A stretch of 64,000 nt of DNA, taken from the NCBI GenBank assembly GCA_044892505.1, contig CM097882.1:19964001-20028000 (forward strand), read 5' to 3'. Below are positions 1 through 64,000 of the stretch, piece by piece; positions within the stretch are counted from its first letter, which is position 1; every line of letters starts with the position of its first letter. The position numbers were made by a program, and so were the translations under genes. The stretch is from Schmidtea nova (Eukaryota). Under the pieces are notes generated by a model, which was not told the DNA's origin, ran no database searches, and saw nothing but the letters and a program-made list of their open reading frames with translations.

Positions 1-3000
1 AATGCTAAGTAGCGGAAAAGATATGAAAGCTTTGCTAACAAGCGAAAAAGAAAGAATTGATAAAGAAAAGCATCGAGAATTAGAAAAGATCAGTATGGAA
101 TATTCAACTGACGCGCAACACTTGACTTTGGATGAAGCAATTGAAAAAGGTCTTGTAGACACAATGCGAGGAACGATACGAGATCCTATTTCTGGAAAAG
201 AAATTTCATTACAAGAAGCAATTGCAAAAGGAATAATCGACGCGGAAAATAGCGCAATATATGATGCAGAGAAAGGACAAACTGTGTCTCTTTCTGAAAT
301 GCTAAGGAGCGGAAAAGATATAAAAGCTTTGCTAACAAGCGAAAAAGAAAGAATTGATAAAGAAAAGCATGGAGAATTAGAAAAGATCAGTATGGAATAT
401 TCAACTGACGCGCAACACTTGACTTTGGATGAAGCAATTGAAAAAGGTCTTGTAGACACAATGCGAGGAACGATACGAGATCCTATTTCTGGAAAAGAAA
501 TTTCATTACAAGAAGCAATTGCAAAAGGAATAATCGACGCGGAAAATAGCGCAATATATGATGCAGAGAAAGGACAAACTGTGTCTCTTTCTGAAATGCT
601 AAGTAGCGGAAAAGATATGAAAGCTTTGCTAACAAGCGAAAAAGAAAGAATTGATAAAGAAAAGCATGGAGAATTAGAAAAGATCAGTATGGAATATTCA
701 ACTGGCGCGCAACACTTGACTTTGGATGAAGCCATTGAAAGAGGTCTTGTAGACACAATGCGAGGAACGATACGAGATCCTATTTCTGGAAAAGAAATTT
801 CATTACAAGAAGCAATTGCAAAAGGAATAATCGACGCGGAAAATAGCGCAATATATGATGCAGAGAAAGGACAAACTGTGTCTCTTTCTGAAATGCTAAG
901 TAGCGGAAAAGATATGAAAGCTTTGCTAACAAGCGAAAAAGAAAGAATTGATAAAGAAAAGCATGGAGAATTAGAAAAGATCAGTATGGAATATTCAACT
1001 GACGCGCAACACTTGACTTTGGATGAAGCAATTGAAAGAGGTCTTGTAGACACAATGCGAGGAACGATACGAGATCCTATTTCTGGAAAAGAAATTTCAT
1101 TACAAGAAGCAATTGCAAAAGGAATAATCGACGCGGAAAATAGCGCAATATATGATGCAGAGAAAGGACAAACTGTGTCTCTTTCTGAAATGCTAAGTAG
1201 CGGAAAAGATATGAAAGCTTTGCTAACAAGCGAAAAAGAAAGAATTGATAAAGAAAAGCATGGAGAATTAGAAAAGATCAGTATGGAATATTCAACTGAT
1301 GCGCAACACTTGACTTTGGATGAAGCAATTGAAAGAGGTCTTGTAGACACAATGCGAGGAACGATACGAGATCCTATTTCTGGAAAAGAAATTTCATTAC
1401 AAGAAGCAATTGCAAAAGGAATAATCGACGCGGAAAATAGCGCAATATATGATGCAGAGAAAGGACAAACTGTGTCTCTTTCTGAAATGCTAAGTAGCGG
1501 AAAAGATATGAAAGCTTTGCTAACAAGCGAAAAAGAAATAATTGTGAAAGAAAAGCATGGAGAATTAGAAAAGATCAGTATGGAATATTCAACTGACGCG
1601 CAACACTTGACTTTGGATGAAGCAATTGAAAAAGGTCTTGTAGACACAATGCGAGGAACGATACGAGATCCTATTTCTGGAAAAGAAATTTCATTACAAG
1701 AAGCAATTGCAAAAGGAATAATCGACGCGGAAAATAGCGCAATATATGATGCAGAGAAAGGACAAACTGTGTCTCTTTCTGAAATGCTAAGTAGCGGAAA
1801 AGATATGAAAGCTTTGCTAACAAGCGAAAAAGAAAGAATTGATAAAGAAAAGCATGGAGAATTAGAAAAGATCAGTATGGAATATTCAACTGACGCGCAA
1901 CACTTGACTTTGGATGAAGCCATTGAAAGAGGTCTTGTAGGCACAATGCGAGGAACGATACGAGATCCTATTTCTGGAAAAGAAATTTCATTACAAGAAG
2001 CAATTGCAAAAGGAATAATCGACGCGGAAAATAGCGCAATATATGATGCAGAGAAAGGACAAACTGTGTCTCTTTCTGAAATGCTAAGTAGCGGAAAAGA
2101 TATGAAAGCTTTGCTAACAAGCGAAAAAGAAAGAATTGATAAAGAAAAGCATGGAGAATTAGAAAAGATCAGTATGGAATATTCAACTGATGCGCAACAC
2201 TTGACTTTGGATGAAGCAATTGAAAGAGGTCTTGTAGACACAATGCGAGGAACGATACGAGATCCTATTTCTGGAAAAGAAATTTCATTACAAGAAGCAA
2301 TTGCAAAAGGAATAATCGACGCGGAAAATAGCGCAATATATGATGCAGAGAAAGGACAAACTGTGTCTCTTTCTGAAATGCTAAGTAGCGGAAAAGATAT
2401 GAAAGCTTTGCTAACAAGCGAAAAAGAAAGAATTGATAAAGAAAAGCATGGAGAATTAGAAAAGATCAGTATGGAATATTCAACTGATGCGCAACACTTG
2501 ACTTTGGATGAAGCAATTGAAAGAGGTCTTGTAGACACAATGCGAGGAACGATACGAGATCCTATTTCTGGAAAAGAAATTTCATTACAAGAAGCAATTG
2601 CAAAAGGAATAATCGACGCGGAAAATAGCGCAATATATGATGCAGAGAAAGGACAAACTGTGTCTCTTTCTGAAATGCTAAGTAGCGGAAAAGATATGAA
2701 AGCTTTGCTAACAAGCGAAAAAGAAAGAATTGATAAAGAAAAGCATGGAGAATTAGAAAAGATCAGTATGGAATATTCAACTGATGCGCAACACTTGACT
2801 TTGGATGAAGCCATTGAAAGAGGTCTTGTAGACACAATGCGAGGAACGATACGAGATCCTATTTCTGGAAAAGAAATTTCATTACAAGAAGCAATTGCAA
2901 AAGGAATAATCGACGCGGAAAATAGCGCAATATATGATGCAGAGAAAGGACAAACTGTGTCTCTTTCTGAAATGCTAAGTAGCGGAAAAGATATGAAAGC

Positions 3001-6000
3001 TTTGCTAACAAGCGAAAAAGAAAGAATTGATAAAGAAAAGCATGGAGAATTAGAAAAGATCAGTATGGAATATTCAACTGATGCGCAACACTTGACTTTG
3101 GATGAAGCAATTGAAAGAGGTCTTGTAGACACAATGCGAGGAACGATACGAGATCCTATTTCTGGAAAAGAAATTTCATTACAAGAAGCAATTGCAAAAG
3201 GAATAATCGACGCGGAAAATAGCGCAATATATGATGCAGAGAAAGGACAAACTGTGTCTCTTTCTGAAATGCTAAGTAGCGGAAAAGATATGAAAGCTTT
3301 GCTAACAAGCGAAAAAGAAAGAATTGATAAAGAAAAGCATGGAGAATTAGAAAAGATCAGTATGGAATATTCAACTGACGCGCAACACTTGACTTTGGAT
3401 GAAGTAATTGAAAAAGGTCTTGTAGACACAATGCGAGGAACGATACGAGATCCTATTTCTGGAAAAGAAATTTCATTACAAGAAGCAATTGCAAAAGGAA
3501 TAATCGACGCGGAAAATAGCGCAATATATGATGCAGAGAAAGGACAAACTGTGTCTCTTTCTGAAATGCTAAGTAGCGGAAAAGATATGAAAGCTTTGCT
3601 AACAAGCGAAAAAGAAAGAATTGATAAAGAAAAGCATGGAGAATTAGAAAAGATCAGTATGGAATATTCAACTGACGCGCAACACTTGACTTTGGATGAA
3701 GCAATTGAAAAAGGTCTTGTAGACACAATGCGAGGAACGATACGAGATCCTATTTCTGGAAAAGAAATTTCATTACAAGAAGCAATTGCAAAAGGAATAA
3801 TCGACGCGGAAAATAGCGCAATATATGATGCAGAGAAAGGACAAACTGTGTCTCTTTCTGAAATGCTAAGTAGCGGAAAAGATATGAAAGCTTTGCTAAC
3901 AAGCGAAAAAGAAAGAATTGATAAAGAAAAGCATGGAGAATTAGAAAAGATCAGTATGGAATATTCAACTGACGCGCAACACTTGACTTTGGATGAAGCC
4001 ATTGAAAGAGGTCTTGTAGGCACAATGCGAGGAACGATACGAGATCCTATTTCTGGAAAAGAAATTTCATTACAAGAAGCAATTGCAAAAGGAATAATCG
4101 ACGCGGAAAATAGCGCAATATATGATGCAGAGAAAGGACAAACTGTGTCTCTTTCTGAAATGCTAAGTAGCGGAAAAGATATGAAAGCTTTGCTAACAAG
4201 CGAAAAAGAAAGAATTGATAAAGAAAAGCATGGAGAATTAGAAAAGATCAGTATGGAATATTCAACTGATGCGCAACACTTGACTTTGGATGAAGCAATT
4301 GAAAGAGGTCTTGTAGACACAATGCGAGGAACGATACGAGATCCTATTTCTGGAAAAGAAATTTCATTACAAGAAGCAATTGCAAAAGGAATAATCGACG
4401 CGGAAAATAGCGCAATATATGATGCAGAGAAAGGACAAACTGTGTCTCTTTCTGAAATGCTAAGTAGCGGAAAAGATATGAAAGCTTTGCTAACAAGCGA
4501 AAAAGAAAGAATTGATAAAGAAAAGCATCGAGAATTAGAAAAGATCAGTATGGAATATTCAACTGACGCGCAACACTTGACTTTGGATGAAGCAATTGAA
4601 AAAGGTCTTGTAGACACAATGCGAGGAACGATACGAGATCCTATTTCTGGAAAAGAAATTTCATTACAAGAAGCAATTGCAAAAGGAATAATCGACGCGG
4701 AAAATAGCGCAATATATGATGCAGAGAAAGGACAAACTGTGTCTCTTTCTGAAATGCTAAGGAGCGGAAAAGATATAAAAGCTTTGCTAACAAGCGAAAA
4801 AGAAAGAATTGATAAAGAAAAGCATGGAGAATTAGAAAAGATCAGTATGGAATATTCAACTGACGCGCAACACTTGACTTTGGATGAAGCAATTGAAAAA
4901 GGTCTTGTAGACACAATGCGAGGAACGATACGAGATCCTATTTCTGGAAAAGAAATTTCATTACAAGAAGCAATTGCAAAAGGAATAATCGACGCGGAAA
5001 ATAGCGCAATATATGATGCAGAGAAAGGACAAACTGTGTCTCTTTCTGAAATGCTAAGGAGCGGAAAAGATATGAAAGCTTTGCTAACAAGCGAAAAAGA
5101 AAGAATTGATAAAGAAAAGCATGGAGAATTAGAAAAGATCAATATGGAATATTCAACTGATGCGCAACACTTCACTTTGGATGAAGCAATTGAAAGAGGT
5201 CTTGTAGACACAATGCGAGGAACGATACGAGATCCTATTTCTGGAAAAGAAATTTCATTACAAGAAGCAATTGCAAAAGGAATAATCGACGCGGAAAATA
5301 GCGCAATATATGATGCAGAGAAAGGACAAACTGTGTCTCTTTCTGAAATGCTAAGTAGCGGAAAAGATATGAAAGCTTTGCTAACAAGCGAAAAAGAAAG
5401 AATTGATAAAGAAAAGCATGGAGAATTAGAAAAGATCAGTATGGAATATTCAACTGATGCGCAACACTTCACTTTGGATGAAGCAATTGAAAGAGGTCTT
5501 GTAGACACAATGCGAGGAACGATACGAGATCCTATTTCTGGAAAAGAAATTTCATTACAAGAAGCAATTGCAAAAGGAATAATCGACGCGGAAAATAGCG
5601 CAATATATGATGCAGAGAAAGGACAAACTGTGTCTCTTTCTGAAATGCTAAGGAGCGGAAAAGATATGAAAGCTTTGCTAACAAGCGAAAAAGAAAGAAT
5701 TGATAAAGAAAAGCATGGAGAATTAGAAAAGATCAGTATGGAATATTCAACTGACGCGCAACACTTGACTTTGGATGAAGCAATTGAAAGAGGTCTTGTA
5801 GACACAATGCGAGGAACGATACGAGATCCTATTTCTGGAAAAGAAATTTCATTACAAGAAGCAATTGCAAAAGGAATAATCGACGCGGAAAATAGCGCAA
5901 TATATGATGCAGAGAAAGGACAAACTGTGTCTCTTTCTGAAATGCTAAGTAGCGGAAAAGATATGAAAGCTTTGCTAACAAGCGAAAAAGAAAGAATTGA

Positions 6001-9000
6001 TAAAGAAAAGCATGGAGAATTAGAAAAGATCAGTATGGAATATTCAACTGGCGCGCAACACTTGACTTTGGATGAAGCCATTGAAAGAGGTCTTGTAGAC
6101 ACAATGCGAGGAACGATACGAGATCCTATTTCTGGAAAAGAAATTTCATTACAAGAAGCAATTGCAAAAGGAATAATCGACGCGGAAAATAGCGCAATAT
6201 ATGATGCAGAGAAAGGACAAACTGTGTCTCTTTCTGAAATGCTAAGTAGCCGAAAAGATATGAAAGCTTTGCTAACAAGCGAAAAAGAAAGAATTGATAA
6301 AGAAAAGCATGGAGAATTAGAAAAGATCAGTATGGAATATTCAACTGACGCGCAACACTTGACTTTGGATGAAGCAATTGAAAGAGGTCTTGTAGACACA
6401 ATGCGAGGAACGATACGAGATCCTATTTCTGGAAAAGAAATTTCATTACAAGAAGCAATTGCAAAAGGAATAATCGACGCGGAAAATAGCGCAATATATG
6501 ATGCAGAGAAAGGACAAACTGTGTCTCTTTCTGAAATGCTAAGTAGCGGAAAAGATATGAAAGCTTTGCTAACAAGCGAAAAAGAAAGAATTGATAAAGA
6601 AAAGCATGGAGAATTAGAAAAGATCAGTATGGAATATTCAACTGATGCGCAACACTTGACTTTGGATGAAGCAATTGAAAGAGGTCTTGTAGACACAATG
6701 CGAGGAACGATACGAGATCCTATTTCTGGAAAAGAAATTTCATTACAAGAAGCAATTGCAAAAGGAATAATCGACGCGGAAAATAGCGCAATATATGATG
6801 CAGAGAAAGGACAAACTGTGTCTCTTTCTGAAATGCTAAGTAGCGGAAAAGATATGAAAGCTTTGCTAACAAGCGAAAAAGAAAGAATTGATAAAGAAAA
6901 GCATGGAGAATTAGAAAAGATCAGTATGGAATATTCAACTGATGCGCAACACTTGACTTTGGATGAAGCAATTGAAAGAGGTCTTGTAGACACAATGCGA
7001 GGAACGATACGAGATCCTATTTCTGGAAAAGAAATTTCATTACAAGAAGCAATTGCAAAAGGAATAATCGACGCGGAAAATAGCGCAATATATGATGCAG
7101 AGAAAGGACAAACTGTGTCTCTTTCTGAAATGCTAAGTAGCGGAAAAGATATGAAAGCTTTGCTAACAAGCGAAAAAGAAAGAATTGATAAAGAAAAGCA
7201 TGGAGAATTAGAAAAGATCAGTATGGAATATTCAACTGACGCGCAACACTTGACTTTGGATGAAGCAATTGAAAAAGGTCTTGTAGACACAATGCGAGGA
7301 ACGATACGAGATCCTATTTCTGGAAAAGAAATTTCATTACAAGAAGCAATTGCAAAAGGAATAATCGACGCAGAAAATAGCGCAATATATGATGCAGAGA
7401 AAGGACAAACTGTGTCTCTTTCTGAAATGCTAAGTAGCGGAAAAGATATGAAAGCTTTGCTAACAAGCGAAAAAGAAAGAATTGATAAAGAAAAGCATGG
7501 AGAATTAGAAAAGATCAGTATGGAATATTCAACTGACGCGCAACACTTGACTTTGGATGAAGCCATTGAAAGAGGTCTTGTAGACACAATGCGAGGAACG
7601 ATACGAGATCCTATTTCTGGAAAAGAAATTTCATTACAAGAAGCAATTGCAAAAGGAATAATCGACGCGGAAAATAGCGCAATATATGATGCAGAGAAAG
7701 GACAAACTGTGTCTCTTTCTGAAATGCTAAGTAGCGGAAAAGATATGAAAGCTTTGCTAACAAGCGAAAAAGAAAGAATTGATAAAGAAAAGCATGGAGA
7801 ATTAGAAAAGATCAGTATGGAATGTTCAACTGACGCGCAACACTTGACTTTGGATGAAGCAATTGAAAGAGGTCTTGTAGACACAATGCGAGGAACGATA
7901 CGAGATCCAATTTCTGGAAAAGAAATTTCATTACAAGAAGCAATTGCAAAAGGAATAATCGACGCAGAAAATAGCGCAATATATGATGCAGAGAAAGGAC
8001 AAACTGTGTCTCTTTCTGAAATGCTAAGGAGCGGAAAAGATATGAAAGCTTTGCTAATAAGCGAAAAAGAAAGAATTGATAAAGAAAAGCATGGAGAATT
8101 AGAAAAGATCAGTATGGAATATTCAACTGATGCGCAACACTTGACTTTGGATGAAGCAATTGAAAGAGGTCTTGTAGACACAATGCGAGGAACGATACGA
8201 GATCCTATTTCTGGAAAAGAAATTTCATTACAAGAAGCAATTGCAAAAGGAATAATCGACGCGGAAAATAGCGCAATATATGATGCAGAGAAAGGACAAA
8301 CTGTGTCTCTTTCTGAAATGCTAAGGAGTGGAAAAGATATGAAAGCTTTGCTAACAAGCGAAAAAGAAAGAATTGATAAAGAAAAGCATGGAGAATTAGA
8401 AAAGATCAGTATGGAATATTCAACTGACGCGCAACACTTGACTTTAGATGAAGCAATTGAAAGAGGTCTTGTAGACACAATGCGAGGAACGATACGAGAT
8501 CCTATTTCTGGAAAAGAAATTTCATTACAAGAAGCAATTGCAAAAGGAATAATCGACGCGGAAAATAGCGCAATATATGATGCAGGGAAAGGACAAACTG
8601 TGTCTCTTTCTGAAATACTAAGGAGCGGAAAAGATATGAAAGCTTTGCTAACAAGCGAAAAAGAAAGAATTGATAAAGAAAAGCATGGAGAATTAGAAAA
8701 GATCAGTATGGAATATTCAACTGATGCGCAACACTTGACTTTGGATGAAGCAATTGAAAGAGGTCTTGTAGACACAATGCGAGGAACGATACGAGATCCT
8801 ATTTCTGGAAAAGAAATTTCATTACAAGAAGCAATTGCAAAAGGAATAATCGACGCGGAAAATAGCGCAATATATGATGCAGAGAAAGGACAAACTGTGT
8901 CTCTTTCTGAAATGTTAAGGAGCGGAAAAGATATGAAAGCTTTGCTAACAAGCGAAAAAGAAAGAATTGATAAAGAAAAGCATGGAGAATTAGAAAAGAT

Positions 9001-12000
9001 CAGTATGGAATATTCAACTGACGCGCAACACTTGACTTTAGATGAAGCCATTGAAAGAGGTCTTGTAGACACAATGCGAGGAACGATACGAGATCCTATT
9101 TCTGGAAAAGAAATTTCATTACAAGAAGCAATTGCAAAAGGAATAATCGACGCGGAAAATAGCGCAATATATGATGCAGAGAAAGGACAAACTGTGTCTC
9201 TTTCTGAAATACTAAGGAGCGGAAAAGATATGAAAGCTTTGCTAACAAGCGAAAAAGAAAGAATTGATAAAGAAAAGCATGGAGAATTAGAAAAGATCAG
9301 TATGGAATATTCAACTGACGCGCAACACTTGACTTTGGATGAAGCAATTGAAAGAGGTCTTGTAGACACAATGCGAGGAACGATACGAGATCCTATTTCT
9401 GGAAAAGAAATTTCATTACAAGAAGCAATTGCAAAAGGAATAATCGACGCGGAAAATAGCGCAATATATGATGCAGAGAAAAGACAAACTGTGTCTCTTT
9501 CTGAAATGCTAAGTAGCGGAAAAGATATGAAAGCTTTGCTAACAAGCGAAAAAGAAAGAATTGATAAAGAGAAGCATGGAGAATTAGAAAAGATCAGTAT
9601 GGAATGTTCAACTGACGCGCAACACTTGACTTTGGATGAAGCAATTGAAAGAGGTCTTGTAGACACAATGCGAGGAACGATACGAGATCCAATTTCTGGA
9701 AAAGAAATTTCATTACAAGAAGCAATTGCAAAAGGAATAATCGACGCGGAAAATAGCGCAATATATGATGCAGAGAAAGGACAAACTGTGTCTCTTTCTG
9801 AAATGCCAAGGAGCAGAAAAGATATGAAAGCTTTGCTAACAAGCGAAAAAGAAAGAATTGATAAAGAAAAGCATGGAGAATTAGAAAAGATCAGTATGGA
9901 ATATTCAACTGACGCGCAACACTTGACTTTGGATGAAGCAATTGAAAGAGGTCTTGTAGACACAATGCGAGGAACGATACGAGATCCTATTTCTGGAAAA
10001 GAAATTTCATTACAAGAAGCAATTGCAAAAGGAATAATCGACGCGGAAAATAGCGCAATATATGATGCAGAGAAAGGACAAACTGTGTCTCTTTCTGAAA
10101 TGCTAAGGAGCGGAAAAGATATGAAAGCTTTGCTAAAAAGCGAAAAAGAAAGAATTGATAAAGAAAAGCATGGAGAATTAGAAAAGATCAGTATGGAATA
10201 TTCAACTGACGCGCAACACTTGACTTTAGATGAAGCAATTGAAAGAGGTCTTGTAGACACAATGCGAGGAACGATACGAGATCCTATTTCTGGAAAAGAA
10301 ATTTCATTACAAGAAGCAATTGCAAAAGGAATAATCGACGCGGAAAATAGCGCAATATATGATGCAGAGAAAGGACAAACTGTGTCTCTTTCTGAAATGC
10401 TAAGGAGCGGAAAAGATATGAAAGCTTTGCTAACAAGCGAAAAAGAAAGAATTGATAAAGAAAAGCATAGAGAATTAGAAAAGATCAGTATGGAATATTC
10501 AACTGACTCGCAACACTTGACTTTAGATGAAGCAATTGAAAGAGGTCTTGTAGACACAATGCGAAGAACGATACGAGATCCTATTTCTGGAAAAGAAATT
10601 TCATTACAAGAAGCAATTGCAAAAGGAATAATCGACGCGGAAAATAGCGCAATATATGATGCAGAGAAAGGACAAACTGTGTCTCTTTCTGAAATGCTAA
10701 GGAGCGGAAAAGATATGAAAGCTTTGCTAACAAGCGAAAAAGAAAGAATTGATAAAGAAAAGCATAGAGAATTAGAAAAGATCAGTATGGAATATTCAAC
10801 TGACGCGCAACACTTGACTTTGGATGAAGCAATTGAAAGAGGTCTTGTAGACACAATGCGAGGAACGATACGAGATCCAATTTCTGGAAAAGAAATTTCA
10901 TTACAAGAAGCAATTGCAAAAGGAATAATCGACGCGGAAAATAGCGCAATATATGATGCAGAGAAAGGACAAACTGTGTCTCTTTCTGAAATGCTAAGGA
11001 GCAGAAAAGATATGAAAGCTTTGCTAACAAGCGAAAAAGAAAGAATTGATAAAGAAAAGCATGGAGAATTAGAAAAGATCAGTATGGAATATTCAACTGA
11101 CGCGCAACACTTGACTTTGGATGAAGCAATTGAAAGAGGTCTTGTAGACACAATGCGAGGAACGATACGAGATCCTATTTCTGGAAAAGAAATTTCATTA
11201 CAAGAAGCAATTGCAAAAGGAATAATCGACGCGGAAAATAGCGCAATATATGATGCAGAGAAAGGACAAACTGTGTCTCTTTCTGAAATGCTAAGGAGCG
11301 GAAAAGATATGAAAGCTTTGCTAAAAAGCGAAAAAGAAAGAATTGATAAAGAAAAGCATGGAGAATTAGAAAAGATCAGTATGGAATATTCAACTGACGC
11401 GCAACACTTGACTTTAGATGAAGCAATTGAAAGAGGTCTTGTAGACACAATGCGAGGAACGATACGAGATCCTATTTCTGGAAAAGAAATTTCATTACAA
11501 GAAGCAATTGCAAAAGGAATAATCGACGCGGAAAATAGCGCAATATATGATGCAGAGAAAGGACAAACTGTGTCTCTTTCTGAAATGCTAAGGAGCGGAA
11601 AAGATATGAAAGCTTTGCTAACAAGCGAAAAAGAAAGAATTGATAAAGAAAAGCATAGAGAATTAGAAAAGATCAGTATGGAATATTCAACTGACTCGCA
11701 ACACTTGACTTTAGATGAAGCAATTGAAAGAGGTCTTGTAGACACAATGCGAAGAACGATACGAGATCCTATTTCTGGAAAAGAAATTTCATTACAAGAA
11801 GAAATTGCAAAAGGAATAATCGACGCGGAAAATAGCGCAATATATGATGCAGAGAAAGGACAAACTGTGTCTCTTTCTGAAATGCTAAGGAGCGGAAAAG
11901 ATATGAAAGCTTTGCTAACAAGCGAAAAAGAAAGAATTGATAAAGAAAAGCATAGAGAATTAGAAAAGATCAGTATGGAATATTCAGCTGACGCGCAACA

Positions 12001-15000
12001 CATCACTTTGGATGAAGCAATTGAAAGAGGTCTTGTAGACACAATGCGAGAAACGATACGAGATCCTATTTCTGGAAAAGAAATTTCATTACAAGAAGCA
12101 ATTGCAAAAAGAATAATCGACGCGGAAAATAGCGCAATATATGATGCAGAGAAAGGACAAACTGTGTCTCTTTCTGAAATACTAAGGAGCGGAAAAGATA
12201 TGAAAGCTTTGCTAACAAGCGAAAAAGAAAGAATTGATAAAGAAAAGCATGGAGAATTAGAAAAGTTCAGTATGGATTATTCAACTGACGCGCAACACTT
12301 GACCCTGGATGAAGCAATTGAAAGAGGTCTTGTAGACACAATGCGAGGAACGATACGAGATCCTATTTCTGGAAAAGAAATTTCATTACAAAAAGCAATT
12401 GCAAAAGGAATAATCGACGCGGAAAATAGCGCAATATATGATGCAGAGAAAGGACAAACTGTGTCTCTTTCTGAAATGCTAAGGAGCGGAAAAGATATGA
12501 AAGCTTTGCTAACAAGCGAAAAAGAAAGAATTGATAAAGAAAAGCATAGAGAATTAGAAAAGATCAGTATGGAATATTCAACTGATGCGCAACACTTGAC
12601 TTTGGATGAAGCAATTGAAAGAGGTCTTGTAGACACAATGCGAGGAACGATACGAGATCCTATTTCTGGAAAAGAAATTTCATTACAAGAAGCAATTGCA
12701 AAAGGAATAATCAACGCGGAAAATAGCGCAATATATGATGCAGAGAAAGGACAAACTGTGTCTCTTTCTGAAATGCTAAGGAGCGGAAAAGATATGAAAG
12801 CTTTGCTAACAAGCGAAAAAGAAAGAATTGATAAAGAAAAGCATGGAGAATTAGAAAAGATCAGTATGGAATATTCAACTGACGCGCAACACTTGACTTT
12901 GGATGAAGCAATTGAAAGAGGTCTTGTAGACACAATGCGAGGAACGATACGAGATCCTATTTCTGGAAAAGAAATTTCATTACAAGAAGCAATTGCAAAA
13001 GGAATAATCGACGCGGAAAATAGCGCAATATATGATGCAGAGAAAGGACAAACTGTGACTCTTTCTGAAATGCTAAGGAGCGGAAAAGATATGAAAGCTT
13101 TGCTAACAAGCGAAAAAGAAATAATTGTGAAAGAAAAGCATGGAGAATTAGAAAAGATCAGTATGGAATATTCAACTGACGCGCAACACTTGACTTTGGA
13201 TGAAGCAATTGAAAGAGGTCCTGTAGACACAATGCGAGGAAAGATGCGAGATCCTATTTCTGGAAAAGAAATTTCATTACAAGAAGCAATTGCAAAAGGA
13301 ATAATCGACGCGGAAAATAGCGCAATATATGATGCAGAGAAAGGACAAACTGTGTCTCTTTCTGAAATGCTAAGGAGCGGAAAAGATATGAAAGCTTTGC
13401 TAACAAGCGAAAAAGAAATAATTGTGAAAGAAAAGCATGGAGAATTAGAAAAGATCAGTATGGAATATTCAACTGACGTGCAACACTTGACTTTGGATGA
13501 AGCAATTGAAAGAGGTCTTGTAGACACAATGCGAGGAACGATACGAGATCCTATTTCTGGAAAAGAAATTTCATTACAAGAAGCAATTGCAAAAGGAATA
13601 ATCGACGCGGAAAATAGCGCAATATATGATGCAGAGAAAGGACAAACTGTGTCTCTTTCTGAAATGCTAAGGAGCGGAAAAGATATGAAAGCTTTGCTAA
13701 CAAGCGAAAAAGAAAGAATTGATAAAGAAAAGCTTGAAGAATTAGAAAAGATCAGTATGGAATATTCAACTGATGCGCAACACTTGACTTTGGATGAAGC
13801 AATTGAAAGAGGTCTTGTAGACACAATGCGAGGAACGATACGAGATCCTATTTCTGGAAAAGAAATTTCATTACAAAAAGCAATTGCAAAAGGAATAATC
13901 GACGCGGAAAATAGCGCAATATATGATGCAGAGAAAGGACAAACTGTGTCTCTTTCTGAAATGCTAAGGAGCGGAAAAGATATGAAAGCTTTGCTAACAA
14001 GCGAAAAAGAAAGAATTGATAAAGAAAAGCATAGAGAATTAGAAAAGATCAGTATGGAATATTCAACTGATGCGCAACACTTGACTTTGGATGAAGCAAT
14101 TGAAAGAGGTCTTGTAGACACAATGCGAGGAACGATACGAGATCCCATTTCTGGAAAAGAAATTTCATTACAAGAAGCAATTGCAAAAGGAATAATCGAC
14201 GCGGAAAATAGCGCAATATATGATGCAGAGAAAGGACAAACTGTGACTCTTTCTGAAATGCTAAGGAGCGGAAAAGATATGAAAGCTTTGCTAACAAGCG
14301 AAAAAGAAATAATTGTGAAAGAAAAGCATGGAGAATTAGAAAAGATCAGTATGGAATATTCAACTGACGCGCAACACTTGACTTTGGATGAAGCAATTGA
14401 AAGAGGTCCTGTAGACACAATGCGAGGAAAGATGCGAGATCCTATTTCTGGAAAAGAAATTTCATTACAAGAAGCAATTGCAAAAGGAATAATCGACGCG
14501 GAAAATAGCGCAATATATGATGCAGAGAAAGGACAAACTGTGTCTCTTTCTGAAATGCTAAGGAGCGGAAAAGATATGAAAGCTTTGCTAACAAGCGAAA
14601 AAGAAATAATTGTGAAAGAAAAGCATGGAGAATTAGAAAAGATCAGTATGGAATATTCAACTGACGTGCAACACTTGACTTTGGATGAAGCAATTGAAAG
14701 AGGTCTTGTAGACACAATGCGAGGAACGATACGAGATCCTATTTCTGGAAAAGAAATTTCATTACAAGAAGCAATTGCAAAAGGAATAATCGACGCGGAA
14801 AATAGCGCAATATATGATGCAGAGAAAGGACAAACTGTGTCTCTTTCTGAAATGCTAAGGAGCGGAAAAGATATGAAAGCTTTGCTAACAAGCGAAAAAG
14901 AAAGAATTGATAAAGAAAAGCTTGAAGAATTAGAAAAGATCAGTATGGAATATTCAACTGATGCGCAACACTTGACTTTGGATGAAGCAATTGAAAGAGG

Positions 15001-18000
15001 TCTTGTAGACACAATGCGAGGAACGATACGAGATCCTATTTCTGGAAAAGAAATTTCATTACAAAAAGCAATTGCAAAAGGAATAATCGACGCGGAAAAT
15101 AGCGCAATATATGATGCAGAGAAAGGACAAACTGTGTCTCTTTCTGAAATGCTAAGGAGCGGAAAAGATATGAAAGCTTTGCTAACAAGCGAAAAAGAAA
15201 GAATTGATAAAGAAAAGCATAGAGAATTAGAAAAGATCAGTATGGAATATTCAACTGATGCGCAACACTTGACTTTGGATGAAGCAATTGAAAGAGGTCT
15301 TGTAGACACAATGCGAGGAACGATACGAGATCCTATTTCTGGAAAAGAAATTTCATTACAAGAAGCAATTGCAAAAGGAATAATCGACGCGGAAAATAGC
15401 GCAATATATGATGCAGAGAAAGGACAAACTGTGACTCTTTCTGAAATGCTAAGGAGCGGAAAAGATATGAAAGCTTTGCTAACAAGCGAAAAAGAAATAA
15501 TTGTGAAAGAAAAGCATGGAGAATTAGAAAAGATCAGTATGGAATATTCAACTGACGCGCAACACTTGACTTTGGATGAAGCAATTGAAAGAGGTCCTGT
15601 AGACACAATGCGAGGAAAGATGCGAGATCCTATTTCTGGAAAAGAAATTTCATTACAAGAAGCAATTGCAAAAGGAATAATCGACGCGGAAAATAGCGCA
15701 ATATATGATGCAGAGAAAGGACAAACTGTGTCTCTTTCTGAAATGCTAAGGAGCGGAAAAGATATGAAAGCTTTGCTAACAAGCGAAAAAGAAATAATTG
15801 TGAAAGAAAAGCATGGAGAATTAGAAAAGATCAGTATGGAATATTCAACTGACGTGCAACACTTGACTTTGGATGAAGCAATTGAAAGAGGTCTTGTAGA
15901 CACAATGCGAGGAACGATACGAGATCCTATTTCTGGAAAAGAAATTTCATTACAAGAAGCAATTGCAAAAGGAATAATCGACGCGGAAAATAGCGCAATA
16001 TATGATGCAGAGAAAGGACAAACTGTGACTCTTTCTGAAATGCTAAGGAGCGGAAAAGATATGAAAGCTTTGCTAACAAGCGAAAAAGAAAGAATTGATA
16101 AAGAGAAGCATGGAGAATTAGAAAAGATCAGTATGGAATATTCAACTGACGCACAACACTTGACTTTGGATGAAGCAATTGAAAGAGGTCTTGTAGACAC
16201 AATGCGAGGAACGATACGAGATCCTATTTCTGGAAAAGAAATTTCATTACAAGAAGCAATTGCAAAAGGAATAATCGACGCGGAAAATAGCGCAATATAT
16301 GATGCAGAGAAAGGACAAACTGTGACTCTTTCTGAAATGCTAAGGAGCGGAAAAGATATGAAAGCTTTGCTAACAAGCGAAAAAGAAATAATTGTGAAAG
16401 AAAAGCATGGAGAATTAGAAAAGATCAGTATGGAATATTCAACTGACGCGCAACACTTGACTTTGGATGAAGCAATTGAAAGAGGTCCTGTAGACACAAT
16501 GCGAGGAAAGATACGAGATCCTATTTCTGGAAAAGAAATTTCATTACAAGAAGCAATTGCAAAAAGAATAATCGACGCGGAAAATAGCGCAATATATGAT
16601 GCAGAGAAAGGACAAACTGTGTCTCTTTCTGAAATACTAAGGAGCGGAAAAGATATGAAAGCTTTGCTAACAAGCGAAAAAGAAAGAATTGATAAAGAAA
16701 AGCATGGAGAATTAAAAAAGATCAGTATGGATTATTCAACTGACGCGCAACACTTGACTTTGGATGAAGCAATTGAAAGAGGTCTTGTAGACACAATGCG
16801 AGGAACGATACGAGATCCTATTTCTGGAAAAGAAATTTCATTACAAGAAGCAATTGCAAAAGGAATAATCGACGCGGAAAATAGCGCAATATATGATGCA
16901 GAGAAAGGACAAACTGTGACTCTTTCTGAAATGCTAAGGAGCGGAAAAGATATGAAAGCTTTGCTAACAAGCGAAAAAGAAATAATTGTGAAAGAAAAGC
17001 ATGGAGAATTAGAAAAGATCAGTATGGAATTTTCAACTGACGCACAACACTTGACTTTGGATGAAGCAATTGAAAGAGGTCTTGTAGACACAATGCGAGG
17101 AACGATACGAGATCCTATTTCTGGAAAAGAAATTTCATTACAAGAAGCAATTGCAAAAAGAATAATCGACGCGGAAAATAGCGCAATATATGATGCAGAG
17201 AAAGGACAAACTGTGTCTCTTTCTGAAATACTAAGGAGCGGAAAAGATATGAAAGCTTTGCTAACAAGCGAAAAAGAAAGAATTGATAAAGAAAAGCATA
17301 GAGAATTAGAAAAGATCAGTATGGAATATTCAACTGATGCGCAACACTTGACTTTGGATGAAGCAATTGAAAGAGGTCTTGTAGACACAATGCGAGGAAC
17401 GATACGAGATCCTATTTCTGGAAAAGAAATTTCATTACAAGAAGCAATTGCAAAAGGAATAATCGACGCGGAAAATAGCGCAATATATGATGCAGAGAAA
17501 GGACAAACTGTGTCTCTTTCTGAAATGCTAAGTAGCGGAAAAGATATGAAAGCTTTGCTAACAAGCGAAAAAGAAAGAATTGATAAAGAAAAGCATGGAG
17601 AATTAGAAAAGATCAGTATGGAATATTCAACTGATGCGCAACACTTGACTTTGGATGAAGCAATTGAAAGAGGTCTTGTAGACACAATGCGAGGAACGAT
17701 ACGAGATCCTATTTCTGGAAAAGAAATTTCATTACAAGAAGCAATTGCAAAAGGAATAATCGACGCGGAAAATAGCGCAATATATGATGCAGAGAAAGGA
17801 CAAACTGTGTCTCTTTCTGAAATGCTAAGGAGCGGAAAAGATATGAAAGCTTTGCTAACAAGCGAAAAAGAAAGAATTGATAAAGAAAAGCATAGAGAAT
17901 TAGAAAAGATCAGTATGGAATATTCAACTGACGCGCAACACTTGACTTTGGATGAAGCAATTGAAAGAGGTCTTGTAGACACAATGCGAGGAACGATACG

Positions 18001-21000
18001 AGATCCTATTTCTGGAAAAGAAATTTCATTACAAGAAGCAATTGCAAAAGGAATAATCGACGCGGAAAATAGCGCAATATATGATGCAGAGAAAGGACAA
18101 ACTGTGACTCTTTCTGAAATGCTAAGGAGCGGAAAAGATATGAAAGCTTTGCTAACAAGCGAAAAAGAAATAATTGTGAAAGAAAAGCATGGAGAATTAG
18201 AAAAGATCAGTATGGAATATTCAACTGACGCGCAACACTTGACTTTGGATGAAGCAATTGAAAGAGGTCCTGTAGACACAATGCGAGGAAAGATACGAGA
18301 TCCTATTTCTGGAAAAGAAATTTCATTACAAGAAGCAATTGCAAAAGGAATAATCGACGCGGAAAATAGCGCAATATATGATGCAGAGAAAGGACAAACT
18401 GTGTCTCTTTCTGAAATGCTAAGGAGCGGAAAAGATATGAAAGCTTTGCTAACAAGCGAAAAAGAAATAATTGTGAAAGAAAAGCATGGAGAATTAGAAA
18501 AGATCAGTATGGAATATTCAACTGACGTGCAACACTTGACTTTGGATGAAGCAATTGAAAGAGGTCTTGTAGACACAATGCGAGGAACGATACGAGATCC
18601 TATTTCTGGAAAAGAAATTTCATTACAAGAAGCAATTGCAAAAGGAATAATCGACGCGGAAAATAGCGCAATATATGATGCAGAGAAAGGACAAACTGTG
18701 TCTCTTTCTGAAATGCTAAGGAGCGGAAAAGATATGAAAGCTTTGCTAACAAGCGAAAAAGAAAGAATTGATAAAGAAAAGCTTGGAGAATTAGAAAAGA
18801 TCAGTATGGAATATTCAACTGATGCGCAACACTTGACTTTGGATGAAGCAATTGAAAGAGGTCTTGTAGACACAATGCGAGGAACGATACGAGATCCTAT
18901 TTCTGGAAAAGAAATTTCATTACAAGAAGCAATTGCAAAAGGAATAATCGACGCGGAAAATAGCGCAATATATGATGCAGAGAAAGGACAAACTGTGTCT
19001 CTTTCTGAAATGCTAAGTAGCGGAAAAGATATGAAAGCTTTGCTAACAAGCGAAAAAGAAAGAATTGATAAAGAAAAGCTTGGAGAATTAGAAAAGATCA
19101 GTATGGAATATTCAACTGATGCGCAACACTTGACTTTGGATGAAGCAATTGAAAGAGGTCTTGTAGACACAATGCGAGGAACGATACGAGATCCTATTTC
19201 TGGAAAAGAAATTTCATTACAAGAAGCAATTGCAAAAGGAATAATCGACGCGGAAAATAGCGCAATATATGATGCAGAGAAAGGACAAACTGTGTCTCTT
19301 TCTGAAATGCTAAGGAGCGGAAAAGATATGAAAGCTTTGCTAACAAGCGAAAAAGAAAGAATTGATAAAGAAAAGCATGGAGAATTAGAAAAGATCAGTA
19401 TGGAATATTCAACTGACGCGCAACACTTGACTTTGGATGAAGCAATTGAAAGAGGTCTTGTAGACACAATGCGAGGAACGATACGAGATCCTATTTCTGG
19501 AAAAGAAATTTCATTACAAGAAGCAATGTCAAAAGGAATAATCGACGCGGAAAATAGCGCAATATATGATGCAGAGAAAAGACAAACTGTGACTCTTTCT
19601 GAAATGCTAAGGAGCGGAAAAGATATGAAAGCTTTGCTAACAAGCGAAAAAGAAATAATTGTGAAAGAAAAGCATGGAGAATTAAAAAAGATCAGTATGG
19701 AATATTCAACTGACGCGCAACACTTGACTTTGGATGAAGCAATTGAAAGAGGTCCTGTAGACACAATGCGAGGAAAGATGCGAGATCCTATTTCTGGAAA
19801 AGAAATTTCATTAGAAGAAGCAATTGCAAAAGGAATAATCGACGCGGAAAATAGCGCAATATATGATGCAGAGAAAGGACAAACTGTGTCTCTTTCTGAA
19901 ATGCTAAGGAGCGGAAAAGATATGAAAGCTTTGCTAACAAGCGAAAAAGAAATAATTGTGAAAGAAAATCATGGAGAATTAGAAAAGATCAGTATGGAAT
20001 ATTCAACTGACGTGCAACACTTGACTTTGGATGAAGCAATTGAAAGAGGTCTTGTAGACACAATGCGAGGAACGATACGAGATCCTATTTCTGGAAAAGA
20101 AATTTCATTACAAGAAGCAATTGCAAAAGGAATAATCGACGCGGAAAATAGCGCAATATATGATGCAGAGAAAGGACAAACTGTGTCTCTTTCTGAAATA
20201 CTAAGGAGCGGAAAAGATATGAAAGCTTTGCTAACAAGCGAAAAAGAAAGAATTGATAAAGAAAAGCATGGAGAATTAGAAAAGATCAGTATGGAATATT
20301 CAACTGACGCGCAACACTTGACTTTGGATGAAGCAATTGAAAGAGGTCTTGTAGACACAATGCGAGGAACGATACGAGATCCTATTTCTGGAAAAGAAAT
20401 TTCATTACAAGAAGCAATTGCAAAAGGAATAATCGACGCGGAAAATAGCGCAATATATGATGCAGAGAAAGGACAAACTGTGACTCTTTCTGAAATGCTA
20501 AGGAGCGGAAAAGATATGAAAGCTTTGCTAACAAGCGAAAAAGAAAGAATTGATAAAGAGAAGCATGGAGAATTAGAAAAGATCAGTATGGAATTTTCAA
20601 CTGACGCACAACACTTGACTTTGGATGAAGCAATTGAAAGAGGTCTTGTAGACACAATGCGAGGAACGATACGAGATCCTATTTCTGGAAAAGAAATTTC
20701 ATTACAAGAAGCAATTGCAAAAGGAATAATCGACGCGGAAAATAGCGCAATATATGATGCAGAGAAAGGACAAACTGTGTCTCTTTCTGAAATGCTAAGG
20801 AGCGGAAAAGATATGAAAGCTTTGCTAACAAGCGAAAAAGAAAGAATTGATAAAGAAAAGCATGGAGAATTAGAAAAGATCAGTATGGAATATTCAACTG
20901 ACGCGCAACACTTGACTTTGGATGAAGCAATTGAAAGAGGTCTTGTAGACACAATGCGAAGAACGATACGAGATCCTATTTCTGGAAAAGAAATTTCATT

Positions 21001-24000
21001 ACAAGAAGCAATTGCAAAAGGAATAATCGACGCGGAAAATAGCGCAATATATGATGCAGAGAAAGGACAAACTGTGACTCTTTCTGAAATGCTAAGGAGC
21101 GGAAAAGATATGAAAGCTTTGCTAACAAGCGAAAAAGAAATAATTGTGAAAGAAAAGCATGGAGAATTAAAAAAGATCAGTATGGAATATTCAACTGACG
21201 CGCAACACTTGACTTTGGATGAAGCAATTGAAAGAGGTCTTGTAGACACAATGCGAGGAACGATACGAGATCCTATTTCTGGAAAAGAAATTTCATTACA
21301 AGAAGCAATTGCAAAAGGAATAATCGACGCGGAAAATAGCGCAATATATGATGCAGAGAAAGGACAAACTGTGTCTCTTTCTGAAATGCTAAGGAGCGGA
21401 AAAGATATGAAAGCTTTGCTAACAAGCGAAAAAGAAATAATTGTGAAAGAAAAGCATGGAGAATTAGAAAAGATCAGTATGGAATATTCAACTGACGTGC
21501 AACACTTGACTTTGGATGAAGCAATTGAAAGAGGTCTTGTAGACACAATGCGAGGAACGATACGAGATCCTATTTCTGGAAAAGAAATTTCATTACAAGA
21601 AGCAATTGCAAAAGGAATAATCGACGCGGAAAATAGCGCAATATATGATGCAGAGAAAGGACAAACTGTGTCTCTTTCTGAAATGCTAAGGAGCGGAAAA
21701 TATATGAAAGCTTTGCTAACAAGCGAAAAAGAAAGAATTGATAAAGAAAAGCATGGAGAATTAGAAAAGTTAAGTATGGAATATTTAACTGACGTGCAAC
21801 ACTTGACTTTGGATGAAGCAATTGAAAGAGGTCTTGTAGACACAATGCGAGGAACGATACGAGATCCTATTTCTGGAAAAGAAATTTCATTACAAGAAGC
21901 AATGTCAAAAGGAATAATCGACGCGGATAATAGCGCAATATATGATGCAGAGAAAGGACAAACTGTGTCTCTTTCTGAAATACTAAGGAGCGGAAAAGAT
22001 ATGAAAGCTTTGCTAACAAGCGAAAAAGAAAGAATTGATAAAGAAAAGCATGGAGAATTAGAAAAGATCAGTATGGAATATTCAACTGACGCGCAACACT
22101 TGACTTTGGATGAAGCAATTGAAAGAGGTCTTGTAGACACAATGCGAGGAACGATACGAGATCCTATTTCTGGAAAAGAAATTTCATTACAAGAAGCAAT
22201 GTCAAAAGGAATAATCGACGCGGAAAATAGCGCAATATATGATGCAGAGAAAGGACAAACTGTGTCTCTTTCTGAAATACTAAGGAGCGGAAAAGATATG
22301 AAAGCTTTGCTAACAAGCGAAAAAGAAAGAATTGATAAAGAAAAGCATGGAGAATTAGAAAAGATCAGTATGGAATATTCAACTGACGCGCAACACTTGA
22401 CTTTGGATGAAGCAATTGAAAGAGGTCTTGTAGACACAATGCGAGGAACGATACGAGATCCTATTTCTGGAAAAGAAATTTCATTACAAGAAGCAATTGC
22501 AAAAGGAATAATCGACGCGGAAAATAGCGCAATATATGATGCAGAGAAAGGACAAACTGTGACTCTTTCTGAAATGCTAAGGAGCGGAAAAGATATGAAA
22601 GCTTTGCTAACAAGCGAAAAAGAAATAATTGTGAAAGAAAAGCATGGAGAATTAAAAAAGATCAGTATGGAATATTCAACTGACGCGCAACACTTGACTT
22701 TGGATGAAGCAATTGAAAGAGGTCCTGTAGACACAATGCGAGGAAAGATGCGAGATCCTATTTCTGGAAAAGAAATTTCATTAGAAGAAGCAATTGCAAA
22801 AGGAATAATCGACGCGGAAAATAGCGCAATATATGATGCAGAGAAAGGACAAACTGTGTCTCTTTCTGAAATGCTAAGGAGCGGAAAAGATATGAAAGCT
22901 TTGCTAACAAGCGAAAAAGAAATAATTGTGAAAGAAAAGCATGGAGAATTAGAAAAGATCAGTATGGAATATTCAACTGACGTGCAACACTTGAATTTGG
23001 ATGAAGCAATTGAAAGAGGTCTTGTAGACACAATGCGAGGAACGATACGAGATCCAATTTCTGGAAAAGAAATTTCATTACAAGAAGCAATTGCAAAAGG
23101 AATAATCGACGCGGAAAATAGCGCAATATATGATGCAGAGAAAGGACAAACTGTGTCTCTTTCTGAAATGCTAAGGAGCGGAAAAGATATGAAAGCTTTG
23201 CTAACAAGCGAAAAAGAAAGAATTGATAAAGAAAAGCTTGGAGAATTAGAAAAGATCAGTATGGAATATTCAACTGATGCGCAACACTTGACTTTGGATG
23301 AAGCAATTGAAAGAGGTCTTGTAGACACAATGCGAGGAACGATACGAGATCCTATTTCTGGAAAAGAAATTTCATTACAAGAAGCAATGTCAAAAGGAAT
23401 AATCGACGCGGAAAATAGCGCAATATATGATGCAGAGAAAGGACAAACTGTGTCTCTTTCTGAAATACTAAGGAGCGGAAAAGATATGAAAGCTTTGCTA
23501 ACAAGCGAAAATGAAAGAATTGATAAAGAAAAGCATGGAGAATTAGAAAAGATCAGTATGGAATATTCAACTGACGCGCAACACTTGACTTTGGATGAAG
23601 CAATTGAAAGAGGTCTTGTAGACACAATGCGAGGAACGATACGAGATCCTATTTCTGGAAAAGAAATTTCATTACAAGAAGCAATTGCAAAAGGAATAAT
23701 CGACGCGGAAAATAGCGCAATATATGATGCAGAGAAAGGACAAACTGTGACTCTTTCTGAAATGCTAAGGAGCGGAAAAGATATGAAAGCTTTGCTAACA
23801 AGCGAAAAAGAAAGAATTGATAAAGAAAAGCATGGAGAATTAGAAAAGTTTAGTATGGAATATTTAACTGACGTGCAACACTTGACTTTGGATGAAGCAA
23901 TTGAAAGAGGTCTTGTAGACACAATGCGAGGAACGATGCGAGATCCTATTTCTGGAAAAGAAATTTCATTACAAGAAGCAATGTCAAAAGGAATAATCGA

Positions 24001-27000
24001 CGCGGAAAATAGCGCAATATATGATGCAGAGAAAGGACAAACTGTGTCTCTTTCTGAAATGCTAAGGAGCGGAAAAGATATGAAAGCTTTGCTAACAAGC
24101 GAAAAAGAAAGAATTGATAAAGAGAAGCATGGAGAATTAGAAAAGATCAGTATGGAATTTTCATCTGACGCACAACACTTGACTTTGGATGAAGCAATTG
24201 AAAGAGGTCTTGTAGACACAATGCGAGGAACGATACGAGATCCTATTTCTGGAAAAGAAATTTCATTACAAGAAGCAATTGCAAAAGGAATAATCGACGC
24301 GGAAAATAGCGCAATATATGATGCAGAGAAAGGACAAACTGTGTCTCTTTCTGAAATGCTAAGGAGCGGAAAAGATATGAAAGCTTTGCTAACAAGCGAA
24401 AAAGAAAGAATTGATAAAGAAAAGCATGGAGAATTAGAAAAGATCAGTATGGAATATTCAACTGACGCGCAACACTTGACTTTGGATGAAGCAATTGAAA
24501 GAGGTCTTGTAGACACAATGCGAAGAACGATACGAGATCCTATTTCTGGAAAAGAAATTTCATTACAAGAAGCAATTGCAAAAGGAATAATCGACGCGGA
24601 AAATAGCGCAATATATGATGCAGAGAAAGGACAAACTGTGTCTCTTTCTGAAATGCTAAGGAGCGGAAAAGATATGAAAGCTTTGCTAACAAGCGAAAAA
24701 GAAAGAATTGATAAAGAAAAGCATGGAGAATTAGAAAAGATCAGTATGGAATATTCAACTGATGCGCAACACTTGACTTTGGATGAAGCAATTGAAAGAG
24801 GTCTTGTAGACACAATGCGAGGAACGATACGAGATCCTATTTCTGGAAAAGAAATTTCATTACAAGAAGCAATGTCAAAAGGAATAATCGACGCGGAAAA
24901 TAGCGCAATATATGATGCAGAGAAAGGACAAACTGTGTCTCTTTCTGAAATACTAAGGAGCGGAAAAGATATGAAAGCTTTGCTAACAAGCGAAAATGAA
25001 AGAATTGATAAAGAAAAGCATGGAGAATTAGAAAAGATCAGTATGGAATATTCAACTGACGCGCAACACTTGACTTTGGATGAAGCAATTGAAAGAGGTC
25101 TTGTAGACACAATGCGAGGAACGATACGAGATCCTATTTCTGGAAAAGAAATTTCATTACAAGAAGCAATTGCAAAAGGAATAATCGACGCGGAAAATAG
25201 CGCAATATATGATGCAGAGAAAGGACAAACTGTGACTCTTTCTGAAATGCTAAGGAGCGGAAAAGATATGAAAGCTTTGCTAACAAGCGAAAAAGAAAGA
25301 ATTGATAAAGAAAAGCATGGAGAATTAGAAAAGTTTAGTATGGAATATTTAACTGACGTGCAACACTTGACTTTGGATGAAGCAATTGAAAGAGGTCTTG
25401 TAGACACAATGCGAGGAACGATGCGAGATCCTATTTCTGGAAAAGAAATTTCATTACAAGAAGCAATGTCAAAAGGAATAATCGACGCGGAAAATAGCGC
25501 AATATATGATGCAGAGAAAGGACAAACTGTGTCTCTTTCTGAAATACTAAGGAGCGGAAAAGATATGAAAGCTTTGCTAACAAGCGAAAAAGAAAGAATT
25601 GATAAAGAAAAGCATGGAGAATTAGAAAAGATCAGTATGGAATATTCAACTGACGCGCAACACTTGACTTTGGATGAAGCAATTGAAAGAGGTCTTGTAG
25701 ACACAATGCGAGGAACGATACGAGATTCTATTTCTGGAAAAGAAATTTCATTACAAGAAGCAATTGCAAAAGGAATAATCGACGCGGAAAATAGCGCAAT
25801 ATATGATGCAGAGAAAGGACAAACTCTGACTCTTTCTGAAATGCTAAAGAGCGGAAAAGATATGAAAGCTTTGCTAACAAGCGAAAAAGAAAGAATTGAT
25901 AAAGAAAAGCATGGAGAATTAGAAAAGATCAGTATGGAATTTTCAACTGACGCACAACACTTGACTTTGGATGAAGCAATTGAAAGAGGTCTTGTAGACA
26001 CAATGCGAGGAACGATACGAGATCCTATTTCTGGAAAAGAAATTTCATTACAAGAAGCAATTGCAAAAGGAATAATCGACGCGGAAAATAGCGCAATATA
26101 TGATGCAGAGAAAGGACAAACTGTGTCTCTTTCTGAAATGCTAAGGAGCGGAAAAGATATGAAAGCTTTGCTAACAAGCGAAAAAGAAAGAATTGATAAA
26201 GAAAAGCATGGAGAATTAGAAAAGATCAGTATGGAATATTCAACTGACGCGCAACACTTGACTTTGGATGAAGCAATTGAAAGAGGTCTTGTAGACACAA
26301 TGCGAAGAACGATACGAGATCCTATTTCTGGAAAAGAAATTTCATTACAAGAAGCAATTGCAAAAGGAATAATCGACGCGGAAAATAGCGCAATATATGA
26401 TGCAGAGAAAGGACAAACTGTGTCTCTTTCTGAAATACTAAGGAACGGAAAAGATATGAAAGCTTTGCTAACAAGCGAAAAAGAAAGAATTGATAAAGAA
26501 AAGCATGGAGAATTAGAAAAGATCAGTATGGAATATTCAACTGACGCGCAACACTTGACTTTGGATGAAGCAATTGAAAGAGGTCTTGTAGACACAATGC
26601 GAGGAACGATACGAGATCCTATTTCTGGAAAAGAAATTTCATTACAAGAAGCAATTGCAAAAGGAATAATCGACGCGGAAAATAGCGCAATATATGATGC
26701 AGAGAAAGGACAAACTGTGTCTCTTTCTGAAATGCTAAGGAGCGGAAAAGATATGAAAGCTTTGCTAACAAGCGAAAAAGAAAGAATTGATAAAGAAAAG
26801 CATGGAGAATTAGAAAAGATCAGTATGGAATATTCAACTGACGCGCAACACTTGACTTTGGATGAAGCAATTGAAAGAGGTCTTGTAGACACAATGCGAA
26901 GAACGATACGAGATCCTATTTCTGGAAAAGAAATTTCATTACAAGAAGCAATTGCAAAAGGAATAATCGACGCGGAAAATAGCGCAATATATGATGCAGA

Positions 27001-30000
27001 GAAAGGACAAACTGTGTCTCTTTCTGAAATACTAAGGAGCGGAAAAGATATGAAAGCTTTGCTAACAAGCGAAAAAGAAAGAATTGATAAAGAAAAGCAT
27101 GGAGAATTAGAAAAGATCAGTATGGAATATTCAACTGACGCGCAACACTTGACTTTGGATGAAGCAATTGAAAGAGGTCCTGTAGACACAATGCGAGGAA
27201 AGATGCGAGATCCTATTTCTGGAAAAGAAATTTCATTAGAAGAAGCAATTGCAAAAGGAATAATCGACGCGGAAAATAGCGCAATATATGATGCAGAGAA
27301 AGGACAAACTGTGTCTCTTTCTGAAATGCTAAGGAGCGGAAAAGATATGAAAGCTTTGCTAACAAGCGAAAAAGAAATAATTGTGAAAGAAAAGCATGGA
27401 GAATTAGAAAAGATCAGTATGGAATATTCAACTGACGTGCAACACTTGACTTTGGATGAAGCAATTGAAAGAGGTCTTGTAGACACAATGCGAGGAACGA
27501 TACGAGATCCTATTTCTGGAAAAGAAATTTCATTACAAGAAGCAATTGCAAAAGGAATAATCGACGCGGAAAATAGCGCAATATATGATGCAGAGAAAGG
27601 ACAAACTGTGTCTCTTTCTGAAATACTAAGGAGCGGAAAAGATATGAAAGCTTTGCTAACAAGCGAAAAAGAAAGAATTGATAAAGAAAAGCATGGAGAA
27701 TTAGAAAAGATCAGTATGGAATATTCAACTGACGCGCAACACTTGACTTTGGATGAAGCAATTGAAAGAGGTCTTGTAGACACAATGCGAGGAACGATAC
27801 GAGATCCTATTTCTGGAAAAGAAATTTCATTACAAGAAGCAATTGCAAAAGGAATAATCGACGCGGAAAATAGCGCAATATATGATGCAGAGAAAGGACA
27901 AACTGTGACTCTTTCTGAAATGCTAAGGAGCGGAAAAGATATGAAAGCTTTGCTAACAAGCGAAAAAGAAAGAATTGATAAAGAGAAGCATGGAGAATTA
28001 GAAAAGATCAGTATGGAATTTTCAACTGACGCACAACACTTGACTTTGGATGAAGCAATTGAAAGAGGTCTTGTAGACACAATGCGAGGAACGATACGAG
28101 ATCCTATTTCTGGAAAAGAAATTTCATTACAAGAAGCAATTGCAAAAGGAATAATCGACGCGGAAAATAGCGCAATATATGATGCAGAGAAAGGACAAAC
28201 TGTGTCTCTTTCTGAAATGCTAAGGAGCGGAAAAGATATGAAAGCTTTGCTAACAAGCGAAAAAGAAAGAATTGATAAAGAAAAGCATGGAGAATTAGAA
28301 AAGATCAGTATGGAATATTCAACTGACGCGCAACACTTGACTTTGGATGAAGCAATTGAAAGAGGTCTTGTAGACACAATGCGAAGAACGATACGAGATC
28401 CTATTTCTGGAAAAGAAATTTCATTACAAGAAGCAATTGCAAAAGGAATAATCGACGCGGAAAATAGCGCAATATATGATGCAGAGAAAGGACAAACTGT
28501 GACTCTTTCTGAAATGCTAAGGAGCGGAAAAGATATGAAAGCTTTGCTAACAAGCGAAAAAGAAATAATTGTGAAAGAAAAGCATGGAGAATTAAAAAAG
28601 ATCAGTATGGAATATTCAACTGACGCGCAACACTTGACTTTGGATGAAGCAATTGAAAGAGGTCTTGTAGACACAATGCGAGGAACGATACGAGATCCTA
28701 TTTCTGGAAAAGAAATTTCATTACAAGAAGCAATTGCAAAAGGAATAATCGACGCGGAAAATAGCGCAATATATGATGCAGAGAAAGGACAAACTGTGTC
28801 TCTTTCTGAAATGCTAAGGAGCGGAAAAGATATGAAAGCTTTGCTAACAAGCGAAAAAGAAATAATTGTGAAAGAAAAGCATGGAGAATTAGAAAAGATC
28901 AGTATGGAATATTCAACTGACGTGCAACACTTGACTTTGGATGAAGCAATTGAAAGAGGTCTTGTAGACACAATGCGAGGAACGATACGAGATCCTATTT
29001 CTGGAAAAGAAATTTCATTACAAGAAGCAATTGCAAAAGGAATAATCGACGCGGAAAATAGCGCAATATATGATGCAGAGAAAGGACAAACTGTGTCTCT
29101 TTCTGAAATGCTAAGGAGCGGAAAATATATGAAAGCTTTGCTAACAAGCGAAAAAGAAAGAATTGATAAAGAAAAGCATGGAGAATTAGAAAAGTTAAGT
29201 ATGGAATATTTAACTGACGTGCAACACTTGACTTTGGATGAAGCAATTGAAAGAGGTCTTGTAGACACAATGCGAGGAACGATACGAGATCCTATTTCTG
29301 GAAAAGAAATTTCATTACAAGAAGCAATGTCAAAAGGAATAATCGACGCGGAAAATAGCGCAATATATGATGCAGAGAAAGGACAAACTGTGTCTCTTTC
29401 TGAAATACTAAGGAGCGGAAAAGATATGAAAGCTTTGCTAACAAGCGAAAAAGAAAGAATTGATAAAGAAAAGCATGGAGAATTAGAAAAGATCAGTATG
29501 GAATATTCAACTGACGCGCAACACTTGACTTTGGATGAAGCAATTGAAAGAGGTCTTGTAGACACAATGCGAGGAACGATACGAGATCCTATTTCTGGAA
29601 AAGAAATTTCATTACAAGAAGCAATGTCAAAAGGAATAATCGACGCGGAAAATAGCGCAATATATGATGCAGAGAAAGGACAAACTGTGTCTCTTTCTGA
29701 AATACTAAGGAGCGGAAAAGATATGAAAGCTTTGCTAACAAGCGAAAAAGAAAGAATTGATAAAGAAAAGCATGGAGAATTAGAAAAGATCAGTATGGAA
29801 TATTCAACTGACGCGCAACACTTGACTTTGGATGAAGCAATTGAAAGAGGTCTTGTAGACACAATGCGAGGAACGATACGAGATCCTATTTCTGGAAAAG
29901 AAATTTCATTACAAGAAGCAATTGCAAAAGGAATAATCGACGCGGAAAATAGCGCAATATATGATGCAGAGAAAGGACAAACTGTGACTCTTTCTGAAAT

Positions 30001-33000
30001 GCTAAGGAGCGGAAAAGATATGAAAGCTTTGCTAACAAGCGAAAAAGAAATAATTGTGAAAGAAAAGCATGGAGAATTAAAAAAGATCAGTATGGAATAT
30101 TCAACTGACGCGCAACACTTGACTTTGGATGAAGCAATTGAAAGAGGTCCTGTAGACACAATGCGAGGAAAGATGCGAGATCCTATTTCTGGAAAAGAAA
30201 TTTCATTAGAAGAAGCAATTGCAAAAGGAATAATCGACGCGGAAAATAGCGCAATATATGATGCAGAGAAAGGACAAACTGTGTCTCTTTCTGAAATGCT
30301 AAGGAGCGGAAAAGATATGAAAGCTTTGCTAACAAGCGAAAAAGAAATAATTGTGAAAGAAAAGCATGGAGAATTAGAAAAGATCAGTATGGAATATTCA
30401 ACTGACGTGCAACACTTGAATTTGGATGAAGCAATTGAAAGAGGTCTTGTAGACACAATGCGAGGAACGATACGAGATCCAATTTCTGGAAAAGAAATTT
30501 CATTACAAGAAGCAATTGCAAAAGGAATAATCGACGCGGAAAATAGCGCAATATATGATGCAGAGAAAGGACAAACTGTGTCTCTTTCTGAAATGCTAAG
30601 GAGCGGAAAAGATATGAAAGCTTTGCTAACAAGCGAAAAAGAAAGAATTGATAAAGAAAAGCTTGGAGAATTAGAAAAGATCAGTATGGAATATTCAACT
30701 GATGCGCAACACTTGACTTTGGATGAAGCAATTGAAAGAGGTCTTGTAGACACAATGCGAGGAACGATACGAGATCCTATTTCTGGAAAAGAAATTTCAT
30801 TACAAGAAGCAATGTCAAAAGGAATAATCGACGCGGAAAATAGCGCAATATATGATGCAGAGAAAGGACAAACTGTGTCTCTTTCTGAAATACTAAGGAG
30901 CGGAAAAGATATGAAAGCTTTGCTAACAAGCGAAAATGAAAGAATTGATAAAGAAAAGCATGGAGAATTAGAAAAGATCAGTATGGAATATTCAACTGAC
31001 GCGCAACACTTGACTTTGGATGAAGCAATTGAAAGAGGTCTTGTAGACACAATGCGAGGAACGATACGAGATCCTATTTCTGGAAAAGAAATTTCATTAC
31101 AAGAAGCAATTGCAAAAGGAATAATCGACGCGGAAAATAGCGCAATATATGATGCAGAGAAAGGACAAACTGTGACTCTTTCTGAAATGCTAAGGAGCGG
31201 AAAAGATATGAAAGCTTTGCTAACAAGCGAAAAAGAAAGAATTGATAAAGAAAAGCATGGAGAATTAGAAAAGTTTAGTATGGAATATTTAACTGACGTG
31301 CAACACTTGACTTTGGATGAAGCAATTGAAAGAGGTCTTGTAGACACAATGCGAGGAACGATGCGAGATCCTATTTCTGGAAAAGAAATTTCATTACAAG
31401 AAGCAATGTCAAAAGGAATAATCGACGCGGAAAATAGCGCAATATATGATGCAGAGAAAGGACAAACTGTGTCTCTTTCTGAAATGCTAAGGAGCGGAAA
31501 AGATATGAAAGCTTTGCTAACAAGCGAAAAAGAAAGAATTGATAAAGAGAAGCATGGAGAATTAGAAAAGATCAGTATGGAATTTTCATCTGACGCACAA
31601 CACTTGACTTTGGATGAAGCAATTGAAAGAGGTCTTGTAGACACAATGCGAGGAACGATACGAGATCCTATTTCTGGAAAAGAAATTTCATTACAAGAAG
31701 CAATTGCAAAAGGAATAATCGAGGCGGAAAATAGCGCAATATATGATGCAGAGAAAGGACAAACTGTGTCTCTTTCTGAAATGCTAAGGAGCGGAAAAGA
31801 TATGAAAGCTTTGCTAACAAGCGAAAAAGAAAGAATTGATAAAGAAAAGCATGGAGAATTAGAAAAGATCAGTATGGAATATTCAACTGACGCGCAACAC
31901 TTGACTTTGGATGAAGCAATTGAAAGAGGTCTTGTAGACACAATGCGAAGAACGATACGAGATCCTATTTCTGGAAAAGAAATTTCATTACAAGAAGCAA
32001 TTGCAAAAGGAATAATCGACGCGGAAAATAGCGCAATATATGATGCAGAGAAAGGACAAACTGTGTCTCTTTCTGAAATGCTAAGGAGCGGAAAAGATAT
32101 GAAAGCTTTGCTAACAAGCGAAAAAGAAAGAATTGATAAAGAAAAGCATGGAGAATTAGAAAAGATCAGTATGGAATATTCAACTGATGCGCAACACTTG
32201 ACTTTGGATGAAGCAATTGAAAGAGGTCTTGTAGACACAATGCGAGGAACGATACGAGATCCTATTTCTGGAAAAGAAATTTCATTACAAGAAGCAATGT
32301 CAAAAGGAATAATCGACGCGGAAAATAGCGCAATATATGATGCAGAGAAAGGACAAACTGTGTCTCTTTCTGAAATACTAAGGAGCGGAAAAGATATGAA
32401 AGCTTTGCTAACAAGCGAAAATGAAAGAATTGATAAAGAAAAGCATGGAGAATTAGAAAAGATCAGTATGGAATATTCAACTGACGCGCAACACTTGACT
32501 TTGGATGAAGCAATTGAAAGAGGTCTTGTAGACACAATGCGAGGAACGATACGAGATCCTATTTCTGGAAAAGAAATTTCATTACAAGAAGCAATTGCAA
32601 AAGGAATAATCGACGCGGAAAATAGCGCAATATATGATGCAGAGAAAGGACAAACTGTGACTCTTTCTGAAATGCTAAGGAGCGGAAAAGATATGAAAGC
32701 TTTGCTAACAAGCGAAAAAGAAAGAATTGATAAAGAAAAGCATGGAGAATTAGAAAAGTTTAGTATGGAATATTTAACTGACGTGCAACACTTGACTTTG
32801 GATGAAGCAATTGAAAGAGGTCTTGTAGACACAATGCGAGGAACGATGCGAGATCCTATTTCTGGAAAAGAAATTTCATTACAAGAAGCAATGTCAAAAG
32901 GAATAATCGACGCGGAAAATAGCGCAATATATGATGCAGAGAAAGGACAAACTGTGTCTCTTTCTGAAATACTAAGGAGCGGAAAAGATATGAAAGCTTT

Positions 33001-36000
33001 GCTAACAAGCGAAAAAGAAAGAATTGATAAAGAAAAGCATGGAGAATTAGAAAAGATCAGTATGGAATATTCAACTGACGCGCAACACTTGACTTTGGAT
33101 GAAGCAATTGAAAGAGGTCTTGTAGACACAATGCGAGGAACGATACGAGATTCTATTTCTGGAAAAGAAATTTCATTACAAGAAGCAATTGCAAAAGGAA
33201 TAATCGACGCGGAAAATAGCGCAATATATGATGCAGAGAAAGGACAAACTCTGACTCTTTCTGAAATGCTAAAGAGCGGAAAAGATATGAAAGCTTTGCT
33301 AACAAGCGAAAAAGAAAGAATTGATAAAGAAAAGCATGGAGAATTAGAAAAGATCAGTATGGAATTTTCAACTGACGCACAACACTTGACTTTGGATGAA
33401 GCAATTGAAAGAGGTCTTGTAGACACAATGCGAGGAACGATACGAGATCCTATTTCTGGAAAAGAAATTTCATTACAAGAAGCAATTGCAAAAGGAATAA
33501 TCGACGCGGAAAATAGCGCAATATATGATGCAGAGAAAGGACAAACTGTGTCTCTTTCTGAAATGCTAAGGAGCGGAAAAGATATGAAAGCTTTGCTAAC
33601 AAGCGAAAAAGAAAGAATTGATAAAGAAAAGCATGGAGAATTAGAAAAGATCAGTATGGAATATTCAACTGACGCGCAACACTTGACTTTGGATGAAGCA
33701 ATTGAAAGAGGTCTTGTAGACACAATGCGAAGAACGATACGAGATCCTATTTCTGGAAAAGAAATTTCATTACAAGAAGCAATTGCAAAAGGAATAATCG
33801 ACGCGGAAAATAGCGCAATATATGATGCAGAGAAAGGACAAACTGTGTCTCTTTCTGAAATACTAAGGAACGGAAAAGATATGAAAGCTTTGCTAACAAG
33901 CGAAAAAGAAAGAATTGATAAAGAAAAGCATGGAGAATTAGAAAAGATCAGTATGGAATATTCAACTGACGCGCAACACTTGACTTTGGATGAAGCAATT
34001 GAAAGAGGTCTTGTAGACACAATGCGAGGAACGATACGAGATCCTATTTCTGGAAAAGAAATTTCATTACAAGAAGCAATTGCAAAAGGAATAATCGACG
34101 CGGAAAATAGCGCAATATATGATGCAGAGAAAGGACAAACTGTGTCTCTTTCTGAAATGCTAAGGAGCGGAAAAGATATGAAAGCTTTGCTAACAAGCGA
34201 AAAAGAAAGAATTGATAAAGAAAAGCATGGAGAATTAGAAAAGATCAGTATGGAATATTCAACTGACGCGCAACACTTGACTTTGGATGAAGCAATTGAA
34301 AGAGGTCTTGTAGACACAATGCGAAGAACGATACGAGATCCTATTTCTGGAAAAGAAATTTCATTACAAGAAGCAATTGCAAAAGGAATAATCGACGCGG
34401 AAAATAGCGCAATATATGATGCAGAGAAAGGACAAACTGTGTCTCTTTCTGAAATACTAAGGAGCGGAAAAGATATGAAAGCTTTGCTAACAAGCGAAAA
34501 AGAAAGAATTGATAAAGAAAAGCATGGAGAATTAGAAAAGATCAGTATGGAATATTCAACTGACGCGCAACACTTGACTTTGGATGAAGCAATTGAAAGA
34601 GGTCTTGTAGACACAATGCGAGGAACGATACGAGATCCTATTTCTGGAAAAGAAATTTCATTACAAGAAGCAATTGCAAAAGGAATAATCGACGCGGAAA
34701 ATAGCGCAATATATGATGCAGAGAAAGGACAAACTGTGTCTCTTTCTGAAATGCTAAGGAGCGGAAAAGATATGAAAGCTTTGCTAACAAGCGAAAAAGA
34801 AAGAATTGATAAAGAGAAGCATGGAGAATTAGAAAAGATCAGTATGGAATTTTCATCTGACGCACAACACTTGACTTTGGATGAAGCAATTGAAAGAGGT
34901 CTTGTAGACACAATGCGAGGAACGATACGAGATCCTATTTCTGGAAAAGAAATTTCATTACAAGAAGCAATTGCAAAAGGAATAATCGAGGCGGAAAATA
35001 GCGCAATATATGATGCAGAGAAAGGACAAACTGTGTCTCTTTCTGAAATGCTAAGGAGCGGAAAAGATATGAAAGCTTTGCTAACAAGCGAAAAAGAAAG
35101 AATTGATAAAGAAAAGCATGGAGAATTAGAAAAGATCAGTATGGAATATTCAACTGACGCGCAACACTTGACTTTGGATGAAGCAATTGAAAGAGGTCTT
35201 GTAGACACAATGCGAAGAACGATACGAGATCCTATTTCTGGAAAAGAAATTTCATTACAAGAAGCAATTGCAAAAGGAATAATCGACGCGGAAAATAGCG
35301 CAATATATGATGCAGAGAAAGGACAAACTGTGTCTCTTTCTGAAATGCTAAGGAGCGGAAAAGATATGAAAGCTTTGCTAACAAGCGAAAAAGAAAGAAT
35401 TGATAAAGAAAAGCATGGAGAATTAGAAAAGATCAGTATGGAATATTCAACTGATGCGCAACACTTGACTTTGGATGAAGCAATTGAAAGAGGTCTTGTA
35501 GACACAATGCGAGGAACGATACGAGATCCTATTTCTGGAAAAGAAATTTCATTACAAGAAGCAATGTCAAAAGGAATAATCGACGCGGAAAATAGCGCAA
35601 TATATGATGCAGAGAAAGGACAAACTGTGTCTCTTTCTGAAATACTAAGGAGCGGAAAAGATATGAAAGCTTTGCTAACAAGCGAAAATGAAAGAATTGA
35701 TAAAGAAAAGCATGGAGAATTAGAAAAGATCAGTATGGAATATTCAACTGACGCGCAACACTTGACTTTGGATGAAGCAATTGAAAGAGGTCTTGTAGAC
35801 ACAATGCGAGGAACGATACGAGATCCTATTTCTGGAAAAGAAATTTCATTACAAGAAGCAATTGCAAAAGGAATAATCGACGCGGAAAATAGCGCAATAT
35901 ATGATGCAGAGAAAGGACAAACTGTGACTCTTTCTGAAATGCTAAGGAGCGGAAAAGATATGAAAGCTTTGCTAACAAGCGAAAAAGAAAGAATTGATAA

Positions 36001-39000
36001 AGAAAAGCATGGAGAATTAGAAAAGTTAAGTATGGAATATTTAACTGACGTGCAACACTTGACTTTGGATGAAGCAATTGAAAGAGGTCTTGTAGACACA
36101 ATGCGAGGAACGATGCGAGATCCTATTTCTGGAAAAGAAATTTCATTACAAGAAGCAATGTCAAAAGGAATAATCGACGCGGAAAATAGCGCAATATATG
36201 ATGCAGAGAAAGGACAAACTGTGTCTCTTTCTGAAATACTAAGGAGCGGAAAAGATATGAAAGCTTTGCTAAGAAGCGAAAAAGAAAGAATTGATAAAGA
36301 AAAGCATGGAGAATTAGAAAAGATCAGTATGGAATATTCAACTGACGCGCAACACTTGACTTTGGATGAAGCAATTGAAAGAGGTCTTGTAGACACAATG
36401 CGAGGAACGATACGAGATTCTATTTCTGGAAAAGAAATTTCATTACAAGAAGCAATTGCAAAAGGAATAATCGACGCGGAAAATAGCGCAATATATGATG
36501 CAGAGAAAGGACAATCTCTGACTCTTTCTGAAATGCTAAAGAGCGGAAAAGATATGAAAGCTTTGCTAACAAGCGAAAAAGAAAGAATTGATAAAGAAAA
36601 GCATGGAGAATTAGAAAAGATCAGTATGGAATTTTCAACTGACGCACAACACTTGACTTTGGATGAAGCAATTGAAAGAGGTCTTGTAGACACAATGCGA
36701 GGAACGATACGAGATCCTATTTCTGGAAAAGAAATTTCATTACAAGAAGCAATTGCAAAAGGAATAATCGACGCGGAAAATAGCGCAATATATGATGCAG
36801 AGAAAGGACAAACTGTGTCTCTTTCTGAAATGCTAAGGAGCGGAAAAGATATGAAAGCTTTGCTAACAAGCGAAAAAGAAAGAATTGATAAAGAAAAGCA
36901 TGGAGAATTAGAAAAGATCAGTATGGAATATTCAACTGACGCGCAACACTTGACTTTGGATGAAGCAATTGAAAGAGGTCTTGTAGACACAATGCGAAGA
37001 ACGATACGAGATCCTATTTCTGGAAAAGAAATTTCATTACAAGAAGCAATTGCAAAAGGAATAATCGACGCGGAAAATAGCGCAATATATGATGCAGAGA
37101 AAGGACAAACTGTGTCTCTTTCTGAAATACTAAGGAACGGAAAAGATATGAAAGCTTTGCTAACAAGCGAAAAAGAAAGAATTGATAAAGAAAAGCATGG
37201 AGAATTAGAAAAGATCAGTATGGAATATTCAACTGACGCGCAACACTTGACTTTGGATGAAGCAATTGAAAGAGGTCTTGTAGACACAATGCGAGGAACG
37301 ATACGAGATCCTATTTCTGGAAAAGAAATTTCATTACAAGAAGCAATTGCAAAAGGAATAATCGACGCGGAAAATAGCGCAATATATGATGCAGAGAAAG
37401 GACAAACTGTGTCTCTTTCTGAAATGCTAAGGAGCGGAAAAGATATGAAAGCTTTGCTAACAAGCGAAAAAGAAAGAATTGATAAAGAAAAGCATGGAGA
37501 ATTAGAAAAGATCAGTATGGAATATTCAACTGACGCGCAACACTTGACTTTGGATGAAGCAATTGAAAGAGGTCTTGTAGACACAATGCGAAGAACGATA
37601 CGAGATCCTATTTCTGGAAAAGAAATTTCATTACAAGAAGCAATTGCAAAAGGAATAATCGACGCGGAAAATAGCGCAATATATGATGCAGAGAAAGGAC
37701 AAACTGTGTCTCTTTCTGAAATACTAAGGAGCGGAAAAGATATGAAAGCTTTGCTAACAAGCGAAAAAGAAAGAATTGATAAAGAAAAGCATGGAGAATT
37801 AGAAAAGATCAGTATGGAATATTCAACTGACGCGCAACACTTGACTTTGGATGAAGCAATTGAAAGAGGTCTTGTAGACACAATGCGAAGAACGATACGA
37901 GATCCTATTTCTGGAAAAGAAATTTCATTACAAGAAGCAATTGCAAAAGGAATAATCGACGCGGAAAATAGCGCAATATATGATGCAGAGAAAGGACAAA
38001 CTGTGTCTCTTTCTGAAATACTAAGGAACGGAAAAGATATGAAAGCTTTGCTAACAAGCGAAAAAGAAAGAATTGATAAAGAAAAGCATGGAGAATTAGA
38101 AAAGATCAGTATGGAATATTCAACTGACGCGCAACACTTGACTTTGGATGAAGCAATTGAAAGAGGTCTTGTAGACACAATGCGAGGAACGATACGAGAT
38201 CCTATTTCTGGAAAAGAAATTTCATTACAAGAAGCAATTGCAAAAGGAATAATCGACGCGGAAAATAGCGCAATATATGATGCAGAGAAAGGACAAACTG
38301 TGTCTCTTTCTGAAATGCTAAGGAGCGGAAAAGATATGAAAGCTTTGCTAACAAGCGAAAAAGAAAGAATTGATAAAGAAAAGCATGGAGAATTAGAAAA
38401 GATCAGTATGGAATATTCAACTGACGCGCAACACTTGACTTTGGATGAAGCAATTGAAAGAGGTCTTGTAGACACAATGCGAAGAACGATACGAGATCCT
38501 ATTTCTGGAAAAGAAATTTCATTACAAGAAGCAATTGCAAAAGGAATAATCGACGCGGAAAATAGCGCAATATATGATGCAGAGAAAGGACAAACTGTGT
38601 CTCTTTCTGAAATACTAAGGAGCGGAAAAGATATGAAAGCTTTGCTAACAAGCGAAAAAGAAAGAATTGATAAAGAAAAGCATGGAGAATTAGAAAAGAT
38701 CAGTATGGAATATTCAACTGACGCGCAACACTTGACTTTGGATGAAGCAATTGAAAGAGGTCTTGTAGACACAATGCGAAGAACGATACGAGATCCTATT
38801 TCTGGAAAAGAAATTTCATTACAAGAAGCAATTGCAAAAGGAATAATCGACGCGGAAAATAGCGCAATATATGATGCAGAGAAAGGACAAACTGTGTCTC
38901 TTTCTGAAATGCTAAGGAGCGGAAAAGATATGAAAGCTTTGCTAACAAGCGAAAAAGAAAGAATTGATAAAGAAAAGCATGGAGAATTAGAAAAGATCAG

Positions 39001-42000
39001 TATGGAATATTCAACTGATGCGCAACACTTGACTTTGGATGAAGCAATTGAAAGAGGTCTTGTAGACACAATGCGAGGAACGATACGAGATCCTATTTCT
39101 GGAAAAGAAATTTCATTACAAGAAGCAATTGGAAAAGGAATAATCGACGCGGAAAATAGCGCAATATATGATGCAGAGAAAGGACAAACTGTGTCTCTTT
39201 CTGAAATGCTAAGTAGCGGAAAAGATATGAAAGCTTTGCTAACAAGCGAAAAAGAAAGAATTGATAAAGAAAAGCATGGAGAATTAGGAAAGATCAGTAT
39301 GGAATATTCAACTGATGCGCAACACTTGACTTTGGATGAAGCATTTGAAAGAGGTCTTGTAGACACAATGCGAGGAACGATACGAGATCCTATTTCTGGA
39401 AAAGAAATTTCATTACAAGAAGCAATTGCAAAAGGAATAATCGACGCGGAAAATAGCGCAATATATGATGCAGAGAAAGGACAAACTGTGTCTCTTTCTG
39501 AAATACTAAGGAGCGGAAAAGATATGAAAGCTTTGCTAACAAGCGAAAAAGAAAGAATTGATAAAGAAAAGCATGGAGAATTAGAAAAGATCAGTATGGA
39601 ATATTCAACTGATGCGCAACACTTGACTTTGGATGAAGCAATTGAAAGAGGTCCTGTAGACACAATGCGAGGAACGATACGAGATCCTATTTCTGGAAAA
39701 GAAATTTCATTACAAGAAGAAATTGCAAAAGGAATAATCGACGCGGAAAATAGCGCAATATATGATGCAGAGAAAGGACAAACTGTGTCTCTTTCTGAAA
39801 TGCTAAGGAGCGGAAAAGATATGAAAGCTTTGCTAACAAGCGAAAAAGAAAGAATTGATAAAGAAAAGCATGGAGAATTAGAAAAGATCAGTATGGAATA
39901 TTCAACTGATGCGCAACACTTGACTTTGGATGAAGCAATTGAAAGAGGTCTTGTAGACACAATGCGAGGAACGATACGAGATCCTATTTCTGGAAAAGAA
40001 ATTTCATTACAAGAAGCAATTGCAAAAGGAATAATCGACGCGGAAAATAGCGCAATATATGATGCAGAGAAAGGACAAACTGTGTCTCTTTCTGAAATGC
40101 TAAGTAGCGGAAAAGATATGAAAGCTTTGCTAACAAGCGAAAAAGAAAGAATTGATAAAGAGAAGCATGGAGAATTAGAAAAGATCAGTATGGAATATTC
40201 AACTGACGCGCAACACTTGACTTTGGATGAAGCAATTGAAAGAGGTCTTGTAGACACAATGCGAGGAACGATACGAGATCCTATTTCTGGAAAAGAAATT
40301 TCATTACAAGAAGCAATTGCAAAAGGAATAATCGAAGCGGAAAATAGCGCAATATATGATGCAGAGAAAGGACAAACTGTGTCTCTTTCTGAAATGCTAA
40401 GTAGCGGAAAAGATCTGAAAGCTTTGCTAACAAGCGAAAAAGAAAGAATTGATAAAGAGAAGCATGGAGAATTAGAAAAGATCAGTATGGAATGTTCAAC
40501 TGACGCGCAACACTTGACTTTGGATGAAGCAATTGAAAGAGGTCCTGTAGACACAATGCGAGGAACGATACGAGATCCTATTTCTGGAAAAGAAATTTCA
40601 TTACAAGAAGCAATTGCAAAAGGATTAATCGACTCGGAAAATAGCGCAATATATGATGCAGAGAAAGGACAAACTGTGTCTCTTTCTGAAATGCTAAGGA
40701 GCGGAAAAGATATGAAAGCTTTGCTAACAAGCGAAAAAGAAAGAATTGATAAAGAAAAGCATGGAGAATTAGAAAAGATCAGTATGGAATATTCAACTGA
40801 CGCGACACACTTGACTTTGGACGAAGCAATTGAAAGAGGTCTTGTAGACACAATGCGAGGAACGATACGAGATCCTATTTCTGGAAAAGAAATTTCATTA
40901 CAAGAAGCAATTGCAAAAGGAAAAATCGACGCGGAAAATAGCGCAATATATGATGCAGAGAAAGGACAAACTGTGTCTCTTTCTGAAATGCTAAGTAGCG
41001 GAAAAGATATGAAAGCTTTGCTAACAAGCGAAAAAGAAAGAATTGATAAAGAAAAGCATGGAGAATTAGAAAAGATCAGTATGGAATATTCAACTGACGC
41101 GCAACACTTGACTTTGGACGAAGCAATTGAAAGAGGTCTTGTAGACACAATGCGAGGAACGATACGAGATCCTATTTCTGGAAAAGAAATTTCATTACAA
41201 GAAGCAATTGCAAAAGGAATAATCGACTCGGAAAATAGCGCAATATATGATGCAGGGAAAGGACAAACTGTGTCTCTTTCTGAAATGATTTGTAGCGGAA
41301 AAGATATGAAAGCTTTGCTAACAAGCGAAAAAGAAAGAATTGATAAAGAAAAGCATGGAGAATTAGAAAAGATCAGTATGGAATATTCAACTGACGCGCA
41401 ACACTTGACTTTGGATGAAGCAATTGAAAGAGGTCTTGTAGACACAATGCGAGGAACGATACGAGATCCTATTTCTGGAAAAGAAATTTCATTACAAGAA
41501 GCAATTGCAAAAGGAATAATCGACGCGGAAAATAGCGCAATATATGATGCAGAGAAAGGACAAACTGTGTCTCTTTCTGAAATGCTAAGGAGCGGAAAAG
41601 ATATGAAAGCTTTGCTAACAAGCGAAAAAGAAAGAATTGATAAAGAAAAGCATGGAGAATTAGAAAAGATCAGTATGGAATATTCAACTGACGCGCAACA
41701 CTTGACTTTGGATGAAGCAATTGAAAGAGGTCTTGTAGACAAAATACGAGGAACGATACGAGATCCTATTTCTGGAAAAGAAATTTCAATACAAGAAGCA
41801 ATAGGAAAAGGAGTAATCGACGCGGAAAATAGCGCAATATATGATGCAGAGAAAGGACAAACTGTGTCTCTTTCTGAAATGATTTGTAGCGGAAAAGATA
41901 TGAAAGCTTTGCTAACAAGCGAAAAAGAAAGAATTGATAAAGAAAAGCATGGAGAATTAGAAAAGATCAGTATGGAATATTCAACTGACGCGCAACACTT

Positions 42001-42785
42001 GACTTTGGATGAAGCAATTGAAAGAGGTCTTGTAGACACAATGCGAGGAACGATACGAGATCCTATTTCTGGAAAAGAAATTTCATTACAAGAAGCAATT
42101 GCAAAAGGAATAATCGACGCGGAAAATAGCGCAATATATGATGCAGAGAAAGGACAAACTGTGTCTCTTTCTGAAATGCTAAGGAGCGGAAAAGATATGA
42201 AAGCTTTGCTAACAAGCGAAAAAGAAAGAATTGATAAAGAAAAGCATGGAGAATTAGAAAAGATCAGTATGGAATATTCAACTGACGCGCAACACTTGAC
42301 TTTGGATGAAGCAATTGAAAGAGGTCTTGTAGTTACAATACGAGGAACGATACGAGATCCTATTTCTGGAAAAGAAATTTCAATACAAGAAGCAATAGGA
42401 AAAGGAGTAATCGACGCGGAAAATAGCGCAATATATGATGCAGAGAAAGGACAAACTGTGTCTCTTTTTGAAATGCTAAGTAGCGGAAAAGATATGAAAG
42501 CTTTGCTAACTAGCGAAAAAGAAAGAATTGATAAAGAAAAGCATGGAGAATTAGAAAAGATCAGTATGGAATATTCAACTGACGCGCAACACTTGACTTT
42601 GGATGAAGCAATTGAAAGAGGTCTTGTAGACACAATGCGAGGAACGATACGAGATCCTATTTCTGGAAAAGAAATTTCAATACAAGAAGCAATAGGAAAA
42701 GGAGTAATCGACGCGGAAAATAGCGCAATATATGATGCAGAGAAAGGACAAACTGTGTCTCTTTCTGAAATGCTAAGGAGCGGAA
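1..42785 (+). repeat. Coding tandem array: 144 complete 297-bp (99-aa) units plus a short partial unit
   Basis: The ATG at 2 recurs at 42770 (offset 42768 = 144 x 297), so there is no net indel. Units differ only by scattered substitutions. Confidence 0.97.
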
Positions 42786-42934
42786 TGGATATTTGTTCTC
42801 ATCTTTTGAAATCTGAATTTTTTGAATATGACAATTTTGATAATTCTAATAACGCCTCAAATAATGAATCTAATATTCTATCAAATCTACATCATTTGTC
42901 ACATTTTGCAGAAGACTCTAATGCTCATTTTGAG
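1..42934 (+). CDS. Giant plakin-repeat exon (at least 42,934 nt; acceptor lies upstream of the window)
   Basis: ORF 2..42958 is open throughout. The repeats contain [13 protein letters not shown]...[22 protein letters not shown], a plectin/plakin-repeat signature. A strong donor GAG|GTAAGT lies at 42934/42935. The Met at 2 is an internal repeat Met, not a true start. Confidence 0.88.
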
Positions 42935-45900
42935 GTAAGTTTTATTCTTTTCGATTAGCTGTGCTGTTTGACCCAATGCTTTTCTCAGAATCATAATCAA
43001 TCCCTAATTTCTCTCTCAATTCCTCTTGGCAACCATCTTAAGTTTACTCCTTTCATTTCTTCCTCTTTTCCTCTGTCTAAATCTCGGTTTTCTAATTTCG
43101 TCTCAGACTCTGTTTTTACCTCGTCCTGTTTTCCTTATTTATTTGACTCCAATTTGGTTCCATCTAATATTTCGCGTTCATTTTCTTATGAACCGCCAAA
43201 AACTGTTCTGTTTCCATTTCTTTCCTTTTCTAATCCGTCATTGGAGTTTGATTTAATGTTCACTAGCCAATACGATGAGCCTGTTGAGGATTCCATTATT
43301 CAACCACTTAATAATACCTTTTCTATTGAATCCTTTGGTAACATTAACAATCCTTCCGATTCTTTGTTTTTATATGTATATTGCTCGGTAAATGATAAAC
43401 TGTTGAAATTCTCTGACGCCATCTCCTGTGATGTGATTGACCCGAGTTCTGTGATACTTTCACTTTCCAATGAACACAATCTTATCTCCACTGTGAAATT
43501 ATCCCAGGCGTTGTCTGACGATCTTGTTGATCTAAATCACGGTTTCATATTCCTTTCCCAAGGAGATCCTATTAGTTTAATTAATCTCTTCGCAAATGGT
43601 TGCATTTTCGGTCTTGATGAAACTCTAGAATTGCGGATGCTGACTTTTGCGGATTCTTTGAAATATGACAATTCCTCTCATTTTATGTCTAATTTTTCGA
43701 AACGCAACTCTCTTTCTTCCTCTAAATTGATCCATGTTGAAAGGGTTTGGGATGAAATGATTGGTGAATCAGTGCTCAAGGTAAATTTGAATGTTGTCTT
43801 CGATTTTTTGAATCGCATGTTTTGTGCTGTCACAACTGTTGATTATCTCAGTTTGAATATTTGCATCTTGTTGTTTTAATCAGTGAATAATTAGTGTTTT
43901 TGATTAGATCAGTTTGTGTTTATTTGAACCTCAAATATCCTAGTTCCGATATATAGTTAATAATAATATACATCGTCATTTTCTGCATGCTTCATTTAAT
44001 TTTGTAATTAATTTCAATAAACTTGTTTTTTGATTATTTTTTGTCATAACATTTTTATCTAACAATTGTTTCTTTTAATCTGGCTTCATTAATTTAAGAC
44101 AACGAAGTGAGTTTTGCATTTTTCATTTTAATCTTACAAAAGCTAACTCCTGCTGGACCTGCAGATTAATTAACTTTATTTTTCTAATTTGTTATTAGTT
44201 TTCGTTATTTATTTATTAACAATTCTAGTCTGACGCTCCGAATGTCGCCAGTAGATATATTGAAATTGTGAAATCGGAATTAGAAAAGTTGGCCACAATC
44301 GAACAAAAGCTTCTTAAAGAAGTCAATGTATTTTTAAATGAAAAAGAAAACCAATTATTGCTCGATGAATTTCAAGTTATATTTCATTCCGGCGTCGTCG
44401 GTATTTTCATTGAATCATTTCTTTCAGGATGTCAACAATGATTTTGTTAGCCAACAGAACTCAGTTCTTACGTTAATTCACGAAATAGAAAGATTTCTAA
44501 TGAGAAAATACGACACAATTCCATTGGAAATGGAAAAGGATCTAGAGGAATCTACTAATCTACTGAAAACGCACACCAATCAGGTTTCAATAAATTTACG
44601 ATTGGCTTATTCGTTCTTAGAGTTTTGTTAAATTTTCAGACCCAAAAAGAAATCAATAACCGTTCGAGATTATTGATTGCAATTGTTGACGAGTTTGATC
44701 AATTTATCAATCGACTTAATGACTGTAACAGTGCTCATGAGAAACTGCAATCATCAATTGAAAAGATATCCAATGTCGAATCGATTGAAAATTTGCAGAA
44801 ATCTCTCACAGACCTAATGCTATTGGACAATGAATTTGCGTCTTACAATAACGATATTCGCGTTTTGATTGGTTCAAAAATAAAGTTCATTGATAAGATT
44901 AATAAACTCGACGAACATAGAGTTCGTTCTTTTGATTTTATTTTTTTTCAATGAATTTTTATTTTTATTTTCAGAAAAAGTTTAGCGATTTTGTTAAAAT
45001 TCCATTCGTTAGTAACAAAGATTCGAAAATGGAACAAGAAATCAGTGCATTGTTAAAGGAAATAACTGACGGACAAAGAGATCTGCAAGACTTATACAAA
45101 ACAAAATTGTCTCAAATGAAAGATGCTTTAGAAAATTTGGAAAATCTAATGGAAAAACAAAAGAAAATTGATGAAATCTCTGAAAAATCACGAGAGGAGT
45201 TAGACAAAATTTTATCCAATAAAGAAGAGTTATCAATTCATTCGTTATTGCCTTATACGGATAATCTTCATAGACTGAACGGTGAAATGTCCAGTACTTC
45301 TAAAATGATAAAGGTAACTTTTAATCAATATATTTTTTAAAATTTTTTTCAATTGATATCACTTGATTTTGTAGTTTTTATTAAAACGTTTTTCATATTA
45401 CAAGTCCTTGCGGAATTCTGTTTAATAAGTGCTTTGGTATTGCTATTAATGGCATTGAAATGAATTGAAAATGTTTTAATAAGAAATAATGTAGTTATCA
45501 TTGCTAATATATAGTTTTCATAGGCTCTAGGCCAGTGTTTCCCAACGTGGGGCAATTTGCAAATCTACACGACACGACTTTGACCCCTTCGCTACTGTCT
45601 TTTTAAATGCCATGCTAGATGTCGGTGAAAATTTTTTTAAAGCAAATTCTTATAAATAAGGGGGCATAATTCACCACTTAATTACTTTAACGTTATTAAA
45701 ATCTTAATTGAGTGCTTAGAGTCGTGAAGTAAACTTGTATAGTATCACTAAAAATGTTTCCTGTTCGGTAATCTGTTTTAATTTTATTTTAATTACAGTT
45801 TTTAATTGTATTCTTGAAATTCTTTCTTTATTATGATAACAATTTTACAGTGTTTTTTAATAGAGCATATCATTTATAATATTTTTAAACAAAACAAATA

Positions 45901-48900
45901 AAATTTTGATGTTTAAAATTTTTTATGGGGACATAGAGGTTTAAAAATTGTAAAAGTGGGGCATGGCCTAAAAAAGGTTGGGAAACACTGCTCTAGGCAC
46001 TCTTGTATACATCTCCGTTATTGTAGGTCCCTCCATTACATTTTATAAAAGAGTAAACCTCCCAACTCTTTCACTGGTTTTATTATCATTCTAAAATCTG
46101 TCTAATTTCTTAATTTCTCCCTTAAAATGTTATGGTGTTTGACCACTTTTTCGGATACGTTTTGTATTTCCTGTTGTAGTTCAACATTTTATTTATGATT
46201 TCTAATATCCTGTATAATTTTACTATTTATGAAAATATTCATCCGATTGCCTCTGGACACTGACTTTCAATTTTAAGTGAAATTCAACATTTCCAAGTCG
46301 AATCTGCTATAAGCAGACCATTTGTAAGTTACTCTTGTGATTATTTTTGTATTTTGATAGAATTGTGCAGTGTGCACAGTTTTCTGCTTATAACAGATTG
46401 AATTTATAAATGGTGCACTACTATGACTGGCACATTATTCGGAACATTTCTGTAATTGTTACTTACAGTTTGTCTGCATTGTAATTATTCAAGTGTCATG
46501 CTTTCACAAACACTTAGAAATTTCCGAAATTATCGGGATCAACATCCAGACTTTATCAAGCGTCCTATTTTTAATCGTGTGCAGTTTAAGTTTGCTGGCT
46601 TAAAAATAAATGACATTCGAAATTTTAGATATTATATCTTTCATATTTTTGATTCTTAAAACTGAATATTTTTGGTACTTTGTTTTGGTAAAGAAAGTTG
46701 GAGTCAACTCTAAAACAAATTATAACCATCTTTATTTTTAGTTTCTTATATTCAATAATTTCAGGAAATCGAAGACTGTCTACAAAACACAATCCAATAT
46801 CTGGAAGCCATCGGTAACACGAAAGGAAATATCGAGATTTTACGAAAGTCTATCGATGATTCTTTAAATACATTCGACAAAATAAACATAAGATTGCACG
46901 AAGTTCTTCAACACATCAACGAGCAAGCGATATCCAATGATGATACAGTGTATTCGATCAACAATCTAGATCATTGGCTGAAAGATATCGACCAGAGAAT
47001 AAAGATGATTGGTTCCCTCAGTCTCGATTCGAAACGTATCAACGAACAAGAGAGATTAATACAAACCATTCTTGCCGAAATCAGTAGTCGGCAGCCGTTT
47101 TTGGAGAATGTGCTAATAAATGATGCCACTAGAAATGAACCGAAAATGAAAGAGTTAGATGATAAGTATGCGGGAAAAATGTTTAATTTTATTTTAAAAA
47201 ATAACTAGAGAGGTGTAACATATACTAATAATATATTTTAAATGAGTTAAATTGACAATATACAAACTAAACAGCGTTGAATTACAAGTAATGCTAAAGA
47301 AATGTCTTTCGTTTTTTTATCATAGTCAACATAGAAACTTACAACATAGCTATAATTAGTGACAAATAAGGAGAGTTTGGATTCAAAGGGGTAATAATAA
47401 AAATTATTATTATTTGAGTTCTAAAAAGTAAAATAATATAAAAAGAAATGACCGTCAGTAAATAAATAATTTTTACACAGCTTTTTTATTCCTAGGAACG
47501 TCCATATCTATCACTACCAACTATTGACAATTTCGATTACATTTGAAAAGCATATTTAAAATGCAGGTAAATTATCGAATAATAAAAATGTGCTCAGTTG
47601 TGTTTATTTAAAGATAGTCTTTATTTTTATTAGAATGCGATTTTTATAAAGGTCTTCAAAAATATATATAGATAAGAATAATAATAAAAATAATAATTCA
47701 TTTTTACAACAAAAGTTTTACCCAATAAATTTATAATCTAATCATGTAACGAACCAATAGTATTAAAGCATGCTAAAAATATTAACCAATTAAAATTCTT
47801 TATTTATGAATTTATTTTATTATACCACTTTGTTTCGTGTAATTAATTTTATAAATTTTCTATGAATTTAGAATTAAGCAAAAATTATTGGTTGCTTTAA
47901 ATATCGAGGCAAAAGTAAATGACACTCGAAAACTGCTAGATTCATTTGAATTGGCTGTTAAATCATGCGGTGACTGGATTGCATTAACCACCGAATTACT
48001 ATCAGACAGAATGTTTGTTCGTTTGGATAATGAAAAATTCCAGGAGAAATTAGACGAAATTAAGGTAACTTTGTTATATTTGATTAACAATACGGATTGT
48101 TATTTATCTATAGAAAGGATATGAGATGAAAAAGAAAGAAATAGACCAGGCAAGAAAGATCTGCACAGAATTGGTTTCACAATCGAATTGCAAAGATCAA
48201 AACAGTATAGAGTCATGCATGGAAAACCTGGAAAAGGTCTGGTCATCTTTAAATGAGTTGATAAATTCTCGATCGAAAGAGTTGAGTGATCGGGAAAATT
48301 ATAGTGAAAAATATAGCGAATTGAAAGGAAAAATAATCGACAATTTGAACAACTGGGAACAAACACTGTCCATGAATGGTCCGCTTGCGATTGACTTGTT
48401 GACTCTGCAAAATCAACATGAGGATATAGAATATTTCATTAACGAATGGAATTCTACTAAATCCACCATTAATGAGTTCTACAAGATCGGATCTGAATAC
48501 GATGCGATAATGCAAGGATTCCCGTTAGGTGGAGACCAGCAAACCAGATTGATGAGTCCGCAAAGACGGTCATCAAGTAATATTGCTGTTTTATTGCTTC
48601 ATTATTACCGCCATTTAAACATTTATTGTATGTGTATTATCTGCGTATTTTGCTGTAGAAATTAAATCTGAGTTTAATATTCAACCGTTATCACCAACAA
48701 GTGTAACGAAACCAGTCGCTGGCAACCGACAAAGTGGCCACTATTCTGGAAGTGAATCCAGCGGTGTGTCTAGCGCTGACTATGTCAACCTTAATCAGGG
48801 TATAACTGGCAGCTTGCGCTCTTTCCCATAGGTTTTATTAATGAAATGCTTCTAGAATTTAGTGAAATTGTCTTGGAACTCAACGACATCAAAACTCGAT

Positions 48901-51900
48901 ACTCGGAGATTGGAGATCAGTTGGCCAATCGTAAATCCGACATCACGGCTCTTCTCAATAAATGTTTATCATTCGACAAAGAATATAAAGAATTTTCGGA
49001 TAAGTTAGATAGTGAACTGGATGAACTTCTATCAGTAGATGCCAAAAATTTGATCTTAAATGATGAGATAACGACTTATGAAAGGTAATTTTGTTTTATT
49101 CAAGNNNNNNNNNNNNNNNNNNNNNNNNNNNNNNNNNNNNNNNNNNNNNNNNNNNNNNNNNNNNNNNNNNNNNNNNNNNNNNNNNNNNNNNNNNNNNNNN
49201 NNNNNNNNNNNNNNNNNNNNNNNNNNNNNNNNNNNNNTACATCGTGCAGCCCGCCAGCTGCGTATGTCCAACATCAGCTGATCTTTTAGCAACGAAGGCC
49301 ATCCTTTTAATCGAGATCCGGAACCGATAATGCCATTTTCAAATGTGATTTGAATGTCTCCCATTGGTCATTTCAATTCACCATAATGCGATAAATCATC
49401 CGGTGCGCATTGTTAACTTCGAACTGCCATATCCATTTTATCCGTGAAAAACACCGGTTTGATTTGTTCAGCAATAGCCTGTTGCAATAAGATCTCTGAT
49501 CGAACGCAGACTCCCGAAACACAATTCACAAAGACAAGTATTCCGTCACTAACTCGCAATAATGCTTCCATTTCACTGCTGAAAATCAGTGTGGCCAGGA
49601 GAATCGATTAAATTGATTATAAATCCTTTTTCATCAAAAATCGGAATTGAATTAAATTCAAATTGTCGAAATCAACAACAAATTTTATTTAACCAAAATT
49701 TGAATTTCCAAAACAAATTAATTTTCCAAGATAAAAATTTCTAATCTAATTCATCAAATTCAAATGTCGAGCCAAAAGCAAATTTCCTTTTTTTTAAACT
49801 CCCTCACAAATTTGATTCCATTGAATTAATAAAACAAAACTACAGAATATCAAAATCCAAAAAATAATTCCAATAAAATCAAATCGAATATTCACCAAGA
49901 AAAAATCCGAAATCCAAATCCATCATCATAAATAACTCAAAACAATTCAACCAAAACGAGCACACAGACGCGAATTAAACTACAAATGTCACGGCACATA
50001 CACACACATGGCTCATCATTTGGGCCATGATNNNNNNNNNNNNNNNNNNNNNNNNNNNNNNNNNNNNNNNNNNNNNNNNNNNNNNNNNNNNNNNNNNNNN
50101 NNNNNNNNNNNNNNNNNNNNNNNNNNNNNNNNNNNNNNNNNNNNNNNNNNNNNNNNNNNNNNNNNNNNNNNNNNNNNNNNNNNNNNNNNNNNNNNNNNNN
50201 NNNNNNNNNNNNNNNNNNNGTCGGTTGCAAGTTCTTATTTAAATAAATAAAGCGAAGACAATTACGTTTTCTAATGTTTAATTATCAATACAATTTACAA
50301 AATTTCAATTGTGTTTGCTATTAAAAGATTTACAAAGATATAAATTCACTGATCCCTGCTGTTTTTACCAGCCTGCAAGAAGTAGTTGATACCTGAGTAA
50401 CATAACTATCGTAAATAAAGAGGGCAAGCAAGAATGTGATTTTGAGGCTACCCGAGTAATGGCGAAACGGTACTTGTTTCCCTCTACTACTTTTGAAACT
50501 ATTAATTAATTTATTTATAGAAAATGGTTAGCATTTTAAAAGTGGATAACCGTCGTTCAAAAAATCCCTTTACTATTTTTTCTTTAACTAAAATATATCC
50601 TGTAGTAAACGATTCTCGAATAATCGTAATCCACCACACTAATTGTTCATTCTCTGAGTATCTCCAAATAAAACTTTTTTACAATGAAATTGATCTCGCT
50701 TCCTTTTAAACTAATATGTTCCTCCTGGCGAATACTTATACTAAACTATTATTACTGATGCTTATAATGAAATATTATTATTTTTCTAGGCCAAAATACA
50801 AGCATCTCCTGACTCATAAGTTATGAAGGTGTTTATACTGGTAATAACTATCTATACACACCATTTCCAAATTCAATCTGCTAAAAGCAATAAAAATATG
50901 TACTCTACCCTATGCATGCATACATAATTATTAGTGAAATACGGTCAGAACCACGAGATAAATACGAAAACGGATATTAAATACATCGGGATTTATCTAT
51001 ATTTATCAAACGTACAAATGTGCAGGGAAATGTTTTTCGACTGTTTTATAATAAACTCCAAAAATGTCACGTGAGTGTGACGTACAAATTGTCTGCTTAT
51101 AGAAGATTCAATTTAGAAATGGTGAATGTTATTACTTGTCTATGTATTAGTCACACTCTTGAAAATGAAAGGGTTTTTACTTACAAATATAAGTAACTAA
51201 TTTTATGTTTTAAAAGCTTAAAAATATCAGATCAAAGATTTTAACATTATTGAAAAATATTAATAAATAATAATAAAAATTTTAACAAGGATCGATGAAG
51301 ATATAAGAAACCTGCGTCCAACATTGATGAATATTGTATCAACGGGGCAAGATTTGCTTCGCCACCGAGAATTAGTGCCTGGCGGTGTGGAATTAAAATC
51401 CAAATTAGATAGATTAGAGAAAAAATTCATTTCCCTGAAAGATTCAGCGAAAAAGCATTTGAATTTTCGTCGAAATACTGATAGTCAAATGAAGAAGTTC
51501 GCCGAAATGAAGAAGTCAATAGAAAACAACATTACACGAAAAGAAAGGATGCTGAATGTGCTAGGTCCAGTCGGTACATCGGTTTCATATGGAAATGCTC
51601 AATTGCAGCAAGTAGGATTTAATTTACTGCTTATTTTGTTTTAATTAGTGCGATTTTTATTTCAACAGGTGAATGCGCTTATCGATGAAGTGGAAGGATT
51701 GGAAACTGACGTGAAAGAGTTACGAGATATTGGCCAAGAGATTGTCAGAAGTATGTCACCGACATCATCAGAGGTTGACGACATTGAAGACACGATGGGT
51801 AGACTGTCGAAAAAGGTCGACAATTTAAATAAACTGTTGAAAGATCGTGAATTAAATATCCATGCAATTATGGGTCCAAGCAAAGATTTCTATAAGTTAA

Positions 51901-52413
51901 TCAACTCCGTCTCTGATCGATTGGCGGTGCTTCAAGAAAATATTGACAAGTAAAAGCAAATTTGTTTTAACTCATGTATTGTTTTTCGGTCTAGAAACGA
52001 CACAAACGTGTTGACTAGTTTCGATTGGGAGGAAATCCAAATCGAATTAGACAACATCAAATCCATGTTACAGGAATCAGAAAATCTCTCGAAGACTCTC
52101 TTGGAATCAATCTCCGATGAAAATACACACTATGAAATCAAGAATAAGGTTGGAGACGTTATATTGAAAGGATTTTATATAGAGATCTGTTGTCTAGGTG
52201 AGCAATTTGTCGAGACATTGTCGAGAAATCCAGTGGAAAATTGATCACAGTGTGAACATGATCGGCAAACGGAGCCAGCATGAAGATGTAATACTCACGA
52301 AATTAGAGGACACGGAACAGTGGCTGCATCAGAAACAAGACCAAATTAATTTGCTATCATTGGAGACCGGAGAAATGCCGACAACTCTGTCAGACAATAT
52401 GCGCCAGTTACAG
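1..52413 (+). CDS. shot: Spectraplakin (Short stop/MACF1/dystonin family), internal portion, 5' and 3' partial. Exons: <1-42934, 42989-43780, 44229-44375, 44428-44583, 44640-44921, 44975-45313, 46765-47165, 47872-48064, 48114-48576, 48659-48799, 48832-49084, 51290-51611, 51669-51949, 51995-52148, 52198-52413
   Basis: Hand-spliced model: all 14 introns are GT..AG with matching phases (0,0,0,0,0,0,2,0,1,1,2,0,2,0). The order plakin-repeat region then spectrin repeats is the established layout of Shot/MACF1b/BPAG1b. The symbol is a family-level orthology call from motifs; no search was run. Confidence 0.85.
42989..43780 (+). CDS. Spectraplakin exon: Ser/Phe-rich linker plus degenerate plakin-like motifs
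   Basis: Part of ORF 42968..43879. The acceptor TTTTCTCAG gives a 54-nt phase-0 intron, and the donor is AAG|GTAAAT at 43780. Motifs [27 protein letters not shown] and [12 protein letters not shown] resemble [13 protein letters not shown]. Confidence 0.7.
44229..45313 (+). CDS. Four rod-domain exons (44229-44375, 44428-44583, 44640-44921, 44975-45313)
   Basis: Introns of 52, 56 and 53 nt, all phase 0. The product is helical and E/K/L-rich ([29 protein letters not shown]...); these exons explain ORFs 44338, 44625 and 44951. Confidence 0.8.
45533..45990. mobile_element. hAT (Charlie/Buster-like) non-autonomous MITE, 458 bp, intronic
   Basis: Perfect 14-bp TIRs CAGTGTTTCCCAAC / GTTGGGAAACACTG and a perfect 8-bp TSD CTCTAGGC (45525-45532 and 45991-45998) with central TA. 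GGGGC-type subterminal motifs are present and there is no ORF. Confidence 0.92.
46765..49084 (+). CDS. Spectrin-repeat exons (46765-47165, 47872-48064, 48114-48576, 48659-48799, 48832-49084) with a Ser/Pro-rich insert
   Basis: Spectrin helix-A Trp motifs [24 protein letters not shown] and [25 protein letters not shown] Ser/Pro-rich insert (SPQRRSS...[10 protein letters not shown]) is followed by [19 protein letters not shown]. Splice phases 2,0,1,1 match. Confidence 0.85.
49238..49635 (-). pseudogene. EEF2: Decayed eukaryotic elongation factor 2 fragment (GTPase G3-G4 region)
   Basis: The minus strand reads [68 protein letters not shown]...[23 protein letters not shown]. This matches the conserved eEF2 segment [25 protein letters not shown]...[21 protein letters not shown]..NKMD...PMG...GFGSGLHGWAF. 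It has frameshifts, two stops and a ~15-codon deletion. Confidence 0.88.
51290..52413 (+). CDS. Spectrin-repeat exons (51290-51611, 51669-51949, 51995-52148, 52198-52413)
   Basis: The phase-2 acceptor at 51290 matches the donor at 49084; introns are 57, 45 and 49 nt. Spectrin-like motifs include [38 protein letters not shown] and [15 protein letters not shown]. Confidence 0.85.
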
Positions 52414-52682
52414 GTCTGCTTATATTTCCGAATCGGTAAATTATGATAAGCAGCCATCGGATCCGATTATTAGCTCTTCTTTTTAACACGTGACAGGCGA
52501 TAAGCAAAAAATTCATTTAAAATCACAACACTGATTAGTGTAAGGGTTCGCAACCCTGAGGAGGGGAATTCGAACCAGGGGTTTGTTGGATGATGTTATT
52601 TAAAATTACTAAAATTAGTTTTCAAGTTCCAAATCAGTAGGAGGCTATGAGCGGTCCAGATCCACTACCCCCATGTGTGTAT

Positions 52683-53072
52683 ATTACGTAATCGCTCGGA
52701 CTTTACATAGTACACATGATTACGCAATTCTCGGGTTTTACATAGCACACACGTTATTACGTAATATTTCTCGGCCTTTTACATAGCACACAAATTATGA
52801 TGTCATGATTACGTAATCGAGGTCAAAGGTCAAGGTCATTTCGAGGTCGAGGTCAAGGTCATTTTTTTTGTTTTAATTTAAATTTTTTGGCGCAATTTTT
52901 GAATTTTATTGCCGTTTGTTTAAATAAAGTAAATTAATAATTATTTTTTTTGGCGCAATTTTTGAATTTTACCGCATTTTTTTTTGAATTTTAGTTTAAA
53001 TTTTTTGTCGCAATTTTTTGAATTTAAGCGTCATTTTGTTTAATCAAAGTAAATTTTTAGCGCAATTTTCAA
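52683..53072. promoter_or_regulatory. Cluster of repeated TF-like motifs (ATTACGTAAT x3 plus ATTACGCAAT; AGGTCA/G x6; TTTGGCGC x2), probably part of a repetitive element
   Basis: ATTACG(T/C)AAT at 52683, 52719, 52756 and 52808, within ~37-50-bp repeats. Half-sites at 52820, 52827, 52833, 52844, 52850 and 52856. TTTGGCGC at 52886 and 52949. Function is not shown by the sequence. Confidence 0.45.
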
Positions 53073-55523
53073 AAGTTTTAAATAATTTTTTTTTATTTTA
53101 TTATTTTATTTAATATTATTTTTATATAATTATTTTTTTTATTAAAATNNNNNNNNNNNNNNNNNNNNNNNNNNNNNNNNNNNNNNNNNNNNNNNNNNNN
53201 NNNNNNNNNNNNNNNNNNNNNNNNNNNNNNNNNNNNNNNNNNNNNNNNNNNNNNNNNNNNNNNNNNNNNNNNNNNNNNNNACAAGTATTATTNNNNNNNN
53301 NNNNNNNNNNNNNNNNNNNNNNNNNNNNNNNNNNNNNNNNNNNNNNNNNNNNNNNNNNNNNNNNNNNNNNNNNNNNNNNNNNNNNNNNNNNNNNNNNNNN
53401 NNNNNNNNNNNNNNNNNNNNNNNTACAATTATTATTATTATAACTATGATTATTTATTACTAATATTATTATTACTATTATGATTATTAATCTATATCAA
53501 GAAAAGAAGAGACAAGATAAAGAACACGTGCTTTAATTTTGCCAGTCCTAAAGAGCGGTGATTAAATGCCTGTGCCTAAAAGACACGCTGGGCAAGTAAT
53601 CGCGTCCACAAGGGTCGTCGGTGCCTCCCCCAAAGTGGGGTCAATAGGACCTGGGCATCAATAGTTCGCTATCTATAGCGATCATGTCTCGGATAATCAA
53701 GGGTAGCCAGCTACCAAGACATCACCCACAACGTAGTGTTTCATACGCCATGAATGTGCCGGCAAGATATCGTCATAGACACTATGACCGAAATTAATTA
53801 ATATGTTGTCAAAAATAAGCAAACATTGCAGAGGCCTCCAATTTGGTTGGATTACGGTCGCCCACCACAACGACTGGCATGCTTCGAAAAAAATAAAGGG
53901 TGAAAACAAACCCACCCACCCTAATATATTTTAAAATAAAAAAACAAATTAAATTTTTCTCTTCTTTTTGTCCTCAAGCATCTAGTTTTATCTAAAATTA
54001 ATAAATAATTAAAAATAAAAATAAATTACCAGTCCCAAAAGTTTCTCCCGGCCCGTTGAAATAATTATCTAAAATAAAATTATTAATAAATATCATATTT
54101 GTTTTAATTAATTGTTTGTACTGAAATACATTTATTTAAAAAAAAACTATTACTAATTTAACTAAACATTATTTAAATTATTAGTTTACACTGAAATACA
54201 AAATGTTTTCTAAAATAATTACTTAAAGTTAAATTAATCTTGTTTAAGTTATTTATTTTCCTTAAACTGCGGAAATTTAAAATATTTATAAAAAATTAAT
54301 TTAAAATTATTATTAAGTTTAATTATTATAAAATTTATTAATTAAATTTGTTTTAATTTATTGTTTGCATTAAAATGCATTTATTTAAAAAATAATAACA
54401 AAATTTACTAAAATACTAAATTAAATTTAAATTAGCAAAACTAAAATTAAATTGTTTTGATTAATAACTTTCCTAAGTGTGAAAATTTAATAAAATAAAA
54501 AGTCAATTTAAAATTAATGCTAAGATTAATTATTATTAAATTGATTAATGAAATTTGTTGTGATAATAATTCCCTTAAAAATGTAAAAATTTGAATATTT
54601 AAACTTTAATTTACAAATATTAGCTAAAATATTACACAAATAATTTATGTTAATCTTAATCTTAATTTAATTACTTTAAAATAAAAATACTTACATAACC
54701 GATTTTGAATTTTTTCCTCCATATATTAAACATTTCATCATACCTAAAAATCTAAATTAAAAGTATATTTATAAATAAAAAATAAACTTACAATTATCCA
54801 ATTTCATTTAAATTAACATCTAAATAAAAAGTAATTAATTAGTTAAAAATTAAAAGATTTCATACTCTTAATTTTGAATTTCATCTAAAATAAAATAATT
54901 AATTTGAAATAATAAAACAAAAAGACTTACTTGATTAATTTATTATTTAAAAAGTTTTTACTTAAGCTTTGTATTAACCTAAATTAAACTTATAAATTAA
55001 TGTAAACTATAATATAACTTTTAAAATTTTTATTTAAACTATAATTTGTAATATAACTTTGAAAATTTTTATTTAATTTACAATCTAACTTATATTAAGA
55101 TTTTAGAGTTTGTAATAAATTTTATTTTAACTTTAGATTTAATTTTCAATTTAGTAGAATTGTCTAAATTGATGAGAAATAGGAGTTTTAGTTGAACTTT
55201 AAATAAAAGTGGTTCATGAATGACCTAATTAATATCAGTTAAACATGTTGGAGTATGTAAATCTTGCGTCCAATGGCTATATTTATGTGTTTTTTATCAA
55301 ACATTCAGACTAATTTGATCGGAACCCCGTGTATCAAAGTTGATGGCGGCATCTTATTACATGGAATTCGATGGGTCAAAGATGATATCGACATATTAAC
55401 GGTTGTTGAATTTTAATGGATGGGATCGTAATTGTACTATATTTAATATTTTATATACAAATTAACATACACGTGTGTTTTTTTTATCAAACATTGGGAT
55501 TAATTTTATCGGATTTGGGAACC

Positions 55524-55755
55524 AGGTGGGTCAAAGGTGATAGGTAAATGGTACTATATTATTACATGAGATGCGATGGGTGAAAATCGATAGGCGAATG
55601 ACGCTATCTTGGGATGTGATGGGACAAAGCTGATAGGTAAATGGTGTTATATTATTACATGGAATGCGATGGGTCAAAACTGATAAGCAAATGACACTAT
55701 CTTCTAACATGGGATGCGATGAGTCAAAACTGATAGAATAATGGCGGTATCATTG
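55524..55755 (+). repeat. Degenerate 43-50-bp tandem repeat, about 5 units (mirror ~62704-62935)
   Basis: Recurrent GATGGGTCAAA..TGATAGG.AAATG...TAT..T..ACATG..ATGC, with a related copy near 55335-55390. Confidence 0.75.
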
Positions 55756-57119
55756 GGTAGATCACAGTTATAGTATAAAGTTTTATTGGATGGATTCGTA
55801 ACTGTCAGGTAATTTATTAACTAATTTATGTGTAAATAAGAGGGATTTCTTAGTGAAAACATCCTGTTAAGGGTTTTTGTGCTTATTTTTTTAGTAATCA
55901 TTTTGTCATTTATTAGTGGTATTTGACAACAATTGATAACAAATACTGGTTTTCGGAGTAAATCGATGAGGTTTAGACAATCAATTGGACAAATACATTG
56001 ATTCAATCATGAACACAAGTTGTAACATTTGTCAAATTTTTCTTAAATATTTCAGATAATTCATGGTGGGTGTATACGATAAATGATTGTGACCTGTATG
56101 AGACATGTGTGAATTATTCATGATATGCATTTGTTGAGCTGCATGCATATGTGAGTCACTTCATGTTTGTTGTACTCGTATTGCATGCAAATTGTTTTAC
56201 TAATATCCCAAAATTTTAAAAATAAACACTGAAATATTTTTAATAAAAACTTTAATAAAAAAAAAGACAAATTGACTGATTTATTAATTATCCACAATAC
56301 ATGTGAAATGATATTTTCCCAACTCTTTCCTCAAAATGATAAATCTTCCATCGATCAATGCAGATTTTACATTTTACATAAGACCGATCCCAGTTGACAT
56401 CCATATTCGAAATGGTATAATCTCTGGAGTCCAATATATTCTTTTAATTGATAAAGCTCTTGGATATTAAAATTTTCATCAGTTTTTCTAAAATTCAACT
56501 TTAAAATGAAAATAATTAAAAGTTTTCATTTGATGTTAAATTTGACAATCTAAAATTAAATGGTAATTTGTTATACATATTTAATTACTATATATAATTT
56601 GAAAAAATATTGAATAAATGTGCCCAAAACAATGCAGATGGGTTTTTAATCACCAAGATTCTGCTACTAGAGTTCTGGTGCTCATTAACTTTGTTAGTCA
56701 GGTAAACGAATTACATTTATTGAAGTAACTCTGTGTAAACATTGTCTTATTTGATATGTGTTAAAATGATAGTTTACTGGGTAACATGAGCATTTCTAGC
56801 AATGTAGCATTATTATCATAGTCATTATCAAATATAGTGAAATTCATGTGATCATACATTGGTTTGAAGATAAGCTCAAAAACCATCACAAATAGGTTAT
56901 GTTACCAAATGTTCTGCTATCAAGGTTTATGATATCATTTTATAGTAAACAATTATCAATTTTACTTTAGAAAAAGTATATTTCTTATTAAAAATATGTT
57001 CAAGTGGAAAGCCTTTGGGACAAAAATCATCACAAAAAGGGTTCTGTTACCAAAGATGCTGCTATCAAGGTTCTGTCACTATGATAAGTAAATGACGAAA
57101 AGCATCACACGATACTGGG

Positions 57120-58220
57120 TGGGTAAATACAAATGGTAAATTATCATAATATATAAATCATTACATACAAAATATTTTATACAGTATAGTACAAACATAC
57201 ACACAAATATATAGAAATTTATTACATACAGACAAATTATCATCACATTATAGTGCAAAACACACATGAAATATCATTACATACAAGAATTACACACAAA
57301 GCATATCATCACATACATAGAAAATAAACACACACATACAAATCGAATCAAAATGTCGTCATACTATAGTGTAATAGCATCTAAAATACATCAAAAATAT
57401 ACAAAATACCAAAAACATAGAAAATCAACAAAGATGCACAAAAATATTAAGAATACATAGAAATTCATCACACAGAAAATATCAAAAATACAGAGAAATT
57501 CATCACCCACACAAAATATCATCACATATATAAAATATCATCACAAAATGTCATCATACTTTAGTGCACTAACATTGAAAATACACACAAAATCATCAAA
57601 AGTACACACAAAATATCAGAAATATTTAGAAACTTATCAAGAATTGCAAACAAAATATCAAGAATACATAGAAATTCATCACATACACACAAATCATCAA
57701 AAATACACAAAATATCCAAAACACATGAAAATCATCAAACATGCATACAAATTATCAAAATATACATAGAAATTCATCACACATACAAATATTATCACAT
57801 ATATGAAGTATCATCACAAAATTTTATCATACTATAGTTCTATAACATAGAAAATATATCACAAATCAACAAAGATACATAGAAAATATCAAAATTACAG
57901 AGAAATTCATCACATACACAAAATATCATCACAAAATGACATAGAAAACACATAGAAAACACAGAAAGCATATAAAAAATACAAAGAAAATCATCAAAAA
58001 TACAGATAAAATACACAGAAAATATCAAAAATACAGAGAAATTCATCACACACACAAAATATCATCACAAAATGACATAGAAAACACATAGAAAACACAT
58101 AGAAAACACAGAAAGCATATAAAAATACAAAGAAAATCATCAAAAATACAGATAAAATACACAGAAAATATCAAAAATACATAGAAAATTATCACATACA
58201 TCAGAAATTATCATTGAAAT
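57120..58220 (+). repeat. Strand-asymmetric A/C-rich low-complexity satellite (mirror ~60239-61339)
   Basis: Built from CATAGAAA, ATCATCACA, AAAATATC and ATACACA modules. It includes a ~137-bp internal tandem duplication around 57890-58190. Confidence 0.8.
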
Positions 58221-58440
58221 ATTATGAAAGTGTACGGAAATATTGTGAAATGTATGTTCAAGTAAGAAGCTTTCAAACCTATCACAATTTGTGTCTGTTA
58301 CTGGATAAAACTGAAACATTGTGATAATGTAATTGATCAAAGATCATACCGGGTTATGTTAATGAATAATGTTGATTGTAGCAATAATAACTATATGTGT
58401 GAGTAATAAGCTTTGGCAGATAAAAACCATCACAAAAGAT

Positions 58441-58539
58441 GTTCTGCTAATAAAGGTTCTGCTAATAAAGGTTCTGCTAATAAAGGTTCTGCTAATAAAG
58501 GTTCTGCTAATAAAGGTTCTGCTAATAAAGGTTCTGCTA
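58441..58539 (+). repeat. Perfect 15-bp minisatellite (GTTCTGCTAATAAAG)x6 plus partial; mirror 59920-60018
   Basis: Directly visible; it is the source of the IKVLL and RTFIS ORFs. Confidence 0.97.
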
Positions 58540-58581
58540 GAAAGGTTCATTATTCACTTTAACAAATAATAAACATTTAAA

Positions 58582-59132
58582 ATGAACATTATAACAAGTT
58601 TTATGAACGAAAACCCAAATGGAAAAGAAAATGGTAAATTTATTTTTTAATTTATTATCATTTAGTATTAATTTAGGTAATATCAATAATTCGATATCAA
58701 TAAATATCAATAAATCGGTGTTAGAAAATGCGGAAGAAAATGGTATTTGATCATTAATTTAGTAAATTATTTAACTTTTACTTTAGGTGATGTAAATATG
58801 ACTGGACAAACTACCGTACAAACTAAGATTGTTAATAATGAGAATATTATGAATAATGGAGTTATAACTGATGTGATATTGAATGCCCAATGTAAGTATT
58901 GATTAATTTTTAATTTTTTGATTACATTTTGATAATTAATTTAATAATTATTACATTTTTGTATATATAATTTGTAATAATTCAAATAATTTTAACTTTG
59001 CGCAAACAATTAATTTAAACAAATTTCTTTAATATTTCTTTATTATTTTAAATTTGATATATATTTTCTAAAAATTCATATTTTTATTAATTAAAATAAT
59101 GCAATGGGCATTTTTTAGTGCATGAAAATTGA
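58582..59132 (+). CDS. Small spliced Asn-rich ORF of unknown function (exons 58582-58633, 58677-58742, 58787-58891, then probably 59119-59132; ~78 aa, possibly truncated)
   Basis: Introns of 43 and 44 nt (GTAAAT..TTTAG, GTATTT..CTTTAG), both phase 1, join an open frame: MNIITSFMNENPNGKENGNINNSISININKSVLENAEENGDVNMTGQTTVQTKIVNNENIMNNGVITDVILNAQ. The third donor is GTAAGT, and the first downstream AG is at 59117-59118 in the spacer. Confidence 0.5.
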
Positions 59133-59366
59133 TTTAAAAGGAGATAATGTTAGAAATAAAAGGAAATATATAATGGACGGTCTTAGTGGTGAGTCGAAAA
59201 CATAGTTGACTTGGTAATTTGCATATCGAAAATATTGCCATATTATTTGATTGCAATGGTTGTGACTATGAAATTTAGACAGTAATGTAAAAATTAATAC
59301 CTTAATTATGAGAATTCTATGTATTTATCCAAAACATATTTGAAAATTCATTAAAATATAAAAATA

Positions 59367-62300
59367 AATTAATAAAAATATGAATTTTTAGAAAATATAT
59401 ATCAAATTTAAAATAATAAAGAAATATTAAAGAAATTTGTTTAAATTAATTGTTTGCGCAAAGTTAAAATTATTTGAATTATTACAAATTATATATACAA
59501 AAATGTAATAATTATTAAATTAATTATCAAAATGTAATCAAAAAATTAAAAATTAATCAATACTTACATTGGGCATTCAATATCACATCAGTTATAACTC
59601 CATTATTCATAATATTCTCATTATTAACAATCTTAGTTTGTACGGTAGTTTGTCCAGTCATATTTACATCACCTAAAGTAAAAGTTAAATAATTTACTAA
59701 ATTAATGATCAAATACCATTTTCTTCCGCATTTTCTAACACCGATTTATTGATATTTATTGATATCGAATTATTGATATTACCTAAATTAATACTAAATG
59801 ATAATAAATTAAAAAATAAATTTACCATTTTCTTTTCCATTTGGGTTTTCGTTCATAAAACTTGTTATAATGTTCATTTTAAATGTTTATTATTTGTTAA
59901 AGTGAATAATGAACCTTTCTAGCAGAACCTTTATTAGCAGAACCTTTATTAGCAGAACCTTTATTAGCAGAACCTTTATTAGCAGAACCTTTATTAGCAG
60001 AACCTTTATTAGCAGAACATCTTTTGTGATGGTTTTTATCTGCCAAAGCTTATTACTCACACATATAGTTATTATTGCTACAATCAACATTATTCATTAA
60101 CATAACCCGGTATGATCTTTGATCAATTACATTATCACAATGTTTCAGTTTTATCCAGTAACAGACACAAATTGTGATAGGTTTGAAAGCTTCTTACTTG
60201 AACATACATTTCACAATATTTCCGTACACTTTCATAATATTTCAATGATAATTTCTGATGTATGTGATAATTTTCTATGTATTTTTGATATTTTCTGTGT
60301 ATTTTATCTGTATTTTTGATGATTTTCTTTGTATTTTTATATGCTTTCTGTGTTTTCTATGTGTTTTCTATGTGTTTTCTATGTCATTTTGTGATGATAT
60401 TTTGTGTGTGTGATGAATTTCTCTGTATTTTTGATATTTTCTGTGTATTTTATCTGTATTTTTGATGATTTTCTTTGTATTTTTTATATGCTTTCTGTGT
60501 TTTCTATGTGTTTTCTATGTCATTTTGTGATGATATTTTGTGTATGTGATGAATTTCTCTGTAATTTTGATATTTTCTATGTATCTTTGTTGATTTGTGA
60601 TATATTTTCTATGTTATAGAACTATAGTATGATAAAATTTTGTGATGATACTTCATATATGTGATAATATTTGTATGTGTGATGAATTTCTATGTATATT
60701 TTGATAATTTGTATGCATGTTTGATGATTTTCATGTGTTTTGGATATTTTGTGTATTTTTGATGATTTGTGTGTATGTGATGAATTTCTATGTATTCTTG
60801 ATATTTTGTTTGCAATTCTTGATAAGTTTCTAAATATTTCTGATATTTTGTGTGTACTTTTGATGATTTTGTGTGTATTTTCAATGTTAGTGCACTAAAG
60901 TATGATGACATTTTGTGATGATATTTTATATATGTGATGATATTTTGTGTGGGTGATGAATTTCTCTGTATTTTTGATATTTTCTGTGTGATGAATTTCT
61001 ATGTATTCTTAATATTTTTGTGCATCTTTGTTGATTTTCTATGTTTTTGGTATTTTGTATATTTTTGATGTATTTTAGATGCTATTACACTATAGTATGA
61101 CGACATTTTGATTCGATTTGTATGTGTGTGTTTATTTTCTATGTATGTGATGATATGCTTTGTGTGTAATTCTTGTATGTAATGATATTTCATGTGTGTT
61201 TTGCACTATAATGTGATGATAATTTGTCTGTATGTAATAAATTTCTATATATTTGTGTGTATGTTTGTACTATACTGTATAAAATATTTTGTATGTAATG
61301 ATTTATATATTATGATAATTTACCATTTGTATTTACCCACCCAGTATCGTGTGATGCTTTTCGTCATTTACTTATCATAGTGACAGAACCTTGATAGCAG
61401 CATCTTTGGTAACAGAACCCTTTTTGTGATGATTTTTGTCCCAAAGGCTTTCCACTTGAACATATTTTTAATAAGAAATATACTTTTTCTAAAGTAAAAT
61501 TGATAATTGTTTACTATAAAATGATATCATAAACCTTGATAGCAGAACATTTGGTAACATAACCTATTTGTGATGGTTTTTGAGCTTATCTTCAAACCAA
61601 TGTATGATCACATGAATTTCACTATATTTGATAATGACTATGATAATAATGCTACATTGCTAGAAATGCTCATGTTACCCAGTAAACTATCATTTTAACA
61701 CATATCAAATAAGACAATGTTTACACAGAGTTACTTCAATAAATGTAATTCGTTTACCTGACTAACAAAGTTAATGAGCACCAGAACTCTAGTAGCAGAA
61801 TCTTGGTGATTAAAAACCCATCTGCATTGTTTTGGGCACATTTATTCAATATTTTTTCAAATTATATATAGTAATTAAATATGTATAACAAATTACCATT
61901 TAATTTTAGATTGTCAAATTTAACATCAAATGAAAACTTTTAATTATTTTCATTTTAAAGTTGAATTTTAGAAAAACTGATGAAAATTTTAATATCCAAG
62001 AGCTTTATCAATTAAAAGAATATATTGGACTCCAGAGATTATACCATTTCGAATATGGATGTCAACTGGGATCGGTCTTATGTAAAATGTAAAATCTGCA
62101 TTGATCGATGGAAGATTTATCATTTTGAGGAAAGAGTTGGGAAAATATCATTTCACATGTATTGTGGATAATTAATAAATCAGTCAATTTGTCTTTTTTT
62201 TTATTAAAGTTTTTATTAAAAATATTTCAGTGTTTATTTTTAAAATTTTGGGATATTAGTAAAACAATTTGCATGCAATACGAGTACAACAAACATGAAG

Positions 62301-64000
62301 TGACTCACATATGCATGCAGCTCAACAAATGCATATCATGAATAATTCACACATGTCTCATACAGGTCACAATCATTTATCGTATACACCCACCATGAAT
62401 TATCTGAAATATTTAAGAAAAATTTGACAAATGTTACAACTTGTGTTCATGATTGAATCAATGTATTTGTCCAATTGATTGTCTAAACCTCATCGATTTA
62501 CTCCGAAAACCAGTATTTGTTATCAATTGTTGTCAAATACCACTAATAAATGACAAAATGATTACTAAAAAAATAAGCACAAAAACCCTTAACAGGATGT
62601 TTTCACTAAGAAATCCCTCTTATTTACACATAAATTAGTTAATAAATTACCTGACAGTTACGAATCCATCCAATAAAACTTTATACTATAACTGTGATCT
62701 ACCCAATGATACCGCCATTATTCTATCAGTTTTGACTCATCGCATCCCATGTTAGAAGATAGTGTCATTTGCTTATCAGTTTTGACCCATCGCATTCCAT
62801 GTAATAATATAACACCATTTACCTATCAGCTTTGTCCCATCACATCCCAAGATAGCGTCATTCGCCTATCGATTTTCACCCATCGCATCTCATGTAATAA
62901 TATAGTACCATTTACCTATCACCTTTGACCCACCTGGTTCCCAAATCCGATAAAATTAATCCCAATGTTTGATAAAAAAAACACACGTGTATGTTAATTT
63001 GTATATAAAATATTAAATATAGTACAATTACGATCCCATCCATTAAAATTCAACAACCGTTAATATGTCGATATCATCTTTGACCCATCGAATTCCATGT
63101 AATAAGATGCCGCCATCAACTTTGATACACGGGGTTCCGATCAAATTAGTCTGAATGTTTGATAAAAAACACATAAATATAGCCATTGGACGCAAGATTT
63201 ACATACTCCAACATGTTTAACTGATATTAATTAGGTCATTCATGAACCACTTTTATTTAAAGTTCAACTAAAACTCCTATTTCTCATCAATTTAGACAAT
63301 TCTACTAAATTGAAAATTAAATCTAAAGTTAAAATAAAATTTATTACAAACTCTAAAATCTTAATATAAGTTAGATTGTAAATTAAATAAAAATTTTCAA
63401 AGTTATATTACAAATTATAGTTTAAATAAAAATTTTAAAAGTTATATTATAGTTTACATTAATTTATAAGTTTAATTTAGGTTAATACAAAGCTTAAGTA
63501 AAAACTTTTTAAATAATAAATTAATCAAGTAAGTCTTTTTGTTTTATTATTTCAAATTAATTATTTTATTTTAGATGAAATTCAAAATTAAGAGTATGAA
63601 ATCTTTTAATTTTTAACTAATTAATTACTTTTTATTTAGATGTTAATTTAAATGAAATTGGATAATTGTAAGTTTATTTTTTATTTATAAATATACTTTT
63701 AATTTAGATTTTTAGGTATGATGAAATGTTTAATATATGGAGGAAAAAATTCAAAATCGGTTATGTAAGTATTTTTATTTTAAAGTAATTAAATTAAGAT
63801 TAAGATTAACATAAATTATTTGTGTAATATTTTAGCTAATATTTGTAAATTAAAGTTTAAATATTCAAATTTTTACATTTTTAAGGGAATTATTATCACA
63901 ACAAATTTCATTAATCAATTTAATAATAATTAATCTTAGCATTAATTTTAAATTGACTTTTTATTTTATTAAATTTTCACACTTAGGAAAGTTATTAATC
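59367..64000 (-). repeat. Right arm of the inverted repeat (runs off the window)
   Basis: Reverse complement of 54459-59092, with no indel or mismatch seen in spot checks. Confidence 0.97.
59568..59877 (-). CDS. Mirror copy of exons 1-3 of the small spliced ORF
   Basis: Reverse complement of 58582-58891 within the right arm. Confidence 0.45.

What the first reader, a model, noticed from the sequence alone, without database searches (positions are those of the whole stretch)
1..42934. Spectraplakin with a >42.9-kb single coding exon of 144+ near-identical plakin-repeat units
Seen: one uninterrupted frame of at least 14,311 codons ending at a canonical donor and splicing in phase into spectrin-repeat exons. 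Known: Drosophila shot and vertebrate MACF1b/BPAG1b insert plakin repeats through one large alternative exon before the spectrin rod, and the well-known giant exons (titin, AHNAK, MUC16) are around 20 kb or less. Inference: this exon is about twice that size or more, and the array alone would add roughly 1.6 MDa. It looks like an epiplakin-style homogenised repeat array built inside a spectraplakin, possibly a very long or high-avidity cytolinker.
Basis: partly seen in the sequence, partly recalled or inferred. Interest (0 to 1): 0.92.

Follow-up and report, generated by a model that had tools for sequence, protein, structure and literature searches.

The report
Giant homogenised plakin-repeat exon, flatworm spectraplakin
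A very AT-rich animal genome (probably a planarian flatworm) holds an unbroken reading frame of at least 42.9 kb made of 144 almost identical copies of a 99-residue plakin-repeat module, inside a gene that resembles the cytoskeletal linker Short stop/MACF1; if translated it adds about 1.6 MDa, but no RNA or protein evidence could be obtained.

Summary
Window 1-42792 is a 297-bp tandem array of 144 units with no indel. One + frame is open for 14,311 codons up to a GAG|GTAAGT donor at 42934/42935. Each unit matches Pfam Plectin.

K-mer depth in four short-read DNA runs gives 107-161 copies relative to the unique flank, so the copy number is not inflated by assembly.

The unit is the ~99-residue module of invertebrate Shot/MACF1/dystonin. 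Those proteins have 7-35 near-full-length units that are 26-31% alike; here the units are about 98% alike. One close relative, a 1124-residue fragment, carries the same unit homogenised to its own consensus, which indicates concerted evolution.

The in-phase acceptor at 42989 opens an exon with a degenerate plakin unit, not spectrin. Spectrin-like exons follow, colinear with the scallop dystonin rod.

- **Not shown:** transcription, the splice junction, the 5' end of the exon, and the head and tail domains of the gene.
- **Selection:** variants between units look neutral except that none creates a stop (6 expected).
- **Size claim:** overstated, because Chironomus BR1/BR2 exon 4 is about 35 kb.
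- **Earlier scan notes:** unchecked notes report similar giant tandem-repeat ORFs elsewhere in this genome (64 kb or more; over 42.6 kb) and other plakin-family giants.

Verdict: a new variant of a known kind.

The parts
1..42792 (+). Tandem array of 144 units of 297 bp (99 codons each), about 98% alike, with no indels. It runs off the 5' end of the window.
   Evidence: 86 distinct DNA unit types, longest exact self-match 2,881 bp, and a 25-unit block duplication.
2..42934 (+). Open reading frame of 14,311 codons, the putative single coding exon. Its 5' end is not in the window.
   Evidence: No variant between units creates a stop, against 6.0 expected. No strong internal donor: at most 5 of 9 against 8 of 9 for the flanking donors.
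42785..42934 (+). Unique in-frame tail of about 50 codons after the last partial unit, ending at the donor.
42935..42988 (+). Predicted 54-nt phase-0 intron, GTAAGT...CAG, with an in-frame stop at 42956-42958.
   Evidence: No RNA support was obtained.
42989..43780 (+). Predicted exon of 264 codons, rich in Ser, Phe and Leu. Residues 138-227 (about 43400-43669) form a degenerate plakin unit. It ends at AAG|GTAAAT.
   Evidence: HMM built from alignment A1 gives E = 1.4e-10. No relatives in the databases. The frame is open for 306 codons.
44229..52446 (+). Series of helical, spectrin-like exons; exact borders are not established.
   Evidence: Pfam Spectrin hits below the cut-off, E = 5e-4 and 7e-4. 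tblastn: 48123-48578 matches scallop dystonin residues 4387-4549 (E = 5e-11) and 51333-52160 matches residues 4678-4926 (E = 1e-16). A crude in-frame exon chain is possible.
45543..46133 (.). High-copy dispersed repeat inside a predicted intron.
   Evidence: Depth 3,287-3,942 against about 43 in the flank in run X1.

Best explanation
This is a real, recently amplified and continually homogenised coding array inside the large plakin-repeat exon of a flatworm gene of the Shot/MACF1/dystonin (spectraplakin) type.

Shown:
- The ancestral ~99-residue Shot-type module is built of 27-residue 'short' plakin motifs, each a beta-hairpin plus one short helix. In this lineage the last part of the module has become a charged helix of about 28 residues.
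- The module has been multiplied to at least 144 copies. Nested block duplications of 25, 11 and 3-5 units point to unequal crossing-over or gene conversion.
- The same process keeps the copies about 98% identical within the lineage while the consensus drifts between lineages.
- The frame stays intact: no stops and no indels.

Inferred:
- The exon is spliced, at least in some isoforms, through the donor at 42934 to a plakin-like exon and then to the spectrin rod.
- This inserts an acidic segment of about 1.6 MDa (net charge -7 per unit) between the head and the rod.
- The segment acts as a very long, multivalent spacer or tether, as proposed for the plakin-repeat isoforms of Drosophila Shot at epithelial junctions, with its length set by copy number.
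For: - Array, register and frame.
- Pfam Plectin E = 7e-42. A profile of the units matches desmoplakin at E = 4e-23 and also envoplakin, plectin and periplakin.
- Relatives are invertebrate spectraplakins. Their plakin regions show the same unit spacing of 97-99 residues, including Drosophila shot, but their units are only 26-31% alike.
- The relative P0121 has 11 units that are 96% alike. Its consensus differs from this array's at 12 of 99 residues, mostly by conservative changes, and each difference is nearly fixed in both arrays.
- 0 stop-creating variants among 96 distinct variants against 6.0 expected (Poisson P about 0.0025) and no indel.
- The antisense open frame shows no such deficit and has no Pfam match.
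- Depth of unit unitigs over the unique flank is 107-161 in four runs from up to three samples. The same 31-mers occur 93-122 times in the window, a genome/window ratio of 0.91-1.58.
- 86 distinct unit types and a longest exact self-match of 2.9 kb, so accurate long reads could resolve the array, if such reads were used (the sequencing method is not known to me).
- In-phase donor and acceptor, with a degenerate plakin unit in the next exon.
- Downstream exons are colinear with the scallop dystonin rod, whose own plakin repeats end at residue 3833.
- AlphaFold2 model, mean pLDDT 81: per unit, three short-helix-plus-hairpin motifs and one helix of about 28 residues.
- Precedent: the 10,497-nt shot plakin exon lies between the head and the spectrin repeats, and its isoforms sit at adherens junctions (PMC2173965).
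Against: - There is no transcript or protein evidence. The four runs found are DNA, with contigs colinear through the predicted introns.
- Variants between units show a neutral ratio of replacement to silent changes (77:19 against 70.7:19.2 expected) and an even spread over codon positions. Amino-acid-level constraint on individual units is therefore not visible.
- The 5' end of the exon and the head of the gene are outside the window.
- No EF-hand or GAR tail is seen. After 52446 the gene trace is lost among four N runs and a perfect inverted repeat that runs to the window's end, so the gene may be truncated or the local assembly imperfect.
- Pfam Spectrin hits are below the gathering score.
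- The predicted fold does not superpose on solved plakin repeat domains: TM 0.1-0.2 and Z = 2.0.
- The acidic charge differs from the basic filament-binding groove of vertebrate plakin repeat domains (my own knowledge).
- The runs may come from the strain that was assembled.
Confidence: 0.68

Rival explanations
1. The array is real DNA but effectively non-coding. It would be a young satellite-like expansion of one plakin module inside what is used as an intron or an almost always skipped alternative exon, and the open frame survives only because the expansion is recent.
For: Variants within the array have a neutral replacement-to-silent ratio and an even codon-position spread. In Drosophila tendon cells the plakin exon is treated as an intron (PMC2173965). 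No RNA evidence was obtained.
Against: No stop against 6.0 expected and no indel among 96 distinct variants in 42.8 kb. The other frames and the antisense strand carry stops at the expected rate. The relative's array keeps the frame over 11 units, with mostly conservative consensus changes. The unique tail stays in frame up to a strong donor.
Confidence: 0.17
2. The copy number, or the uninterrupted state, is an assembly artefact: the assembler looped through a shorter array.
For: A 25-unit block is duplicated nearly exactly. A perfect inverted repeat of at least 4.6 kb per arm and four N runs lie just downstream, which hints at a difficult region.
Against: The k-mer depth of unit unitigs relative to the flank is 107-161 in four runs and matches or exceeds the count of the same 31-mers in the window, ratio 0.91-1.58. 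There are 86 distinct unit types and no exact self-match above 2.9 kb. The duplicated blocks differ at a few units, as real duplications do.
Confidence: 0.08
3. The gene is not the canonical spectraplakin. It would be a lineage-specific paralogue, or a truncated inverted-duplicated copy, with plakin repeats and a short spectrin-like stretch but no microtubule-binding tail.
For: Unchecked scan notes report other giant plakin-family genes in the same genome (s1-356151, s1-381128). No EF-hand or GAR tail is in the window, and the gene trace stops before a perfect inverted repeat. Rod similarity is weak, about 25% identity.
Against: The unit type and its position before a dystonin-like rod are those of Shot-type spectraplakins. 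A full rod needs far more than the 11 kb left in the window, so its absence proves little.
Confidence: 0.3

Closest known systems
Drosophila Short stop (Shot) plakin-repeat exon and its invertebrate counterparts (MACF1/dystonin-like proteins of annelids, molluscs and arthropods)
   Same: One large exon of plakin repeats placed before the spectrin rod (PMC2173965). The ~97-99-residue module built of short plakin motifs is the same. Units share 22-32% identity with this array. The repeats are not organised as 4.5-repeat globular domains (PMC2173965).
   Different: The shot exon is 10,497 nt with 33 repeats. Relatives have 7-35 near-full-length units that are 26-31% alike. Here there are at least 144 units about 98% alike, in 42.9 kb or more. 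In this unit the last part of the module has turned into a charged helix.
Epiplakin (EPPK1)
   Same: A plakin-family protein dominated by repeated plakin modules in one exon, with repeat number varying between and probably within species (PMC8782857). From my own knowledge, its last copies are nearly identical.
   Different: Epiplakin is made only of canonical plakin repeat domains and its whole coding sequence is one exon (PMC8782857). Here the units are Shot-type short motifs and the exon is predicted to splice on to plakin-like and spectrin-like exons.
Giant tandem-repeat exons: Chironomus Balbiani ring BR1/BR2 exon 4 (~35 kb), spider AgSp1 (42,270-bp CDS in two exons), Drosophila 27.7-kb exon
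   Same: Tens of kilobases of uninterrupted, homogenised coding repeats in one exon (PMC3028071, PMC6553539, PMC3563967).
   Different: Those encode secreted structural proteins. This one is a cytoskeletal repeat of a recognised family, and at 42.9 kb or more it is somewhat longer than any of them. Unchecked scan notes say this same genome has an ORF of 64 kb or more (s1-356147).
P0121 (UniParc UPI0005FF9CDE, 1124 residues, organism not shown)
   Same: Same 99-residue unit, 86% identical, itself homogenised with units 96% alike.
   Different: Its consensus differs at 12 of 99 residues. It is only an 11-unit fragment, and its DNA and context could not be retrieved.

Membership tests
Pfam Plectin repeat (PF00681) | Sequence match above the curated gathering score | tested here: met
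   141.4 bits against a cut-off of 20.5, E = 7e-42, 8 stretches in 4 units. A profile of the units matches desmoplakin, envoplakin, plectin and periplakin chains.
Canonical plakin repeat domain (desmoplakin A/B/C type) | 38-residue repeats (hairpin plus two helices) packed as about 4.5 repeats into one globular domain | tested here: not met
   The motif spacing is 27 residues, and desmoplakin needs insertions of about 11 residues per motif in the alignment. Foldseek ranks these domains first but with TM 0.1-0.2, and VIA-align gives Z = 2.0 over 53 residues.
Canonical plakin repeat domain (desmoplakin A/B/C type) | Basic groove that binds intermediate filaments (my own knowledge of the solved domains) | tested here: inconclusive
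   Only the net charge was computed: -7 per unit and pI 4.7. Surface electrostatics were not modelled.
Shot-type plakin-repeat region of invertebrate spectraplakins | Modules of about 99 residues made of short plakin motifs, in a long uninterrupted run | tested here: met
   A unit HMM finds median spacings of 97-99 residues in Drosophila shot, Paralvinella and other proteins. Units align over their full length at 16-36% identity.
Spectraplakin (Shot/MACF1/dystonin/VAB-10) | Plakin repeats followed by a spectrin-repeat rod in the same gene | tested here: inconclusive
   Colinear tblastn matches to the scallop dystonin rod, E = 5e-11 and 1e-16. Pfam Spectrin hits are below the cut-off. The exon linkage is predicted only.
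Spectraplakin (Shot/MACF1/dystonin/VAB-10) | N-terminal calponin-homology actin-binding domain and SH3-containing plakin domain | not testable with these tools
Spectraplakin (Shot/MACF1/dystonin/VAB-10) | C-terminal EF-hands and GAR/GAS2 microtubule-binding domain | tested here: inconclusive
   No such frame was seen in my reading of the open frames of 42900-55000; these frames were not scanned for EF-hand or GAR domains. The rest of the window is N runs and an inverted repeat. A full rod would extend beyond the window.
Epiplakin | Whole coding sequence in a single exon, with plakin repeat domains only | tested here: not met
   The frame ends at a donor and continues in phase into further exons, including spectrin-like ones. 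The units are not canonical plakin repeat domains.

The most novel reading that the evidence does not exclude
The whole array is translated in a normal isoform. That would give a cytolinker of more than 2 MDa and perhaps micron length, whose length is set by a copy-number-variable run of more than 140 identical Shot-type modules. It would be the largest plakin-family protein and one of the longest coding exons described, and a natural system for asking how repeat number tunes the reach of a cytoskeletal tether in planarian epithelia, muscle attachments or adhesive organs.
Probability: 0.4. Interest if true: 0.75.

Novelty: new variant of a known kind. Interest (0 to 1): 0.6.

Why it matters
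Plakin-repeat isoforms of spectraplakins are the least understood forms of these proteins. In invertebrates their binding partners are unknown, and each module differs from the next.

- **A clean test case.** More than 140 identical modules would make a simple case for biochemistry and structural work on the Shot-type module.
- **Length and function.** If copy number varies between individuals, it offers a natural test of whether length matters.
- **Annotation.** In a planarian, RNAi and in situ hybridisation are routine, so the question can be tested directly. The locus also shows that automated annotation of long-read assemblies probably misses megadalton repeat genes, since no protein of this locus was found in the public sets searched.
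- **Limits.** Balbiani ring exon 4 is about 35 kb, and unchecked scan notes report even longer ORFs in this same genome.

Tried and rejected
- **Antisense gene.** The minus strand has open stretches of up to 22.8 kb. The antisense strand is A-poor, which makes stop codons rarer there. It carries stop variants at the expected rate (2 against 3.7) and has no Pfam match. Rejected.
- **Hidden introns in the unit.** The best internal donor scores 5 of 9, against 8 of 9 for the real flanking donors, and the unit is purine-rich without strong pyrimidine tracts. Unlikely, but not excluded without cDNA.
- **Exon 42989-43780 as non-coding.** It has no relatives in the databases, but it matches the plakin-unit HMM and is open for 306 codons. 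Kept as coding.
- **Transcription evidence.** My single run search, made with kind 'any', returned only four DNA runs, and no RNA test was possible afterwards.
- **Finding this genome's own proteins or a relative's DNA.** Exact look-ups of P0121 and of two window ORFs found nothing, so a between-species dN/dS could not be computed.
- **Rfam on 42800-64000.** No match.
- **Literature.** I found no paper on planarian spectraplakins or on this gene.
- **Exon chaining.** My simple exon-chaining script skipped several likely exons. It shows only that an in-frame chain is possible and is not a gene model.
Full report
**1. The observation**

Tandem Repeats Finder reports a single array at 1-42792, period 297 bp, 144.1 copies, 98% matches and 0% indels. 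Cut in register from base 2, all 144 units are exactly 297 bp and differ from the consensus at 3.4 positions on average. The + frame from base 2 has no stop until 42956-42958, so bases 2-42934 are 14,311 codons and the frame is still open at the window's first base. GAG|GTAAGT lies at 42934/42935. A 54-nt interval ends in ...ttttctcag|AAT at 42988/42989 and keeps phase 0. Four units give Pfam Plectin at E = 7e-42, two matches per unit. The description is therefore correct. The splice itself remains a prediction.

**2. Is the array real, and is it this long?**

- The four public runs that hold the locus are genomic DNA. Their contigs run colinearly through the predicted introns; for example, X1 record 2 covers 42756-45578 with no difference.
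- Unitigs from the unit have word depths of 6432 (X1), 1460 and 1317 (X2), 1318 (X3), and 1133 and 1351 (X4). The unique flank has 42.7, 9.06, 12.3 and about 9.6. The depth ratios are therefore 107-161.
- The same 31-mers occur 93-122 times in the window, so the genome holds 0.91-1.58 times what the window shows. That fits an array of about 144 units or somewhat more, part of it upstream of the window.
- The array is not featureless. It has 86 distinct unit types and a longest exact self-match of 2,881 bp. There is a 25-unit block duplication with a few differences, and nested repeats of 11 and 3-5 units. This is the pattern left by unequal crossing-over, and accurate long reads could resolve it; I do not know how the genome was sequenced.
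- Caveats: the runs may be of the assembled strain, and contig depth is a rough measure.

**3. Is it coding?**

- Among 96 distinct variants between units, 77 change the amino acid and 19 are silent. The observed mutation spectrum predicts 70.7 and 19.2, and codon positions are hit evenly at 33, 32 and 31. Constraint on single residues of single units is not visible.
- No variant creates a stop, against 6.0 expected (Poisson P about 0.0025), and there is no indel in 42.8 kb. The two other sense frames and the antisense frames carry stop variants at the expected rate.
- The antisense open stretches lie on an A-poor strand, where stop codons are rarer, and have no Pfam match.
- No internal donor scores above 5 of 9, against 8 of 9 for the two flanking donors.
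- One close relative exists in 1.8 billion representatives: P0121, 1124 residues, UniParc UPI0005FF9CDE. It is 11 copies of the same unit, 96% alike among themselves.
- Its consensus differs from this array's at 12 of 99 residues: R/K, D/N, M/I, K/S, H/Q, G/T, Q/H, I/M, R/K, M/L, K/R and T/S. Each difference is nearly fixed in both arrays. That is concerted evolution with mostly conservative replacement, and the frame is kept in both lineages.
- Its DNA could not be retrieved, so no dN/dS is available.

**4. What the unit is**

- Rotated to start at LTLDEA, the unit reads as 27 + 27 + 27 + 18 residues. This matches the scan note s1-385779.
- In an HMM alignment to desmoplakin, each motif lacks about 11 residues of the second helix of the canonical 38-residue repeat.
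- AlphaFold2 with a 50-row alignment (mean pLDDT 81) predicts, per unit, three short-helix-plus-beta-hairpin motifs at pLDDT about 88-92 and one helix of about 28 residues at lower confidence.
- Foldseek ranks solved plakin repeat domains first (5dzz, 1lm5, 4qmd, 1lm7, 4q28), but with TM-scores of only 0.1-0.2. VIA-align gives Z = 2.0.
- So the motif is plakin-like, but the model is not a globular 4.5-repeat domain. Röper and Brown reached the same conclusion for Shot (PMC2173965).

**5. The module is old; the amplification is new**

- A unit HMM finds the same module in invertebrate spectraplakins, with median spacings of 97-99 residues in Drosophila kikkawai shot, Paralvinella and several unnamed proteins.
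- There the module has four LxEAxxxG motifs. In this flatworm the third hairpin and the fourth motif are replaced by the charged helix.
- In those proteins units are 26-31% identical to each other. Here, and in P0121, they are 96-98% identical.
- Their plakin regions span about 1,500-6,500 residues. Two are single ORFs: 6,207 residues (P0002) and 4,924 residues (P0122, a 14.8-kb ORF on contig L001). The present array is at least 14,311 residues.

**6. Gene context**

- The exon after the predicted intron, 42989-43780, has no relatives in the databases. Its residues 138-227 match the plakin-unit HMM at E = 1.4e-10. The array is therefore followed by a divergent plakin unit, which ties the two exons to one protein.
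- Further exons between 44229 and 52446 are helical.
- 48123-48578 matches residues 4387-4549 of scallop dystonin (E = 5e-11) and 51333-52160 matches residues 4678-4926 (E = 1e-16). That protein's plakin repeats end at residue 3833, so the order is colinear.
- Pfam Spectrin hits are below the cut-off.
- After 52446 I read no further coding frame in the list of open frames. Four N runs and a perfect inverted repeat follow. Its arms are 54459-59092 and 59367-64000, with a 274-nt spacer, and the right arm is cut by the window's end.
- Head domains and the EF-hand/GAR tail are thus unseen, and membership in the spectraplakins is only partly tested.

**7. The organism**

Non-coding GC is 14-30%. 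Unchecked scan notes place planarian spliced leaders in this genome. I treat it as a probable planarian flatworm, unverified.

**8. How it most likely works**

- Shown: a Shot-type module was amplified and is kept homogeneous, with the frame protected.
- Inferred: the exon is included in at least some isoforms. It then inserts an acidic (net -7 per unit, pI 4.7), bead-and-helix chain of 1.585 MDa between the head and the rod. It would act as a long multivalent spacer or tether, by analogy with the Shot plakin-repeat isoforms at adherens junctions (PMC2173965).
- The acidic charge argues against the basic-groove mode of filament binding of vertebrate domains (my own knowledge).

**9. Comparison with known cases and novelty**

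- The shot exon is 10,497 nt (PMC2173965).
- The longest exons listed in 2013 were 17 kb in human and 27.7 kb in Drosophila (PMC3563967).
- AgSp1 has 42,270 bp of coding sequence, but in two exons (PMC6553539).
- BR1/BR2 exon 4 is about 35 kb (PMC3028071).
- Epiplakin is a single-exon protein made only of plakin repeat domains, with variable repeat number (PMC8782857).
- This exon would exceed all of these modestly. Unchecked scan notes report an ORF of 64 kb or more (s1-356147) and another exon of over 42.6 kb (s1-375987) in the same genome, so giant homogenised ORFs may be a habit of this genome.
- I class it as a new variant of a known kind: a Shot-type plakin exon taken to an extreme of copy number and homogeneity.

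**10. Verdict**

Confidence in a real, frame-protected coding array in a spectraplakin-type gene is about 0.68. Transcription, gene ends and function remain open.

Noticed in passing
window 54459-59092 and 59367-64000: Perfect (100%) inverted repeat with a 274-nt spacer. The right arm is cut by the window's end, so it may be longer. The arms are AT-rich and contain tandem sub-repeats (periods 15, 52, 73, 93, 98, 136, 146), which recalls foldback-type transposons. It could also be an assembly foldback or a mirror duplication that truncates the gene.
   Followed up: partly
window 45543-46133: Dispersed repeat in a predicted intron: contig depth 3,287-3,942 against about 43 in the flank in run X1, with many variant junctions and loose ends in all four runs.
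   Followed up: no
window 49105-49237, 50032-50219, 53149-53280, 53293-53423: Four N runs of 131-188 bases inside the downstream part of the gene. They interrupt any attempt at a full exon model.
   Followed up: no
L001 2581-17355 (Logan contig of SRR31406938): A single 14.8-kb ORF (P0122, 4,924 residues) made of Shot-type plakin modules in an unidentified organism. It contains a run of about ten units at an exact 89-90-residue spacing and some identical unit pairs, which suggests local amplification of the same kind on a smaller scale.
   Followed up: partly
window 42935-42958: If the 54-nt intron is retained, the frame stops 7 codons after the donor. The nearest AATAAA is at 44016. A plakin-repeat-terminated isoform like VAB-10A or BPAG1e is conceivable but unsupported.
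   Followed up: no
window 42989-43400: The first 137 residues of the exon after the array are rich in Ser, Phe, Leu and Pro and are encoded by T-rich DNA (AT skew -0.28). This is opposite in composition to the A-rich array, and there are no relatives in any database searched.
   Followed up: partly

Follow-up and report, generated by a model that had tools for sequence, protein, structure and literature searches.

Is the long tandem array carried by this Schmidtea nova DNA a genuine protein-coding exon, and have the blocks repeated within it arisen by exchange among misaligned units? The initial annotation of the window, i.e., the whole 64,000-nucleotide stretch analysed here, had proposed both, describing nested higher-order repeats of 3, 4, 5, 7, 11, 15 and 25 units over positions 1-37888 and ascribing them to satellite-like unequal crossing-over in a coding exon. 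Our analyses favor, with a probability of roughly 0.78, a plakin-repeat exon of a spectraplakin, whose unit was amplified to 198 copies by in-register exchange, as the best explanation as a whole. Coordinates are those of the window, negative values lying upstream of its first base, and the features described are on the forward (+) strand unless otherwise indicated.

Extent of the array and identity of its unit

Within the window, TRF recovered a single 297-bp array at 1-42792 (144.1 copies, 98% matches, 0% indels), which, together with the open frame described below, bears out the 297-bp coding array reported initially. The span first assigned to it was too small, since an in-register upstream walk and a variant map placed the whole array at -16037 to 42768, with 198 units of exactly 297 bp each; the part lying in the window (1-42768) corresponds to units 54-197 of 198. 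No indels were found among the 198 units across the 58.8 kb of array, and no gap interrupts it, the nearest N being located at 49105. The array constitutes a single locus, as 190 of the 190 genome-wide matches to a 32-base pattern fall inside it and the same search of the organism's own genome returned no second copy on any other contig. Its edges are diverged: the first unit carries 26 differences, and diversity is highest in the last zone. At the 5' edge lie one degenerate unit and a plakin-repeat exon that is older and diverged. The unit is in frame, and copy-number variation is hinted at only by contig k-mer depth. One reverse-strand frame contains only 13 stops in 43.5 kb; this strand was considered as coding and rejected, having neither a family match nor a splice context, and is taken as a by-product of the repeat.

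The units are near-identical plakin-repeat units of 99 residues. The translation matched Pfam PF00681 (Plectin repeat) at 141.4 bits (cut-off 20.5; E = 7.3e-42), with one strong stretch per unit, and desmoplakin was the only PDB match by sequence. Canonical plakin repeats comprise ~38 aa, folded as a beta-hairpin and two antiparallel helices, and pack as a globular domain of 4.5 repeats; each unit of the present array holds three short plakin motifs at 27-residue spacing and a charged helical linker. An AF2 single-sequence model (pLDDT 73, pTM 0.32) predicted for each unit a long helix and, after it, a module made up of a beta-hairpin and one short helix, with the same 27-aa spacing. When this model was compared with the PDB by Foldseek, the top five rows corresponded to desmoplakin/envoplakin repeat domains and periplakin occupied ranks 7 and 9, none of the matches to solved plakin repeat domains being significant (best E = 0.003, TM ~0.1). 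No close relatives of the unit were found in protein databases, where a single unit retrieved no matches and a four-unit query retrieved only distant plakin-repeat proteins with ≤29% identity.

A giant exon in a spectraplakin-like gene

The array is contained in an open frame of 59,634 bp and in a single exon extending from -16609 to 42934 (59,544 nt, about 59.5 kb), with phase-0 splice sites at either end. The preceding donor lies at -18414|-18413, the acceptor of the giant exon at -16609, its donor after 42934, and the next acceptor at 44229, all of them in phase 0. At the 3' end, the last unit is followed by a unique tail (42769-42934), whose last codon, GAG, ends at 42934 and abuts a consensus 5' splice donor at 42935-42940 (GAG|GTAAGT); the in-frame stop at 42956-42958 falls past this donor, within the intron. 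With phase 0 at both ends, the exon could be either taken in or skipped, leaving the frame intact in each case.

The 115 distinct unit variants comprise 26 synonymous, 89 nonsynonymous and 0 stop changes, against expectations of 24.3, 83.8 and 6.8, respectively, the probability of observing no stop being 0.0009. These variants are evenly spread over the codon positions (39/39/37), their synonymous share equals the neutral expectation with no synonymous excess, and dN/dS among copies is ~1, a value that would also be compatible with untranslated DNA were the absence of stops luck. Given that stops are absent despite the lack of a synonymous excess, the frame itself appears to have been kept open. 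Judging from the sequence, the description of the array as a protein-coding exon is therefore supported by the open frame, the splice sites, the absence of stops and indels, the Pfam Plectin match and the spectraplakin-like gene in which it resides.

This gene looks like a flatworm spectraplakin of the Shot/MACF1/dystonin/VAB-10 kind. Along the strand, a CH domain exon (-40434 to -40141; 38 bits, cut-off 26), putative plakin-domain exons and the older plakin-repeat exon precede the array, and spectrin-like exons and a GAS2 domain follow it. A spliced relative (P0001), 85% identical, maps to the upstream exons at -35491 to -26184, and the precomputed families on this relative's protein are Plectin, SH3_10 (PF17902) and Spectrin (PF00435). 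The downstream exons taken from the open reading frame list (44229-52443), the first of which has the phase-0 acceptor at 44229, are spectrin-repeat-like, two of them scoring 21.7 and 20.6 bits against Pfam Spectrin, under the cut-off of 29.9, when exons were searched singly. The best GAS2 match of the genome (89 bits) is located on the same strand 48.6 kb downstream, at C1:20055548-20055802 (+), and is a candidate part of the gene. The gene is flanked by two long perfect palindromes, a possible sign of assembly problems in the vicinity.

Block duplications within the array

All seven pairs of coordinates on which the higher-order periods had been based exist at the base level, and the unit variants that tagged them (HRELE, GTM, ENER, KLEE and NGK) were each found at both of the places named. 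All duplications are offset by exact multiples of 297. When the order of units was shuffled, runs at ≤1 difference never exceeded 3 units, as compared with the 24 observed, and exact unit trigrams recurred 21 times against 0.04 expected.

The largest event is a 25-unit (7,425-bp) duplication, of which copy A (19686-27179) and copy B (27111-34604), compared base by base, differ at 3 positions in 7,494 bp (19969, 21928 and 24298) and form the run of 24 units mentioned above, with dense differences just outside. The identity ranges overlap in 69 identical bp (27111-27179), which mark the window of exchange, and the variant map showed the unit spanning this joint (27028-27324) to be chimeric, with a 5' part like the last unit of copy B and a 3' part like the first unit of copy A. 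Nested in copy B is the first copy (31410-34621) of an 11-unit (3,267-bp) duplication, whose second copy (34677-37888) differs from it at 3 positions in 3,212 bp; setting aside a single change at 34622, identity extends to 34752 (3,343 bp, more than one period). According to base comparison and the variant map, the second copy also has the derived G acquired by copy B once the 25-unit event had taken place. The joint of the 11-unit duplication is not that of a clean single exchange, one extra later change being needed. Both long periods, as well as the few private SNPs between their copies, were thus upheld, and the 25-unit period is beyond chance by the shuffle.

Among the shorter blocks, those of 3 and 4 units exceed chance: a 3-unit (891-bp) repeat of ~2.3 copies (36833-38910) overlaps the end of the 11-unit copy and displays 0 differences between 36833-38019 and 37724-38910, i.e., 1.33 periods, and a 4-unit (1,188-bp) repeat of ~2.6 copies (12959-16027), forming a run of 6 units, has 1 difference over 12959-14839, or 1.58 periods. 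A second, partial 4-unit repeat (9808-11986) has 1 difference between 9808-10798 and 10996-11986. In the variant map and base comparison, a triple of rare units recurs at offset 1485 (23057-25545) above chance, a partial 5-unit repeat with only 23057-24060, ~3.4 of 5 units, in common; it recurs in all later copies and, being present in both 25-unit copies, predates the 25-unit event. At the offsets of 15 units (4455) and 7 units (2079), identical patches do exist in the first part of the window (1-5058), these being -157 to 603 (equal to 4298-5058; 2.6 of 15 units) and 1547-2449 (equal to 3626-4528; 3 of 7 units). A local shuffle in the low-diversity zone that holds both yielded P = 0.078; therefore, the 15- and 7-unit periodicities are not established.

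Blocks are 99.96% identical and monomers ~98%, and no period dominates the array. Since most blocks are present in only 2-2.6 copies, they represent nested segmental duplications rather than many-copy satellite higher-order repeats. The nesting initially described is real, the term "higher-order repeat" overstating blocks of two to three copies. A satellite-type array of such repeats was considered as a description of the locus and discarded on these same grounds of copy number and the lack of a dominant period.

Proposed mechanism and alternative explanations

We propose that one 99-residue unit was amplified to 198 near-identical tandem copies within a single phase-0 exon, growth and homogenisation having proceeded via in-register unequal homologous exchange between misaligned units of sister chromatids or homologues. 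Each event would add or remove a whole number of units and leave a chimeric joint unit behind. The nested events would have occurred in the order 5-unit patch, 25-unit block, 11-unit block and 3-unit block, with which the derived variants common to the copies are consistent. A missense change confined to one unit out of 198 would matter very little, and hence would drift; a stop or frameshift would cost the protein its spectrin rod and GAS2 domain downstream and would be purged.

That the 25- and 11-unit copies are assembly artefacts, i.e., allelic haplotypes or false overlaps stacked end to end over an array that is truly shorter, is quite improbable. Three differing sites per pair could be an allelic level of divergence, in-register false overlaps come naturally in tandem arrays, and the perfect palindromes near the gene cast doubt on the local assembly; however, the array has no internal gap and no copy on other contigs, and the blocks of 3-5 units (0.9-1.5 kb) fit easily inside one long read. 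Besides, the 11-unit copy shares the derived G of copy B and every copy contains the 5-unit patch, both of which fit a series of real events, and independent samples carry array k-mers at 0.9-1.1 x the reference multiplicity. Nearly as improbable, although slightly less so, is a never translated satellite in an intron, which would descend from a plakin-repeat exon and whose open frame would be left over from recent amplification. The even distribution of variants over codon positions, their neutral synonymous share, the finding of no RNA run that contains the stretch and the lack of a close relative of the unit in protein databases are in line with it, whereas the missing stops (0 against 6.8), the absence of indels in 58.8 kb, the good phase-matched splice sites at both ends and a position equal to the one that the plakin-repeat exon, which is expressed, occupies in Drosophila shot (PMC2173965) argue against it.

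Replication slippage, template switching or gene conversion, which would lead to the same outcome as reciprocal unequal crossing-over, is an unlikely origin for the blocks, yet a more serious contender than the two former explanations. The short patches of 2-3 units at offsets of 15, 7 and 18 units resemble conversion tracts more than duplications, and the 11-unit joint departs from a clean single exchange; conversely, unequal exchange classically yields tandem blocks that have one chimeric joint. The unequal crossing-over proposed initially thus agrees with the in-register offsets, the chimeric joint and the ordered nested events, and one haplotype does not separate it from slippage or conversion.

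Length of the array and its possible product

The read evidence consists of Logan contigs from four independent DNA samples, a source that does not inform on spanning molecules, RNA or true copy number. In these samples, the k-mer depth of the array is 104-161 x that of the flank, which supports a huge array. The array/flank depth ratio amounts to ~0.7-1.1 x the reference expectation, a kind of ratio against which the tool itself cautions, and gives only a hint that array length differs between individuals.

It is conceivable, if somewhat doubtful, that the entire 59.5-kb exon is translated in some cells. This would add ~19,850 residues (~2.2 MDa) to the protein, forming a chain on the micrometre scale, with 198 small plakin modules connected by charged single helices and a length that would vary between individuals as units still exchange. 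If so, few coding exons known in animals would be as long and few animal proteins as large, and the product would represent a natural length-polymorphic cytoskeletal spacer. If the exon is expressed, the gene would join the titin-class giants, as an intracellular cytoskeletal linker evolving by runaway tandem amplification of the silk/mucin type. The absence of stops and indels against a neutral-looking missense pattern constitutes a clean case in which selection has the frame, rather than the single unit, as its target. Exons of this kind are prone to collapse and mis-annotation, which makes the locus well suited for testing the quality of flatworm assemblies and gene models; furthermore, planarians are amenable to RNAi, thus the function of a length-variable plakin-repeat rod is directly testable.

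Comparison with known systems

The closest counterparts in gene order are the plakin-repeat regions of Shot and of MACF1b/dystonin, the present exon being also phase-symmetric. The Drosophila Shot exon (10,497 nt, 33 diverged repeats) comes after the actin-binding/plakin domain and before the spectrin rod, is splice-optional, and has repeats that are not arranged in 4.5-repeat domains (PMC2173965). In contrast, the exon described here has 59,544 nt and 198 near-identical 99-aa units (~594 short motifs), with recent block duplications, a motif spacing of 27 aa instead of ~38, and a charged helical linker. Epiplakin (EPPK1) is a single-exon plakin-repeat protein whose repeat domains are near-identical and, in both human and mouse, show intragenic copy-number variation (PMC8782857); however, it consists solely of complete plakin repeat domains, as 13-16 large units, and its whole gene is one exon, whereas the present array is an internal spectraplakin exon with a much smaller module as unit.

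Centromeric satellite higher-order repeats are alike in having monomers ~98% identical, blocks >99.9% identical and in-register exchange, but are non-coding and reach tens to thousands of copies, while here there are 2-3 copies per block, blocks are zone-specific and the frame is open. Mucins and Balbiani-ring genes, together with silks, represent coding tandem arrays of a common kind. The spider dragline silk genes MaSp1/MaSp2 possess giant repetitive exons with higher-order units, strongly homogenised with less homogenised ends, for which unequal crossing-over was inferred (PMC1885213). The silk exons of that study span 9-11 kb (PMC1885213). Silks are secreted fibres, unrelated in protein family and function to the intracellular linker described here, whose unit is predicted to be a folded module instead of a low-complexity motif. 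Silk, mucin and epiplakin genes already illustrate the amplification process itself, of which the present array is an extreme example.

Array extent and coding status

Within the window, Tandem Repeats Finder identified a single 297-bp array at 1-42792 (144.1 copies, 98% matches, 0 indels). When 100 kb 5' of the window were retrieved and the array was followed backward in register, 54 extra units were found upstream, reaching position -16037 (negative positions lie upstream of the window start), so that the array comprises 198 units, all exactly 297 bp long. Just one of its frames is open; read from window base 2, the first stop is located at 42956-42958, and the stop-free frame extends from -16678 to 42955 (59,634 bp). 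On the minus strand of window 1-43500, one reverse-complement frame displays merely 13 stops in 43.5 kb, probably as a by-product of unit composition.

The initial annotation had regarded the array as protein-coding, and this was supported by protein matches, the conservation of the frame, and splice signals. Four units matched the Pfam Plectin repeat (E = 7.3e-42), and desmoplakin was the sole match in a PDB sequence search. Among the units, 115 distinct variants were found (26 synonymous, 89 missense and 0 stop), compared with 24.3, 83.8 and 6.8, respectively, expected under the observed substitution spectrum (P = 0.0009 for 0 stops); these variants are spread evenly over codon positions, and 0 indels occur across 58.8 kb. 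In our reading, the frame is kept open by selection, which scarcely registers missense variants confined to one of the 198 units. Phase-0 splice sites were predicted at the donor of the preceding exon (-18414/-18413), the acceptor of the array exon (first exon base -16609), its donor (GAG/GTAAGT, last exon base 42934) and the acceptor of the next exon (44229). The array exon is therefore predicted to span 59,544 nt (19,848 codons), and its inclusion or skipping would leave the frame unchanged, since all four sites share the same phase.

In an AlphaFold single-sequence model of three units (pLDDT 73, pTM 0.32), each charged linker forms a helix of ~30 residues, followed by a compact module of three beta-hairpin/short-helix motifs. 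A Foldseek search with this model retrieved no significant match, the best five rows being plakin repeat domains of desmoplakin and envoplakin, with periplakin lower. On this model, the array protein may resemble beads joined by helices.

Gene context

Family searches of the neighboring exons, each queried singly, revealed a CH-domain exon upstream of the array; other exons upstream of the array map, with 85% identity, to a spliced protein of a related species (P0001), which contains the Plectin, SH3_10 and Spectrin families. An upstream 1,355-aa exon encodes diverged plakin repeats whose matches to the unit of the array reach E-values as low as 4e-14, and one degenerate unit lies at the 5' edge of the array exon, before the homogenized array. 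Downstream, several short exons were found, two of them with weak Spectrin matches, and the genome-wide best GAS2 match is located 48.6 kb further downstream on the same strand. The predicted gene architecture is that of a spectraplakin. The best hits in protein databases were remote, as would fit a phylum with few sequenced members. P0001 stops ~28 residues past its match to the older plakin-repeat exon (locus L011, 582-4646; window -22418 to -18354), an end that could represent either a truncated contig or a short isoform of the VAB-10A or BPAG1e type, whose C-terminus consists of plakin repeats.

Other features were observed around the array. A perfect palindrome at 54459-64000 (arms 54459-59092 and 59367-64000, 0 mismatches, 274-bp spacer) lies downstream of the spectrin-like exons and before the GAS2 match, and hence within the presumed gene, and continues past the window end; it may be genuine or may have been created by fold-back during assembly. 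A second one, of ~12 kb and with no spacer, lies 5' of the gene (-73378 to -61251, loci L008/L007), with 0 mismatches near its center (-67314/-67315) and 61 overall, mostly at the outer edge. Four runs of N (131-188 bases) occur among the downstream exons, at 49105-49237, 50032-50219, 53149-53280 and 53293-53423. Candidate transposase-like open frames and long AT-rich microsatellites occupy -86670 to -84750, -83268 to -81700 and -37200 to -35700, the microsatellites translating to poly-Ile, poly-Asn or poly-Leu in every frame.

Support from independent samples

A 32-base unit pattern occurred 190 times across the 1.25-Gb assembly, always inside the array (190/190), and thus there are no stray haplotigs. 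The stretch was present as DNA contigs in four runs, corresponding to four samples from one study, and sample contigs span the array-flank boundary and the intron with 0 differences. Mean word depth of the array contigs was 104-161x that of the flank. When normalized to how often, on average, 31-mers of these segments recur in the reference, the array/flank depth gave ratios of 0.89 (X1), 1.07-1.10 (X2), 0.64-0.73 (X3) and 0.82-0.87 (X4), or about 0.7-1.1 with length-weighted flank depths; contig depth is not copy number, and these ratios support two limited conclusions only, namely that independent animals carry arrays of considerably more than a hundred units, and that array length may differ between samples. 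At a dispersed repeat in the intron (45549-46000), contig depth jumps from ~10-40 into the range of several hundred to several thousand in all four samples, with numerous loose ends and variant joints in the contigs of each.

Block duplications and their origin

Nested repeats of 3, 4, 5, 7, 11, 15 and 25 units had been proposed, and on base-level comparison every coordinate pair was present. Based on base-level identities and chance controls, we take as real duplications the 25-unit block (19686-27179 and 27111-34604; 3 differences in 7,494 bp), the 11-unit block (31410-34621 and 34677-37888; 3 in 3,212 bp), the 4-unit repeat (1 difference across 1.58 periods), the 3-unit repeat (0 differences across 1.33 periods) and, partially, the 5-unit repeat, of which ~3.4 of 5 units are covered and whose rare-unit triple was found again in all later copies. 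The longest unit run was 24, never exceeding 3 after shuffling of unit order, and 21 exact unit trigrams recurred against 0.04 expected. The 15- and 7-unit claims were reduced to short shared patches (761 and 903 identical bp; P = 0.078 for both in a local shuffle within the low-diversity zone that holds them), each of which may be a remnant or a tract produced by conversion. Absent from the initial annotation were a second partial 4-unit repeat (9808-11986), runs of 7 and of 12 units located 5' of the window, and a 2-unit pattern that alternates weakly across the final five units.

Since the rare 5-unit patch is shared by the two copies of the 25-unit block and by the 11-unit copy, the 5-unit event was the earliest. 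A derived G (paralogue of 24298), gained by the second copy of the 25-unit block, is also carried by the 11-unit copy, which places the 11-unit event after the 25-unit event. Where the 11-unit copy ends, it is overlapped by the 3-unit repeat, which explains the single change (34622 vs 37889) by which the 11-unit identity falls short of a full period, and so the 3-unit event was the latest. The 25-unit identity exceeds one period by 69 bp, locating the exchange inside 27111-27179. At 27028-27324 lies a chimeric unit, which combines the unit that ends the second copy with the one that starts the first. Every duplication offset is an exact multiple of 297. These sequence features are characteristic of unequal homologous exchange in register; judged from one haplotype, the blocks could instead have originated by slippage or conversion.

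Units 1-80 constitute the most uniform zone (1.0-1.2% pairwise difference), later zones reaching up to 2.1-2.5%; the first unit differs from the consensus at 26 positions, and the most diverse units are the last ones. Edge units escaping homogenization are expected in arrays evolving by unequal exchange.

Comparison with known systems

A literature search combining planarians and spectraplakins found no paper linking both. The unusual trait is scale, with 198 units in a 59.5-kb exon; the largest human coding exons reach ~17-22 kb. The phenomenon and the gene family are both already known, the former because higher-order repeats and unequal crossing-over have been documented in the giant coding exons of spider silks, whose genes, like this array, display less homogenized edges (PMC1885213), and because near-identical plakin repeat domains vary in copy number within the epiplakin gene (PMC8782857). 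In Drosophila shot, an optional plakin-repeat exon of 10,497 nt is found at exactly the same place in the gene as this array (PMC2173965).
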